Shown: positions 1 through 64,000 of the stretch, piece after piece | Layout of the letters: the number at the start of each line of letters is the position of its first letter | Position numbering within the stretch: position 1 is the first letter of the stretch | NCBI GenBank assembly: GCA_026770705.1 | Contig: JANJGN010000034.1 | Location: forward strand, 7,192,001 to 7,256,000 | Length of the DNA stretch: 64,000 nucleotides | DNA from: Isurus oxyrinchus | Taxonomy: Eukaryota | Direction: 5' to 3' | The notes under the pieces: model-generated | What the model was told of the DNA's origin: nothing | What the model saw: the letters and a program-made list of their open reading frames with translations, nothing else | Databases searched by the model: none | Translations under genes and position numbers: made by a program

Positions 1-318
1 TATTGGTATAATATCGCTTTCAGGTTTTTCGGAGCTCGCTCTGTGTAAAATAACTCTTGTGTTTTCTTTATTATTAGCGTGTGTGTTTTCTTTATTATTA
101 GCGTGAATGCATTTCCAAATGTGGGCCAGGCGATGTCGCATGTCCTGAGAATGTGACGGGCACCACAACAATTCTCACACACACCTGAAATGAAACAAGA
201 ATGGTTGATGTGCCAGCATGCCAACAGTAATGACAACATAATTGAGGCGACGTTTGAGGGGAAATGTTGGTATTTGATTGCTTAAATAACCTTTCAACTG
301 TTTATTTTAAAATACAAG

Positions 319-345
319 AATTCGGCAAGAAAATTGGAGAATTAG
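319..345 (+). CDS. Micro-exon 1 (27 nt, phase 1-1) of coiled-coil micro-exon gene: (E)FGKKIGEL
   Basis: ttttaaaatacaag|AATTCGGCAAGAAAATTGGAGAATTAG|gtgagt. Strong donor, AAG acceptor. Extending 9 nt upstream gives EIQEFGKKIGEL, similar to exon 41352 (EIEKLNNKLLAF). Confidence 0.65.
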   Translation, partial: NSARKLEN

Positions 346-825
346 GTGAGTAATGGACTAAAGAAAATGTGGAAACATTGCTCTCTTATGGGTTCATTCT
401 GAAAAATTGTTTGCTTTCCTCATGGCAAATGGGATGTCTAGACAAAGGTTAACAGGAAATCTAATCTAACGTTAACTACTTTCATGTCACTATCAATGTC
501 AGAGACCGGGCCAGCGGCGCCAATCATGGTGATGTCCGGTAGAAGTCAGATTAACCCAGTGTGTGATCAAATATTGACAACTCGTTTATGGCGAGAACAT
601 GTATGAGTGCGACTCGGTTTGTGTGGGAGTTCGGTTTGAGGATGTGTGGAGAGGGCGGTGTTGTATATCTATAAGGTTCGATGTGTTTGATGGTGGATGT
701 TACTGATCTAGGTCAGAAATAAATTAGATCTGGTGGAGATCGATCGGGCTTTGCTAAAACGAAATATGCCTTTCAACATGTGTGTGTGGTCAGCTCTTTC
801 TGGGGTCAAGTTTCATTTTAATAGC

Positions 826-1100
826 TATCTCATGAGATGTGGGCATCGCAAGCAAGGCCCTCCTTTTTTTGCCTATTCTAATTGCCTTTGAAATGTCAGT
901 CTTGCAATACCTAACCATAGCCAATTACAGCAGATATGTTTCCCTGAACTGAAAGGGCAGAATTGATTTTATGTCCCGTTACGGAGAGGAGCTTTCAATT
1001 CATTCATTCTACAAATTGCCATGGTGGCGCTTGAACCCATGTCTCAGAGCATTTCCCTGGGACTGTGGATTACCAGTCTCGTCACAGTGTCACCATGCCT
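826..1100 (-). mobile_element. Degenerate Deu-domain tRNA SINE (SacSINE1-like), partial
   Basis: Reverse complement of the SINE tail (tgagatgtgggcatcgcaagcaaggcc) and tRNA-like head (ttgaacccatgtctcagagcatt...ctgtggattaccagt). Confidence 0.55.
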
Positions 1101-1604
1101 ATATCTTTTCGTTTGTATGAGAGCGGTTGTGGATGAAATCCACATTGTCCGATTGCATATGCATAAGATGTATTCTGGTTCCGGTATGGAAAATTCCCTT
1201 TATGAATAAGAACAATTAAACGTAAGTCAGAATCGATGATAATGTATATGAGCCAGTCCTGTCTAGGTAATGTATCTTTTAGATGGTACCACGTTTAAAC
1301 GCAGACTGGTGATGTTGAACAAGGGCAAGGCTGAGAGTGTTTATGAGCAATAAGGCCAGGAAATACACCTCAGTGGTTGTACAACACTCGGATGTATGTA
1401 AAACGCGCTATAGATATATAAGCCCTCCTTTCTACCTAGTGCGGCAATCCATAATATTTGTTTGCATCGAAATTTACATTCTCTAACATGAGGAAGGGTG
1501 CATAATTGGCGGTCAATTTGATGAGTGCCGCTATCTTCCACAGCCGTGAAAATGTACATTTAAGAAGGTAGATTCAGCTTTTGTGGAACAAGGTAAGTTT
1601 TCAG

Positions 1605-1680
1605 CCCACCACCACCCACCATCCACACCACCGCACACCCCCCCCCCCCCACCCCCACACCGGCACCCCCTGCCCCGCCC
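1605..1680. repeat. C-rich low-complexity tract
   Basis: ccaccacccacc...cccccccccccccc...tgccccgccc; explains the Pro/His-rich ORF 1583-1804. Confidence 0.85.
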
Positions 1681-2269
1681 GTTTTTATATCACGGATCTT
1701 CCATAGCCATTAATCTCACAGTTACAAAGGTATGTTCCTCGCTCAGACCTGCTTTGTGCAACTGCATCAAAGAAGTTCTACAGCTTCGGCACTGCATGTT
1801 TTAGACAACTTTCATGAATTCCATAAATTCGCCATCATTATTGTGCTTTTACTTTTACCATGGTGCAGTTATGTCCGCTATAGATAACATTGCCGTGGCA
1901 ATGCAAAAGCACATCACTATTTATTGATGATTGTTAATGTATTGGTTATTATTTATTCATAAATAGCTCCATTGAGTACAAAACCAGGCAATTTATGCTG
2001 AGCCGATAGATTTCTAATTACAAAACAACCTGAGCATCAAAACAAAAGATTCAAACATTCAGAAGCTGTTTCAAATGCTGAAGAGGAGATGCACCATCTT
2101 TTATATTCAGCGATAAAAGGCATTAAGCAGCAATACAAAATTGAAGGCTGGCGTTGTCCTCTTTGGAGCAAAGGAGCTGGAAGAGGCATCTAATAGATGT
2201 CAGCAAGGTTAATGCACATTTGGATAAGTTAGCAAAGAAAGTATCTTTGCTCGACAAGGGTGTACATCA

Positions 2270-2550
2270 GGAAGAACTACCGTTCATGTTGTTACACCGC
2301 CATGTGCAAGTGACCCTTCAGTTACAAGCCATCCTAACATATCAACATTGCACTGCACATTGCACCTAACATTGAGATATGTCGCCCTTCCTTCTCTGCC
2401 ACTGTGTTTAAATCCTGGAACCCCATTTCACAGCACTGTGAGTGTTCCTGCAATACATGGACTGCAGCGGTTCAAGGAGGCAGCACACAATTAACTTCTC
2501 AGGGGCAATCCGGATGGCCAACAACACCCAAGCCCTGTCAAATAATAAAA
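2270..2550 (+). mobile_element. 3' end of L2/Crack-type LINE
   Basis: aaatcctggaacccc...cagcactgtg...atggactgcagcggttcaaggaggcagc...ttctcaggggcaat, a tail that recurs many times in the window. Confidence 0.6.
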
Positions 2551-2559
2551 TAAACACTG

Positions 2560-4150
2560 TACTCTGAACAGTATCCGCTGGGCCTGAGGCATGCAGTCAT
2601 GGACAGCAGGAAACGAGGTAATTCGGCCCAGGAGTTCCAAAACCTTCAATCTGCGCCCCCAGTCCTTGTATGATCACCCAACAGGACCACGTTTTATTTG
2701 CTCACTTACCCAAATGTCTACTAACCTTGCTGACATCTGTTACAACCCTCTTCCAGCTGCTTTGCACCAAAGAGAACAACATCAGCCTCCAATTTTACAT
2801 TACTGCTTGATGCCTGTTATAGCTGAATAAAAAAAATGCTACATCTCCTCTTCACCCTTTGAAGCACCTTCCAAATGTGTGAATCCTTTATTTTGATGCT
2901 CTAGTTGTTACCTAACTGGAGATTTATCGGCTCAGGATCACTTTCCTGCCTTTGAATTCAATACAGCTACTTATGAAGATGAAAATCAGGTATGATTTGT
3001 TAACTGCTTTCAACACCTTCAATCGCCAATGATACATGCAGCCATCCACCAGGTATCTCAGTTCTTCATACCCTTTCAAAATGTGGCATTATGCATAATT
3101 TGCCTTTCCAAATCCCGTCGAATACAATGCATCACCACACAATTACAATTATTAAATTTCATCAGCCATTGCGCCCCCATCTCAAACCCCCTTTCAGCTA
3201 ATGTATCGAAGCCATATTGCTGTCAGTTGATAGCAACTTCACTCTTTGCTACATATCCAAAATGCTACCAGTGGCAAATTTTGCATCTCCACCCAAAATT
3301 TCAATCTTCAAGATATTCATTAATGAAACTGTGGGAAAACCATGTTGTCCTACATCACCGGGTTTGAGTAACAACAGTTTACAACAATATGTTTTTTTCT
3401 CCTTTTCACTTTTATTCTTAGGCCAAATTTTATCCATGTGGACAATGGCCTTATATCGCATGAGCCCCAATTTAGTTCCGAGAAATGCCCTCACACCTTG
3501 AAACCTGCTGGGGACATCTCCGCATTGATAGAATAGTGGAAGACAATTGCAAGCCAGTGCAATAGCTCACTCCGGCTTTCCCTAAAAATTGGGGTGATTG
3601 CCTTCCCAAGAGGCAACTTATCCAGTCCAAGTATAATTGCCATTGTCGGTACATTTTGACAATCAATATTCAGCAAATCCATACTCCCTAACTTCTCCAG
3701 TTCTATTGACAGTCTGCCAGCATCCTCTAGCCTTGCCATGTGTTTCTGAGTGTACATCAAAGTGAACACTTCCTCTTTCTACCTGCTTTTGCTTGACATT
3801 TGGACTGATGATTTTGCAATAGTTTTGTTTTACCTGCTACTTTTTTTTTCAGGTTCTCTAATTTCCAGCTTTGCTTCGTCATTACTTGTGTCTTCAATTA
3901 TTCTTTTTGGCCCATTTCAAATTTGAAGAGCTCACCTGACAAGATTTATTCATCCACTTAGTTGTTCGATCATAGCTTTTTTGTGCCTTGCTTTCGAAGT
4001 CGCCCTGCCTTTGATTGATCTGCCTTTCTGCATGTTGCAGTGTCCTTAAGTCCCACCTGAAATATTCCTGCCTTGGCAACCACAGATTGATTTGTTAGTT
4101 TTCGTTTCCTTCCAAAGATTGAATCCAGCTTCTTTAATTCTTGGGGATTA
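2560..4150 (-). mobile_element. Decayed CR1 LINE (RT region)
   Basis: Minus strand reads as degenerate CR1 RT C-terminus (…GIEFK.REV…LEH-like; …RDLGV-like), with many stops and frameshifts. Confidence 0.6.
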
Positions 4151-4213
4151 AGCTTTAAGCTCCTACTGTACATTCTGCATGCCTTAAGTTTATTTTATAA
4201 TCTTCATCCACAG

Positions 4214-4228
4214 AAAAAGGATTGAAGG
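4214..4228 (+). CDS. Micro-exon 2 (15 nt): (E)KGLK
   Basis: tttattttataatcttcatccacag|AAAAAGGATTGAAGG|gtaaga; same size, phase and AAAAA start as exons 13367 and 50469. Confidence 0.75.
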
Positions 4229-4689
4229 GTAAGAATGTTCTTGTTATTTTATATCGCCTCCCGTGCCCAAGAAACATTAAGAGACTGCTAAATGTGAGCG
4301 TTCTGAGGAATTTGTTACTCTTTGAATGCAAAACGGAAGAAGGAAAACAAGCAAGTGTGGCTTGCAATTAAAAAAGAAAATGGCACGTCAGTCTTTATAG
4401 CGCCAAGTTACGTACAAAAAGAAAGAAGACTTTCAGCAATTACAGGGATTTAGTAACCCCACCGGAGTGGGGCCAGCATCAAGGAATGTGGCAGAGCAGC
4501 CAAAAATTCATTCACTTCTGACGGGACAGGCTGATTTCGGCAAAGGGTGTGGCCGGAAAATCCCACCCTTAAGATTTAGCACGGACAATGCCAGGGTGCC
4601 TGTGTACAGTTTTTTTTTATTCCTCAACTACAAAGGACTACACAACACTTCTTGGATTATTGCTTGGACAATACAGTTCATTTATGAGC

Positions 4690-5100
4690 ACAGAATTGGC
4701 CCAATAAACATGTATTATCTTGAATGTGGAAGATGAGAGATGATTTTTTTTAAATTGTATCAAGTTATAGATTTCAATAAGCTGCGTTCCTGCTAGGACT
4801 GTCTAAATGTAGAGCTCAAAGAGTTAGGATAAGGCGTATGGGGATGAGGAGAGGTTACCTTACCCAGAGAATTATGATTTTGCTGGAATTCTCAGCCATG
4901 TAACTAGTGGGTGTTCACACGTTGAGTACATTAAAGGCTGCTATTGATAGATGTTTGGGCACTAGGGGAATCTGGAGCTATGGGTTAGGGCAGAAACCTG
5001 ACAACTAGAAAATCATCCACTATATCATTGAGTGGCAGGCAGGATTGCGTGCCTCCATGGATAGCTGTTGCCCTTATGCCCTACATGCTAATGGTCTTAG
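4690..5100 (+). mobile_element. CR1 LINE 3' fragment
   Basis: ttacccagagaatt…tggaattct…attgatagatgtttgggcactaggggaatc, typical CR1 3' terminus. Confidence 0.55.
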
Positions 5101-5149
5101 AGTTGAAAATTGCCCGCAAAACATATTAGCTTGATGCCCAATTGAAGGA

Positions 5150-5291
5150 TATAACTGAAGAAGAGTCATACGAACTCGAAATGGTAACTCCAGTTTTTTA
5201 ACCAAAGATGCTGCTAGACCTGCTGAATCTTTCCAGCACTTTTTTTGTTTTCACTTCAGGTTTCCAGCATCTGCAATATTTTTGCTTTCAT
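5150..5291 (+). mobile_element. Penelope pLTR-derived short element with minimal hammerhead motif (older subfamily)
   Basis: CTGAAGA-A-GAGTC-atacga-ACTC-GAAA followed by gatgctgctagacctgctgaatctttccagca…tttccagcatctgcaatattttgcttt. Confidence 0.7.
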
Positions 5292-5329
5292 CATGAAAAA
5301 TATCATTCTTGTGGTCAAATCCAGCCCTT

Positions 5330-6030
5330 CCTTCTGGAGTTTTCACCTGCATTATGTTTATAGGTTTAATCGCTTTTGGTTTGGAGGCAACGCTGGTAAT
5401 GCCTCCCATCATTAACTGCCCTTGAGGAGGCGATGGTGAGCCATCTTCCCGAACCTCTGGAGCCCAGTTGTGGCCTTGCTGCACGCAGAGTGCCATCAGC
5501 TGGAAGTTCCAAGATATGGAGTGAGTGACAGTGAAGGATTGGCGATAAAGTTGCAAGTCAGGTTGGTGTGAGGCTTGGGCGCGGATATGCAAGTTTTGAT
5601 GTGCTCCGACATCTGCTGTCCTTGTTTTTCTCATGGTAGAGTGTGAGTTTTTTGAAGAAGTTCCTGAAGGAAAGTTGGCGGGTTGTTCCAGTGCATCTTG
5701 CAGATAGTACACAATGTTGTCACTGTGTCAAGACTGAATATCAGTAGCATTTAAAGAGGTGAATAGGGCGGAGATTGTGAAAGTGGGCGTGGTATGTGCT
5801 TGACCTTCGATTGTGTCGAGATTCATTAGTGATGTTTGAGCTGCATGCAACTGAACAACTGGTAATGTGAGACCACACTCATGTTGCTTCATGAAAGTCG
5901 TGGACAGGTTTTGCGGAGACAGGAGCAGCGGTATTGCCTGCAGAGTTCCCAGCCTCTGGGTGACCCTTGCAGTCTCATTACAGTTACAGTTGATCCAATG
6001 AATTTTATGGTCAATACTAATTCATAAAAT
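5330..6030 (-). mobile_element. L2/Crack-type LINE 3' portion
   Basis: Reverse complement of the LINE tail (cctcccatcattaactgcccttgaggaggcgatggtgagcc; cagtgcatcttgcagatagtacac). Confidence 0.55.
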
Positions 6031-6375
6031 GTCAAAAATTACGTTTCTCAAAACATCAAATTCCTTCATCTTTGATATATTTTACATCGTCCAGATCCTT
6101 CAACTCAGTATTAACTGCATTATTAAACGGTTAGCTATTACCTACCCTGAAGTCTCAATACATCTGCACAATTCGCTCTACCTTTAAGGCACGCCTTAAC
6201 ATCTAACAAATTGACTGAAGCTTTTGTCACAATTCCTAATATCCTGCATGCAATTTTCAATGTAAATTTGTTCCAACCTACTCCTACTCAAAATATATCA
6301 ATCCAAAAATCAGAGGAATCCACAGAAAAGATAAGGGGGTTTGATAAATTGTGCCTGCATTCGATGGCAAATATA

Positions 6376-6425
6376 CATATAGATAGATAGATAGATATAT
6401 CACATACATATATATATTTATATAT
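6376..6425. repeat. (AGAT)n/(TA)n microsatellite
   Basis: atatagatagatagatagatatat…atatatatattatatatg. Confidence 0.8.
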
Positions 6426-7500
6426 GCTCCTCCAGTTAGGTATTGAGTTGCCAACGACCGCTCACGAGTAGATGTGACAGGACCCCTGTACTTTCATCCC
6501 ATATGTTGCTTGTGGGATTGATTAACTCCGCCTATTGCTTGCTGCCTCTGTTGTTTGTATACTGATAGGCCTGTGACACTAATTCACAGGGGTGACATCT
6601 CATTATATGTATGTCTTAATTTTCCTCCAAGCACTCTCTGTTCATTGAATCCGAACGTGTCCTTTGTGATGGTAACTCTACTTTACGATGATCACTCCTA
6701 TCAGTAATGTTAAGGGCAGATGCATTTGAGACACGCAGATTGGTGAGAACAATGCTTCATAGGATTTCCCTCCTTTTGGTTCCCTCACCATTTCCTGCAG
6801 CCCAGCCTGGAAGAAATGAAACTGAAGGCTGAACCAGCTCGGCCTGTAGTGGTACTGCCGAGCCATTTATTGTGATGGATGGCGTAGTCCCCTAATAAGA
6901 GCATTTCTTGTCATTTTACCCTCGTCAGTCCTTCTTTCAAGTGCTTTTCAACATGGATGAATGCTAATTCATTATCTTAGAGACAGTAATAGTCACAATC
7001 AGCAGGATCTTTTCTGACACATATTGGACCAGGTATCATGTGTCTTTATTGGGCCTGGAGTAACTTTTCAGGATGCCAAGAGGCACCTGCTCCAGATTAC
7101 GTAACAGTCTGCCAACACTTCTGGCGTGTCTGTCCAGGAAGTGGAACAGGGTAGGTCAAGGAATGTTGACGATGTGGTCTGTTACATTGGCTTTACGGTA
7201 TGATCACAAGATTATGGCTATTGCAGGCCTTTGCTTGACGGTCCTGTGAGACACCGCTCCCCATTTTGGCTCAACATGAGATATGCTGGCAAAAAGGATT
7301 CTGCAGGATCGGCAGGGCTGTGTGTGACATTGCATTTTTGACGCCTACGTCGATGATGGGTAGTCCGCCTGGTTTTATGCTTTTTTGATTTCTTCTGCAA
7401 CTGAGTGGAGTACTGGGCCATTTAAGAGGGCATTTCATATTAAATCATATCTGTGTGGGGCTGGAGTTGGATGCAGTCCAGACGAGGTATTGACAGCAGA

Positions 7501-7798
7501 GTTGAAAACAAAGAAAACTGCGGATGCTGGAAATCTAAAACAAAAACAGAATTACCTGGAAAAACTCAGTAGGTCTGGCAGCATCGGCGGAGGAGAAAAG
7601 AGTTGACGTTTCGAGTCCTCATGACCCTTCGACAGAACTTGATGCCTCATGACCCTTCGACAGAACTTGAACCTCATGACCCTTCGACAGAACTTGATCA
7701 AGTTCTGTCGAAGGGTCATGAGGACTCGAAACGTCAACTCTTTTCTCCTCCGCCGATGCTGCCAGACCTACTGAGTTTTTCCAGGTAATTCTGTTTTT
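7501..7798. mobile_element. Young palindromic Penelope-derived element with two hammerhead-like cores and 14-bp TSD
   Basis: Perfect 104-bp inverted arms (7540-7643 and 7697-7800); three tandem 26-mers cctcatgacccttcgacagaacttga; TSD gtattgacagcaga at 7487-7500 and 7799-7812. Confidence 0.9.
7701..7739 (+). ncRNA. Minimal type I hammerhead ribozyme-like motif (A6U core variant); mirror copy on - strand at 7601-7639
   Basis: AGUU-CUGUCGA-A-GGGUC-augag-GACUC-GAAA-CG-UC-AACU: helix I AGUU/AACU, helix II GGGUC/GACUC, GAAA, palindromic ACGU mini-helix III, UC cleavage site. Confidence 0.6.
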
Positions 7799-8761
7799 GT
7801 ATTGACAGCAGACATTGTTTCATTAAAGCAACGAGTGAATCAGGTGGATTTTTACAACAATCAATAATAGTTTATTGGAACCTTTACTAAGTCCAGCTTT
7901 CAGTTTCATTTTTAAATTAGTTAATACAATGGATTAGTAAATTGTATTGGTACTACATCAAATGCCCAGAACAGGCTCGAACACCTGTCGCAGTGTTTTA
8001 ATATCTGTCCCCTCTTGATTCCAACCATCTATGCACTTCAAGTAAATTTCTAAGTACGTCCCTAACATTGTGTGGGTTTTTGTTTCGTCCGCTCTTTCAT
8101 ACAATGACGCCTAGATCAACACAGCTTTCCAGGTGACAAGGTCCCCTTGAATCCCTCCAAAATCTCGTATCTCTTACGATAAATGTATTCCCTCTTTTTA
8201 TGACTGCATTACGAATGGGAATAGGATCTTCCTATGCTCCCAATCAGAACCCTTCATAAGGTTTTGCATTTGAATTCGACCACCACTCAGTCTAATCTGG
8301 TCTGAGGAAAATTAGCCAATGTAATCTTTCCTCATAAGGAAAACGTTCGAATCAGTGCAATGCTTAGGAAACGCCCTCTCTCTCCCCTCCATCACAATCA
8401 CATATTTCCTGTACTGTTGGGCCAAGAGTTTCACATGGCCTTATTAGTGTTTTATCAATAACCGCCAGCAATCCCTCACAGCTCCAACTTTTTTTTCGGC
8501 CTCGGTAATAGCAAAGTACCCTGTATAACTGGAATATCTTAGAACAACAGAAGTGCTAAATTAATGTAAGTAATACAGCATTTAGTCAGTCGACAGTGAA
8601 ATGGCATAATATAATATTCTCCGTTTAGCTCTCAGTGATGACTTTTCCCATAAGTGATTATCTCATTCAATGAATAATTTGGCACAATGCAGTTTATTCA
8701 CAATGGATAGCTGCATTTCTTCATTTCTTAATAAGGATTTTATAGAAAAGGTCATGTCAAC

Positions 8762-8900
8762 ATGAGCACTGAGATTGCAATTTTAACGTGAGCGCTGAGA
8801 ATGAAATTTTAACGTGAGCACTGAGAATGAAATTTTAACGTGAGCACTGAAGTTGTAATTTTAACGTGAGCACTGAGAATGAAATTGTAACGTGAGCGCT
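8762..8900. repeat. 26-bp minisatellite, about 5.3 copies
   Basis: Unit gtgagcactgagaatgaaattttaac; ends about 26 nt upstream of exon 8927. Confidence 0.9.
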
Positions 8901-8926
8901 TAGGTTGTTGCTTGTCTGAATTGCAG

Positions 8927-8962
8927 ATCTGAGCAAGTGCAAAGAATCTCTGAAAGCGTTTG
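8927..8962 (+). CDS. Micro-exon 3 (36 nt): (D)LSKCKESLKAF
   Basis: ttgcttgtctgaattgcag|ATCTGAGCAAG…GCGTTTG|gtgaga; LxxCxxxL paralog class. Confidence 0.85.
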
Positions 8963-9395
8963 GTGAGAGAAGTGTTTCTGAATCACGTCTAATTTTCGCC
9001 TATCTCCTCTTCAAAGAGCAATTGCTATTTGGTTCCACGGGGCATTAAATAGCTCTGTAGTGGATTGTCAGAAATCACTTGCGACTGTAATTTTGATGCT
9101 GGACCTAGTATGTCTTCGTTCTTGCCACCGAAGTTTAGATACTCTGGGGGAAAGCATGCCAGCTGAGGCCTAATTTTTGTCTTTTAAATAAAGCTGCAAC
9201 GAGTTCAAGATTACTGGGTGGAAAATCACCGTTGGTAATATGACCGAACAGGCGGCTTAGCAACCACCAATTATTATTGGTAATGTGCATGTTACTGCCT
9301 AGCTGACAATTTCAAAACAAAGAAGAATTTGCCCTACAGTAAAAACGCTTTGATTATTTCCAATTTCTTCTGGTTTGTCTTCAACTCCATAACAG

Positions 9396-9422
9396 AAGAA
9401 AAGCTCAAAGCAAGTGAGAAAG
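9396..9422 (+). CDS. Micro-exon 4 (27 nt): (E)EKLKASEK
   Basis: tttgtcttcaactccataacag|AAGAAAAGCTC…GAGAAAG|gtaatt. Confidence 0.85.
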
Positions 9423-9589
9423 GTAATTGGATTAGCAATTCATTGCATTAAGACCCAAACGGTAAATGTGTGATAATTGCTTCCTAAAGTCTTCTAGCAA
9501 ATTGAATGGTAGAAAATAACTTAGGAAGGTGGTGTCAACGTTAGAAGTTGCCTCATTCTTTGAATGGGCAAATGTACAACATACAGATT

Positions 9590-10390
9590 CGAAGCAGGTG
9601 AAGGTCAGTCAACCCCTTGAGCCTGCTCCGCAATTCAATAAAATCATAAAAACAAGTTCATCAAGTTCTGTCGAAGGGTCATGAAGACTCAAAACGTCAA
9701 CTCTTTTCTTCTCCGCCGATGCTGCCAGACCTGCTGAGTTTTTCCAGGTAATTCTGTTTTTGTTTTCAATAAAATCATAGTTGATCTGATTGTAATCTCC
9801 ACATTCACAGCTATCTCGATAACATTTCACCCCTTGCTTATCAAGAATTTATCTGCCTCTCACGATAAAGCTTTTTAAAGATTCTGCTTCCAATGAGCTG
9901 AGAGGAGGAGAATTCCAAATATTCACGACCCTCTAAGAGGGAGGGGGGAAAGCCTAATCTCTGTCTTAAATCGGTGACTCCTTGTTTTTAAATAGTGAAC
10001 CCTGACTCTAGAATCTACCATGAGGGGAAACATCCACACCACATTCATCTTGTGAAGCTAACTAATGATCTTACCTGCTTCAATCAAGCCATGCATTCCT
10101 CTTCTAAATTCCAGCTGGCACAAGCATGGTTGTCCGATTTTTCCTCTTAAAAAAACCGCCCATTTCTTCTATTAGTCGAGCAAACCTTCTCAGAAGCCTT
10201 TCTAGAGCATTTTTTAAACAATACAATAATTGTTTTTTAAACAATACAGTACAATAAATTGTACTCCAAATGTAGTCTCACCAACTGAAGCATAAGCGTT
10301 CTATTTTTTAATTCAATTGTCCTCACAATAAATGATCACATTTTCTTGTATTTCCTAATTACTTACTACACCTGTATTCTAGTCATTGTG
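9590..10390 (-). mobile_element. CR1 LINE 3' portion
   Basis: gcaggtgaaggtcagtcaaccccttgagcctgctccgcaattcaat…gaattccaaatattcacgaccctct…tactccaaatgtagtctcacc, the reverse CR1 tail and RT end. Confidence 0.7.
9649..9764 (+). mobile_element. Single-arm copy of the young Penelope/hammerhead element with 15-bp TSD
   Basis: tcaagttctgtcgaagggtcatgaagactcaaaacgtcaactc…ctgtttttgt; TSD ttcaataaaatcata at 9634-9648 and 9765-9779. Confidence 0.85.
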
Positions 10391-11421
10391 ATTCATAGAT
10401 ATAGGAAAACTATTGCCACCTTTGGGAGATTTCTAAATGAAGAGGCGATAAAGAGAATTTTAATACTGTCTCCAAAGAACGCCTTAAGAGTGTCCAATAT
10501 CTGTAATTCGCTATCACATTCTGGCAAGTTGAATTTAAGAGACGGTTTAAAAAGAATCAAATGAGCGGAATTGCAATCAGATATTTTTCTCAAGGGCTGC
10601 CTGTACCTGGAGTGGGAGGTCGTTCTACTGCTCCCTAATTGCTGGCATTATCCCATTTGGACCAATGTAGTTTTTTCTTTGCTGCACATTCTGCATTTAC
10701 TTTTTGCTTGCACCATAGTTTGAAATGAGTGATACTAATATACGTGCCTAGTTTATACACCAATCAATTTTACTGCCCATTGACTGCAATGGAACATCAC
10801 CTTAGCCAATGTGTATAATTAGCAACAAATTTGGCAATCAGCAGTCCGTTTTACACCATCGATCAAAATTTAATCACAACCATGTTATGTTCGCTTTATA
10901 AAGTACAAAGATCGCCTGAAAGTTGACGACATAAGAATGTAGCACGTGTTCTGCATCAGAGTGACATCAATCATCACCCTGTCCCACACTATGATTCGCC
11001 GGAAAATAGTAAATGTACTTGACAATTCCAAATGAAGTATCGAAATATGCATACTACACACAGTTGCATAACATTTGGTGAAAAGCAACTGGCGTTGCTG
11101 CCAAGTGCACTATGATTGATTCAAGCTCCACAGGAGCCATATGCAACATTACCTAACCTAGATTCAAACATGGAGAGTTATAATAGGAAAGCATAAATGT
11201 CACTTTAATCTGCATTTGTGGTTATACGAGTCACTTTAGGCAGATGTGATGAATTAACATTTCAGCGAGGCAATGTGTGAACTGTGTAACATAAGTGCTT
11301 CTGATGGGAAAAAAAAAATTAACATGTGTTGTCATGTATTAGAAAGGATTGGGAAGGAATAAATACAGTAAAATACCTTTTGAAGCTGAAGTGTTATCAA
11401 TGTTCCTCCTCTACATTGCAG

Positions 11422-11457
11422 AACTAAGCGACTGTCAAAACGGCTTGAAAGAGTTAG
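11422..11457 (+). CDS. Micro-exon 5 (36 nt): (E)LSDCQNGLKEL
   Basis: ttcctcctctacattgcag|AACTAAGCGACTGT…GAGTTAG|gtcaga; close to exon 56960 (ELSDCLE). Confidence 0.85.
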
Positions 11458-11769
11458 GTCAGAAAAACTCGTTTGCTATCTCACTATCGTGCTTTCCATT
11501 CAATTGGACAAGGTTTGAAAGATATTACACAATCCCCGAAGCAGAGTTCTATTCTACAAGTGGAACTGTTGCAATGACATTTAGCCTTGAAATAGGCAAT
11601 GCACGCATGTGTCCCCGGCGGTAGTAATCACTGTCCATAATACCGACATGGGAAATAATTAATGGTGCATTAAATAAAATTCACATAAAGATGTTGCACT
11701 AACTTCAATCTATTGTACAAAAATTCATCTTTGGTGCAGGAGCAAAACTGGACAGCAGCTGGACAGTGG

Positions 11770-12075
11770 ATCCTTAGGCTGCACCTTACAAACCTATAAC
11801 CACTACCATCTAGAAGGGCAGGGGAAGCAGATACAAGGGAGCAACACGACCTGGAATTACCACTCCAAGTCGCTCATGTCCCGAGTCGTTGAATATATTG
11901 CCGCTCCTTCACTGGGTCAAAATCCTGGATCTCCATCCCTAACAACACTCTCGGTACACCTACACCACAAGCCTGCTGCGGTTAAAGCGGGCAGCTCAGA
12001 ATAACCTTCTCATGGGCAAATAATGGTGGGTAATAAATGCTGCCTGAGCCAGCAAAGACCACATCCCATGCCATT
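11770..12075 (+). mobile_element. L2/Crack-type LINE 3' end
   Basis: ctaccatctagaagggcagggg…gggtcaaaatcctgga…taataaatgctgcctgagccagc…cacatcccatg. Confidence 0.65.
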
Positions 12076-12662
12076 TCTGAGCAGTAGAAAGTAATTGACT
12101 ACATCTGACAATGCTAAACAGCACAAACAGGCACACTGTACCTCCTTTATTATCTTTGCCAGTTTGAAGGTCGTATTCTAAAATGCAAAACGTTTACCAA
12201 CACAATATTGATTACTAGTTTTTCACTGTTGAAGAAAATCAAGATTCATCACATTCTCAAAGGATGGACAATTATTGCGTTCTTGACGCCATCAGAACAG
12301 GGATTTTCACTCAATGCTAATCTATGTCCCACGATGTTGATTATGATATCTAACTTTGTTAATTACAAATAATGCTCTGTTTGGAAAAGAGGGAAATGTC
12401 GACAGGTGGTGCTGATAAATAACAAAAATTTTAGGTGCCTGCCGATGGCACTGCGTTAAAAAGATATTGTTGAAAGTTAGCCATTTGGGAACTGCAATTC
12501 AAGCTTCATGCTGGAGCCGATCTCAATGAATAAAATTCTTAAATCAAAATTGTCTTTTGTCTGGCACCATTTGGATAAATGCGGTTAACAGATGCAAGGA
12601 TGGAGAGAGATTTTCCTAGATTTCCAGTGCAGCAAGGGTTTTCTTCTGACTTTGACAGTAAG

Positions 12663-12674
12663 CTCGATTGAGAG
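12663..12674 (+). CDS. Candidate 12-nt micro-exon (A)RLR
   Basis: ttttcttctgactttgacagtaag|CTCGATTGAGAG|gtaagg. Strong donor; needs the distal AAG acceptor (the CAG would give 16 nt, out of frame). 36+12+15=63 nt restores the 21-aa period. Confidence 0.3.
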
Positions 12675-12969
12675 GTAAGGAGGAATTTCTCAATGTATTT
12701 TCTTGTTTTCCACATGAATTGACACCATGGATCCACAAACAACAAATGAACAATATTGTGTACATTTCTCCTAATCTTCCGCTTATTTTAAAAGATGCAA
12801 TGTGTGTCCATTCAAAGGCCAAGGTTCTGCTAATGAATATATATATAGTCTCTAGCCTTTGGCAGATCAAATGAGCTAAACACATATTGTGCGCTATTCA
12901 GTTAAAGAAACACATCAGGGGCCGTAATTCCCTAGTTGATTCCCAAGGACAAGTCCTTGATCAATCAGA

Positions 12970-13210
12970 GTTGACCTCTGTGATTTGAATATAAACTAAA
13001 CTTGGCAGTTAACTGTAACTTGCTGGTGCATTGTCCGTGACAACATTTCGACCAATCATAGACTATTTGGCAACGAATCAGAACTCTCCTCTAAAGCAGT
13101 GTGAATTTCTGTTCCCTTTACAATTCTGTCTTCTTGTAAATTCTCCTGATGACTGCAAGATGGAAAGCGGTGGCAACATCGCTCTTTTCTCAGCAATACT
13201 CAAGTTTATT
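12970..13210 (+). mobile_element. Penelope-like element 3'/pLTR fragment (second family) with degenerate hammerhead motif
   Basis: ccaatcatagactatttggcaacgaatcagaactct…tcCTGATGActgcaagatgGAAAgc…tcttttctcagcaatact; related pieces at 43180-43325, 52180-52320 and 59810-59970. Confidence 0.55.
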
Positions 13211-13366
13211 TTTTCTAGCAAACCACGATATGTTCCATATTCTGATTTAATTTTTAGTTACTCATACTGAGCAATGTTAGAGTAAGTCCAAATTAGTTTC
13301 GTGTTCTTAGCTAACGATCCTGTACACACTCAACTCATGGTTATCCATCATTAATCTGCTTTACAG

Positions 13367-13381
13367 AAAAAGTAAAGAATG
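13367..13381 (+). CDS. Micro-exon 6 (15 nt): (E)KVKN
   Basis: catcattaatctgctttacag|AAAAAGTAAAGAATG|gtaggt. Confidence 0.75.
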
Positions 13382-14579
13382 GTAGGTGCATGCATATTTT
13401 GGAACCCGAAATTCGCAGTGTCAAAAAAAAAAACAAATGAAGTTCTGGTAGAAATGGCTTTGTATTGTAATTGATCCAGGTGAATGAGGGTTACCATTGA
13501 CAATAAACTCAACTGGCTCGGAATGCCAGAACGCTTAGCTCAACATATCCATATGCAAAGCCTGCTACATAATCTCCAAGGGATAATTTAGAATTACAAT
13601 GTGTAAATGCTCGCTCCAAAGGATAAGGGCCAGGTTAGCAATGCTGGAACATTTTGACATAATAGACTAAAGAACAGCCGGTTTGATTTAAATCTCAGTC
13701 ATCACCGTGAATATTGATTCCCTCCTGCACCAGCTCCTAGTGGCTCTAATATGTTACATCTATAAGATGCACCAAGGCAACCCAACAGTGGGCCTCTACA
13801 ACACCTTCCAAAACAGCCAATTTTTCCATCTAGAATAACAAGGGCAGCAAACTGTTTGGAACAAACCACTTGCAATTTCCGCCTGAGGTCATATGTCGTG
13901 CTGATTTGAAATGCATCACTGTTCCTTCCTCATCACCACCTTGAAAGCAAAGAGTTATCAGCACCATGGGCGTGTCTGTGCCACATGGACTGCAACAACT
14001 CATGGCAATAATTCGCCAGAAATTTCTGAACTGGAACTGCCATCAATGCTGGTCTTGACAACAACATCCGATGTCCATTCATGTCCTCACATTCCATAAA
14101 TATGTTAGCACTTCCAGGCTATAACCCCTGGGTGATTGCATTCCTGCCACATTGATCTCTTGCACTTCCAAGATTGCACATTCTTTGCCCACTTTCAGAG
14201 CCTGTGCAAATATTCCTCTGTGCCATTTCTCTGGAGTTTCATCCCTGAACGTTTCCTTCAATTCATTTCCCGTCTTTTAAGTCACTACTTCTTAATTACG
14301 TTTAACAGAATGCAAATAACAATTTGTCAGTGCAACACTTTTTCTCACTTAATGTTGAATTTTGATTCCAATAAAGGCGCAATGTTCAAGTAAATATTTA
14401 CTTATTTTGCCTTCACTACATTCAGTACAAGAACATAGGTCTTTTTAAACAGATTTGGGAAAGGAGACATTTGTGCCACAATTACGTACAGTTGTTTCAA
14501 TTCGATGAGCAACGTCGTGAAGCTTAAGTTGTAACGAAACACTAAGTACCTTTCTTCAAAACATTCTTTCCATTTTGCC

Positions 14580-15880
14580 GTACAGACTAGCAGGGGCGAC
14601 TTTGCATCGACCTGGATACCGGAAACGGCAATGGCACACACATGAATATCGACTCTTGAGTGCCCCATACTAGCATCTGTGGGTTGTGCCAAAGTTGGGA
14701 CAGCTACCTCAGACCCTAGTCAAGAACAGTCCAACACAGTCATACCACCGAAGCATCTGTTAAAACCAATGCCCCAGACAAAACCATCACGATAGCTCAA
14801 TATGTCCTGAGTCAGCAGCAGGCGGCATAGTGGCATACAGTTTACAGGTATTTGCACTGGGAGGCCCTCAATATTGATTCCTGACCCCAGAATGTTCAAT
14901 GACAAAAAGTGAATCATGGGAAATGATAAATCTTGTTGATTGTCGCCGGCTACTCCTTGAGCTCTCCCTTAGCTGATGAACTTCTGCTCATCCATTGTTA
15001 AGACCAGTGGAAGAAGCACTGAGTGTGGCAAGATCACAGAATGCACTTTGGGCAGTAACTTCAATGCCCATTGCCAAGAGTGGCTTGACTGCATTACTGA
15101 CCGAGATGGTGGAGTCCAAAAGAACAGTGAGGTTGCATTGTGCCTGCGGTAGAAAATTAGGGAAAAACAACAGCAAAACCCCTACTTAACCTCCTTCTCA
15201 TCAATCTCACTATCGCAGATACATTTGCCCATGACTGTATTGGTAACAATAACCATCTCACAGTCCTCATGGAGACAAAGCACTGTTTGAATACTGATGA
15301 TATCCTCGATTATGCTGTGTGACATTGCCACTGTGCTAAAGTGGATAGATTACCAATTGACGATGCAACTCAAAGCGGGGCATCACGAGGTGTAGTGGAG
15401 CATCAGCAGCAGCAAAATTCTTTTCAGCCACCCGATATTACCCTTGACACAGCATATCCCCTATTCTACCATTAGTAACAAGTGACGCCCAGGTTCAATG
15501 ATGAGTGCAGCACGATATGGCAGAAGTAGTGCCATGCTTACCTAATAATGAGTTGCCGACCCAGTGAAGGTACAAAACAGGAGTGCTTGCATGCAATCCA
15601 GCAGATGCAAGATGTGATAAACACAGCTAAGGGGTAGAACCAACGTTTCTGAAGTAAGATCTGAAATCCTGTCACACAGAATCGTGAATGGTCCTGGGCA
15701 ATTAAGCTACAGACTGGAGATGGAGGCTCCCCAATCATTCCATCCTCAGTGTTTGGGATCCCGTTACAACAGTGCAAAAGATAAGACTCAAGCATTGTCC
15801 AATATCTTCCAGAATTGCCGAATGGCTGATCCGTTTTGGCCACTTCCTGAGGGTCCCAGCATCACATGTGCCATTCTTCA
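14580..15880 (+). mobile_element. Decayed L2/Crack-type LINE, APE endonuclease region
   Basis: Remnants such as VEEALSVARSQNALW, PGSM/PWFN-like and AKDKTQALSNIFQNCR; homologous to 45480-46700. Confidence 0.65.
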
Positions 15881-16159
15881 ACCAAATCTATGGAGCCTAT
15901 TGGTTGGTTATTGGCGAATTCATATCCACGATGCTAAGCGGTATGCTGCTCATTTGCTGCTTTTTCGCTGATTAGTCCACAGCTTAGTTTTTGGAGGGTG
16001 CATTCTCGGAAAGCTGCAGCATTGTTTGCCTCTCTGCAGAAGTGCATGATGTGTGTGTAATGCGGAGGTAGGCTACACAAGGGGCCTGGCCTGTGCTGAA
16101 CCTGATTAGCAAGAAGCAACTTGGTTATGGTATTTTATACCCCAGATCGAAAGATGGAC

Positions 16160-18860
16160 TATCAAACATAGACGCATGAGGAGCAGGAGTAGGGGATCCA
16201 GCCCTTCGAACCTGTTCCAAAATTTTGAACAGCATGGTAGATTGGATTATCATCATATTTCAACTTTGCCATCGGACAACTTAGCACATGACGTCCTTTT
16301 CTGTCAAACGTCTTTCTAACTGCCTTGCATAAATTCAATAACTCAGTCTCCATTGCATACTGTGGAAGAAAATTCCACCACTAAACATTACTTGAGCGGA
16401 AGAATTTCTCATTTCCGTCTTAAGTTATAGACATCTTATTCTTAAACAGTGCTTCCTGCTCCTAGTCTCTCCCACAATTGGAAACATCCTCTTGCTATGT
16501 ACTCTAACAAGTCCACTCAGGGTCTCAGATATTTCTCTATGATCAAAGTTCACTTGTTTTAATCCCAATCGGTAAAGGCCAATCGTGTTCAACGTTTCTG
16601 CATAAGATCAACCCTTCATCCCAGAAATGAGTCGGGTCAACATTATCTGAACTGTTTCTAATGTAATCATATTTGACTCTTCAATTAAGGCCAAAACTCG
16701 AAACAACATTACAGATGTGGCCTCATCAGATGCATTAAACGTCCGTATTGTTGTACTCAATCCCCCTTGTAATAATTGCCAACATTCCATTTGCCTTCCG
16801 AATCACTTGCTCTAATTGAATTACAATGATTTGTTTGTCATTCGCGTCACAGGACACTCAAATCCCTCTGTGTCAGCGAGTTCTGCAATCTCTCGCAATG
16901 TATTTTTTATATTGCTTTTCTACTCTTCCTGCCATAGTGTACAAGTTCACATTTTTCGACATTATACTGATCTACCACATCTTTGTCCACTCACTGAAAA
17001 TGCCGATGTCCCTTTGCAAGCCCTCTAGCTCCTCTTGAAAACTTACTTTCTCACCCATCATGGTATCATGGGCAAATTTATCACCCTACATTTGTTAGCT
17101 TCGTCCAAATCACTCACGCAGCTTGTAAGTAGTAGCGGATCCGGCAGTAATGCTTGTGGCATTCAGTAGTTTTTATCTGGGAAAACAAATACGATCGAAT
17201 TACCCCTTCTACTTCCTGTTTGCACACCAATCCATGATCCAAGCTAATATGACACACCCCATTACATGTAATGGTATCTATTCCAGCAACTTTTGATATG
17301 GCAATTTAGCAAATGCCTTCTGGAAATCCAAGTACACCAAATCCACAGGTGCCCCTTTGTCCACCTTGTTTGTTACGACCTCATACAACTTCAATGATTT
17401 AGTTCAACACGATTTCCCTCTCACAAAAACAAGTTGACAATACCTGATTAAATTAGGACGTCATATTTATCTTGCTATAACGTCCTTAATAATGAATTCC
17501 AGCAATGTCACTCTGACGGGTGTTAGGCTAACTTTCCGGGTTTCTGTCTTCCAATCTCTTGAACAGCATTACATTATTTTTTCCCCAATCCAGTGGAGCC
17601 CTTGAATAATCCAAGGGATTTTGGAAGACTATAATGAATACACCTACGGTCACTTCAGACCCAGAGGGTTCAAGCAATCTGCTCTTGGGAACCTATCAGC
17701 CTTTACATCGAATAGATTTCCAAACAATTTTTCCCTAGTGATGGTGATTATTTTAATTTATTCCCTCCCGTTCATCTCTTCATTTTCAAGTATATTTTGT
17801 AAGTTCCCCTAACCTTCAGCATGAATGTACAAACAAAATACCTATCCATCGCCTCTGCCATTTCCATGTTTACCATCATCAGTTCTCCAGACTCTCTCTA
17901 TAAATGACGAAGGCTATCTTCAGTTACACTTTTCAAATGTATACACTTGTAGAAATTCATACTCTCTGCTTTCATATAATCAGTAAGATTTCACCAAATT
18001 TCTATTTCTCCCTCATTATTTGCTTTCTTTCTTTATTTTAGTTAGTATAATTATTTTTTCCCCTGGTTCATAATATTTGACCAATCATCATACGTAATAC
18101 TAATCTTTGAAATTTTGTACTGCTTTTTTCAGTCTGATACTATCTTTAGCTTACTTATGCAGCCTTGCATCATTATTCCTTCTCAAAGATCATTTATTTC
18201 ACAGTGGATATATCTTCTCCTGAGAGCTATTAAATGCCTTCTTAAATGTCTGCGCTGCATTTTATACATAGTTTCCCATTTGAGGTTAGTTTGGTTTGTT
18301 TTGTATTCTTCTAATTACCTTTATTCGGGTTCACAATACTAATCTTAATTCACATTTCCTTCCTGCAAATTGGACATGAAATTCTATCATGTCATGATCG
18401 TTGTCACTGACTTGCCCCTTTACAATGAGATGTTTCATTAGCCTTGTGTCATTTCCCATCACCAGGTCCAGGATAGCCTGCTCCCTGGCTGGCCCTAGGA
18501 TGAACTTGCTCTAAGAAATTGTCATAAATGCAATTTCTGAAGTGATGCTCCAGGACAGCATCTGCAAATCTGCTTCACCCAATCTACATGTACACTAAAC
18601 TATCCCATGAGCATTGAAGTAGCATTCCTGCACGTCTCATTTATTTCTTCCTGCACACCCTGTACTACCTTGTAACCTCAGCTAGGGTATCTATTAACTT
18701 ATTCCAATATTGACATCTAAACTTTACTACTTCTTTTCTACGCCCTAATAAATTATACATCTTGCTCTTTCCTGCCACCGTCATCTCCCACAGCAGTCCT
18801 AATAACATCGTGCATTAAAACACCTACCCAACAACATTCTGTTCACTTCTTATCTTTTCT
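16160..18860 (-). mobile_element. Long decayed CR1 LINE (3' tail, RT, part of endonuclease)
   Basis: ggagcaggagtagggg…cagcccttcgaacctgttcc tail; aaatgccttctggaaatccaagtacac = reverse of VYLDFQKAF. Confidence 0.8.
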
Positions 18861-19619
18861 GAAGGGCACAAGAGCCCTGTTGGTGACTTCTCGTGTTTCA
18901 TATTCCATCAACAAAATCAAGTGTTTGTGTGCGTGTCAGGACGGGGTGTGGGAGGGGGTGAGATGAGTTGCGTGTGTTGTTGAAAGAGGGTTCCAGTTAT
19001 GACGTTCATTGATGCATTGTATTCAGTGTCATGAACTGTCTGTTTGTGAGCTGATGATGTTTCTCAAACAGATGTACAGTACTCTGCTGCACAGTATGAC
19101 AGGGCAAGTAGTGATATCCGGAATTCTCTAGCAGCAGCACTCCACGTAGATCTGAGAATTTATGTTCGTAGATTATTTCTGCTTCTGATTCTTTCTGTTG
19201 CTTTCTTCAGTTGTACCAAAATGATAAAGCAGCAGTCAGAGCCATTCTCAAGCAGCTTGGGATCATGCTTTAGTCCCGGGGAACACATGTAAATATACAA
19301 TTTCGGGGCATTGATATTGTGGAGCAGAAGACACTGGATATAGATTGACTAGGATTTGACGTGAGAGGCCATGTGCTGCAGTAGACATGCAAAGTGGTAA
19401 GTGTTTGGTTAGGTTCCGGTTAAGGGTGCAGAAAGATGGAACTTGGGTAAATAGCACAAGCATCAAAGGCATTGGATTATGTTTAGGGAATTCGTTGTCA
19501 GTAGATCACTTGTATACATGTTACAGAGGGTTGTAGCGAGCACTGAGCCGTAGTCTGTTGACCAGACTTGGCCATGCACCTCTTACCACGAAATATCAAG
19601 AAACGGCTGAAGGCAATAG

Positions 19620-21120
19620 TTACCGCAAAGACTAAGGTACCCAACAACATTCCAGAAGACTTTGATTTCAGAACTAGACGCACCCCAAGGCAAGCATTAT
19701 TGTGCAGCTAAAAAAACAGGCGTCTATGAAAACATGGAAAACTGGCAAGGTATGTCCTGCCACAAAAAGCAGGGCAATTCCAACCCAGTCAATTACTGCA
19801 CCATCTTTCAACTTTCAATCATCATCAAAGCGATGAAAGAGATCGATGACAATGCTATCAAATGACATTTATTGAGTAATGGCCTAGTCCCTGACACTCA
19901 GTTTAGTTCCACCAGATAAATGCATTTTCTGACCTCCTTACAGCCTTGGTCTAGACAAGAGCAACATGGCCTGTGAGACAGAATTCTGTGACATCCAGGC
20001 AGATTCTCATTGAATGTGATTTCATGGACGCCCAACAATACTGAAACCAATGGGAATAGAAGTAAAATAGTCCACTGGATCGAGTCTTAACTTGCACAAA
20101 TCAAGGTGGTTGTGATAGTCGGTGGTCAATCATCTCAGTTCCAGGGCAACACTGCAGGAGTTCCTCAGCTTTTTGACCTCGGGCCAACCGTCTTCAGCTG
20201 CTCCATCAATGACATTCCCTTCAACATAAATCCAAAAGTGAGGATATTCAGCATTATTCACATCTCCTCAAACAATACATCAGCCTCTGACCATATGAAG
20301 GAACGCTTGGAAAAAATCCAGGCTTTCGCTGATAAGTGGTAAATAATATTCATGCCACACAAGTACCAGGCAATGGCAGTGTCCAAGAAGAGAGAAGCCA
20401 ACTATGTCCTCTTGACATCCAATGGCATTACCATGACTTACTACCCAATATAATCGCCTGAGGAGTGATCATTGACAATAAACAGAACTGGGCCAGTCAC
20501 AGAAATACTATGGCTGCAGGAGGGGTTCAGAGGCTTCGAAGTATGCCAACAGTAAATAGCGTGCTGAGCCCAAAATCTGTTAACCATCTGCAAGGCGCAA
20601 ATCAACAGTGTGATGTAGTACACTCTACTTGCCTTGATGAGTGCAGTTTTAACAGCACAAAAGAAGCAGGGAACACCATCCAGAGCAAAACAGCCCCTTG
20701 CTTCGCATTCCATTCGTCATCATGAATACGCACTGTATCCAAGGGCTGATGCTTTGTGACAGGACAGTGTGCCATCTACAGGATTCAAGACATGAACTAA
20801 CCAAGGGCCTTTTGATAGCACCTTCCTGCGATATCAACCATCTAGAAGGACAAGTGTGTCAGACGCATCGAAATCCATCACCCGCAAGTTCTCCACCAAG
20901 CCACAATTCATGTTGACTTTGAACTTTACAACCCATCCTTCGATGTTACTGAGTCAAAATTTTGGAACTCCCACCCTAACAGCACTGTGAGTACCTTCCA
21001 TGCATGGATATCAACAAGCCAGGAAGGCAGCTCCCCAGAACATTCTCAAGTACATTTACTGATCGGAAAGAAATAATGACCTATCCAATAACGTTCTCAT
21101 TCTATGAATGAATAAATAAA
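19620..21120 (+). mobile_element. Decayed L2/Crack-type LINE RT and 3' end
   Basis: HKKQGNSNPVNY…; AGVPQ…LGPTVFSCSINDIP; IQAFADKW; tail ending atgaatgaataaataaa. Confidence 0.8.
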
Positions 21121-21140
21121 TATACATACTATCTCTTTGT

Positions 21141-21257
21141 ACTGGGCTTGTAACCCCAAGATCAAGAGTTCAAATCTTACAATGGCAAACTATGAAACAA
21201 AGTAACTTCATCTGAATAGGAACAGATGGAAACGTGTTTGTACTCGAAAGAGTTACA
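21141..21257 (+). mobile_element. Young 5'-truncated tRNA-Thr(UGU)-derived SINE with 10-bp TSD
   Basis: TSD atctctttgt at 21131-21140 and 21258-21267. Head actgggcttgtaaccccaagatcaagagttcaaatctt resembles the tRNA-Thr anticodon arm plus B box. The 3' part has hairpins. Confidence 0.7.
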
Positions 21258-21642
21258 ATCTCTTTGTCTCCATTTGATCAACTGTCCCTTGTTATTTTGT
21301 GGATGCAAGATCAAGCTTTTTTTCTCTAGTTTTCCCGTGGATGGACTTGGAACGTTTTATTCAGATAAAAAAACAGAATAATTTGCAGCGATCCTATTAA
21401 TTATCTCTATGTTTAATAACTGTGTCTAAGTCTCTCCTGTCAGCTCTGTGGAAATATCTGTCCGTACACAATTAAGTTCGATATCCCTTCAACTCATTAA
21501 ATAATATGACAGAACACGATTGCTTTCCAATCGGTTCTCAAAGTTTATCATAAGAAAGTGAAATTTTGAATTGATTAAGATATGAGGCAGTACATTGCTT
21601 TTAAATCTTACATGCTGTGTAAATCCGTAATCTGTATTGCAG

Positions 21643-21678
21643 ATCTGAAAGGTTGCCTGGAAGCTCTAAATGATACAG
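21643..21678 (+). CDS. Micro-exon 7 (36 nt): (D)LKGCLEALNDT
   Basis: ccgtaatctgtattgcag|ATCTGAAAGGTTGC…GATACAG|gtaagc. Confidence 0.85.
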
Positions 21679-21789
21679 GTAAGCAAATCATGTTGCACAC
21701 ATATATATTTTCCTTTGAGCTATTCCCCTTCAACTAATCAAATCTCAGGCTGCATGTAATACGGAATTCGATCAATAGTGTCTGCTTTA

Positions 21790-22935
21790 TGTGAAGGGCT
21801 TCAGACAGCTTTTGCCAAGGTCTCACACAAAGGTGATCAACATGTTTACATGTTTACAGAACATGGGATTGGGGAAAATATGCTGGCGCATACTGAGAAC
21901 AAGTTAACTGAGAGAAAAAAAAGAGAGGAGGACTAAAAAGATCATTTTGAGGTTGTCAGGTTGTGATTAATGTGGTGTCGTGAGGATCAGGGTTTCGGCC
22001 CCAGGTATTTATAGTCGATATCAATAATTTGAACGATGAGGTTATGTGTCATGCTTCCAAGTTTTCAGATGACACAAGACGAGGTAGGGGTTTCCGATGT
22101 GAGGAGTATGTAATGATGCTTCAAGAGGATTTCGAGAAGCTAAGCGGGGAGGCAAAAAGTAGCAGATGGAACACAGTATTTAGAGAGGTGAGGCTATCCA
22201 GTTTGATTGGGAAAACGGCACCACAGAGCATTTCTTAAACGGCGGGAGCCTGGGAACCGTTGAAGAACAAAATGACTTATGTGTCCTTGTTCGTGAGTCA
22301 CTAAAGACTAATTGGCAGGCGCAGCAACAGTTGTACAATCGTTTGTTACAAGAGTATTTGAGTGTCAGAGGAAATGTGTCTTACTGCAATTGTATAGAGC
22401 CTGCATGAGGCCACACCCCGAGAATTCTGCGGAGGTTTCATCTCCTTATCTAAGCACATATCTAATTCTCATACAGAGGATGAACGAAAGTTCAGCAGAC
22501 AAATTTCTGTGAAGGAGCCATTATTCTACAAGGAAGGATTAAGCAGTTTTGGCGTTAATTCTATGGAGATTAGAATTCTGAGATCTTATCTCATTCAAAC
22601 ATACAACATTTTTACAAGCCACGACAGGGTAGACATAGGAATGATGTTTCTCCTGGCCTGACTGGGGAGTCTTCAACCAGGGGGTGTAGTCTCAGAATAA
22701 GAGGGAGAAGATTTAGAACTGAGAAGAGGAGGAATTTCTTTATTCAGAGGGTAGTGAAACTTTTGATTGCTCTGCCCCAGGGGGCGCTGCAGCCCCAGTC
22801 AGTCAGTATGTTCTAGACTGAGTTTGAAAGATTTCTTCATATTCAAACATGAAGGGTAAAGGTAGAGTGCGGGAAAATGGTGTTGAATTAGATCAGACAT
22901 GATATCAATGAAGGACGGAGCCTGACTTGCTTGAC
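21790..22935 (+). mobile_element. CR1 LINE RT C-terminus and 3' tail
   Basis: SKFSDDT (FADD), LLQLYRACMRPHPE, gagaagatttagaactgagaagaggaggaatttctttattcagaggg. Confidence 0.8.
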
Positions 22936-23436
22936 CATGTTACTACTTACTGGCTTGAAATTTATGGTATGAGGTCGGGTGCGGGTCCGAACCCATCGCA
23001 TGTAAAATTGCCCAAAATGACGCCGTGCTTGTGTCCCGACATCATCAGGCATGCAAACAATAAGCCGGCCAATTAAATGACCACTTAAGATTAACAGCCA
23101 ATTAAAGCCATTAAAAAGCTGATTGCCCACCAATTTACGTTGCCTTTGGGTTTTGCTGATGTCGCATGGCAAAACAGGTAGGTGGGCAGCTGGCTTTTTA
23201 ACTAATTGCCTTCCAAGGGCGGGATTGAAAGAGCCTGGAGGATTGTCATTTTGAGGCGTTTAGGAGATAATTTGTTGCTACTTCCTTTGTGAAACTGACA
23301 GCTTTATCAACGTTTTGACCTTCAGTCTTTTCATTGCTTGCCTTCAGCTCATGACTCATTGGTGTCTCCAAGGTTCTTGGAGGATTAATACTATGTGGAT
23401 CCTTCCACTCCCCAGACAACCTTCTGTTTCTCTGGT

Positions 23437-24651
23437 AATGGGGATAGTTCCACGCTGGAACCTCCAAGAGGAGGAAGGGCGGGGCAGACGTGACAGGAGG
23501 CACTGCGTCTGTAGGCAGCGTCCATGGGAGCCGACCTTGGGAGGGGAGGCACAGGCAAAGGGGATGAAGGGCCAACAGGGTATTCAAACTGGAGGGGCAC
23601 GCAGAAGAATCCAATATCCTGCTGCCAGGGTGCACAGGCAGTGATTCATATAACGGAGATGCAGTGCTACAGGAAGCTCCGCTTCGCAGCGGGTGTGTGA
23701 CGTCTATATATCAGATGATTGGGTCAGGGATCACCTCCAACTGTGGGTGGCCACCCCTTGCAAGTGGCTCCAAAGGTCACAATGGCACGCAACTCTATGC
23801 CTCCTGCTCTTTCCAGGGATCAGTGGGCGATCTTTGTGGCTGTCCGAATCAACTGTCCCGAGTTCCATGAACCTAGTGATTGATACTTTGTTCAGGTGAG
23901 CCATGACATTTATTCCTTTCTGGATGTTCGAGGCCAACCAGACTGAGCTAGCCAGAGGCGTCACAGCGATTGCTGAGTTTCCCCACATACAGGGTGACAG
24001 CAACTGCACAACTCTCGCCGTCAAGGCGCCAGTGCGTGAGCCATGTGCCATGCCAACAGGAGGTGTTTGCACTCCATGAACGTCCAGGTAGTTTCTGACT
24101 ACAGGACGCAGATTCTGCAAGTTTTAGCAAGGTACCCAGGTATCTTCAATGGGACATACATCCACCAACACTCACAGGTTCCAAGACTGTTCAGGGCTGC
24201 TGATCGACTGGATGGATGGAAGCTGGATGACCAGGCCTATCCATTGAAATGAAATGGCTTACGACGCCTCTCTGACATACCAAGAGAGAGGCAGAGCAGA
24301 GGTAGAATAGGAGTCGTGCCTCCACAAGTGCAGATTTAGAGAGGGCCATAGGTCTATTGAAGATGAGCTTTACATGCCGGCACCATTCGGGGGAAGCACT
24401 ACAATACCCTCGAAGGAACGTGTCTCTGATAGTCCTAGTGTGCGGTGCTCTTGATAACCTGGCTTTGGCAAGAGTGGAACCACAGCAGGGAGAGGATCCT
24501 GAGGCAGCTGCACAGACTGCAGATGATGACTCCAGAGGCGGGTCAGAAGAGGGTCCTGCGGATGAACACGGTGAGGGCCAGAGACATACCTCTGGAACAC
24601 TCAGGGATCCAGGAAAACCAGGGAGACCGTGGTTCAAAGCTCCTTCAGCTA
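23437..24651 (+). pseudogene. Harbinger DDE transposase (HARBI1-family), frameshifted
   Basis: Fragments YPAARVHRQ, YASCSFQGSVGDLCG, HSMNVQVVSD…ARYPG, W.L.D.AYPL, L.MSF…SGEALQY…CGALDNLA match the Harbinger transposase motif order. Confidence 0.9.
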
Positions 24652-24949
24652 GGCTGCACTGGCATTGCTTCAACCTAGTGCCGGGAGTGCTACCTCCTTA
24701 CCGAGTGGATCAAATCGCCCATTCCAAAGAACCCAAAGCCCCCTCAGTACTCGCACATTAATGTTTGGAGCCACTCGCCATCTAGGTTGAGACATTGGTG
24801 TGCACTGCACATACAAAACAAGTGAAGCATACTCAGGCCATTAACACAAAATCAAAATTGATAAAATTTTGTCACTCAAAAAAAGTCAACATAATAATGT
24901 AAGGTGTTAATGGTCACACCAGTAAACAAACTAACAAAACATGGCAGAA

Positions 24950-26799
24950 CAGAAGATTGTCTGTATGCACCTTACAACTACCTCTGCGAGTGCTGCATCT
25001 TGGAGACGCCCAAAATCCACCCTCTCAGCCCACCCCGCCCCAACCCGGCCACCCCCACCCATGCCACATTTCTGACGGCCGCATTGGTGGCCAGCCTGTA
25101 GACTTTGCAGCCCTGTGCGCCACCCTCCTGGGAGGGAGCTCTCCTCAGTCATTGCAGCCTCACTAGATGCCATGCTCGCTGGCAGAGGGTCAGAGGAGAT
25201 GGTGCCATTATTCAGAACGCCCTGAGCGGAGACCACAGAGATGATAAACAACTTGTCACCAAATTCAGGTCAGTCTGGGCCTCACAGTTCACCACTGATG
25301 GATGGGAACCGGGGAGAGATACTAGGTTTGTCACCTGCCTCTCACACCAGCAGTGACCTACTGAGCTCATCGCCTGTTTCAGAGCTTGCAGTCCGGACAG
25401 AAACCCAAGGAGCCTCTGATTTTGTTCCTGGAGCTGCCATTCAAATGAGGTCGCCACTCTCTCAAAGGAGAAGACAGTGCATTCTGTGCTGAGGGTCAAT
25501 GCCGTACTCATGATCCGATTGTACTCCTCCATGACAAAGATCATGACATGCAAACCCAAATAAATCTGTATTGGATTATTCTGCGCATCTGCTGGACATC
25601 CATCATTTGCCACTAATGGATTACTACAGATTCTCGGACTCAGCATGCTCCTAGTCTCCAGCAGTCCTCCAACTGCCGGCACCATTGCACTCTCTGCCTC
25701 TGCCTGCTTCTCATGCTAGTGTGTTGTATCCTTACCACTGTGCACCGACATTGTAGCCGACGATCTAATGCACACCGAGGTGCTGGTATCTGCACTGGTG
25801 CCTGATGCAGAGAGGGGGGGTGGCGCAGGTGCGTCTGAAAACCTGCTGGTCCTCGTCGCATCAAGGATTATCATCAGAGTCCTGCAATCGTTTGCTGGAA
25901 TGCAATTCTAGGGCAGAAAAATTGCATGAAACCAGTATTCATTATCACACTGTTAGTGTGCAGTCTAGGTGGGCTGGTGAGGCAATGGGGATATTTTTCA
26001 TTGTGCTGTCATCTTTCAGTGAACAATGGGGGCTCCAGGTTTGAGGATTCCAATCCAGATGAAACATCACAACAATGTTTACGCGCTCCAAAACCGTCAT
26101 ATCTGTGCATTGCACCCTTACTTTCGTCAGACACCCCTGCCGCTCCATGACACATTGAATGAGCTGGGCGCAAGCACTCATCCCTAAGCCATCCACCTCG
26201 TTCCTCAACAATATGAGTAGGTTATAGGCGGCTCCGTCTGCCCTTGTCCTCTTGATGTTGTCCTTCTCCTGAAAAGGGAGCGGAGCACTGAATAATCCAC
26301 TCTCTGCTTGTAGCACTATAGCAGCCTGAACATCACCACCTGCAGAACACCTGGCAGGGCAGTTCCAGTTCGTGGTGCTCAACCCGCAAAGCATCAGACC
26401 AAGCAGCCAGAGCTCATCGCCGATCTCATTGACAGTTGCCACTCAGGCTATTACACCCCTGAGCACCGTGGGGGCATGGCCAGCCGTTAACTCTGCTACA
26501 CAGAGATTCATGCCAACTCGGTGCTCGCTCTTGGCGAGCGAAATATTTTATTGAACCTTTTGCATCACTGCACCCATGTGCACTGCACAACATCACGGTC
26601 GCTGACCTGGGCTGCCACCTCTGCCCATGCTTTCTTGGTCAGGTGCAGTGGCCTCCTCTTACCATCCCGAGGGATGAGGATGGCCCCCTGAAACTGACCT
26701 CCTCCATGAGGATTACCAGGCACTCATCTGAGAATTCTGGAGCAAAGTGTCCACAGGACTTGCCCTCCTGCCTGTCTTGCCGAGAGGTGGAGATGCCAT
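24950..26799 (-). pseudogene. Harbinger Myb/SANT-like DNA-binding partner gene (NAIF1/MSANTD-type), spliced, decayed
   Basis: Minus strand: APEFSDECLVILMEEV…RDGKRRP…TKKAWAEVAAQVS…TWVQ*CKRFN; second exon after ccttttcag at 26268 reads EKDNIKRTRADG. 3' end approximate. Confidence 0.8.
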
Positions 26800-27281
26800 T
26801 GCTCTTTAAAAAAAATTGTCAAACAACTTCAAAGCTGGAAAGTGTCCCCTGGCTGTCTCTGCCCCTTTTAAATTTCCCATCATATCAGCGTTGGACACGG
26901 CGCCCAATAAGCCAACAATGGCCCTTCCTACCATTGAACGCCTTAATTGGCCACCCTGAGTGAAATTGTGTTGGAAGCGCGGTCACAGCCCGGAATGGAT
27001 TTTACATCTGCTCCCAGGCCCAGCAATTCGATCCGTATGCCAAGCGTTAAGTTCAGGCCCTCATATTCTCATTGCAGTTACATAATTTATCCCCCAAAAA
27101 GTCCTGCAATAAAGCAGGAACGTCGTCAAACCTATTACACATACTTATGGTGAAACCAGCATGTTTGCAACATTCTTGCTTTAACCCGATTGACAGCATG
27201 AATTGGTAATAAATTCTTGCCACATAGTGAATTTTTCGATTAATATCATACCTTTCTTGTTTACTTTCCACCCTTTAACAG

Positions 27282-27308
27282 AAGACAAACTCAAAGTAAA
27301 GGAAACAG
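27282..27308 (+). CDS. Micro-exon 8 (27 nt): (E)DKLKVKET
   Basis: tttcttgtttactttccaccctttaacag|AAGACAAACTC…GAAACAG|gtaata. Confidence 0.85.
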
Positions 27309-27862
27309 GTAATATAATTCTTCATGTTAAAGCACCAAAAAATTGAGCAATTTTTTATCACATACTTTTACGCCTTCCGTTTTATTTCAATGCATGTGTT
27401 TCTTTCAAAATTGTTTTGTTTCAAAATACATATTGCAAACGTTAGTAGAGAAAAGATGATATCAAGTGTTTCCCTAGCTAAGGTGTGAATGCAACACAGG
27501 AGGGCATAAATATGGTTATAGTATATTCATCGACAAAAACAATAACAGATAAGTCCATAATTTCCTTTTACCAAATAGTCCTGTGACTGTGGAAATCATT
27601 GCCAGTTCGAGTCATTGAGTGGAATAGCAAAGGTTTCTTTTAAGCAGTCACTAGTTCGACTTGGAAGTATGGAAAAGGGCATTATTCTGATAAGGTTAAA
27701 AAAGTAAACAGAAATGACAATGGCGCGGAGCATATAGATTGCATTGAACAGCTGGATGTAAAAGCTGTTTGCTGTTGTAAGGAGAATGTAATAATAATGG
27801 GTAGCAGTTATAAAATGTTTTTGAAAGCTAAACATTCAAACGTTCCCCTTTCTACATTCCAG

Positions 27863-27898
27863 AGTTGAAAAAATGCCAAGAAGCTTTAAAGGGTGCAG
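27863..27898 (+). CDS. Micro-exon 9 (36 nt): (E)LKKCQEALKGA
   Basis: ttcccctttctacattccag|AGTTGAAAAAATGC…GGTGCAG|gtggag; shares a 22-nt identical core with exon 60315. Confidence 0.85.
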
Positions 27899-29710
27899 GT
27901 GGAGAAAGTTTCTGGTGTCTCTCTGAAATCGTTGTTATCAAAGATTATCTCATTATTACTTGCTGAGACTCAGAATTAACAAAACCTTACAAATGTCGCT
28001 GGAAAATTGTGCATCATTAAATCTTTAAAGTGCAAAATTAACATTGATATCATGGAGTCATCAAGTGGAGTGTGAAGTCGTTCGATAAAATGTACCAGTA
28101 CCTGTTGCCTCTACGAGTTAAGCAATTACACTCAAGCCCATTCTATTTACTTATTGTCCTCCAAACTGTCCCACAGGGCAACACAATTATTCTAATTTTC
28201 CCGCATGTTTTGCATTCTTTTTGCATCTCACCTTATATATCTGCCCCTTTTCACTGACACTCGTGGCAGCATTTACTCATTCAAGACTCTTCACAAACTT
28301 GCAATGATTTTGTTATATCGCCGCCAAAGTTTCTGAGGAAGCAGAACAACCCCAGTTGTCCCTTGTCTCGATTCATGATGTACATCCCTCATCGTTCAAA
28401 GTATCTTGTGAAATTTCCTCTCTAATCTCCTTTTCAGAGTCCTTGACATTGTTCTGAAAGACTGGCCGCAGAATTTGGATTCAATGCGCCAAGTGGGGCT
28501 TCACCAACTTCTTCTCCAGAATGCTGCATTCAGTGAATGAGTGCAAACTAGAAGTTAATTTTGGATTGCAGTACAATACTGGAGCAGATAATAATTGTCC
28601 ATCTGAAAAAGGTCAAGCAGATATTCAATTTGAAAGATTTCCAGGATCTGAACCAATTAATCATTTGAATCTTAACGCTGGATTATTCGATGTATCTGTA
28701 CCCATTTTTAGATAGTGTTCCTCTTTAAGATAACTTGACATATAGCAGTCCCACAGCAGTAGTGTCGCAACACAACATCTCTGGAGTGCTGTTTCACAAT
28801 TTCACAAGCGTCCAGCCAGTCTGTCCATGAAGGCTTATCTGCTGCAGGAGCCTAGCCCTCATATATTTCTACATATTAAATGCTCAGTGAATCCTTTATC
28901 ATACTTTCCTGACAGGGTGCATTATTTTATACAATTATTTACTTGATTTGATTTAACTTGTCCAATTTTAAAATATGAATCATGCTTTGCCGCCTGGCCA
29001 AGTAAGTTCATTATCTCAGGATCTCCAATTGCATGTGGCTTTCTACTACAGGATCCTTATCAACTCGGTAAATTTCCCATGCTGGTGCTTGGCTAAGCAG
29101 GGGCATCGTGATGCCTTGAGACTCATATCTGTCATCTTGGACTCGATTAACCCCGTTTAATCTTCGCCCCTTAGCCTGCTCCCTAAGAATTCGGCCTAAA
29201 TGTTTTCTTTTGCGTCTCCCAAACAGGCATAGGCTGGCTGTTTGGCACAGTAACATTTCTGCTGAATATTGCCTTTTAGAACAAGGAAAACCCACACCAG
29301 GGCATTTCACCCCGGAGTTAAAAAACCATAACATACGAAAGCTTTCAAAAAAAACAGAGAAAATTATGGTTTAGAATCTATAAATCAAAGTAGTGCAGTG
29401 CACATGGAATGAAGGATTTTTAGGGGATTCTTACACTGCTTTCAATGAAAATGGATATCATATGGGTCTTGGATGAACGCACCTTGTGGAATTGTTTACC
29501 TCTACCGGCAAGAATGAATGGCCACCACCCTCACCACCGCCGTGAACTGTTGACTCAATGCTGCAATGGTGAAACGTATTTGTAACCGCGGATGCCTAGT
29601 TAACTGACAGCAGGTGAATGACAAGGTACTTTGCTCTGTAATAAATTTCCTCAAACAGACACTAAGCAATATAACTCCATAATCTTTGGTTTCTTTTTAC
29701 TATTTAACAG

Positions 29711-29737
29711 AGGAATTTCTTGCTGAAAAAGATAAAG
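29711..29737 (+). CDS. Micro-exon 10 (27 nt): (E)EFLAEKDK
   Basis: ggtttctttttactatttaacag|AGGAATTTCTT…GATAAAG|gtaatc. Confidence 0.85.
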
Positions 29738-29869
29738 GTAATCGTTTCCCACAAGGCAAGCTGCATAAGCACATCGGGGAGAAAAACCATTGGTTATACG
29801 GACTTCCCTTGGATGAAGGATGATAGTAGGTGGTTCATATGGAGTGAACGAATAAAATACATACTGCTC

Positions 29870-31765
29870 GGCTGAATGAACCATCCATGCAATTACGGCA
29901 GAGAGTTATCCCATCGATTTCCATTGACTGCAGATATGCTCGGAATCCTTGAAGCCACACTTAGTCAGGTTATGCCTTGATGTCAAGGACAGGCACTCTG
30001 AATTCAGCTCTGGGGTTCAGGTATTTTGTTCCTGTTTGAAAACAAGGCTGTAATAAAGTCAGGGTCTGACTGGACCTGGCAGAGCGTCAGTGAGCAGGCT
30101 ATCAATAAGCTGGTGCTGCTTGATAGCACTGTTGTTTGCACCTTCCATCACTTTGCTAATTTTTGAGAGTAAACAGATAGTTTGTTAATTGGGCAGGCTT
30201 TATTTGTCTGCTTTTTATGTAGAGGTCATACCTGGGAGATTTACCACATTGCCGGGTAAATGTCTGTGTTTTGGCTGTACTTGAACAGCTTGGCTAGGTA
30301 TGTGCCAAGTTCTGGAGCCGAAGTCTTCAGTACTATTGCTGGAATGTAGTCAGGGCCCATGGCATTTGCAGCATCTAATGCTATCAGCCGTTTCATGATA
30401 TCACGTGAGTGAATCGAATTGTTTGAAGACTGGCAGCACCGATTCTGCGGACCCTTGGCGGAGGCCGAGATGAATCACCTGCTGGGCACTTCTGGGTGAA
30501 GATTGTTGCGAATGCTTCACCCTTATATTTCGCAATGATATGCTCAGCTACTCTATCATTCAGGATTGGGATATTTGTGGAGACCATCCTCCAATGAGCT
30601 GCTTAAGTGACCACTAGCATTCCCCATTGGATGTAGCAAGTCTGCAGAGCTCAGATCCGATCCATTTGCTGTGGGCTTGCTTAGCTCTGTCTATCATTTG
30701 CTGCTTATGCTGTTTTGCACGAAAGTAGACCTGGCAAAGTTGTTTCTTTAGCAGGTTAATGTCTTATTCTTCGGCATGTCTGTTGCTGCTCCCAGCATGC
30801 CTTCCTGCATACTTCATTGAACCAGGGTTGACCCGCTGGGCTGGTGGTTATCTTTGAGTGGGTTTTTTGCCAGGCCATGCGGTTATAGATTGTGGTTGAA
30901 TACAATTCTGCTGCTGATGATGGCCCACAACGCCTCATGGATGTGCAGTCTTGAGTTGCTAGGTATGTTCGAATGTAGCCGATTTACCACGGTGGGCATC
31001 CCATGCAACACAAAGGAGGGTGCCCTCAATGAGAAGACAGGACTTCGTCTCCGCAAGGGCTATGCTGTGGTCACTCCTTCTGACGCTGAGATGATCAGAT
31101 GCATCTGTTACAACGATTTTGGTGAGGATGAGGTCATGTATCTTTTCCCCCTCTTGTTCTTTCCGTCGCCACCAGCCACAGACACAGTCTAGCAACTATA
31201 TCATTCAGTGCTCGGCCTGCTATGCTTGTGGTGGCGCTATTGAGCCACTCTTGGTGATAGACGTTGGAGTCCGCAACAGGGTACGTTCTGCACCCTTGCT
31301 AACATCAGTTCTGAAGCCAAGTCGTGTTCGACATGGAGCAGTGCTAATTCGTCAGCTGAGGAGCAGTGGGACAGGGGGTGGGGTTGTTGGTTTTGCACAT
31401 TACGTGGTAATCAACAGGAATTTTCCTTGTCCATATTTGAGCTGACGGCATGAGACTTTATGGTAGCCAGAGTCGATGTTGAGCACTCCCAGTGCAACTG
31501 ATTCGCAGTTGTATTCTGCCTCATCTGTTGCCACATCTACTTGGTATGTCCTTTCAGTCGGTGAGGACTTACCAACGGATGGTTATGGTGATGTTTGGGA
31601 CATGATCTGTAATGTATGTTTCTGTCAGTATGAATATGTGAGGTTGTCGATTGGCTGGTCTGTGAGACAGCTCTCCCAATTTTAGCATAAGCCCCCAGAT
31701 GTTAATGAGGAGGGCTTTACAGGTTCAACAGGGCTGGGTTTGTTGTTGTCGGTCCCGGTGCATAG
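29870..31765 (-). mobile_element. Decayed L2/Crack-type LINE (endonuclease to mid-RT)
   Basis: GEKIHDLILTK…SDHSIAL, QPWFNEVCRKAC, NIPILND…KGEAFATIFTQKC on the minus strand. Confidence 0.8.
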
Positions 31766-32429
31766 GTTGATTTCATTCATTTTTATAAACATTTTAACGA
31801 TTTGTGTAAATCGGTAATTTCGGAATTAAGATGCTGCTGGAAACCTAGTTTCACTTCATTCAACAAGTGGCGACTTTTCTGGCTTTTTAGCAGCAGCACT
31901 AACAGCGGGAAAAAGGAAGTTCTCAACAGTATGCTGATTACTTAGGGATTGTACACTCGGTGGTCCCCAGCACCTTCTGGAGAAGCTTAGAATTACAGAG
32001 AACAGCTTCTGAATGTCTCCGTTATTCATCGCATGTAGAGAATCCTGCAATCATTCCCAATTTCAGTTGAGTGATGGCTATGAATGCTGACTGTGTTGTT
32101 GCCCACACCTGCTATGCACTAAAGCAAATGAATGGCGTGGCGAATTGTACGGCAAGTTCTCTCAATAAAGACAGGGTTATTTATCCAGAAAAATACAATG
32201 AGATAATTAAACAATTAGCTTTCTAATAGCTTTTCTTTTTGAATTCGAGGCGAAAATAATGTGTAAGTCTTTGTAGCATAGAAGTAATTTTTTGGGCTGA
32301 TGCGCATATGTTGATTCTCTGAAAGATTAAACGCTCTGACAACAGTGTTTGAATCTGCAACAAACAAATCTCAGGCACTTCATTATAGATCCTCAACAAT
32401 CGATCCATTAAAAACGCTCATGGCACCGT

Positions 32430-34830
32430 TGATTATTTTGCTAATCACCTCCAATCAGACCCCTCTGGTTTCTGACACTAACAATAATGATTAAAATGCT
32501 TTTATTTTTCTTTGTCCTGTCTAGCTTGATCATGACTTTGAATTCTGCCAATAAATTTCTTCTCAAGCTTCCTTCCCCTGAGGAAAACCAATCCAGATTA
32601 TCTGATCCATCGACGAAAATCAAGTTGTTCATCCCTGGAAACATTCCCATTAATCTATACGGCAACGTCTCCAAAAACTTCACACCCTTCCTTAAGTTTG
32701 GCACAGATTCACACACATCTTAACACATCAGATAGAAGAAGCAGCAGGCCATTATTCCCCTCAACCTGATCCCTCGACGGACTACAATGCCATTTTCCAG
32801 CAATATCTCTATATCCCTCGGTACATTTACTATCTACAAATTGGCGAATGTTCGACTTAAATATACTGAACGCTGGAGCCCCAACAGCCCTCTGAGGTAC
32901 AGAATGCCAGAGGTTAATCACCCAATGAGTGCAGAAATGAATCCTAATTTCAATCCTATATGCCATACCCTTCATTCAGCGACTGTGGTCCTGGTCCCAG
33001 GCACCCCAGTTAGGGATATCACCTTTTCGGCATCTACCCTTTCGAGACCTTTGCTTATTTTGTCTGCTTCAATAAGGTCACCTCGCATTCTTCTAAACTC
33101 CAGAGAATATACCTCAGTCTCCTCAATAACTCCTCACAGGAAAATGCCTCCATCCAGTGATCAGTTTGCTGGACCTTCGTTTCGCCCCCTCTGTGATAAG
33201 GATATCCTTACTTATGTAAGAAGGCAACTAATTACAGTTGTATTTTAATGCTTGCCTGTATTTATGAACCCTATGCCTTTTTAAAGCACGATTGGAAATC
33301 ATTCCTGCCTGCTTTAAGAATTGGCAGATACATAGCCACAGATCTCTCTCCTTATACACTTTCCATGGAATGTTGCCATTTACTTTATATTGCCTCTTGT
33401 TGTTTATATCAAACAGTGTCACCTCACCATTATTTATGTAAATTTCATATTCCAAGAGTATCTCCATGACATGAGTCTGTTTACCTAATATCACTATCTT
33501 CCTCACAGTTCGCAATATTTCCAAGGTTAGTGCCACCTGTAAGTTTTGCAATTGTGCCCTGAAATATCCAAGCTGATCATTAAAACAGATCTCCAAAAGC
33601 TCGTACCGAGGTCAGGCAAAATATTGTATTCCTTCTACCAGTCCAGAAAGCAACTGCTGATCAACACGCTATAAGTTTCATGCAGCTAACTTCGCACCTT
33701 CACTGCAATTTAGCCTTTTGGTCCACGTGCTTCACTGTTGCTGACAAGCCTGTTATGTGACCATAAACCAAATAGATTTGGACAGCACGTCACAAGAAAT
33801 CAACAACCTCACGCTCATACATTACCAAAGCATAGAATGCAATCAACTTTTGTAACAAATTTTTTCTTCAGCAAATCCATGCTAGCATTATTTAAGTTTA
33901 TCCATACTTTCCCAAGTGACAGAAACTTTTTTCCAGACTTATCTGCTCTAAGAAGCTGTGCCATCGCTCTAGTTAAACGGGCCAATCGGTCATTATTGAG
34001 TTCAATCGTACACCATTCCCTGGAAAAAAGAGGCAGCAATTACAGTTCTCCAATGTCATCCACGTACCGAAGAACACTAGCAGAAAATAACCAGCACCTT
34101 TCGATGTTGCGCTGTTACTTCCATCAGTATCTTTCGATACATCCCGACCTGTCCTTGTGGCATTTCGATGTCAAATCCTGTCTTTCAATATCCCCCATTT
34201 AGCAATTTACACCCCGCCCAACAATTCAAATGGCTCCTGTTGCATCACACAATTGGCAGTACCTTAATTTGTATAGACATTTGAAAAACATTCAATTATT
34301 GGGCAAAATTGTCCTCTACATTCATGAGTAAATCATCAAATTGGTCCCCTTTCTGCTCCACAGCTGCTGACAGCATCCCCTTGCGATTGATACGCACACA
34401 GAAGACTTCTCGGAACCTTTCCATGTTATCCGCTATTCCTTTTCCCTACACTCTCCTTGCTATTTTTTTTTTATTTCCACTTCAATGGTCCATGTGAGTA
34501 TTTTATGCGCAACCTGTTTCTCATTGTTACTATTGAATTAACCTCTAACATAAACAATGTTTTCTCTCCTCATTTCACGTTCCTCCCTTTTGTCATCCAG
34601 TAAATGCTCACCTTTTCTACCTGCTTCCTCCTTCATAGAAATCAATCATTCAACTAGACCTTGGTCTGCCAATTTTTGATTCCAGTTTATCTAAGGCAAT
34701 CTTTTTTATACACTACTGAAATTTATCTTGCTTCAATTAATCATTCTAAGCTCCTTATAGCTGATCTTTTCCTTTCCATGGTTATCAAAAACTTAACAGG
34801 CTACCACTTCGATAAAAGTTCTGCTGCAAA
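32430..34830 (-). mobile_element. Decayed CR1 LINE pieces
   Basis: FCTHWVINLWHSVPQRAV; KLFIPGNIPINL (reverse of RFTRMIPG); minus-strand RT remnants. Confidence 0.7.
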
Positions 34831-35696
34831 AATTTGACCTACTTGACTCTAGAAGCAAATGCAACAACGACAAAAACAACAACAGTGTCTGTTGATTAGA
34901 CAGAACCTGGCGGAGCAGAACTGACTAGGCAGAGGCTGTCACCATGGCTGAATAATAGCGGGGTAGGGCGGAGCTGATTGGAGGAAGCAGCAAAACAGTT
35001 AATAAATCAGATCTACATAAGATGATTAACATGTTTGGAGCAGGAAACACAGGCGGTTGATATTTTAGAGCTAATTTTGTGTGCTCCAAAATATAGATGC
35101 AACATAAAATAGGAAGCTAGGCCAAGGCAATACATGGATTTTTGCGTGATAGAGGAGGTGGGTGCAGATTCTTGGGCATTGGGAAGAGTTCTGGACCAGG
35201 AGACACAATTTCTAAAAGGGCGAATTGCACTTCATCAGGACTGGGTCCAAAGTGCACATCGTAAAGTTCACAAATATGAATCGGGAAGTTTACGGACAAA
35301 TTGGTGCTTGCATAGGAGGTGGCATATATAGAAAAGTGAAATATAGCGCATAAAACATTCAGTGTGTTGGACAGTAAGGGTAGCAAGGGCATAGAATATA
35401 TGATGTGCGTACACCTGAATGTTGGTCACCAATTGTGGCTCAGCAGCACCACTGGTGAACGAGCTGGCTCAAGTTCGAATGACGTGTCCACTTGTCTTGG
35501 CCTGTGACAGGTAGTGAGGGAACCAAAACATGTGAAAAAATCTACTAATTATCGCTATCACCATTCTACCTGTCACGGTGCCCTTGTAGGTGTGAAAAGT
35601 GGACATTGTTTGTGGAGAAGAAGTTATATCTTCACTCTAGGATACATGACCCATGTTGTATAGCATGATCTGACTTCTAAACCGAATAAATACATT

Positions 35697-35810
35697 AGGA
35701 CTCGAAACGTCCACTCTTTTCTTCTCCGCCGATGCTGCCAGAAATGCTGAGTTTTTCCAGGTAATTCTGTTTTTGTTTGGATTTCCAGCATCTGCAGTTT
35801 TTTTGTTATT
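35697..35810 (+). mobile_element. Single-arm copy of the young Penelope-derived element (3' half of hammerhead core only)
   Basis: aggactcgaaacgtccactcttttcttctccgccgatgctgccag…ggtaattctgtttttgtttggatttccagcatctgcagttttt. Confidence 0.85.
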
Positions 35811-35829
35811 AAATACAGAACAGACCTGG

Positions 35830-36410
35830 TTGTTAAAAATTTGGCACCCATGGAACGATGTGAGCCATCAGCAGCGGCTGAACTATATGACCAGCCCGCT
35901 GGAGACCCATGGCCTGGAATACCCCTCAGTATAACGTCACCATCAAGCCCGTGAACAGCTCCGGATCAATATGATAGTGAAGGGCAAGTGAGCCGCTGGG
36001 AAATGGATCAAGCCCAAGCTCAGCCACCCTGCCACATCTAGTCATAGATGATGGTGGTAAATTAAGGAACTCACTCGAGTTGGAATCTTCACAAAAATCG
36101 GAGCACACACTGATGGCAGCATTCAGCAGACAGTGGAAAGGACAATGCCGAAATATTTGCAGCAGTTATCATTTAGAAGTGCAAACTGGATGACCCATCT
36201 TGGCCTCTTCCTGAGGTCTGAAATATCACAAATGCAAGACTTCAGCAAATTCGGTTCATTCCATATAATATCATGTACGGCCGAAATACAAGCAAAAGCA
36301 AAAAACTCTGACGACATGCTGATAGAATCGAAGTCATATGCTCCAGAACTAGCCATGCTTGCAGCCCAACTGTTCCAGTCCTGTGGATATACCAACATCA
36401 AATGGACTGC
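35830..36410 (+). mobile_element. L2/Crack-type LINE middle fragment
   Basis: gccatcagcagcggctgaact…APELAMLAAQLFQSC. Confidence 0.6.
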
Positions 36411-36589
36411 AACATTTAAAGATAGCAGCTTGCCGGCACATTATCAGAGACAATTATGGATCACAAACAAATGTTTGACTTGTCAGTAATCGTCGCATCC
36501 CAAAACATTATAAAACGTTGGAATGAAGTGTGATGCGATCTTTCCAAGGCAGAACAGAACAAAAAAATATGATTGATTTGTTGCAGACA

Positions 36590-36925
36590 ATGATGTACTG
36601 GTGACGTAAATGGACACTAGTCTTTTGGCCGAGACTGATGCTCTGGGGACTTGATGTCAAAAGCCAAACGGCAACTTGTGGAATGTAAACTAATCAATAG
36701 ACTCTGAGGTATGAAGCAAACTAAAGCAATCATTAATGTAATTATAATAATGGAGCTGTTATTGACTGTAGTGCAAAAAGAAACATTTGGATCACTAATG
36801 TCCTTTAGGGAAAGAAAATTGTCAATCTTACCTGGTTTGACTCCAGGCAGAAAATAATTTGTCTGACTACTAAATGCCTTTTGAAGTGGCTTAGCAAGCC
36901 ACTCAGCTAAAGGGCAACCAGCAAT
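36590..36925 (+). mobile_element. Deu-domain tRNA SINE
   Basis: cactaatgtcctttagggaaag…tcttacctgg…gaagtggcttagcaagccactcag. Confidence 0.6.
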
Positions 36926-37049
36926 GTACAACGAATTACAGCCCTGATAACGATACACACATAAAGGAAAAACTGTAACAGAACAATGGCCAATCCTGGT
37001 GCCGCGAAATGTTACTGGCATATGCTGGGCAGATGCAAGAAAGACCAAC

Positions 37050-38900
37050 AGGTAAAGTAGTCAATGTACTGTTTCTTGTATGAGGAGCTATATCAAGTAT
37101 AAATGGAATTATAACAACAGACTCTATGATACATGCCATGTGAGTTTTTAAAGCGAGCGCAAGGAGAGAGACAATATAGGGAGAGCAGCAATGAACTGCA
37201 GAATAAAACTGGCAACTAGAGAAAACGAAGCAAGAATGGCAATCAGCCTAAAAGTGAGCACATGTGTGTTCCACAGGCATGCAGACATTAGCGGTTTGTA
37301 ATGAGATGGACATATTAGCGACAAGTGGAGTCAGAGGGCAAGGTGATAATGCTTAATGGACACTTCCTATCGGTGTTTACTGTGCGACACTCTGCTTTAC
37401 AATACCACCGACAATCGCAACAAAAGTGCTTAATCTAGAAAGAGTGCAAAAGTGTTTCAGTAACTAAGAGCGACTCCATTTATTATCACTGGAGGGGAAA
37501 GTTTTAAAAGGAATAATCACAGGAAAAAGAACAGAACCGACATTTGGAAAATATTTAGTTAATGAAAGAGAGAAGTACATGTTTATACTTTAACAAAGTG
37601 GTTGATTTTTTTCCCACTGATAGAGATGGTTGGTGATGTGAATGGATGTTGGAAGGCAGGCTACATTTTTTTCCAGTGATGCCAAACGTTGACCTGAAGC
37701 AGACGTTAATGATGAATATCAATCGACTGCCAGAGAAAGTAACCTTGCCAGCAGAATGGACAGAAAATTAGCACTTGTGCATTTTTCGGTGAAACACATT
37801 GGCAGGTCATGCTGAAAGTGGCTAAAATATTTTTAAAATGCGTCCTTCATATTCATCAATCGAAATATTGCAGACAAAGGGAGGAGTCATATGCTAAAGG
37901 GTTTATTGGGTATTAAGACCTGGATTTGTGCAGCTCCAGTGACGCTCAGGAAGCCTGACACTATCCAGCACCCAACCCATTAACATTCAACCCCTCCACC
38001 ATCGATACACAGTAGCAGCAGTGTGTACCATCTACAGGATGCACAGCAGGAACTTGCCCAGGCTCCACAAATAGCACCTTCCAAGCCCACGATTGGTACC
38101 TTCCGGCAGGAAAAGGGCAGCAAATACATTAGCGCTCCACAACCTGGAAGTTCCCCATCGAGGACATTCAACATCATGACTTAGAAATATATCGGCGTTT
38201 GTTCACGGTCATTGGGTCAAAATCTTGGAGCGCCGGCCCAAAAAGCACTGTGGGTGTACTTACCGGTTCAAGAAGGCAGCTCACCACCAGTTTCTCAAGT
38301 TCAATTAGGGATGTGCAATAAATGCTGGCCTAGACAGCGACTCCGACGCTCCATGAATGAATAAAAGAGAAATTAGTATATCACATCTAGCATGCATCAC
38401 CGCACTTTAGGAAGGATGTGGTGATTCTTCAGCGGCTGCAGTGATTTATCAAAATAGCTATGGTGATTAAGTAATTTAGCACAATTTCTTTCAAGAAAGT
38501 GCATTATTCTCCTTGGAGGGAAGGGGATTAAGGGAAGATTTTACAGATAGTACAGGATTCTGACAGGTTTCGATAATAAAGAACAAAAAAAACTACTTAT
38601 TTGGGTGTAGGGACATAAATTAAGATTTTGGGCAAGAGATTAGGGGGAATTTGCCGAAGAATATTTTCCTTCGAACTCAGCTATTGATACAGGCCTGCAA
38701 CGTGTTGCCTACGATGGAGGTAGAAGCGGAGAGAATGGTTTCTTGCAATGAAAAGCTGATTGACAATTGAGAGAAATAGACTTGCAGGGTTATGAGGGTA
38801 GGATGGTGGAAGTGCGTTGAGTGAATTGCTCTGAATTTAGGTGGCATAGAGTCGATGTGATGAATAGTTTCCTTATGTAACAAAATAACTCTGTGGCTCA
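37050..38900 (+). mobile_element. Decayed CR1 LINE interrupted by an L2/Crack 3' end (about 37925-38368)
   Basis: gcactttaggaaggatgtg…attctccttggag…agatagtacaggattctgacaggtttcgat; inner tail caattagggatgtgcaataaatgctggcc…atgaatgaataaa. Confidence 0.6.
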
Positions 38901-39124
38901 ATGACGCCTCCAGCATGGTTTGGAATCGCTAAACCTAGTCCAATGTTGGTAGCATACACCATATACACAGTATTGTAATGACGTCCCCACTGTTCCGTAA
39001 ATCTGTTACATTCTGACCGGGAATTGAAGTGCAAAGACAGCTTCACTTTCTGTTCAACCTAGAAATAAGTTCAAATGCATATCTTCCTACATTTCTCAAA
39101 CTATTGAAATGCCGTTTTTCTTAG

Positions 39125-39151
39125 AATTTGAACAATTGGAGCAGAAGTGCA
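39125..39151 (+). CDS. Micro-exon 11 (27 nt): (E)FEQLEQKC
   Basis: gccgtttttcttag|AATTTGAACAATTGGAGCAGAAGTGCA|gtaagt. Confidence 0.75.
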
Positions 39152-40081
39152 GTAAGTACCAGCTGACAAACAATTGTAGCAGCATAACTTTCACAGCTTG
39201 GTTCTAAATAACTTGATCCTGTTTTCCGGTGTTAATATCTGGCTAAATGCATTATGCATAGTGAAAATTGTAGATTTACATAATTCTTGGGATTACAATC
39301 TGCAGGAGATTTCACTAACATCAGGCCGGAAATGTCAATACATATCACTCCTTCTCCTTTCTACATATTTTCGCCTAAAGTTGAAGTCTGGTCGAAAAAC
39401 GGTGCTAATTTCTTGCTCACATTAAATTGCACTGGTTAGATGATTTCTGTGCATTCTTCAAAGTTCTGAGCTCCGCATTGCTACAGTAAAACATACTAAA
39501 AATACTGCACCCTGTTCTGGCCTCTGAACAGCGTTTTCTAAAATCAGACTTAGAATGTGTTAGTATCTGTATAGCTTGGATAGCCCACCTTTCGCCTTTG
39601 TGTATCAATCCAACCTCAGTGTACTGTGGTCAGATCACACCTACATTAATTTACGCAATCTTGTCTCGTCATTACAATCTAAGTAGCAACAGTGTCGATG
39701 ATGGGAACATGATTTAAAACCAAGCTGAGATGTACTATCAGGACAATTAGTATTATAAAGGGGATTTTTCCGTAAAAAATAGAAGGTCCCATTTGGGATG
39801 GTGCTAAACATTACGAATTAGTTGATGATGGAGTCAAAGACAACTGGCCATTAATAGGATATATTCACTAATAAATCAGTAGGGAATACAGAAGGAAAAT
39901 CTTCATTCAGGAACTGTCAATAATATCGAAATCGCTTCCTAAAGTGGTTGGAGCAAATAGCCGGGAACCTGTAAGGGGAATCTCGATAGAAAACAAGGGC
40001 GAGACTAATAGAACAGTGTATTGAAATTTTTCTATATGGTATCGTAAGGATGCGATTTTGTGGAGCTTAAGATCAGCATTG

Positions 40082-40307
40082 CGCATAATATAAGCAGAAG
40101 ATGTTGGCGAACCACAGCCGGACTGGCAGCATCAATGGAGAGTTAAACAGAGTTAATGTTTCGAGTCCGTATGACTCTTCTTCAGAGGCACACGGACCCG
40201 AAATGTGAACTGTCTTACTCTCTCCACAGATGCTGCCAGAACTGCTGAGCTGTTCCAGAATTTTTTTGAATTTCAGATTTCCAGCATTCGCAGTGGTTTG
40301 CTTTCAT
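40082..40307. mobile_element. Older imperfect-palindromic Penelope-derived element with canonical hammerhead core and 10-bp TSD
   Basis: TSD atcagcattg at 40072-40081 and 40308-40317. Minus strand 40149-40187 reads CUGAAGA-A-GAGUC-auacg-GACUC-GAAA-CAUUA; the inverted arm follows. Confidence 0.8.
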
Positions 40308-40650
40308 ATCAGCATTGAGAAATTAGGACGAATGGTCCTTTTCTGAACTGAAATTTCTATGCAATTCCAGAACGCCAGCCTCGCTAATAATCAGTTATAA
40401 CCCAAAATGTAACATTGGAAGAGAAGCACTTGATAATCGTTGCAGCTATTGATGGCTGGTTACTCTCTGGAAAGACCTTTTTCTAGAAGTTTGCCTGAAA
40501 ATGAAAATGAATGTGAAAACCTCACTCAGTGCAATTTGACTTCGCCTGGTCTGAGCTGGGACAACAAATCTGTAATATCACACATCTCAGCAGGTCTAAT
40601 ATTAACATCAGACCAGCGGTGACCATTTATTTTTCTTCTCTTTTTTGCAG

Positions 40651-40677
40651 AAAAAGATACCGAGAAAAAAGATGCAG
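40651..40677 (+). CDS. Micro-exon 12 (27 nt): (K)KDTEKKDA
   Basis: ttatttttcttctcttttttgcag|AAAAAGATACC…GATGCAG|gtcttg. Very strong acceptor, weak donor; joins in frame to EIEKLNNKL. Confidence 0.65.
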
Positions 40678-41091
40678 GTCTTGCATAATTCAACTAGCAT
40701 TTTTTTTTCAGAATTGCAAACTCAGTTGTGACTGTAAAAAATCAATTATTTTTAAAATAACTAATTAAAATAATTATGTGCCAACCTTGGGGCTCTGGCT
40801 CGTACACTCACGTTTGTTTGATGAGGCTTCATTTAACTACCACCGATGCCAATGCCGATGATAGAAATATTCTATGCTGGTTCTGTCATTTTCCAATGCT
40901 GAATGAATCTTTCACTCTCAGATGTGGCAGTGTTGGAATGAGATGAGATTTCCAGTCTTAGTTGGGCATAAAATCTCACATGCGATCAATATGGGAGCAA
41001 ATTCGCTAGTTTCCATTTGCATGCATGAGTCTTTTGAAAATTAAATACAGGAGATAAATGAAGGTTATTTTAGTTGTCAGTTCTACACGAC

Positions 41092-41230
41092 ACCTGAACA
41101 GGAGTCATACGGACTCCGAAAATGAACACTGTTTATCTCTCCAGTGATGCTGCCAAAACTGTTGAACTCTTCTAGGCTTTTTTTCTGTTTTTATCTCTGA
41201 TTTAAAGAATTTGCAGTATTATGCTTTCAT
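41092..41230 (+). mobile_element. Degenerate Penelope pLTR-derived short element
   Basis: cctgaacaggagtcatacggactccgaaaatgaacactgtttatctctccagtgatgctgcc. Confidence 0.65.
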
Positions 41231-41351
41231 CAATAGAAATGAGATGCCTGAGGTGGCTGCTTGCAACAAGAGAGATATATGAAATAACTTGAGCTGGCGA
41301 GAAATCTTACCTTATGATCAAGTATATTATTCTTATTGCATTAATTTTCAG

Positions 41352-41387
41352 AGATAGAAAAACTCAACAACAAACTACTGGCATTCG
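41352..41387 (+). CDS. Micro-exon 13 (36 nt, Cys-less): (E)IEKLNNKLLAF
   Basis: ttcttattgcattaattttcag|AGATAGAAAAACTC…GCATTCG|gtgaga; ends AF|gtgaga like exon 8927. Confidence 0.85.
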
Positions 41388-41559
41388 GTGAGAAAACTAT
41401 GAATTTTGAGCAGAAAATTATTGCAACAAATTTCAAATTATCACAGAAATTTTTATTACATGAGAAAGCGGTGCTGATCGATTGGCAAATCGACTCTGAT
41501 TTGTCAACATTGACATGGAGAATGAAACGGGAAACTGGCTCCCCAAGCTCCTGGGTAAT

Positions 41560-42065
41560 CACAAAAATATCCAAGGCTTGAACATGCTCTTTTTATTTGA
41601 AGAGAGCAGACCCCTGAATATGAATACATGACTGTTTCTAGCAAGTTTAAAACATCACATTATGAGCTTGATTGATTACATTAAGTCAGTTGTTAGTGTA
41701 TCCATTAATGCACTCTGGATTGTTCAACAAGTGCTGCCCAATCACTGAGTCACATGTAAAGTAGACATTATGTTTTGTTTTCAAGCAGGGTCTGGGTGTT
41801 TCTGGTCTTTGCATATTACAGACAAATGAAAGAACATGTTGCTTGACCCGATCAGTCCTCGTGGAAATAATGGGCTGCCTACCTGGCATCACATCAGCAC
41901 TCAAATTCATACATGACAGTGCTCAGGTACGTAATAGGAAAAATATATTTTTGAGCTGACAGCAACATCCTTTTCGTGGATAGTGCCACTTGCATAGCCA
42001 TTGCATAGTGGCAATGTGAAACGGGTCACTTAATCTGCTGTTCAACTTTAACTGACAGCATGTCT
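41560..42065 (-). mobile_element. Penelope element GIY-YIG endonuclease fragment (inverted)
   Basis: …RTDRVKQHV…CDSVIGQHLLNNPEC…. Confidence 0.75.
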
Positions 42066-42129
42066 TCCGATATTAATCCCGAAGCCACTAGATTCTGTGT
42101 TCACTAACATTTCCATCGATTTCCCTGAT

Positions 42130-43325
42130 AAATGCGTTTTTTTGTAATGCAATGAGCTCTACATTCTCACATTATTCACGCTTCAAATGCGTTGACACTA
42201 CATTTGCGACCTTTGAATCTGGAGCCACGTATAACGATTTCCTTACAGAACTTAACATGCTTCACCTCGCACTCCAGTTCACGTTTGAGATTGATCTGTC
42301 TAATATTTTCCATTTCCCCGATGCACTAGTTGAGAAATCTGCTAAGGGGCTCTCCAATATTAAATACCACAAACCCACCTTAACTGGTCAAAATAGCAAT
42401 TGGGATTCGTATCGTTTTACACATAATAAGATTTGTCCACTCTGTAATCTTGTTAAAGGGGCCTGAGCTATTTGCTCACCTTTCACATTTCACACTGAAA
42501 CGGAGTACACCAAATCTAGCCTGCCAGACAATGGTTACCCTGGTTCATTTCTCGATGTGCAGCACAGGAGATGGTCCAAAGGCCCCCACCTTCTAACCGC
42601 AAAATAATCTTGTTTACCTCAAATTACCTTGGAAAGGCAAAGTATCTCAAAACACCTGATGAGTTTAAGCATGCTGGTTTCACACTGCTACTATGGTATG
42701 AGTGATATTTTCCACTAAGAGGGTGCTTAGCACTTTAGCCCATAAAGACATTCACACAGATTCCACAATTTCATGTTTGGATTTCAGGGGCCAGTTGCAT
42801 AGGCTGTACGTGTCCAGGTTTGGCTGATCGAATTAAATAGCACGTTCTATCAGTTTTTCATAATAGCTTACTACAGACTAAGCCGTGCTTGCTATCCAGT
42901 ACTCACCATGCCCCCACCAAAAAAACTTTCCACTGTTAGATGCGATTTTTTTTCCATTGGGATAACACTCACTGTACAATCCTGTTGCGCTCATGGCGAT
43001 ACAAATAAGGTATTTGAAGTAATGACTCAAAGAAATAATGATGGTTCGTTTATCTGAAGCACTTGTCGTATATTCAGAAGCAGGGACTCTTCTCTGCAAA
43101 GGAAAGGCGGTACAAACGCTATGCTATCATTGAATTACTGGGACCTTCCTACGCCTATGGATTTCCCTTGCTTTCTCCCATCAACATCTCAGCCAATTAG
43201 AGTAGACTTGTCAGCCAATCTGCACCTTTATCCTGCAGTGAAAATTGTCCTAAGCATTTGAAAATTGGCATTCTCGTGGAAGGCAAACAGCTTTGGCCAC
43301 CTGTTTCTTGCTTCAGCAATACTTT
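42130..43325 (+). mobile_element. Penelope element RT C-terminus/thumb, GIY-YIG and 3' end, decayed
   Basis: FKCVDTTFATF (RYVDD-like), LNMLHLALQFTFE, HFPDALV, HKPTLTGQ..NWDS. Confidence 0.8.
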
Positions 43326-43769
43326 ATCATGCTGAAGTACACTTCACTACACAGGTTAAATTAAGTTGCTTAGATTATGAGAACACAGTATCAGGAAATA
43401 GGATCCGCTCTGCAAAGCTTACATATCATTGTGGGATAGTGATCAATATGCAAGATCAATAATGCAAAGGGCGGTCAGCTATCGGTGTCATCTCGTGTCT
43501 GTTAACTGGCGCATTGAAGAGATATGTAAGGGGGGTGAGGGATGTGGGATATTAACATTCTTTGAAAGGATGGAGGCTAGGCCAGCACTTTTATTCTTCA
43601 TTCCTAATATAACTTGAGATGGTGATGGTAAGCCGGCATCTTGAACAACTGCAGTCAAACTGGGTAAGGCCAATTGCGAATCAGGTCCAGTATGGAAAAC
43701 GGTGCATAGGTATGCACTCTGGTTGGAGAAAGTTCCCGAATTGACATGCTGCTTCACTGGTGAAGTTTG

Positions 43770-44440
43770 CTATGGTTGAAAACGAAAACATATGCGCACA
43801 ACTTTGTGTTAGATCAGGTAAGGGTGAGAAGGGAGTGAATGCCCTTATCATAGCCATTTCCAGTCTTAATGAATTTCTGCTGGGTGTGTTTATGTTTGCA
43901 TGTGTTCCGTAATTTGGGTCGGCGTTTGTGGAACAGGACAACTGTGGGTTCAGCGCAGCTAAGGTGAGAGGATTTTGTATGAAATTCTCAATGACTATGG
44001 GCAGGAATGGCTGTATTTGAGGGGGCGAGAATGTAAGAGGAATCTGATGGCTGCATTCGGGATGGTACAGATCAGCTAATGGTCAGACATGCACACGAGT
44101 AGTCGGGTACAGGTTATAAAATGCGGCCATGAGGCCAAGCAGGGATTCAATAAGACAGGTATCATACTGGTTGTGGGTTAGGTCAGGGATAGTGAGGTTC
44201 AACGTCATTGAAATGTGTGGGATTTGGCCTCACTGTTAGTGCAAATGGGTAAGTTTTGACATTTTTGATACTAGGATTGGTTGGGTTTTGGGTAATGGTA
44301 ATGGCAAGTCTGTGTGAACTATAACATGGGAGCGACTGAACACTTTTCAAATTGGGCTTCAGACATGACAAATGTAAATGAATTTGGTATGCAAGGGATC
44401 AGCCAAAGTTGACATTATCAATCGTTGATGTTGTTTAGCG
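43770..44440 (-). mobile_element. Highly decayed L2 LINE RT fragment
   Basis: Minus strand resembles PQGS.L.P.LF…YADDTQL (tgcgctgaacccacagttg). Confidence 0.4.
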
Positions 44441-44489
44441 TGACGTTGACTATAGGTTGATAATGGACTCGAGAAAGATATATAAATGG

Positions 44490-45015
44490 GGAGGCAGTGG
44501 CAACATAGTAATATCACTGGGCTTTGAAAGAAAAGGGATGCTCAGGGAAATGTTATGGAATCAGGGATTAACGTGTTACAATAGCAGCTTTAAATTCAAT
44601 TGATAATTCTGAAAAAAATTCATTGATAGTAACCCAAGGCATCATTGTTGATTGTTGTAAAATAAAATCCATTTCACTAATGCCCGTTAGAGAACCAAAT
44701 CTACTATCCTTACCTGGCCTGGCCTACATGTGACTCCAGACACAAGATGATGAGATCGATTATTTAGTGCCCTCTAAAATGGCATAGCAACCCACTCAGC
44801 TGTTTCAAATTGCTACAAAGCCAAAAGTCAATTAAACCAGATGGACCAGTGTGCACAAGCTGGTCTACAGAGATGAAATTGCAAACACAGCCCTGTCATC
44901 GCTGGAAAGTCCTCATTATTAACATAATTATAATACATGTGGGCTTGCATCAATTTTGGGAGAGTTGTCCTACAGACTAGTTAAGCAATAATATGATATT
45001 GTTAAGCACTCTGAA
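44490..45015 (+). mobile_element. DeuSINE-type head directly continued by LINE endonuclease N-terminus
   Basis: ggcaacatagtaatatcactgg…tccttacctggcctggcctacatgtgactccagac…ccactcagctg, then cagccctgtcatcgctggaaagtcctc…ttgggagagttgtcctacagactagttaagcaa (LGELS.RLVKQ). Confidence 0.65.
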
Positions 45016-45348
45016 TTGCACATTGCAAGTTTCCACTTCCTTTACCCACCTTTTGGTAATTTCCAATCATTCTTCTGTGCTGCGACGTCTGGACAGTTGT
45101 CCCTAAAGTTCCCCACAGTGCAATCCCCTCATGTAAGATTTTGCTTCAAACCTACATTTCAGAAAATGCACGTAAAAGGTTGTGAAAGCGTCGCATTAAC
45201 TCGCTCAGTATCAATTTTTTTATGGAAAAGGCTTCTTTCAATGTTTTCTGAATAATCACTATATTCAGCATCAGAATATAACTCTCAGCATTCGGATTTG
45301 GGCAGGCAGATCTTCGAGCCCAGATCACTTGCCTTCTATTTCTGTCAG

Positions 45349-45351
45349 ATG
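45349..45351 (+). CDS. Candidate 3-nt micro-exon (ATG)
   Basis: cacttgccttctatttctgtcag|ATG|gtgagt; good polypyrimidine tract and consensus donor; frame-preserving. Confidence 0.35.
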
Positions 45352-45479
45352 GTGAGTGCGATGTGACACATTGTCAACTCAAAAAAAAATCCTTCGTTCA
45401 CAGAAATTCATCCAGTCACTCCATACAACTTATACTGATGTCCCAGCATCGATTTGACACTGGAAACGTTATCAGCACA

Positions 45480-48400
45480 CCCAGATAATTCGATCCTGTA
45501 AAATCATCCTTATCAACGGCTGGAGATTTGCGCAAAAATCGGTACAGCTGCCCCACAGGCTAGTCAAGAAACAGCCAAATGAAGTCATATTCAACGAATC
45601 ATACCTTATAGACAATACTCCAGTCACCATCATTACCATCGCCAAGTATTTCATACCCCATCCACGGGGCACACTCACCAGTGGTGGAGGAACAGTGATA
45701 TACAGTCAGAGAGGAGATGCCCTGGGAGTTGTGGACATTGACTCCAGACTCCAAAACGACTTACAGGCAACAGGCCAAACAGTGGCATGAAAACATCCTG
45801 CTGGGTACCACCTACCAATCCCCAACCTCCTCTAATAGATCAGTATTCCTCCCTAATGAACAACAGTTGGATAAAGCACTTAAGGTGACAACGGGGCAGG
45901 CAGCACTCTAGGTGGCAAACTTCAATGCGTAGCATTAAGACTGGATCGATTGAATATTATTGACCTAACTGGGTGAATCCTGGAGGGCATAACTGCTAGA
46001 CTGTAACTGTGGCAGTTGATGAGGGAATCGATAAGAGAGGAAAACACACTTGACATTTTTCTCACCAATATACCTGCCGCAGATCATTCTGTCCATATCA
46101 CTGCTGGTAGGAGTTACCACCGTGCAATCCTTGTGGAGACGAATTCCCATCTGCGCAGTGAGTGTACACCGCGTCTTGCAGTATGCCACAAACAACATGC
46201 TAAATGGGGTAGATTTCGAACTGACCTAGCACTAAGAACTGGATACCCACGTGGCGCACTGGACATCTGCAGCATCAGAATAAATCACAAGTTCTAACCT
46301 CGCAGAGTGATTATTCACCCATTCTGACATTACACTGAAGCTTCGCTACCAGCCCTGGTTCAATGAACAATCCAGGACTGCATGCCAGGATAAGCACTAG
46401 GCATACCTGAAACTGAGGTGTCAACATGGTGAAGAGACAACACAGGACCACTTGCTTGCCAAACAGTATAAGCTGTTTGCTATGCATCAAACTAAGTGAT
46501 CCTACAACCAATGGACCAAATTTGCGCACTGCAGCCTTGCCACACCCAGTTGGGAATTCTGCTGAGCAATCAAGCAACGAACCCGGGGAGATGCCTTTGC
46601 AAATATTGCCATTTCCAATGATGAGGGAGCCCAGAACAACAATGCAAAGGAGAAGATTCAGGCATTTGAAATCATCGTCATTCAGAAGAGCCCAGTGGAA
46701 GTTCTAACTCAGCCTCCTCCTGAGCTCCTCGGCATCGCAGTTTCCACTGTTCATTCAATTAGGTACACTGCAAGTGATTTTGACAGAGGACTGAATGTAC
46801 TGGATATTGCGAATGCCAAAGGCCCTAGCAACATTCTGGGCATAGTACGTGCTTTTCAGAACGAGCTTTTCCAGTACAGCTGCAACACTGGCATCTATGC
46901 AACATTGTGCAATATTGCGCAGTTATATCCCATCCACAATAAGCAGGGCAAAGGCAATCCTACACATTACCATCCCATTAGTCTACTCTCATCAGCAAAG
47001 TGATGGAACACGTGTCGGCTGTGCTATCAAGTGGCCCTTACACAGCCAAAGCCATTCAAACCCTTCATCATTACAGCCTTGGTCCCAGCATGGTCACAAG
47101 AAGTAACGCAAGAAGTGATGTGAGAGTGACTGATATTGAAGTAAATGGAAAATTTGAACGAATGCAACATCAACGACCCTAAGAGAACTAAAACCAATGG
47201 GAATGAGTGTGACAAAGGCTCGAACGGTTGTAGTCTTAACTTGTAAAAACGGAAGATGGTGGTGCTCCCTGGTGGTCAACAATATCAGTACAAGGACTTT
47301 CATGCACGAGTTCCTTTACGTCGTGTTCTCAGCCCAAACTTCGTCAACTGCTTCATCAATGACCTTCCTTCAATCATAAGGCCAGAAGCGTGAATGTTCA
47401 CTGAACATTGCACAATGTTCAGCAACATTTTCAACTAGTCAAATAATTGAAGGAATTTTGGTGCATACTCAGTGAAACCTGAAGACCATTCAAGGTTGGG
47501 CTGAAAAGCAGCAAGTAATATACACGCTATTCAAGTGCCAGTCAATGATCATCTCCAACAAGAGATAATGAAACCATCACTCCTTGATGTTAGCTGGCAT
47601 TACCTTAGTGGAATTCCCAACACCCGAGGCGTTTCTGTTTCCCAGAAAGTGAACTGGGCTAGCCAAATTAAGACTGTGGCGTGAATGGGCATCCAGGGAA
47701 AGTGGATTCTCTGGTGAGTAACTCACCTGGCTCCTCAATGTGTGTCCCCATCTATTTGGGAAAAGTCAGGTGCGTGATGGTACAATGTCAACTTGACTGG
47801 ATGAGTGCAGCAACAAAAATAAGAAAGAAGCTCGAGACCATCCAGGGCAAAGCAACCCATTGGATTGGCAAAACATCAAGAACCTTAAACATACACTTCC
47901 GCCACAGCCCAGCAGTGAGTACGCTCTATGTGATGCACTGCAGCAACTCACCAAGGCTCATTTACAACATCCTCCAAAAGGGTGACATATGTGCCCAGAA
48001 GGCAAGTCTATCAGATGCATGAGAGCATCACCAGCTGCAACTTTCCTTCCAAATCGCCTATCATGCTGTCTTGGAACTATATTGCCTTTTCTTCACTGTT
48101 TCTATGATAAAATCCAGGAACACCATTCCTAAAAGCACTGTGAGTGTGGCCACAACACAAGAACATAACAACACAATAAATAGGAACAGCAGTAGGCTAT
48201 TTTGGCCTTTTTGACCTCCTCCGCCATTTGCTTAGGTCATGGCTGACCTTCTTGCTTTTCCACTTCCACATTTCCATCTAACCCTGATAACCTTTGATTC
48301 CCTTGCCTAATAAGAATCTGTTTGCATAAATAGAAAAACAAAAAACTGCAGATGCTGGAAATCCAAAACAAAAACAGTATTACCTGGAAAAACTCAGCAG

Positions 48401-49025
48401 GTCTGGCAGCATTGGTGGAGAAGAAAAGAGTTGACGGTTCGAGTCCTCAGGATGTCAACTCTTTTCTTCTCCACTGATGCTGCCAGACCTGCTAATTGTT
48501 TTCAGGTAATTCTGTTTTTGTTAAGAATCTCTTTACCTTTGCGCTAAAAAAAAAACAATGGCCCCGCCTGCACCACCTTCTGAGGGCGAGGCTTCCAAAG
48601 TCGCACATCCCTCTGAGAGAAAATAAAATCCTCATCTCTGTCCTAAAAAGGCGAACCCTAATTTTAAAACATGCCCCCTAGTTTTTCACTCACCCGCAAG
48701 AGGAACCATCCTTTCAATGTCCACCTCATCAAGGCCATTCAGGAACTTGTACACTTCAATCAAATCACTCCTCACACTTCTAAACTCCAGTGGAATCAAG
48801 GCCATCCTGTCCAACATTCCCTCAACCCATTCATTCCAGCTATCAATCTAGTAAAGCTCATTTGAACCACATTCAATGCGTTTACATCCTTCCATAAATA
48901 AGGCGAACAAAACTGCACACATAGGCGGGTTCAAGAAGACGACTGACAAAAATCTTCTGAAGGACAATTAGAGATAGGCAATAAATGCTGGCCTGGCCAG
49001 CGAAGCTGAAATCCTGTGAAATAAT
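45480..49025 (+). mobile_element. Near-complete decayed L2/Crack-type LINE ORF2 (EN+RT); tail split off by a CR1 insertion (about 48160-48920, - strand)
   Basis: RLVKKQPNEVIFNESYL; REENTLDIFLTN…SYHRAILV; PIHNKQGKGNPTHYHPISLLS; CFINDLP; tail resumes at 48925 gcgggttcaagaag…caataaatgctggcc. Confidence 0.8.
48320..48521. mobile_element. Palindromic Penelope-derived element with centre deleted, 9-bp TSD
   Basis: Inverted arms acaaaaacagtattacctgg…gagttgac / gtcaactc…ggtaattctgtttttgt; TSD taagaatct at 48311-48319 and 48522-48530. Confidence 0.85.
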
Positions 49026-49739
49026 AATACAATTGCCTGATGATGTTTGTGTGTTCCAGCACCGGTGAGATCCAGTATTGTTGAAATTGGGTATAGTTGC
49101 AATTTAGCATGGTGCTTGGTGGTTGGATAAGTGGGGGGTGCAGCTATTTCTGGGTATGTTACAGTACAGCGAGAGATTTGAAGAGAAAAATTGACCTAGA
49201 TGGCACAGCAAGTTCCATTATTCCCCAATAGGCCACTGCTCTCTCAATTCTGTAAATGCAAATATATTTCCGCCTATTCTCTCCAGTGTCTCCAATAACC
49301 CAATTGTTATTGAGATCCCAAATCAGTTGTTCTTTTGAAAGGATGGTCCTAGTTATGGAACCAACGTAAGTGCAGATCTTGCTAGATCGAAACATTCTAC
49401 TTCTGTCAGCAGTGTGTTCAATTCTGCACCACTACAATGGTCATAAATCATATGTTTTACAGAATTGAGCATATGGTCCCACTAGCCAGCTCTGTCCTTG
49501 AATATGTTCATGGCTGATCTCCTGCCTCAACCCGACTTTTCTTACCTCTTCCCAGATCTCTGAAATAATCTGTCAAATGTTTCGATCTATAACAGCTTTA
49601 AATATGGAATGGGGCATCCACAACCATTTCGGGCAGAAAAATTGACAGGTACACGACAAGTTGAGTTAATATATTTCTCTCCTCTCAGTGCTAAATGATT
49701 CACCACTTGTCATCTCTCAATCAACATCACTGAATACAA

Positions 49740-50430
49740 TTGTCTGATACTTTAACTAGACCATATGTTATCAAGTGCACATTTCTAAATGGGTTTAGGG
49801 AAAAATACACCTCTATTACATGTGTACAAATTTTTGGAGGCCGTGAACCTGGTTAAAAAAGACACATGCAAGGCTTAAAGTAATGACACTGAATACAAAA
49901 GTAAACAAGCGATGACGTACATGTATAAAAACCGCTTGGGAAAGAGCTGTTGTGTTCAATTCGATCTACATGCTTTAGGAAGGATCTGCAGATTGGAGAG
50001 GAGGGAACAAACATTTACCAGTGTGCTCCTGGGAAAAAGGTGCGAGGATATACTTGGGAAATTGGTATCTTTGTTCTTGGAGAGGGAAATATGGAGAGGA
50101 AGTTTGGCAAAGATATCCAAAGTTGTGAGGTGTCTAGACAAATTTGAGTGTCAATTCTATGTCCATTTGCAGAAACATCAAAATCAGAGGATACAGAGTA
50201 AGGGTGATAGGTGAAAGAACCAAAGGCAATCACGTGTTTTTTTTAGGCAGCGAGCGGTAGGGCCTGAAACATCTCTGCATGGTTGTGGGATAGAGATTGA
50301 ATCGAAGTTTCAAATGGGGAATAGATTAATACATGAATGAAAGATAAAATGAAATTGATTAACCACCGTTGTGCACCTTCCTCAAATTGCAGGATAGATT
50401 TAGGCTTTTTCGAACACGCTCCATAGCACA
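49740..50430 (+). mobile_element. Decayed CR1 LINE 3' portion
   Basis: CCVQF..HALGR…; LVSLFLEREIWRGSL.KI.KVVR.LD. Confidence 0.65.
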
Positions 50431-50468
50431 CGTTCAATGCCTGTTTCATGTTTCTGATCTCATTACAG

Positions 50469-50483
50469 AAAAACTGAAGAAAG
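50469..50483 (+). CDS. Micro-exon 14 (15 nt): (E)KLKK
   Basis: tttcatgtttctgatctcattacag|AAAAACTGAAGAAAG|gtaagt. Confidence 0.8.
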
Positions 50484-50729
50484 GTAAGTGAGTTCATGCT
50501 ATTGAGTCTGAACTTGTAAATGCAATGTAAATCATGTGGTGTGGAAGAACATGTTCATACCGCTAACGGCCCTATTTGCTTTCCATTTTTAAAGTCTAAG
50601 TCTTCTGTTCAGATCCGCAAGAGGGCCCGCACCTCGGCGGCTTTATAACTTCTTCCAGCCCACAAAGCTTGAAAACTCTGACCTCTTGGACAATCCCAGT
50701 TACTTTGTCCCATTATTGACGTCCGTATG

Positions 50730-51105
50730 TTTTATTATTTATCTTTCATGGGATATGGGCGGTGCTGGCAGGGCCAACATTTGTTGCTAATTCCAGGAGT
50801 GAACATTTCTGATGGTGGTTTAGAATCAACCGCATTACTGTTGATCTGCATTCTCATGTAGGCTTGACTAGGAAAGGGTGGCAAGTTAACTTCTATAAAG
50901 GGCATTCAGGAACAAAATGGATTTTTACAACAATCACTGTTGTAAATATTTATGGTTGATTCATCGACAGCATTAAGGGGGCCAGCTTTCAATTCCAGAA
51001 TATATTAATTTTATTTAAGTTCTGCCAGCTGCCAAGGTGGGATTTAAACGTGTGTTCACGAAGCATTAGCCTGGGCGTCTGAATTTTTTGGTCTGGCGGC
51101 ATGAC
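50730..51105 (-). mobile_element. Deu-domain tRNA SINE
   Basis: ttcatgggatatgggcggtgctggcagggccaacatt…ggtgggatttaaacg…agcattagcctgggc. Confidence 0.65.
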
Positions 51106-51329
51106 CAGTCTGTTCTGTCTGCATGGTCTTGAGCTCATCAACCTCAGGCTTGAGTTATTTAGTTCCCTCCACCTGTCCATTTCCAAATTTAGGATGTACC
51201 ATAAAACTTAGCTATATGTATGGCTCAATGTCAGCTCTCCTAATTTACTGCCAGTTCTAATATCTCCCGAAATATTTGGAAGTCAACTTCTGCTGGAGCA
51301 TGCGCCTGTAAAATGACTTGGCCCCATGT

Positions 51330-52320
51330 ACTAAATGGAAGCTTACTGTAAGTCTACCTTCACTGGTCAGTATACATGTTGGGATTCCTCCACGCTATAA
51401 GATTGACCTTATCAGCCATCTTGTGAATAGGGCACCAGCCATTTTCTCATTGTGCAAATATGACGTTGAAATGGGGCAAATGAAAGCTATCCTAAGGGAT
51501 AATGCCCACTCCGATCCACGCATTGTTCCTGGTGTAAAGCGTGCATTCATGATTGCGTGTAAAGCCAACACTTTGATCCATGAGAAGTGTGAAATCTAAT
51601 TCAAATTAACCAGAAAGCATAAGGCATCTGGAAAAAATTGAGCAGCAGAGGAAGCCAGTCGTTTCTATGCAGTAGCAATGCAACTGTTATTCTCTGATGA
51701 CAAGATGCTGCTGTCTAGCTAAAAGGCATTCTGCCTGCCGCACAATGCTGTATATTACTTTAAGTATGGGTGTGATGCCAGTTATGTAGTCCGTACTTCC
51801 AATGGCATAACGGATTGTAACAAACACCTCGTCTCCCTGGCAATTTTAATAAATTGAATATTGAATCTACACAGCCAACCCGTTCTTTTTAAATCTCAGA
51901 ACATTACCTCCAACGCTAGATGTGATTCTGCGATTGGGAAACGCTTGTTGAAGAACCCCGATTATGATATGATTTACGTTAACAACCAGTTAATATTGTT
52001 GGTCAAACTTGCAATGCGGCTCCCTTATGGTTGCTAGTAGTTGCATGTATTCAGAAGCAGGGAGCTGTCCTCTGTCAGCAAAAGGAACACCTCCAGAAAT
52101 TGCACATATCTTGAATTAAACAAAAGTGCGCTGTAAAATGTTTCCAGTGTCCATTATTTAAGTTAACACCTCGAGTAATCAAAGTCGAAGTGTTAATCTG
52201 CAACATTTTCTCGTACAGTATAAATTGTCGCTCCCTTTGCAATTTGGCATTCTTGCATCTGCCCTCCTGAGTGCAAGGCGAAGGCACTGGCAGAGTGTCT
52301 CTTTCTTCAGCAACATTATT
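51330..52320 (+). mobile_element. Penelope element thumb, GIY-YIG and 3' end, decayed
   Basis: RYKIDLISHLVNRA…AILRDN; tgtgatgccagttatgtagtccgtacttcc (C.A.YVGRT); tgtgattctgcgattgggaaacgcttg. Confidence 0.75.
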
Positions 52321-53450
52321 CTGCTTCCTACCACTCAGCAGATTTCGTGAGCTTCCTTTGTCAACAAGGGATTCATCATTGCTCACAAGCCTAATCTCTA
52401 ACGTCTTATCAAAGTTGTTTTTGGATGTCCACAACCACCAACGACACATCCACAGCATAATCCTAATCAAGCATATTTATTACTTTAAAAAAATTGTCAA
52501 TGGTATTTCTTAAACATGGACTGTTCTTTACAAAAACCGTGTTTATGTTTCTCAATTAATTTGCGTTTGTCCAAGTGACCATTTTGTATGTCCAGGATTA
52601 TCATTTATAAATGCTACCACCAAGGCTGAACTGGCTGAAATGGAGTTAGTGGGTTTATCCTTATGCACGATTTTTTTTATTCGATGTGCAAAATTTTCAA
52701 TCCACCAGTCCCTTTGACGAAACTCAGTTTCTGAGATAGAATGAAAAATTATGGCCAACCCCTCTGCAAATTCCGCCCTTAACTCCATCAGTATTTTCAC
52801 ATACAAACGATTTCGTCCTGATGGCGTATCAACTTTAAGTACAGAGAGTCTTCTGTATTATTTTTCTTTATCATTGTCTTCTCCAGCTAAGGTATCAATA
52901 TTTCACCTTTCACCACAACTTTGGCCGTGCCTTCGGTCCTGGTAAAGCCACGTATACAGTAGCAATTATGTTTACATCAAGCCTTCCATTCTGCCTTTAA
53001 GAGTAAACTTCACTGGTTTCCCAAATCACACCTGCTCCGCATCTTGCTATTTTTATGCCGGAGAAGATTTATTGCATCACTTTTAGATTCAGTACCTGTT
53101 TCATTAAATGTTGTCTGCTTGATGTTCTTACATACTTGCGATTTCCCCTCTGAAATTTTTATAATCAGCATGATTCTCGATTTTTTTCATCAACTTGTCA
53201 TCTGTCCTATACTTTTCTGCATATTTCACCATGCACTCTATGTTTTCGCCATCCAGTGAAACCTGGATTTGTTAGACCTATCTTTTCTCGTCCTGAATGC
53301 ACCTCGACTGTACAGGAACTATCACTTCCTTATATGCAACCCTATCTTCAACTATTTTTTAACTGCTAAGCATCTATACAAATTTACTGTGAGTGATGTA
53401 CCCTCCCTGATAATTAACCTTTTTTTTTAAACTGCGTTTTTTCCGTCATT
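52320..53450 (-). mobile_element. Decayed CR1 LINE RT
   Basis: ELRAEFAEGLAIIFHS…DWW..N…KK..KDKPTN; atcaaagttgttttggatgtcc (reverse of .DF.KAFDK). Confidence 0.7.
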
Positions 53451-55804
53451 TGTTTGCTACCGCAAACCTTACGGTAGCTTTCTTGTTTAGTCTTTCATGG
53501 CCAGCATTTATTGCCCACCTCTAATTGTCCTTGTTCAGAGATCATTTGAGAGTCAACCACATTGTTGTGGGTTTGGTGTCATATAGACGCCAGACCAGGT
53601 AAGAACTTATCGATTTTTTTTCACCCGCCCTGGTGGGATTTGAACCCAGGGTCCCTGGGATACTGGGCAGTAAAACGCTTTAGAAACTCTTTTCCCTCGT
53701 TTTCCTTTATACTATTAGCAGCTCAGTCTTTACTGATAACATTAATACCTGCCTCTATTTCTACTCACTATAACTGTAATTTACTTGCAACTCTAGGCCT
53801 GTATACTTGCCCCTTAGTTGAAGACCAACAAAAGTAACCAGGACTGTAACGTTACCTCTCTTGTCAAAATAAATATATTGTGTCCTGGACACTTCCAAAA
53901 TATCTGCTTGCACCAGAGTCTCTTAAGTCAAAATTGTCGTTTTCCCCCTTTTTCCCCTACCCCATCTTTCCTGACTAATCAGTGTAGAGGTATGGTCACT
54001 GGGCTAAAAATCCAGAAACCCATGGATGTGCTCTGGGTTCCAATCTCACCACGTCAGTCTGCTTGGCGGAGAAAAAAATAACTGGAATTGAAGGTCTGTT
54101 GATGACCATGAAACCATTGTCATAAAAAAAAAATCTGGTTCGCTTGATGACCTTATCTGGACTGGCCTACATGTGATTCCAGACTGACAGCAAAATGTTT
54201 GACTTTCCAATGCCGCCAGAAAAAGGATAGTGACACGCAAACACTTTCAAAATTCTCTTCCTCCAGTTTCGACCCACCGAGGCTTTAATTTGTGCCATCT
54301 ACATTATACATTACAGCAAAACATCATGGTTCCTTCAAGAGCATCTTCAAATCCGGTGAACCTCCAAACCACACACCATCCTGACTTACAATGGCCTGTT
54401 TATTCAATATCGCTGGTTAAAAATCCTGGAAACCCCCTTCCTAACAGCAATGTTGGTACACCTGTACCACATGGACTGCGGCAGTCCAGGAAGGTGGCTC
54501 GGCATCAGCTTCTCAAGGGGAATTATGGATGGGCAGTTAAAAATGTTGGCCCAGCCAGCAACACACACGCCCATTGAAAGAATTGAAATAGTTTTTATTC
54601 ATGAATATTTACCATCTGCCCCGGTTGAGCTAGGCATCCATTATCACCACAGCATATTGCCCTTGTTTGACCGTGCCTGCAGCTCACTAATCGTATTCAC
54701 CATAATGAGGGCATTCACACTCATGCACTGTGAAACAAAAGTAGACCTAATTGTACCCTCTCTAACTCTGACAAAGGGATCCTAACTGAGTCCAGTGCAG
54801 CACTTCTCCCCCATTTTTGTGCACATTTTTCATTCACTCATGTGTTGTCCTCTGTTTCCCACGCCCCTGATGAGTTAGCTTAAAGTCACCTGAACAACTT
54901 TGGAAAGCCGCTCCATGAGAACATTTCTGCCAGCTCCATTTCGATGCCATGTGTTCCACTTGTACTGGTCCCTCCCTTCCACAACTGCTTTTAATATCAC
55001 AAAAATCTAAATATCTCATTGCTGCGCAACGTTTTCTGCCATTAATTCATTTTTTTTCCATCCAATTACTTCAATACTCACCAGCACATGCCACCGCGAG
55101 TAATCCAGGGTTTACTACCTCCAATGTCCTCTGTATGTCTCTCTTAAACTCTTCACGTAGTTCGCATCACATTTTAATTCAATTGTATCCATTCATGTAT
55201 AAACATCGAATGCGGGCTGTTCGCTATAATCCAAAAGGAGTTTTACTGCTGCTTGCTGATATGCTTGACTCTGGCAATGGGTGGGACATACCACCTTACA
55301 GTCTCCGGCTGCATATACACCAGTTTGTTCCCTTAACTTTAGGCCCCTCTGAACTATTTATTTCCTGTCTGCAATGTACAGATGAACCAGGTTTAACTGG
55401 GACTGCACAAAGGGGGAGAATGATGCATTCAGTGAATTACTGCGCTACCTGTCTTGCCTTCCGTGGCTGCCTCGCTGTCACGCATTCAGTCGCTGCTGCA
55501 TGACCTTAACTTGCAGAGTAAACACCTCCAGACACCTGCTATCCATGGAACATCCATTTCAACTTCACTGATCCAAGAAATGACAATAGAACTGGAATTC
55601 CCACATGGGAAACATGTGCAAAGCATGGAACAGAGATTGCCTAACTCTCCTCTTTTCATTCATCTTTTAACTGACTTCACATAAGTCTACATAAGTTAGA
55701 AATAAAGAAAGGCTCACCAACTACGCACAAGTCAAGTTTTCTTTATTTGACCTGATTTCATGGACGGGGGGGGGGGTGGGGGTTCAGGTTGGGGATGATG
55801 CAGC

Positions 55805-56187
55805 GCAGTGGTGTAGTGGTGCTTTCAAAGTACCAGTTACCCACAGGCCCAGGATATTGCTCTAGGGACATGGGTTAGAAAGCCACCATAGTCACTGGTG
55901 TATTTTCAATTAGAGAAATAAATCTAGAGTATAACATTGTTTTCAGTAACTACAAGCATGAAAAATTTAGCGATTGTTGCAACAATCCCATCTGCTGCAA
56001 TGTCCTTTAGGGAAGGAAAAGTAATTATTATGTGGTCTGGCTTACTCGTTACCCCAGACGCAAATAGTTGAGTTTGGCTCTCCATTGCTCTGTAAAATGG
56101 CCCAGCAAGTCACTCAGTTGAAGGGCAATTAGAGATGGACAATAAATTTTGGCCTTGCCAGTGACACCCTTATCCAATGAAAGATTA
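55805..56187 (+). mobile_element. Near full-length Deu-domain tRNA SINE (SacSINE1-like)
   Basis: gcagtggtgtagtgg head, ggacatgggttaga, tgtcctttagggaagg, ggcccagcaagtcactcagttg, LINE-type tail gggcaattagagatggacaataaat…ccttgccagtgacacc. Confidence 0.75.
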
Positions 56188-56737
56188 AATAAGTATTCTT
56201 ATACAAACATTGAAAAATGCAAAAACGTTATTAGTTGTATACATGAACATTTTATGTACTGTTTAAGTTAGATTTTGTAAATGTAGGTATCCCTTTCTAT
56301 TTAATTTTAACATTATTGTAGATTGGTCAATTAATTGAATCCCGACTGCCACTATAGGATATATTTTCAAGTTCGTATTTGCTTTTGGGTAACCAATTGA
56401 TCTAGGCTTGCTGTACAGTTCAATAATCTCATTTTTCTTTAATTTATTAGTAGTTTAATAATGTGACATAAATTTGGGGTGCCACTATCTCCCGCCACTG
56501 TTCTTCTCTCCCATTGTATTTTGCCGCTCTGCCGCTGCCAGTAATTCGTGCTTTTTTGGAAGGCTGCTTTCTCTGGTTCTGCCATTTCCATTGCCAACAT
56601 TTCTCGTAGTATTGTTACTTGCTCCACTCTCCCGCTGTGCTTTGCTGCCTTGTTGTTAACCGTGGTCCCTGGAGTTTTTCCAAGGCTCCCTCTCCGCTGT
56701 GCTTTGCTGCCTTGTTGCTAACGATGGCTTCTGCAGT

Positions 56738-56772
56738 TCTCTCTCTCTCTCTCTCCCTCTCTCTCTCTCTCT
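56738..56772. repeat. (CT)n microsatellite
   Basis: ttctctctctctctctctccctctctctctctctct. Confidence 0.9.
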
Positions 56773-56959
56773 AATGACTTCACTTTCCTGTTTTGATTCG
56801 CTGTTCACCGTTTCAATAAACAACATGAATCAAAGCGACCTCATACCCAGGAGAAAAAAAATAAACAGAATTTGGAGGTCCACATAAAAGACCTTAAATC
56901 CAATGCAATTGCCTCAAAATGTAAGTGCTGACTTTGCGTTTTTTCTTCTTACATTACAG

Positions 56960-56995
56960 AATTAAGCGACTGCCTGGAAATTGCAAAAGGCTTAG
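56960..56995 (+). CDS. Micro-exon 15 (36 nt): (E)LSDCLEIAKGL
   Basis: gctgactttgcgttttttcttcttacattacag|AATTAAGCGACTGC…GGCTTAG|gtgcgt; branch-like ctgac upstream. Confidence 0.85.
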
Positions 56996-57799
56996 GTGCG
57001 TAGAACACTTTCATGACTGTGCACGTTTCAAGCAAGAGTCATGTTATTTCACCCTACAGAAAGCTAAGATTCAAAGATCATGTGAAACCACGGATCGATA
57101 TTCAATAGAAAACGATGAATGTTGTCCTGCTGCTGAATAAATTTTCACCAAGTAGAATTTCGAAATCTGTGCTGCAAAATACGTAGCAGCGAGGTATAAG
57201 AAATTCCTGGATGGGCAACTCTGTCAGGTCATAACCATTACTTTCTGAAATGAAGTAACTTTCTGAACACTTCACTGAATTCAAGCACGAGCGATAAAAA
57301 GAACACTTTAATCCACCAAACGATGCATCCTTATATTCGGCATAAATAGTTCAATGGAACCACTGAAGATAAACTGAAAAATGATAGACTTATAGCATAG
57401 TTACAACACAGAAAGGAGCCAATCAATCCATCGTGTCCTTATCAATTCTCTGCAGACTAACTCTCCTGGTCCCACTACCCAGGCTTTTTCCAATAGCCAT
57501 GAACTTCGGCTTTTGTTTTCTCTACAGGCAATCTTCCAGCGTTTTTGCTCAGGTCACGATTGAATCTGCCTCCTTTATATTCGCAGGCATTTACTTTCAG
57601 TTTCTAATGACATTTGCTTTAAAAATAGTTTTCCCCCTTACCATTGTTTCTCGTTTAACCAATCACTTCAAAGCCATTTGCTTTCTTTCGGGATACTTTT
57701 GACACTGTGAATAGTTTCTCTCTAACTACTCTGTCCTGTCCCTTAATGATTTTGAACACTGGCCTCAAGTCTCTTAATCATCTCCTTTCATGGAGGGAG

Positions 57800-58152
57800 A
57801 CTGTGGCATAGATCTAATTCTAGTAGACTCGTAATATAGAAGTCCAGAATAATGCCCAGAGAGCACGTTTAAGTACTACCACGACAGATAGTAGAGTTTG
57901 AATTCAATTAAGAAAATCTGAAGTCAAAACCTAGTCTCGTTAAAAAAGGATCTGGCTCACTAATGCATTGTAGGCAAGGGAATCATCCATGCTTACCATG
58001 TCCTGCGTACTTGTCACTCCAGTCCCATGTCAATGTGGTTGAGTGGTGAGTGTTCTCGGAAAGAGCCTAGCAAGCCATTTCAAGGGGGATTAGGAATGCA
58101 GAAACAAATCCTGATCTTGCCAGCGGACCCACCTCCCATGAAATAATCAATA
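57800..58152 (+). mobile_element. Deu-domain tRNA SINE inserted in a CR1 fragment (about 57385-58260, - strand)
   Basis: ctgtggcatag…gactcgtaat…ctccagtcccatgtcaatgtggttga…cctagcaagcca…cttgccagcggacccacctcccatgaaataatcaataaaa. Confidence 0.7.
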
Positions 58153-58406
58153 AAACAAAACATCCAAGGAGAACAACCAACCTTTTCCAACATATTGACG
58201 TAACTTACGTTCCTCATGCTTGTAACAATCCTCTCACTCCATCCTCTCTAATGTCTAAACCCGAGAATATGTCATAGACTAATCTGTTGCACAATCAGTC
58301 CTTATGAGGGCGACGTCCCCGCATAGCATTTGCTGCATCCTCAGCTCTGTTAATAATATCCTTCCATTAAGTTAAATTAATTACTTTATATTATGTGCTA
58401 TAACAG

Positions 58407-58433
58407 AAGAAAAGCAAAAAGCGAAGGCGTCAG
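58407..58433 (+). CDS. Micro-exon 16 (27 nt): (E)EKQKAKAS
   Basis: ttactttatattatgtgctataacag|AAGAAAAGCAAAAAGCG…TCAG|gtagct; ataacag|AAGAAAAGC identical to exon 9396. Confidence 0.8.
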
Positions 58434-60314
58434 GTAGCTACTTTAATGCTTATTCTTTGACAAAGATGCACGTGTTTAACTTTTCATTATTGGTGCTTTA
58501 AAGCTTCCATTTTTTAAACTATAATTTGCCTACAGCTTCAAAAAGTAACATGGAGGAAATTGCTCTTAGTCATGATGTGCAATGACACCATGGAGTTTTA
58601 TATTCCCGTAGGGTAGAAGTAAGAAAATAGTCCTCTTTGTCATGGAAAACAAAATTTGCACCATAATAAAAAAATATGATAATCGCTGTGTAATCTATAA
58701 GGAATTCCTTAAGACAATGGTGACAATGTGGAACTCACTGTGGAAGGATTTGGTCAGGTGAATAGAAATAGTGTTTATGGTGAAGTCGGGTAATCAGATG
58801 ATTAAACTATAGAACATTATGTTGGCACTGTGAGATGACTTTAAGCATCTGCAGAATTCAGACTGTAAGCTTAACATTTGTGCTTTACAAGTGCCACGCA
58901 ATATTCATGTCCTGCTCGAGGGGGCATGACCATATTCCCTTGTTGTTCACAGCATTTCTATTTCCGAATCCCCCACCAAAAATCATGCTTCAGCTAGTGC
59001 TCTGGACAATAAAGTTAACCAGAGACGCCACGTAAATATTATGGCTGTAAGTGTAGGTCAGGGTATTGTAATTCCCTGGTGACTAACTCACCTGAAAGCT
59101 TCCGCCTCTGTAAACCATTTCAAGGATAATCATGTGATGGAATACTTTCCAATTGCTTGAATTCTTATAGCTCCAACAGCACTTAAGTACTCGACACCAT
59201 CTAAGACAAGTAAAGCTCCTTTCCTGGCACCTTATCAAACCAATATAAAAAATTTCAGTCACTCTAACACTGCTGCTCAGTCGCAGCATTGTGTCCCACC
59301 TACAAAATACACTGGACAATCTCGCCGAGTCTCCTTGGGCTGCATGCTCCAAACCTTTAACATCTAAATCACAGACGAATAATACCTGGAGACACATGGA
59401 GCTGGTACACGCAAGGCATTTTCCAAGTCACACAACATTCTTGTTTGGAAATATATCACAGTTCTATCATCGCTGGCAGATCAGAATCCCAAAAACTCCT
59501 ACCTAACAGCATTATGGAAGCACTTACATCGCAATGATTACAACAATTCAAGAACGTAACTCAGCACAAACATCTAAAGAGGAGGTGGGAATGGTAAAAA
59601 ATGCGGACAAAAGTTGCTGGAAAATGGGACTTGCTGTCGACTTGCAATGCAATTCGAAAAAACATACCAAATTGTAAAGTGTTCATTTCCCAGGATAATG
59701 GTCCTTTTCCCAGGGCAACGCTTTGAATAATCAGAGTCAACCTGACTGATTTGAATATAAACAAAGCTGGACACTTCACTGTTATCTGTTAACTTGTGAG
59801 TTCTCCATGGCAAAGTGTCCAGCAATCAGAATCCACTTGCCAACAAATCAGAACTCTCTTTTCATGCAGTATAAATTGTTGTTCCCATCAAACTTTGGAA
59901 TCCTTGAAAATTGCCCTGAAGAGCACAAGAAGAAATACCTCCAGGAAATATGTGGCTCCTCAGCAATAAAATATTAACGACATACATTCAATAAGGAACT
60001 CAGCAGAAAAGTCAGCTCACGGAGTGGAAAAATTAGATACCCGTTCGAACAAATGATAATTGCAATGGATAGTGTAGTCACATTTAAAGAAACACTATAA
60101 AAAATATGTAAGGAATAAAAGGATATGTTCATATGAGTAAATGAAGTAGGGTGGGTGGAGGAGACTTGTATGGGGCGCAAAGACCGGTATACACCCGTTC
60201 AGCTGCAATATATGCTTCATTTTCTGTAAATTCTGTTTATCAGTTTCGAGGAGAGGCAGCAACCGTCCCTAAAATGTCAAAAAAAATCCGTAAAATTATT
60301 TTCTAATATTGCAG

Positions 60315-60350
60315 AGCTGCTTAAATGCCAAGAAGCTTTAAAGGAATTAG
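60315..60350 (+). CDS. Micro-exon 17 (36 nt): (E)LLKCQEALKEL
   Basis: attattttctaatattgcag|AGCTGCTTAAATGC…GAATTAG|gtgagg. Confidence 0.9.
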
Positions 60351-61009
60351 GTGAGGCTTGTGTTATTTTTTTGTTTAACATGCTTTTGCCAGTAATAATA
60401 GGCATATATTTATCCATCAGCATGAGCAAAAATAAAACGTTTTTATCTGTGTTCACATGAAACTGTTTATGTAAAAAATCTGCTTTGGCTATCAAGGAGC
60501 AAATAGCGACCAACTTGTTCTATGTGTTTCTTTTTTTGCAGATTCTCTAACTTAATTGCCAGCCCAAACTCATTCCAAGGCAATTAGGGATGAGCAATAA
60601 ATTCTGGCCAATCCAGCAATGCCCAAATCCCATGTATGAATACTTAAAAATTGCATGCCACCAAATGCAGAAGTTGTCATCGACCTGAATAAACGAGCAA
60701 CATTCTAGGATTTAATTATTGAAGCTATATATTGTTCTAAAAAATATTGCATGACACATTTAATTTCAAAAGTATCTTACAGATGAATTAGTGAGCTTAG
60801 TCTGATATGTTTTGTTGCATATATGTCTACATGCCTCTATGAATATTATCCCAAAGAAGAAACATTCTGCTGAGTGTGTGATCAGTCAAATTCACAAATC
60901 AAACAAATAGCTGAAACTGAGCAGAACGTACATTAATGAACATTGTCTGGGGGAGAGGGTGCTGTTTTGGGGCTATTATTCGCTTGTAAACCGGTGTCTC
61001 AGGCTTATT

Positions 61010-61322
61010 CTGTGTTCAAATCTCCAATGGCGGCTAACAGAATTTAAATTCAGTAATTAAATAAAAATGGAATTTAAATTTACTGACCATGAAACTGTTA
61101 TGTGCTGTCCGAAAACTTCATCTGGTTTACTAGCGTCCTTTAGGGTATCAAACCTACCATTCTTGTCTGGCCTGACCTACATCTGACTGCAGACCCACAA
61201 CAATGTGGTTGACTCTCCACTGAAGCCTGCAGTGGCCTTGCAATCCATTCAGTTCAAGGTCAATTAGGGATAGGCAACAAATGATGGCCTTGCCAGCGAC
61301 GCCCATGTCCCAGGAAGAATTG
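61010..61322 (+). mobile_element. Deu-domain tRNA SINE
   Basis: gttcaaatctcc…tgaccatgaaact…tctggcctgacctacatctgactgcagacccacaacaatgtggttgactct…caattagggataggcaacaaatgatggccttgccagcgacgccc. Confidence 0.8.
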
Positions 61323-62723
61323 AATGATATTGAAAAATCAATGTCAGTTGCCTAGGCAATCAAATCAAAATCCTGTTCAGCAGCTTTTAAAACGTGTCAA
61401 TATGGCATTTGCGCCACAAAGAACCAATTGTATTGACGAAATTGTCGAAGCCACTAAGGAGGGTAATCTGCCAAATGGATTTACATTGATCTGTGGGTAA
61501 TGCTAGTTTCCTGGATGAGGCATTTATCAGGGATGTTTAAACCAACACAATATATGGTAAATAATTATTTCAGCACTGGATACAATTTACTCTGCGTAGT
61601 TGTCAATAAATTACAGTAAATTAAATGTTTTGGGGCATATTACACTGAAAAATGTGACCCAACCCGGCGGCGAACACGAGTCCAGAAATATAGAATCCCC
61701 TATCATAGGAGGGGTCATAGTGCCTTTGCCAATCTATTGCGATTGCTATCCACATCTTCCAACATGATTGTAGTTTTGATAATAACCACGACTATAGTCC
61801 TCCCCTTCAAGTATTTATCGAAAGGTTTTTTTAAATGTTAGTATTGAGTTTCATTCCAACGGCCTTTATGGTCTGGCTTGCATTTCTAACCATAGCATTT
61901 TACAGCACCGTAACGTACTCAGACCTCCCATCTGCTTAATTCACCAATTGCCTTATTTATGTGCAGCTTGGTTCTCGAACCTCTGGCGAATGTATTCAAA
62001 TTCTATCATTATATTCAACATTTATGTCATATTAACCACTATCACCACCAGAGCTGATCACATGCACAAAGCCCCACAACCTCAGCACCCAACTCCATAC
62101 CCATCCCTGGCGAAATAATCTGATTGTGCACCTCAAATTTCGAGATCTAATGCATTATGGATGCATGGGATTAAGCTGCTTTTTTTTAAGGCTGCAGAGC
62201 CATGATGGGCCGAAGACCCTCGCCCATTAACATACGGAGGAATTTCCGGAAAATGCAGCGAGCCTTTCAGAAGCCCATTGACACCAGCGTGACCATAAAA
62301 ACCCACCACCATAAAATTCCGCTCATATATCTTTTTATGTCCACATGATCCTACATTTTTAATCTTTTCCACTGTAAGAACGGTCATAGCTTTTCTTTAA
62401 CTCTTCAAATTCCTGAAATCACTCCACCCTAACGCTACTGCGTTAAAACTCCTCTGCATCCTTTTCAACCCCTCGATATTCTTCCAAAACTTTGCGGTGC
62501 CGAATTAGACACGCTGCACTTGCTGCGGCTAATCAGCAATTCATTAAGTTTTTTTTCCTCTATCATAATGCTTTCCAGAGTGCTAGAGTACAGAAAGAAA
62601 TCGATCTTGGATGGTGGCGAAGACAAAATCTATACAAATGACACCTCTGTTATGAGACCAGGCGAACCATTGTTTCCACATTTTGCAATACAACGCATGG
62701 ATCGATAAACGGCTAATCGGGCC

Positions 62724-62780
62724 CCAAACATTTGGCAGCGCCAAACATTTGGCAGCGCCAAACATTTGGCAGGGCCAAAC
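62724..62780. repeat. 17-bp tandem repeat x3.3 with internal inverted repeat
   Basis: ccaaacatttggcagcg repeated; contains gccaaa-ca-tttggc. Confidence 0.9.
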
Positions 62781-62959
62781 CAGACAGGTTTTTGACGCCT
62801 TATGTGCCATAATCTTCAAATAGTAATGAACCTGGTGAAATGTTTCTATTGATATCATTTTGAGACCCTTTTTCCTTCGGTCTGTCTTCTGGAAGAAAGT
62901 GCCCACAGAACACAAAATTCTTTCAATTATTTATTCTATATAATTTTACTCCTTGACAG

Positions 62960-62986
62960 AAGATCAGCTGAAAGGAAAAGAAAAAG
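62960..62986 (+). CDS. Micro-exon 18 (27 nt): (E)DQLKGKEK
   Basis: ttctatataattttactccttgacag|AAGATCAGCTG…GAAAAAG|gtgagt. Confidence 0.9.
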
Positions 62987-63555
62987 GTGAGTGTTTTAAC
63001 AATTAACTGATTCAGAGCAGTAAACGTTTAATGCTTGGTAGACTTTGTTTTCTCAAGACATCTAGTCACTGTTAGCAGGGGAACAATTCCACCCAAGCCT
63101 CCGTAGTGTAGACGTAGATTCTAGGTGTTTCAGGTTGTGGGACTAAACACAATAGTTTTCATTTAAATAACATAGCCACTAGTCTGTCAGTAAGATATGG
63201 AAAAAATGTAACAGTAGCTTGGTGGTCATGTCACTCGATAGACAATGCGCCGTTTGTGCTAATAATCTGCAGAGTGCAAATATGACCATGGCGATTGTAG
63301 AATTTTAAAGAAATCCTTAAAAAAATATTCTTTTGTCGTTTATAAAACATATTTTGTCTACAAACGTCCAGTAGGCAGAAAGATGGGTTGTCCTTACCTA
63401 GTTTAACCACTGTGTTACTACAAACCCAAAACAAAACATTTAACTATTAATTGCCGTCTGAGGTAGTCTTATTTGTGTCACTAAGACTTCCAACAATGGA
63501 AATTAAGGATTAGTAATACCTTCCGACATTGTTAGAAAACTGAAGAATAAATATA

Positions 63556-63628
63556 CACAACAAAAACAAAAATAGAATTACCTGGAAAAACTTAGCAGGT
63601 CTGGCAGCATCAGCGGAGAAGAAAAAGA
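63556..63628 (-). mobile_element. Truncated arm of the young Penelope-derived element
   Basis: aaaacaaaaatagaattacctggaaaaacttagcaggtctggcagcatcagcggagaagaaaa. Confidence 0.8.
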
Positions 63629-64000
63629 TCTACTCTTCGATTTTTTGAAGGACACAATCATTAAATAATCTTCGCTGATATCAATAGCAATGCTGCTTAT
63701 AAGGAGAAGGTTTAAAAAAAAAACCTATAGGAGCCTGAAAGGCAATCTGATAGGTTCAGATTAATTAGGGTTTGATGGGACTCATGTTTCACCGAAAAAA
63801 GAACATTTACCTGAGAGACATACAGAGCTGTTTCCATCCTGTAAGCTTTAGGAAATTTTCACAGATGCCTATTTGAATGAACCCAATAACCTGCGTATAA
63901 TTCCATCTGGCATTGTCCACAGTTGTTCCATCAAAGCTTAATTCAATTGAATAACAGATGGGACAAGTAGCGGGCACCCCATCAATATCACCCGTTGGAC

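Follow-up and report, generated by a model that had tools for sequence, protein, structure and literature searches.

A megabase array of conserved micro-exons in Isurus oxyrinchus may encode a giant B30.2-tipped coiled-coil rod

The window analyzed here is a 64,000-nucleotide stretch of Isurus oxyrinchus DNA on contig JANJGN010000034.1 (C34). It contains 18 short segments that an original prediction, made from the letters alone, had read as the micro-exons of a hidden gene. We verified all 18 at their coordinates: each lies on the plus strand, is flanked by AG and GT, and is in phase 1-1. Together they sum to 513 nt (seven exons of 36 nt, eight of 27 nt, and three of 15 nt), the phase-1 frame is open throughout to give the 171 stop-free codons that had been claimed, and coding density in the window is 0.82%, in line with the value of under 1% first stated. 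The three length classes are likewise real, but the motifs assigned to them are looser than first described, with Cys present in six of the seven 36-nt exons and an exact match to E[E/D]xLKxxEK in only two of the eight 27-nt exons. Exon scans found no additional convincing exon in the window; a weak 21-nt candidate at 35511 was discarded.

Table 1. Micro-exons of the window (window positions) and other features of gene B (C34 positions), with bases identical to the intact paralogous exon in gene A
Feature	Position	Strand	Identity to gene A	Remarks
27-nt micro-exon	319..345	+	24/27	weak acceptor score
15-nt micro-exon	4214..4228	+	13/15	
36-nt micro-exon	8927..8962	+	32/36	Cys at heptad d
27-nt micro-exon	9396..9422	+	23/27	
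36-nt micro-exon	11422..11457	+	34/36	Cys at d
15-nt micro-exon	13367..13381	+	14/15	
36-nt micro-exon	21643..21678	+	35/36	Cys at d
27-nt micro-exon	27282..27308	+	26/27	
36-nt micro-exon	27863..27898	+	34/36	Cys at d
27-nt micro-exon	29711..29737	+	26/27	
27-nt micro-exon	39125..39151	+	26/27	last base A
27-nt micro-exon	40651..40677	+	25/27	strong acceptor, weak donor
36-nt micro-exon	41352..41387	+	31/36	Leu replaces Cys at d
15-nt micro-exon	50469..50483	+	15/15	
36-nt micro-exon	56960..56995	+	33/36	Cys at d
27-nt micro-exon	58407..58433	+	21/27	
36-nt micro-exon	60315..60350	+	36/36	Cys at d
27-nt micro-exon	62960..62986	+	24/27	
Gene B	C34 ~6.45-7.50 Mb	+		encloses whole window (C34:7192001-7256000)
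Tentative 30-nt ATG exon	C34:6452560-6452589			outside window
Block of 21-nt exons	C34:6459146-6528923			outside window
30-nt exon with stop	C34:7484226-7484255			outside window
27-nt Trp exon	C34:7495783-7495809			outside window
B30.2 exon	C34:7496442-7496962			outside window

The window covers only about 6% of a far larger gene, which we call gene B; the 18 exons first described amount to about that share of it. Gene B comprises approximately 300 micro-exons of 36, 27, 21, or 15 nt in a 1.04-Mb array, with the 21-nt exons at its 5' end and a B30.2/PRY-SPRY exon at its other end, and its exons sum to about 9 kb out of 1,040 kb. We scanned for exons with a score that combines splice sites with a generic residue score. 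Since the score weights were set by hand after the K/E-rich exons had been seen, the minus strand serves as the control. Within 464 kb around the window (lengths 12-63 nt) the scan returned 154 plus-strand candidates and no minus-strand candidates; across the 1.04 Mb (lengths 9-63 nt) it returned 264 and 2, respectively, and 252 of the 264 are 15, 21, 27, or 36 nt long. The exon at 39125 was not picked up because the scan requires a final G. A class-profile scan of the array gave 293 plus-strand matches against one minus-strand match, and the exon list reached 305 once homology was added. The sole candidate for the gene start is the tentative ATG exon, and N-terminal exons upstream of the B30.2 exon of gene C are conceivable. 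We infer that the array is spliced into one mRNA, the exon chain being a genomic prediction.

A tandem paralog, gene A, lies approximately 1 Mb upstream and retains all 18 window exons with AG and GT and with no indel or stop. Identity between the two genes is 472/513 (92.0%) in these exons and, for the intron flanking them, 8607/10212 (84.3%; Fisher p = 4e-7). Conservation above that of flanking intron, on which the original prediction had staked its case, thus holds against the paralog. Among 73 B-to-A exon pairs, 72 are intact, with a dN/dS of 0.65 over 616 codons; some of these 72 are internal duplicates and not independent. Of 62 best A-to-B counterparts, 59 are intact. The exons are under purifying selection, although a dN/dS of 0.65 represents weak constraint. 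The two genes also differ in length: gene B is missing, through deletion, 241 kb that gene A has, internal duplications have occurred, several decayed exon copies lie inside gene B, and extrapolation puts gene A at about 345-440 exons. Gene B is a derived copy, and gene A seems the more complete of the two. The length-tunable character proposed for the protein is therefore seen in evolution; for splicing it is indicated indirectly, by relatives' isoforms in the databases, which are distinguished by single blocks of 6, 7, or 9 residues. Every exon is symmetric, so duplication, deletion, or skipping would leave the frame intact and permit rapid change of length.

When 306 listed exons are joined, the product is 3,047 residues long with no stop, a hydrophobic period of 3.50, and 0.1% Pro. 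A 36-nt exon plus a 27-nt exon encodes 21 residues, or three heptads, in which position a is Leu, Ile, or Val and the three d positions are Cys, Leu, and Lys; the 36+27 split and the Cys-periodic coiled coil of the original prediction are thereby supported, with three heptads as the unit. Of 115 Cys in the product, 53 of the 114 spacings equal 21. From one 36-nt exon to the next, only 75 of 129 intervals preserve the heptad register, a figure that overcounts the breaks because of missed exons. We predicted a dimer from two copies of residues 395-520 of a 1,697-aa relative from the chimaera Callorhinchus. The score was 0.34, compared to 0.00 for the best control, with 100% contact agreement between runs and a pLDDT of 82, a pass that, given the calibration in eukaryotes, may stem from similarity to coiled coils of solved structure. 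The mark applied is attained by 21/30 microbial one-chain pairs and 0/23 single chains, and in eukaryotes by 17/29 pairs (animals, 7/16; 1/7 among those lacking an older solved relative) and 0/30 single chains. The predicted contacts are in register, including Cys444-Cys444 and Cys465-Cys465, suggesting a parallel dimer in which Cys faces Cys; the corresponding rod of gene B would be up to about 450 nm long, with frequent register breaks. Regular Cys pairs of this kind would fit an oxidising compartment and count against a cytosolic location.

The C-terminal domain that had been expected beyond the window is encoded by the B30.2 exon 240 kb downstream. This exon scores 46.5 bits against Pfam SPRY (PF00622; cut-off 26.3). 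It has no match to Pfam PRY, though its PRY part aligns to BTN3A1. Its best PDB sequence match is the B30.2 domain of BTN3A1 (E 3.7e-20), and its structure model resembles the B30.2 domains of TRIM11, BTN3A1, and TRIM7 (TM ~0.7; Foldseek E 3e-11 against B30.2 structures). The residues of gene B that align to what we take, from presumed numbering, to be His351/Tyr352 of BTN3A1 are Ser45/Trp46, and the feature of a BTN3A-type phosphoantigen sensor is thus absent. In BTN3A1, this His-Tyr pocket is described as contacting HMBPP (PMC10533412).

The original prediction also placed an N-terminal domain outside the window, and neither motif scans nor Pfam searches of ORFs found one. In the stretch from the upstream gene to where the micro-exons of genes A and B begin, none of 108 ORFs passes the Pfam cut-off for Ig, RING, or B-box, RING and B-box motif scans of the locus found none, and a simple hydrophobicity rule gave no candidate for a leader exon common to A and B. 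The same ORF method does pick up a nearby IgV exon, which lies downstream of the B30.2 exon. Butyrophilin IgC-type matches, among the best candidates, occur on C21, C2, and others, with none in C34 2.7-7.6 Mb. The flanking inspection that had been proposed for domain exons yielded B30.2 but no Ig exon and, by the hydrophobicity rule, no leader candidate shared by A and B.

Relatives of the protein include XP_042192744.1 ("nuclear-pore anchor-like", Callorhinchus, 1,697 aa), XP_038671249.1 (Scyliorhinus, 945 aa), XP_069797409.1 and XP_069797411.1 (Narcine), XP_055510696.1 (Leucoraja), and GCC29436.1 (Chiloscyllium). Database models thus exist that join a coil to this B30.2. SPRY is the only Pfam family in 11 of 11 relatives, none of which has Ig, RING, or B-box, and the coil-bearing relatives share a module of 12+9 residues; the Callorhinchus model has 11 such modules, compared to 0.11 in shuffles. 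In a midpoint-rooted tree whose rows were picked by similarity to the query, 17 coil-only B30.2 rows, gene B within this chondrichthyan clade, fall on one side of a 100/100 branch from 10 BTN and 10 TRIM rows. As proposed, the protein is lineage-specific, in that close matches come only from cartilaginous fishes (sharks, rays, and chimaera). It is not, however, unrecognised in the sense first meant: the family is already in RefSeq, unstudied and under misleading automatic names (TRIM39-like, A33-like, BTN-like), in models of 175-1,697 aa that are far shorter than the gene B array. This genome has seven related B30.2 exons. Gene B is on C34, and MHC class I and II matches are mainly on C21, where two family members lie in the MHC region at 89.7 and 91.3 Mb, between class II and class I matches. 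We infer an origin from the tail of an MHC-region gene of butyrophilin/TRIM type.

Enterophilin-1 of guinea pig, a soluble mammalian protein of about 65 kDa, combines a long leucine zipper with B30.2 at the C-terminus and lacks an ectodomain; the resemblance to gene B is in architecture. An interaction of enterophilin-1 with SNX1 is cited in PMC13749957. The butyrophilin/BG precedent named by the original prediction identified the right kin. BTN3A1 and BTN2A1 have heptad repeats followed by B30.2, as does gene B, but gene B has about 430 heptads' worth of residues rather than a few, no Ig or transmembrane exon was found, and its B30.2 does not group with that of butyrophilins in the tree. Chicken BG tails comprise 13-36 exons, each 21 or 24 nt long, and the BG zipper protein regulates actin-myosin (PMC4046983). 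The likeness to BG lies in a long, dimeric heptad tail built from tiny symmetric exons of variable number. BG has an IgV domain and a transmembrane region, with no B30.2 described in that account (PMC4046983), whereas gene B has approximately 300 exons, mainly 36+27 nt, and a B30.2 exon, with no Ig found. TRIM11, TRIM7, TRIM21, and TRIM58 also combine a coiled coil with B30.2 (fold match TM ~0.7), but the RING and B-box N-terminal to a TRIM coil were not found here, and the dimer predicted here is parallel, whereas the TRIM coil is described as antiparallel (PMC6599887).

The best reading of the design is a heptad-exon tail of butyrophilin/BG type without an ectodomain, scaled roughly tenfold. 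Our leading explanation, to which we give even chances, is that the segments are conserved micro-exons in the middle of the array, that approximately 300 such exons are spliced in one mRNA to yield a protein of ~3,000 residues, and that two chains would pair in parallel, Cys facing Cys, as a rod. The rod, its tip bearing the B30.2 binding domain, would likely serve as a spacer or tether in the cytoplasm, a location suggested by the failure to find an Ig or leader exon. By analogy to the chicken BG zipper protein, it may act as a cytoskeletal or organelle spacer. Gene B itself would reach B30.2 only if the 30-nt exon with the stop is skipped, or if the stop is an allele or assembly error.

That exon bears on an unlikely though serious alternative, namely that gene B is a truncated coil gene whose transcript includes the exon and yields a rod without B30.2 or undergoes nonsense-mediated decay, with gene A full-length; this is compatible with the family-level reading. 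The exon has an in-frame TAA shortly before B30.2 where gene A has GAA, its splice sites are intact with similar scores in A and B, and in the tree the 13 substitutions in the B30.2 of gene B fall on its own branch (0.079 versus 0). The gene B copy may therefore yield a rod lacking B30.2, and the missing 241 kb and decayed exon copies point the same way. On the other hand, the exon is symmetric and so skippable, the exons downstream keep their splice sites, the B30.2 exon is open over 173 codons with an overall dN/dS of 0.45, the coil exons are clearly maintained, and a single base in a single assembly could be allelic or erroneous. That gene B is a true butyrophilin whose Ig and transmembrane exons sit farther upstream and whose cytoplasmic tail is giant is quite improbable. 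The exon design would be alike, as 21-nt phase-1 heptad exons, a 27-nt Trp exon (such a 27-nt exon being part of the butyrophilin/BG-like design), and B30.2 occur in gene B, and the upstream Ig search covered genes A and B rather than the 5' ends of C, D, and E; against it stand the ORF search, the relatives without Ig, and the positions of the IgC-type and IgV matches. A reading of the segments as dead repeats, or as AG-GT matches that arose by chance, is scarcely credible: several splice scores are weak and a few copies have decayed, but strand and length bias, 18 intact paralogous exons, and matching modules in database proteins all argue otherwise.

It is doubtful that the protein is secreted or resides in an oxidising compartment as a structural fibre (e.g., of reproductive secretions, egg case, or sperm structures) with an interchain disulfide ladder at d. 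The many Cys, most often 21 residues apart and facing one another in the relative's predicted dimer, would suit such a fibre, and three database models (Leucoraja, Hemiscyllium, and the 1,697-aa Callorhinchus model) start with hydrophobic, signal-like stretches. Two of these three starts end in splice-acceptor-like residues, however, and may represent intron read-through by gene predictors; relatives' models with several isoforms begin without a signal, no convincing leader exon precedes A or B, and the butyrophilin B30.2 is described as cytosolic (PMC4046983). We consider no more probable a role in immunity as sensor or decoy, in which a TRIM-like protein without RING would use its rod to space B30.2 domains for recognition of a pathogen lattice or for pairing with TRIM or butyrophilin proteins. 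A B30.2 nearest BTN3A/TRIM, tandem duplication and turnover, the two MHC-region members, and many replacement changes in the coil are consistent with this role. However, neither the coil nor B30.2 reaches a dN/dS of 1, only seven members were found although C21 has well over 100 SPRY exons of other kinds, individual paralogs have clear orthologs across sharks and rays, and a megabase transcription unit would better suit a slow structural product than a fast response.

Returning to the spliced rod, the broader proposition, which we hold tentatively and at somewhat less than even chances, is that a class of giant filaments peculiar to cartilaginous fishes has been kept since before sharks and chimaeras diverged: Cys-laddered parallel coils of up to half a micrometer or more, tipped with B30.2 and specified by genes that each spread 300-440 micro-exons over a megabase, their length reset by deletion or duplication of exon blocks and by exon skipping. 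Gene A would then equal or pass human titin, whose 363 exons are stated to be the largest number (PMC12198301). That comparison concerns exon count and not homology; in titin, exons make up 114 kb of 283 kb. If spliced as predicted, gene B would be among the most exon-rich genes known, composed almost wholly of 15-36-nt exons at a coding density below 1%, and would offer a natural test case for exon definition across hundreds of successive micro-exons in a megabase transcript. The family's presence in databases solely as shorter models under wrong names exposes a blind spot of annotation, and the MHC-region members bear on the family's origin. The butyrophilin/BG/TRIM tail design would be extended to an ectodomain-free rod ten times longer, and the A/B pair provides a clean case of in-frame modular evolution, in which 241 kb were deleted, internal stretches were duplicated, and the terminal domain may have been lost.

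Gene B, the micro-exon gene that spans the window (contig JANJGN010000034.1, here C34, ~6.45-7.50 Mb; window at C34:7192001-7256000), had been predicted from 18 short segments in the window. All 18 were found at the predicted positions, preceded by AG and followed by GT, and together they form 513 nt with an open phase-1 frame. Coding density is 0.82%, in agreement with the predicted value below 1%, and the purine share of the exons is 70% compared with 49% for the window. The class motifs are looser than described: the cysteine is present in six of the seven 36-nt exons, and the exact 27-nt pattern in two of eight. A 21-nt candidate at window position 35511 was discarded because its donor is poor and it has no coil character.

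Conservation above flanking intron, set beforehand as a test for orthologous loci, was observed here against a paralog. This paralog, gene A, lies ~1.03 Mb upstream, and all 18 window exons keep their AG and GT there with zero indels or stops. Identity to gene A is 92.0% for the exons and 84.3% for flanking intron (p = 4e-7). Identical nucleotides number 162, 152 and 158 of 171 at first, second and third codon positions, respectively, and all three positions are better conserved than intron. This pattern suggests that splice enhancers are constrained and that the protein is under loose constraint as well.

A look-up of sequence data sets for the B30.2 exon region returned 14 entries, none recorded as RNA: six of unspecified type and eight presumed-RNA additions that share almost none of the region's sequence words. 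Presumed-RNA contigs were also compared with window positions 8500-28400 (four sets) and with the 3' end of gene E, a further C34 relative (four sets; six runs in all). The matching pieces fall on repeats, and zero exon-exon joints occur among the matches listed; none of these results weighs for or against splicing. Intronic positions 9664-9766 and 21139-21258 are covered by many short contigs from all four sets, as expected of abundant interspersed repeats. Short tandem repeats were seen at window positions 58-105 (24 nt x2), 7617-7698 (27 nt x3), 8759-8897 (26 nt x5.3, stopping 30 nt short of exon 8927) and 62724-62780 (17 nt x3.4).

Exons were sought throughout gene B, in this genome of 4.98 Gb, by a scan that combines generic splice-site weights with hand-set coiled-coil residue weights and leaves exon length free. 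In 464 kb, the scan returned 154 candidates on the plus strand and 0 on the minus strand. Across C34:6455840-7496400, plus- and minus-strand candidates number 264 and 2 at scores above 10, 314 and 14 above 8, and 355 and 49 above 6, a net plus-strand excess of ~300 micro-exons. Likewise, a class-profile scan of the array found 293 and 1. After homology additions, the list holds 305 exons (140 of 27 nt, 130 of 36 nt, 17 of 15 nt, 14 of 21 nt and 4 others) with a median intron of 1.9 kb; since the scan requires a final G, some exons were missed. Homologous positions within gene B are intact in 138 of 148 cases. The micro-exons at C34:6461090 and C34:7386090 have GC donors and are otherwise intact, and decayed copies at C34:6487992, 6491722, 6810158, 6856179, 7399325 and 7401414 have lost an acceptor or donor while their codons remain open.

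Where a gene A stretch aligns, 72 of 73 gene B exons are intact in A. In the other direction, the best counterpart in B is intact for 59 of 62 gene A exons. The remaining three cases are a GC donor, a gene A candidate of doubtful status and, at C34:7484226, a 30-nt exon that retains its splice sites and carries an in-frame TAA in B where A has GAA. Over 616 codons of coil, dN is 0.097 and dS is 0.15 (ratio 0.65). On this sequence comparison, the coil of gene B is maintained. We consider it highly probable that the micro-exon coil gene of the window is functional and belongs to what we call the coil-only family, chondrichthyan coiled coil plus B30.2 proteins without Ig, RING or B-box domains.

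Gene B is a tandem duplicate derived from gene A. Its stretch at 6433690-6455835 aligns to A at 4827827-4850373, and the alignment resumes from B 6455840 at A 5091193; thus, B lacks a 241-kb stretch of A that contains dozens of micro-exons. Gene B also contains internally duplicated blocks at 7.01-7.17 Mb. Scanning 442 kb of the ~1,530 kb of gene A gave 107 plus-strand and 7 minus-strand candidates, which extrapolates to ~345 exons overall, or to ~440 by arithmetic that counts the sparse 5' part separately. The accessible text of PMC12198301 gives 363 exons for human titin. C34 carries five related B30.2 exons, in genes B, A (91%), C (56%) and, with minus-strand orientation, D (45%) and E (44%); samples of genes C and D also contain micro-exons. 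Genes D (minus) and C (plus) are apparently head to head, with their 5' ends in a mostly unread gap at C34:3.87-4.16 Mb. Off this contig, the 36-nt exon pattern matches at C9:1000717 (+), C9:2040076 (+) and C19:4924464 (+). The two C9 matches are identical and 1.04 Mb apart, and the control pattern itself gave 18 matches; these may represent another micro-exon gene pair or chance. Most of 151 SPRY-exon matches fall in a large cluster on contig C21 (82-118 Mb), which adjoins MHC class II and in which class I genes and butyrophilin IgC-type exons are interspersed.

The original prediction had placed N- and C-terminal domains outside the window. The C-terminal part was borne out by a B30.2 exon, and no N-terminal domain was found upstream. 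The last micro-exon of the array is a 27-nt exon encoding Trp at C34:7495783, and 19 samples of 8 kb across 7.53-8.6 Mb contain no micro-exons beyond gene B. Each of the five C34 paralogs has a 27-nt exon ahead of B30.2, and in four of them this exon encodes Trp. The best PDB matches of the gene B domain are BTN3A1, TRIM58, BTN3A3 and TRIM21, and its predicted structure (pLDDT 72.7) resembles B30.2 structures at a TM of ~0.7.

Coordinates of features at the ends of gene B
Feature	Position	Description	Support
B30.2 exon	C34:7496442-7496962	open, ~630 nt past Trp exon	Pfam SPRY, 46.5 bits
Array start	C34:6459146-6528923	block of 21-nt one-heptad exons	
Best first-coding-exon candidate (tentative)	C34:6452560	30 nt; ATG three codons ahead of phase-1 donor	

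Upstream of genes A and B, motif scans found no Ig, RING or B-box. Pfam searches of 108 upstream ORFs (44 of at least 70 aa for gene B and 64 of at least 75 aa for gene A, cut at locus ends) gave two sub-cut-off matches, none relevant. The candidate ATG exon is identical at 29 of 30 positions between genes A and B, the only matches of a DNA search with it. No leader exon common to both genes was found, and a strong donor at C34:6440476, tried as a leader-exon end, yields no conserved reading. A 501-aa minus-strand ORF in the analysed stretch L084 has zero Pfam matches.

The exon classes follow a heptad code. In the 36-nt class, hydrophobic residues occupy position 2 in 86%, position 5 in 96%, position 9 in 91% and position 12 in 58% of exons, and 76 of 130 exons carry Cys at position 5. 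The 27-nt class has a hydrophobic residue at position 4 in 89% of exons and Lys at position 7 in 97 of 140. One 36-nt and one 27-nt exon add up to three heptads, and 196 of 304 exon transitions alternate between these lengths. Joining 306 gene B exons gives 3,047 residues with a hydrophobic period of 3.50 and no stop, in a list that omits the stop-bearing exon and comes from a scan that rejects stops by design. Register is preserved across 75 of 129 intervals, and the predicted rod would measure at most about 450 nm. Two copies of residues 395-520 of a Callorhinchus relative are predicted to form an in-register parallel dimer with Cys opposite Cys (score 0.34 against 0.00 for the best control, contact agreement 100%, pLDDT 82). 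No single chain attained the mark of 0.32, either microbial (0 of 23) or eukaryotic (0 of 30). Among microbial one-chain pairs 21 of 30 attained it, and among eukaryotic pairs 17 of 29 (7 of 16 in animals; 1 of 7 where an older solved relative is absent). The pass is marginal, concerns the Callorhinchus relative and may reflect memory of coiled coils.

The closest named single-domain matches are all from cartilaginous fishes (Chiloscyllium, Narcine, Leucoraja, Scyliorhinus, Cetorhinus, Hemiscyllium and Callorhinchus), and SPRY is the sole Pfam family in all 11 relatives scanned. A homolog search with the single domain, aimed at longer proteins, found none, and a profile search returned 40 proteins, mainly ordinary TRIM/BTN. 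In a midpoint-rooted tree of 40 B30.2 domains, chosen from our own search matches, the 17 coil-only rows form one side of a 100/100 branch, separate from 10 TRIM, 10 BTN and 3 unlabelled rows. A profile of the 12+9 module, the residues encoded by a 36-nt plus 27-nt exon pair, occurs 11 times in a 1,697-aa predicted model from Callorhinchus (shuffled mean 0.11), 4 times in a 945-aa predicted model from Scyliorhinus (0.06), once in each of three short models and not in one more; two turtle controls gave 0 and 1. Six of ten isoform comparisons among predicted database models differ by single 9-, 7- or 6-residue blocks, the Trp exon among them, so strict pairwise exon skipping as a length ruler is unsupported; three others have no internal difference and one has a 16-residue N-terminal change. 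When eight relatives were searched against genes A and B by tblastn, matches were strong only at B30.2 exons, bar one repeat-like match, because the micro-exons are too short. In that exception, the N-terminal part of XP_038668997.1 (P0012 residues 61-120) matches an intronic repeat-like ORF at C34:7490005 (E 1e-7), which suggests that its gene model is mis-built.

Several rival explanations bear on the product. Gene B could be a rod lacking its domain: inclusion of the C34:7484226 exon would, from its sequence, terminate gene B ahead of B30.2. The B30.2 domains of A and B give a dN/dS of 0.45, with 13 substitutions placed on B's branch by the tree. The product could also be a secreted, disulfide-linked fibre. 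The joined coil contains 115 Cys, spaced by 21 in 53 of 114 intervals, and signal-like stretches open three database models. In two of these, the stretch closes with residues resembling a splice acceptor and may be an artefact of gene prediction. An immune sensor is a further rival. Two more family members have B30.2 exons on C21 (89.7 and 91.3 Mb), which sit between MHC class II matches (79.7 and 80.8 Mb) and most class I matches (93.6-100.3 Mb).

It could, finally, be a butyrophilin with unseen ectodomain exons. An IgV exon (L086:7514-7960, C34:7513514; Pfam V-set E 2.7e-10), presumably nectin/PVR-like by resemblance, lies 17 kb past the gene B B30.2 exon. It was rejected as the gene B N-terminus since it is downstream of B30.2 and the gene A-side copy (L091:6280-6715, C34:6424280) is broken by stops and a frameshift; with this broken copy, the duplicated unit ends near C34:6433500. 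With no Ig found in the upstream sequence scanned and with a separate B30.2 clade, gene B would not count as a butyrophilin. Likewise, it would fall outside the TRIMs, with RING and B-box not found in the same upstream scans.

The design principle of a tail of small heptad exons is already known. Enterophilin offers a parallel to a coil plus B30.2 design free of an ectodomain. The nearest working precedent for the gene B coil is the chicken BG tail, which the accessible part of PMC4046983 describes as 13-36 exons of 21 nt; the same source has a soluble BG 'zipper protein' controlling brush-border actin-myosin interaction. In the literature searched, mostly by title and start of abstract, we found no account of a gene on this scale, of the 36+27 module, of the absence of an ectodomain or of the chondrichthyan clade; genome-paper supplements may mention the family. 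A shark skin proteome lists an 'A33-like' protein (accessible text of PMC10707392), which was set aside because it could not be connected with the coil-only family.

The exon array, heptad code, B30.2 exon, gene cluster, clade and modular gain and loss are firm. In the mechanism that we propose, which as a whole stands at even chances, the micro-exons and B30.2 exon of gene B would be joined in one megabase transcript, and the product would be a rod-shaped parallel dimer interrupted by register breaks, probably cytosolic. Gene B would work like a BG/butyrophilin tail, yet outside the butyrophilins, with the rod serving as a spacer or tether and the B30.2 domain binding a partner.

Follow-up and report, generated by a model that had tools for sequence, protein, structure and literature searches.

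A megabase array of phase-1 microexons in Isurus oxyrinchus that may encode a segmented coiled-coil rod ending in a B30.2 domain

What protein is assembled from exons of 36, 27 and 15 nt, and does it work inside or outside the cell? The question is raised by a 64,000-nt stretch of the Isurus oxyrinchus genome (contig JANJGN010000034.1, C34 below, positions 7,192,001 to 7,256,000), here called the window. The original prediction was that the exon sizes encode a heptad register, that Cys occupies the core of a coiled coil, and that the product is a disulfide-laddered extracellular or lumenal rod. The whole window is the interior of a much larger gene, designated gene B, which is one of five related genes (A-E) on the same contig. 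Position-weight and generic splice scans located 16 phase-1 microexons on the plus strand of the window (seven of 36 nt, six of 27 nt and three of 15 nt), one of which (4214) lies outside the range 8927-62986 described initially.

1..64000, + strand: the whole window, interior of gene B (array C34:6459146-7495809)
4214..4228, + strand: 15-nt phase-1 microexon of the same array, 5' of the range described initially, with an intact counterpart in paralogue A
8927..8962, + strand: 36-nt microexon, Cys at d (splice scans, paralogue A)
9396..9422, + strand: 27-nt microexon that fills out three heptads together with the exon at 8927
11422..11457, + strand: 36-nt microexon, Cys at d
13367..13381, + strand: 15-nt microexon; 36+15 nt give 17 aa and a stammer-type register break
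21643..21678, + strand: 36-nt microexon, Cys at d
27282..27308, + strand: 27-nt microexon
27863..27898, + strand: 36-nt microexon, Cys at d
29711..29737, + strand: 27-nt microexon
40651..40677, + strand: 27-nt microexon following a 27-nt exon, lacking the core Leu, with a weak donor; likely a hinge
41352..41387, + strand: 36-nt microexon, Leu rather than Cys at d
50469..50483, + strand: 15-nt microexon, register break
56960..56995, + strand: 36-nt microexon, Cys at d
58407..58433, + strand: 27-nt microexon
60315..60350, + strand: 36-nt microexon, Cys at d
62960..62986, + strand: 27-nt microexon

All 16 microexons have counterparts of equal length and order in a paralogue that lies about 1.03 Mb upstream, with 91.9% identity in exons and 82.1% in introns. 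This comparison is the independent test of the window exons. The strand contrast in a chance control of the gene region (319 plus-strand vs 3 minus-strand matches at score >16) is partly circular because the matrices were trained on these same exons. Our recount agrees with the original observation of Cys at residue 5 in six of the seven 36-nt exons. The predicted peptide of 171 aa was not reproduced: the exons within 8927-62986 sum to 444 nt, i.e., 148 aa. Three weak additional exon candidates occur in the window (18865, 22069 and 35511), and our guess is that they may account for the longer peptide. The proposed pairing of 36-nt with 27-nt exons applies to five of the seven 36-nt exons, but the other two are followed by a 15-nt exon (17-aa spacing). 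Since there is also one 27+27 junction in addition to these two 36+15 junctions, the window has three register breaks.

The array of gene B occupies 1.04 Mb and comprises at least 311 predicted phase-1 microexons (about 3,100 aa); the fully spliced product would have a mass of about 380 kDa. It is followed by a terminal B30.2/SPRY exon that starts at C34:7496442, about 240 kb beyond the end of the window. Most of the microexons are 36 and 27 nt long, and 15 of the 311 are 21 nt long; 299 of them end in G, and their donors are GT in 308 cases and GC in three. An in-frame ATG is present in the first array exon. The 311 microexons and the B30.2 exon would be spliced into one mRNA. Contigs from four RNA runs of the same species matched only repeats in window positions 3800-23700 and gave no match to the B30.2 exon of gene B, which says nothing on expression; no RNA dataset was listed as containing window positions 8800-13500.

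The coiled-coil register was judged by Fourier analysis and position counts. Over the whole gene there are 114 36+27 pairs, in which the hydrophobic fractions at positions 2, 5, 9, 12, 16 and 19 are 0.86, 0.96, 0.91, 0.52, 0.94 and 0.19, and at most 0.23 elsewhere. The predicted a/d pattern was thus right for positions 2, 5, 9, 12 and 16, but at position 19, the sixth of the core, Lys is the usual residue. Hydrophobicity has a period peak at 3.45-3.5 with a power of 43 vs 16.6±1.7 for shuffled exon order, and the spacing from one 36-nt exon to the next is a multiple of 7 in 88 of 135 cases vs 24.5% after shuffling; both results bear out the heptad logic of exon sizes. The ratio of attractive to repulsive g-e' charge pairs in the 114 pairs is 48:2 and 49:4 at two sites and 8:9 at the third. 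This prevalence of attraction, in repeats that are not independent, fits a parallel homo-oligomer. We picture a parallel dimer that would form a rod of about 460 nm, likely segmented, with B30.2 binding heads; stammers and hinges would be provided by its 36+15 and 27+27 junctions.

Upstream of the window, a four-exon 42-aa unit is repeated seven times in tandem in gene B. Register-keeping units have been used in genomic duplication, and exon gain and loss are visible at the DNA level. Because all exons are phase 1-1, gain or loss of exon blocks keeps the frame, and the length of the rod would be set mainly by duplication and deletion of such blocks. Paired skipping of 36- and 27-nt exons, also predicted, found no support: when isoform models of homologues were compared, a single block of 6 or 9 residues made the difference in four of eight comparisons, and a block of 21 residues in none.

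At the 5' end of gene B, a 240-kb deletion removed the 111-nt exon present in gene A, and the only IgV found upstream, adjoining gene B, is a broken duplicate of a neighbouring gene. Together with a dN/dS of only 0.70 against gene A, this could mean that gene B is a decaying duplicate, or that only shorter sub-transcripts exist and the giant protein is not made. We consider this improbable. Of 60 paralogue-A exons tested, seven have no counterpart in gene B and 53 aligned; 52 of the 53 retain both splice sites, length and frame although the flanks have diverged by about 16% (84% identity). The B30.2 exon has kept an intact frame, with 92% identity to that of gene A. Along the full 1.04 Mb we noticed no terminal exon inside the array, an observation made in passing rather than by a dedicated test. 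Cys5 is retained in 10 of 10 pairs compared between the two genes. These alignments indicate purifying selection on the array structure.

The terminal exon of gene B matches SPRY with E=3.4e-12, and PRY was not detected in it. Its best relative of solved structure is BTN3A1 (PDB match, E=7e-30). In a midpoint-rooted FastTree tree of 157 domains it belongs to a separate clade (support 1.0), none of whose 16 tips has a RING or Ig motif. Every named homologue comes from a cartilaginous fish, and the database records are mostly short 3' models automatically annotated as TRIM39-, TRIM58- or TRIM69-like. Literature searches of open-access papers found no description of this gene family. Protein word-index searches gave no match among longer proteins, where the search is a weak one, two matches of similar length, and one match for the skate protein; all scores were below 0.8 in an ESM Atlas feature search with chimaera residues 1-700.

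Several known families combine similar elements. TRIM proteins have a coiled coil with PRY/SPRY, and their B30.2 is intracellular. Here, by contrast, neither RING nor B-box was found in the ORFs upstream or in the five homologues scanned. Enterophilins are mammalian proteins of the cytosol that combine a long leucine zipper with B30.2 and lack a membrane anchor; they have far fewer heptads (about 30). Butyrophilins (BTN/BTNL), which include the best PDB match, also end in a B30.2 domain preceded by heptad repeats; this domain is intracellular (PMC12841164, PMC4046983). They also form juxtamembrane coiled-coil dimers (PMC12841164, PMC10665462). Gene B differs from them in that no IgV/IgC or transmembrane exon was found, its B30.2 falls in its own clade, and it has about 445 heptads' worth of sequence vs few in butyrophilins. 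Chicken BG proteins (zipper protein) share a long coiled-coil tail encoded by many small exons; the tail is cytoplasmic, and its exons, each of 21 or 24 nt, number 13-36 depending on the gene (PMC4046983). They have IgV and a transmembrane segment and are described without B30.2 in the available text of that source, whereas gene B has at least 311 exons, mostly of 36 and 27 nt, and a B30.2 end.

Gene B would act like a hugely extended butyrophilin or BG tail while being a member of neither family, and by analogy with the heptad tails of these proteins it may serve as a long spacer or scaffold. The reading that we favour, to which we give an about even chance, is a parallel segmented coiled-coil rod with B30.2 heads, likely inside the cell, in which Cys is likely a buried core residue.

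The cysteines also speak for a different location. They make up 3.7% of the residues of the array, and 111 of 114 are at d over the whole gene, in line with the core position predicted for them; in the central 410 kb, 73 of 80 36-nt exons have Cys at d. Disulfides in coiled coils prefer the d position. If a leader sent the product of gene B to the secretory pathway, such Cys would join the chains by a disulfide roughly once per 21 residues, and the product would be a cross-linked, B30.2-tipped fibre. We regard this as a serious possibility, somewhat less probable than the intracellular rod. In a chimaera homologue, 11 of 22 Cys have the same flanking residues vs 5.6% expected. Such a Cys content, confined to d and retained across cartilaginous fish, would exceed the need of core packing. 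However, Cys at d is rare toward the array ends (2/30 in the 5' part, 3/26 in the 3' part), and its occurrences are not independent because the copies descend from one repeat. For BTN2A1, an interchain disulphide is mentioned without its position in the available text of PMC11969061. A secreted PRY-SPRY protein has a precedent in the vespryn ohanin, which has a signal chain (PMC4566206), but ohanin has a short N-terminal extension and no giant coiled coil.

The original prediction also drew an analogy with tetherin/BST2. Tetherin is a parallel coiled coil with core Cys, an N-terminal transmembrane segment and a C-terminal GPI signal. The likeness extends to Cys at core positions (113 of 114 at a or d in gene B), but the C-terminus is B30.2 rather than GPI, no N-terminal transmembrane segment was found, and the product of gene B is about 30 times longer. 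This product is not tetherin-like.

The secreted rod stays plausible because the skate (XP_055510696.1) and chimaera (XP_042192744.1) models start with 13-15 hydrophobic residues that look signal-peptide-like by eye. Six other homologue models, possibly 5'-truncated, have no hydrophobic start. Genes A and C have a conserved hydrophobic motif, AV[MI]LA[IL]EVA[RK], at the start of the 111-nt exon, which by eye resembles a leader tail. Synonymous changes precede the first ATG of C in this exon and point to a further coding exon upstream, possibly a leader, that was not found. The likeness of the 111-nt exon to the chimaera protein is by eye only, since BLASTP with A's exon was not significant (E=2.5). 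In gene E, a candidate first exon is short and hydrophobic and has a strong donor. Against secretion, gene B lacks the 111-nt exon, and no leader exon was found for it or in common to A, B and C; several candidates for a leader of A or C were dropped because the paralogues did not share them. A likely non-coding first-exon donor of gene B is common to A and C. The neighbouring IgV gene, which is duplicated, has an intact phase-1 leader upstream of gene B, at C34:6421428, and this leader could be spliced onto gene B.

The same N-termini could instead be uncleaved anchors that tether a cytosolic rod to the membrane, in the manner of BG or butyrophilin tails minus the Ig domains. The positive-inside rule would favour basic residues directly after a membrane anchor, and the chimaera stretch directly precedes a basic cluster. 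However, the stretches are short for an anchor, that of skate precedes acidic residues, and gene B has lost the relevant exon, so we find this reading very improbable. No transmembrane exon was found upstream of the gene B array; one at 7524026 was assigned to the neighbouring IgV gene, given its position beyond the B30.2 stop. Another candidate exon, of 75 nt at C34:6457734, was rejected as a genome-wide repeat. The 70 ORFs of at least 78 aa upstream of genes A and B (C34:4820001-4860000 and 6430001-6460000) contain no Ig, RING or B-box family, and wider motif scans upstream revealed no Ig domain of gene B's own. N-glycosylation sequons in the array (12 vs 8.8±2.7 expected) are uninformative.

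For cartilaginous fish as a whole, we tentatively consider a family of secreted half-micrometre rods with a disulfide every three heptads and an immune-type B30.2 head, encoded by megabase genes, whose length evolves by copying of exon modules; if secreted, they would represent a novel type of extracellular fibre, laddered by disulfides. The family shows how a protein can change in length when exons are copied within the limits of a register, and it is relevant to how the heptad tails of butyrophilins and BG proteins arose in jawed vertebrates. Even on a cautious reading of predicted exon counts, few known genes are as rich in exons as genes A and B: gene A has about 380 microexons (an estimate from sampled densities), and the family, with 300 to about 380, rivals human titin, for which 363 exons are given (PMC3575840).

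The array of phase-1 microexons of gene B, on contig JANJGN010000034.1 (C34), extends from C34:6459146 to 7495809, and the window lies at C34:7192001-7256000 of a 5 Gb genome. The scan for this gene covered the entire surrounding 1.17 Mb and gave 323 non-overlapping hits with a score >12; 311 of them (score >16, no internal stop) were kept and 12 were dropped. The kept exons (27 nt, 144; 36 nt, 136; 15 nt, 16; 21 nt, 15) encode 3,113 residues with 4 prolines, in a frame that is open partly by construction because stop-containing exons were filtered out. A phase-1 terminal exon 3' of the array encodes a SPRY domain.

Repeat and splice-site scans revealed 16 small exon-like segments on the forward strand of the window (36 nt, seven; 27 nt, six; 15 nt, three), each in phase 1 at entry and exit. 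Window positions 8927-62986, singled out in the original prediction, do contain microexons (15 of the 16), but these encode 148 residues rather than 171. Cysteine indeed occupies residue 5 in six of the seven 36-nt exons. The pairing of 36-nt with 27-nt exons holds for five pairs, but after two of the 36-nt exons the next one is of 15 nt, and one junction is 27+27. All 16 exons are present, in unchanged order, in the paralogous copy 1.03 Mb upstream (gene A), with an identity of 91.9% in exons versus 82.1% in introns. A search for further phase-1 segments conserved between the two copies produced 20 rows, made up of the 16 exons, three weak candidates and one alternative donor. The following minor features were also seen.

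Window 18865, 22069 and 35511: the three weak candidates for phase-1 exons; each is conserved between the paralogues but departs from the array consensus.
Window 8759-8897: 5.3 copies of a 26-nt unit in tandem; the acceptor of exon 8927 lies about 30 nt beyond the last copy.
Window 7506-7803, 9654-9766, 21161-21258, 48334-48524 and others: interspersed repeats, presumably SINE/LINE; same-species contigs pile up on the first three.

The heptad register read from the window extends to the whole gene. In 114 pairs of 36-nt and 27-nt exons hydrophobic residues fall at positions 2, 5, 9, 12 and 16, as originally seen in the window, and position 19 is mostly Lys; the a positions are therefore 2, 9 and 16, and the d positions 5, 12 and 19. 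The hydrophobic period peaks at 3.45-3.5, with a signal that falls from 43 to 16.6 on shuffling exon order. The core placement of cysteine is borne out as well: 111 of the 114 cysteines in the array are at d, 2 at a and 1 elsewhere. Cys-bearing 36-nt exons are concentrated in the central part (67/73 and 6/7) and rare at the array ends (2/30 and 3/26). The g-e' charge pairs are attractive at two of the three sites, a count that, like those of register and cysteines, comes from kindred repeats and not from independent events; they suggest that the coil may be a parallel homo-oligomer.

Of the 135 spacings between successive 36-nt exons, 87 are 21 aa long and 88 are multiples of 7, compared with 24.5% in shuffles (maximum 36%). 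The remaining 47 spacings are register breaks, mostly of 30 aa (20) and 17 aa (15). Uninterrupted runs reach 14 modules, and 20 of the 48 runs consist of one. Thus the coiled-coil rod is predicted to be segmented.

Among 60 gene-A exons tested, 53 align to gene B, and 52 of these have an intact counterpart. The seven that do not align comprise a 36+27 pair, a single 36-nt exon (adjacent exons outside the sampled DNA) and four 21-nt exons. The dN/dS ratio of A versus B exons is 0.70, and the cysteine at residue 5 is retained in 10 of 10 pairs. Decay of gene B appears improbable. A unit of four exons and six heptads occurs seven times upstream of the window, but a unit with 15-nt exons has been amplified as well, so genomic change involves mainly, yet not obligatorily, register-keeping modules. 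Paired skipping of 36+27 exons is not favoured by RefSeq isoform models of three homologues, which are predictions for distant relatives: four of eight comparisons differ internally, by 6, 9, 9 and 9 residues (one 9-residue difference being the linker preceding B30.2), and the other four at the N-terminus.

The original prediction was of an extracellular or lumenal rod or stalk. Gene B is a product of tandem duplication in which the leader and IgV exon of a neighbouring gene were copied along; in the copy upstream of B (L091:1428-4685, a stretch of C34) the leader is intact, whereas a stop and a frameshift disrupt the IgV. Gene B retains the 5' region of A (6433690-6455835), after which a 240-kb jump has removed the 111-nt exon of A together with 29 or more array exons. 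Genes A, B and the related gene C have in common a conserved block with a donor at its end; this block is likely a non-coding first exon, because stops interrupt its frame in C. The first array exon of B contains an in-frame ATG, and scans of the upstream DNA turned up neither Ig nor RING nor B-box. These features together favour a leaderless, cytosolic product, to which we give about an even chance. Secretion is a somewhat less probable alternative: the 111-nt exon begins, in both A and C, with ten translated-looking, hydrophobic codons, and skate and chimaera homologue models have signal-peptide-like starts, but that exon is gone from B and a search for a matching leader exon found none. Membrane anchoring is very unlikely.

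Searched with a profile, a set of 1.84 billion representatives yielded 4,168 matches at E<=0.001. The strongest named single-domain matches are from Scyliorhinus, Leucoraja, Narcine, Cetorhinus, Chiloscyllium and Callorhinchus (a list excluding three Logan records and clade member P0117). The strongest single-domain matches form one long-branched clade (16 tips, support 1.0), separate from RING- and Ig-bearing matches. A chimaera model of 1,697 aa has the coil, Cys flanking and SPRY end of gene B. Chimaera homologue P0053 carries, after its hydrophobic start, basic motifs resembling the furin consensus; mid-protein, a 10-residue acidic/Thr unit is repeated in tandem.

On the features tested, gene B does not belong with butyrophilins, BG, TRIM or tetherin. 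It works in the manner of a butyrophilin or BG heptad tail, hugely lengthened and headed by B30.2 (PMC12841164, PMC10665462, PMC4046983). Heptad-encoding exons are already known from BG. Open-access literature searches found no description of the 36+27 split, the array scale or the ladder of cysteines at d.

The contig carries four further B30.2 exons that are closely related (92, 58, 46 and 45% identity), all with array-type microexons upstream. Gene A spans ~1.54 Mb, and each of the 11 10-kb stretches sampled from it contains array exons; extrapolation from sampled densities, rather than counting, gives an estimate of ~380 exons. Other observations are as follows.

C34:3997802 (minus) and 3998419-3998658 (plus; L181): candidate first exons of genes E and C, head to head, ~600 nt apart; a bidirectional promoter is possible.
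C34:6415857 (L090:5857-6582), between genes A and B: a frameshifted fragment, G-protein-coupled receptor-like by eye.
C34:7510720-7524148 (L066:720-3928 and L067:4026-4148): the neighbouring leader, IgV and TM gene (V-set E=1e-10), weakly PVRIG-like.
C34:7540181-7547923 (L054), minus strand: several Ig C2-like exons, Siglec/CD22-like by eye.
C21 (another contig of this genome), 82-118 Mb: a very large cluster of B30.2 exons that are more distantly related, making up most of the 150 matches listed; those at 89.7 and 91.3 Mb are nearer to the gene B family than the rest.
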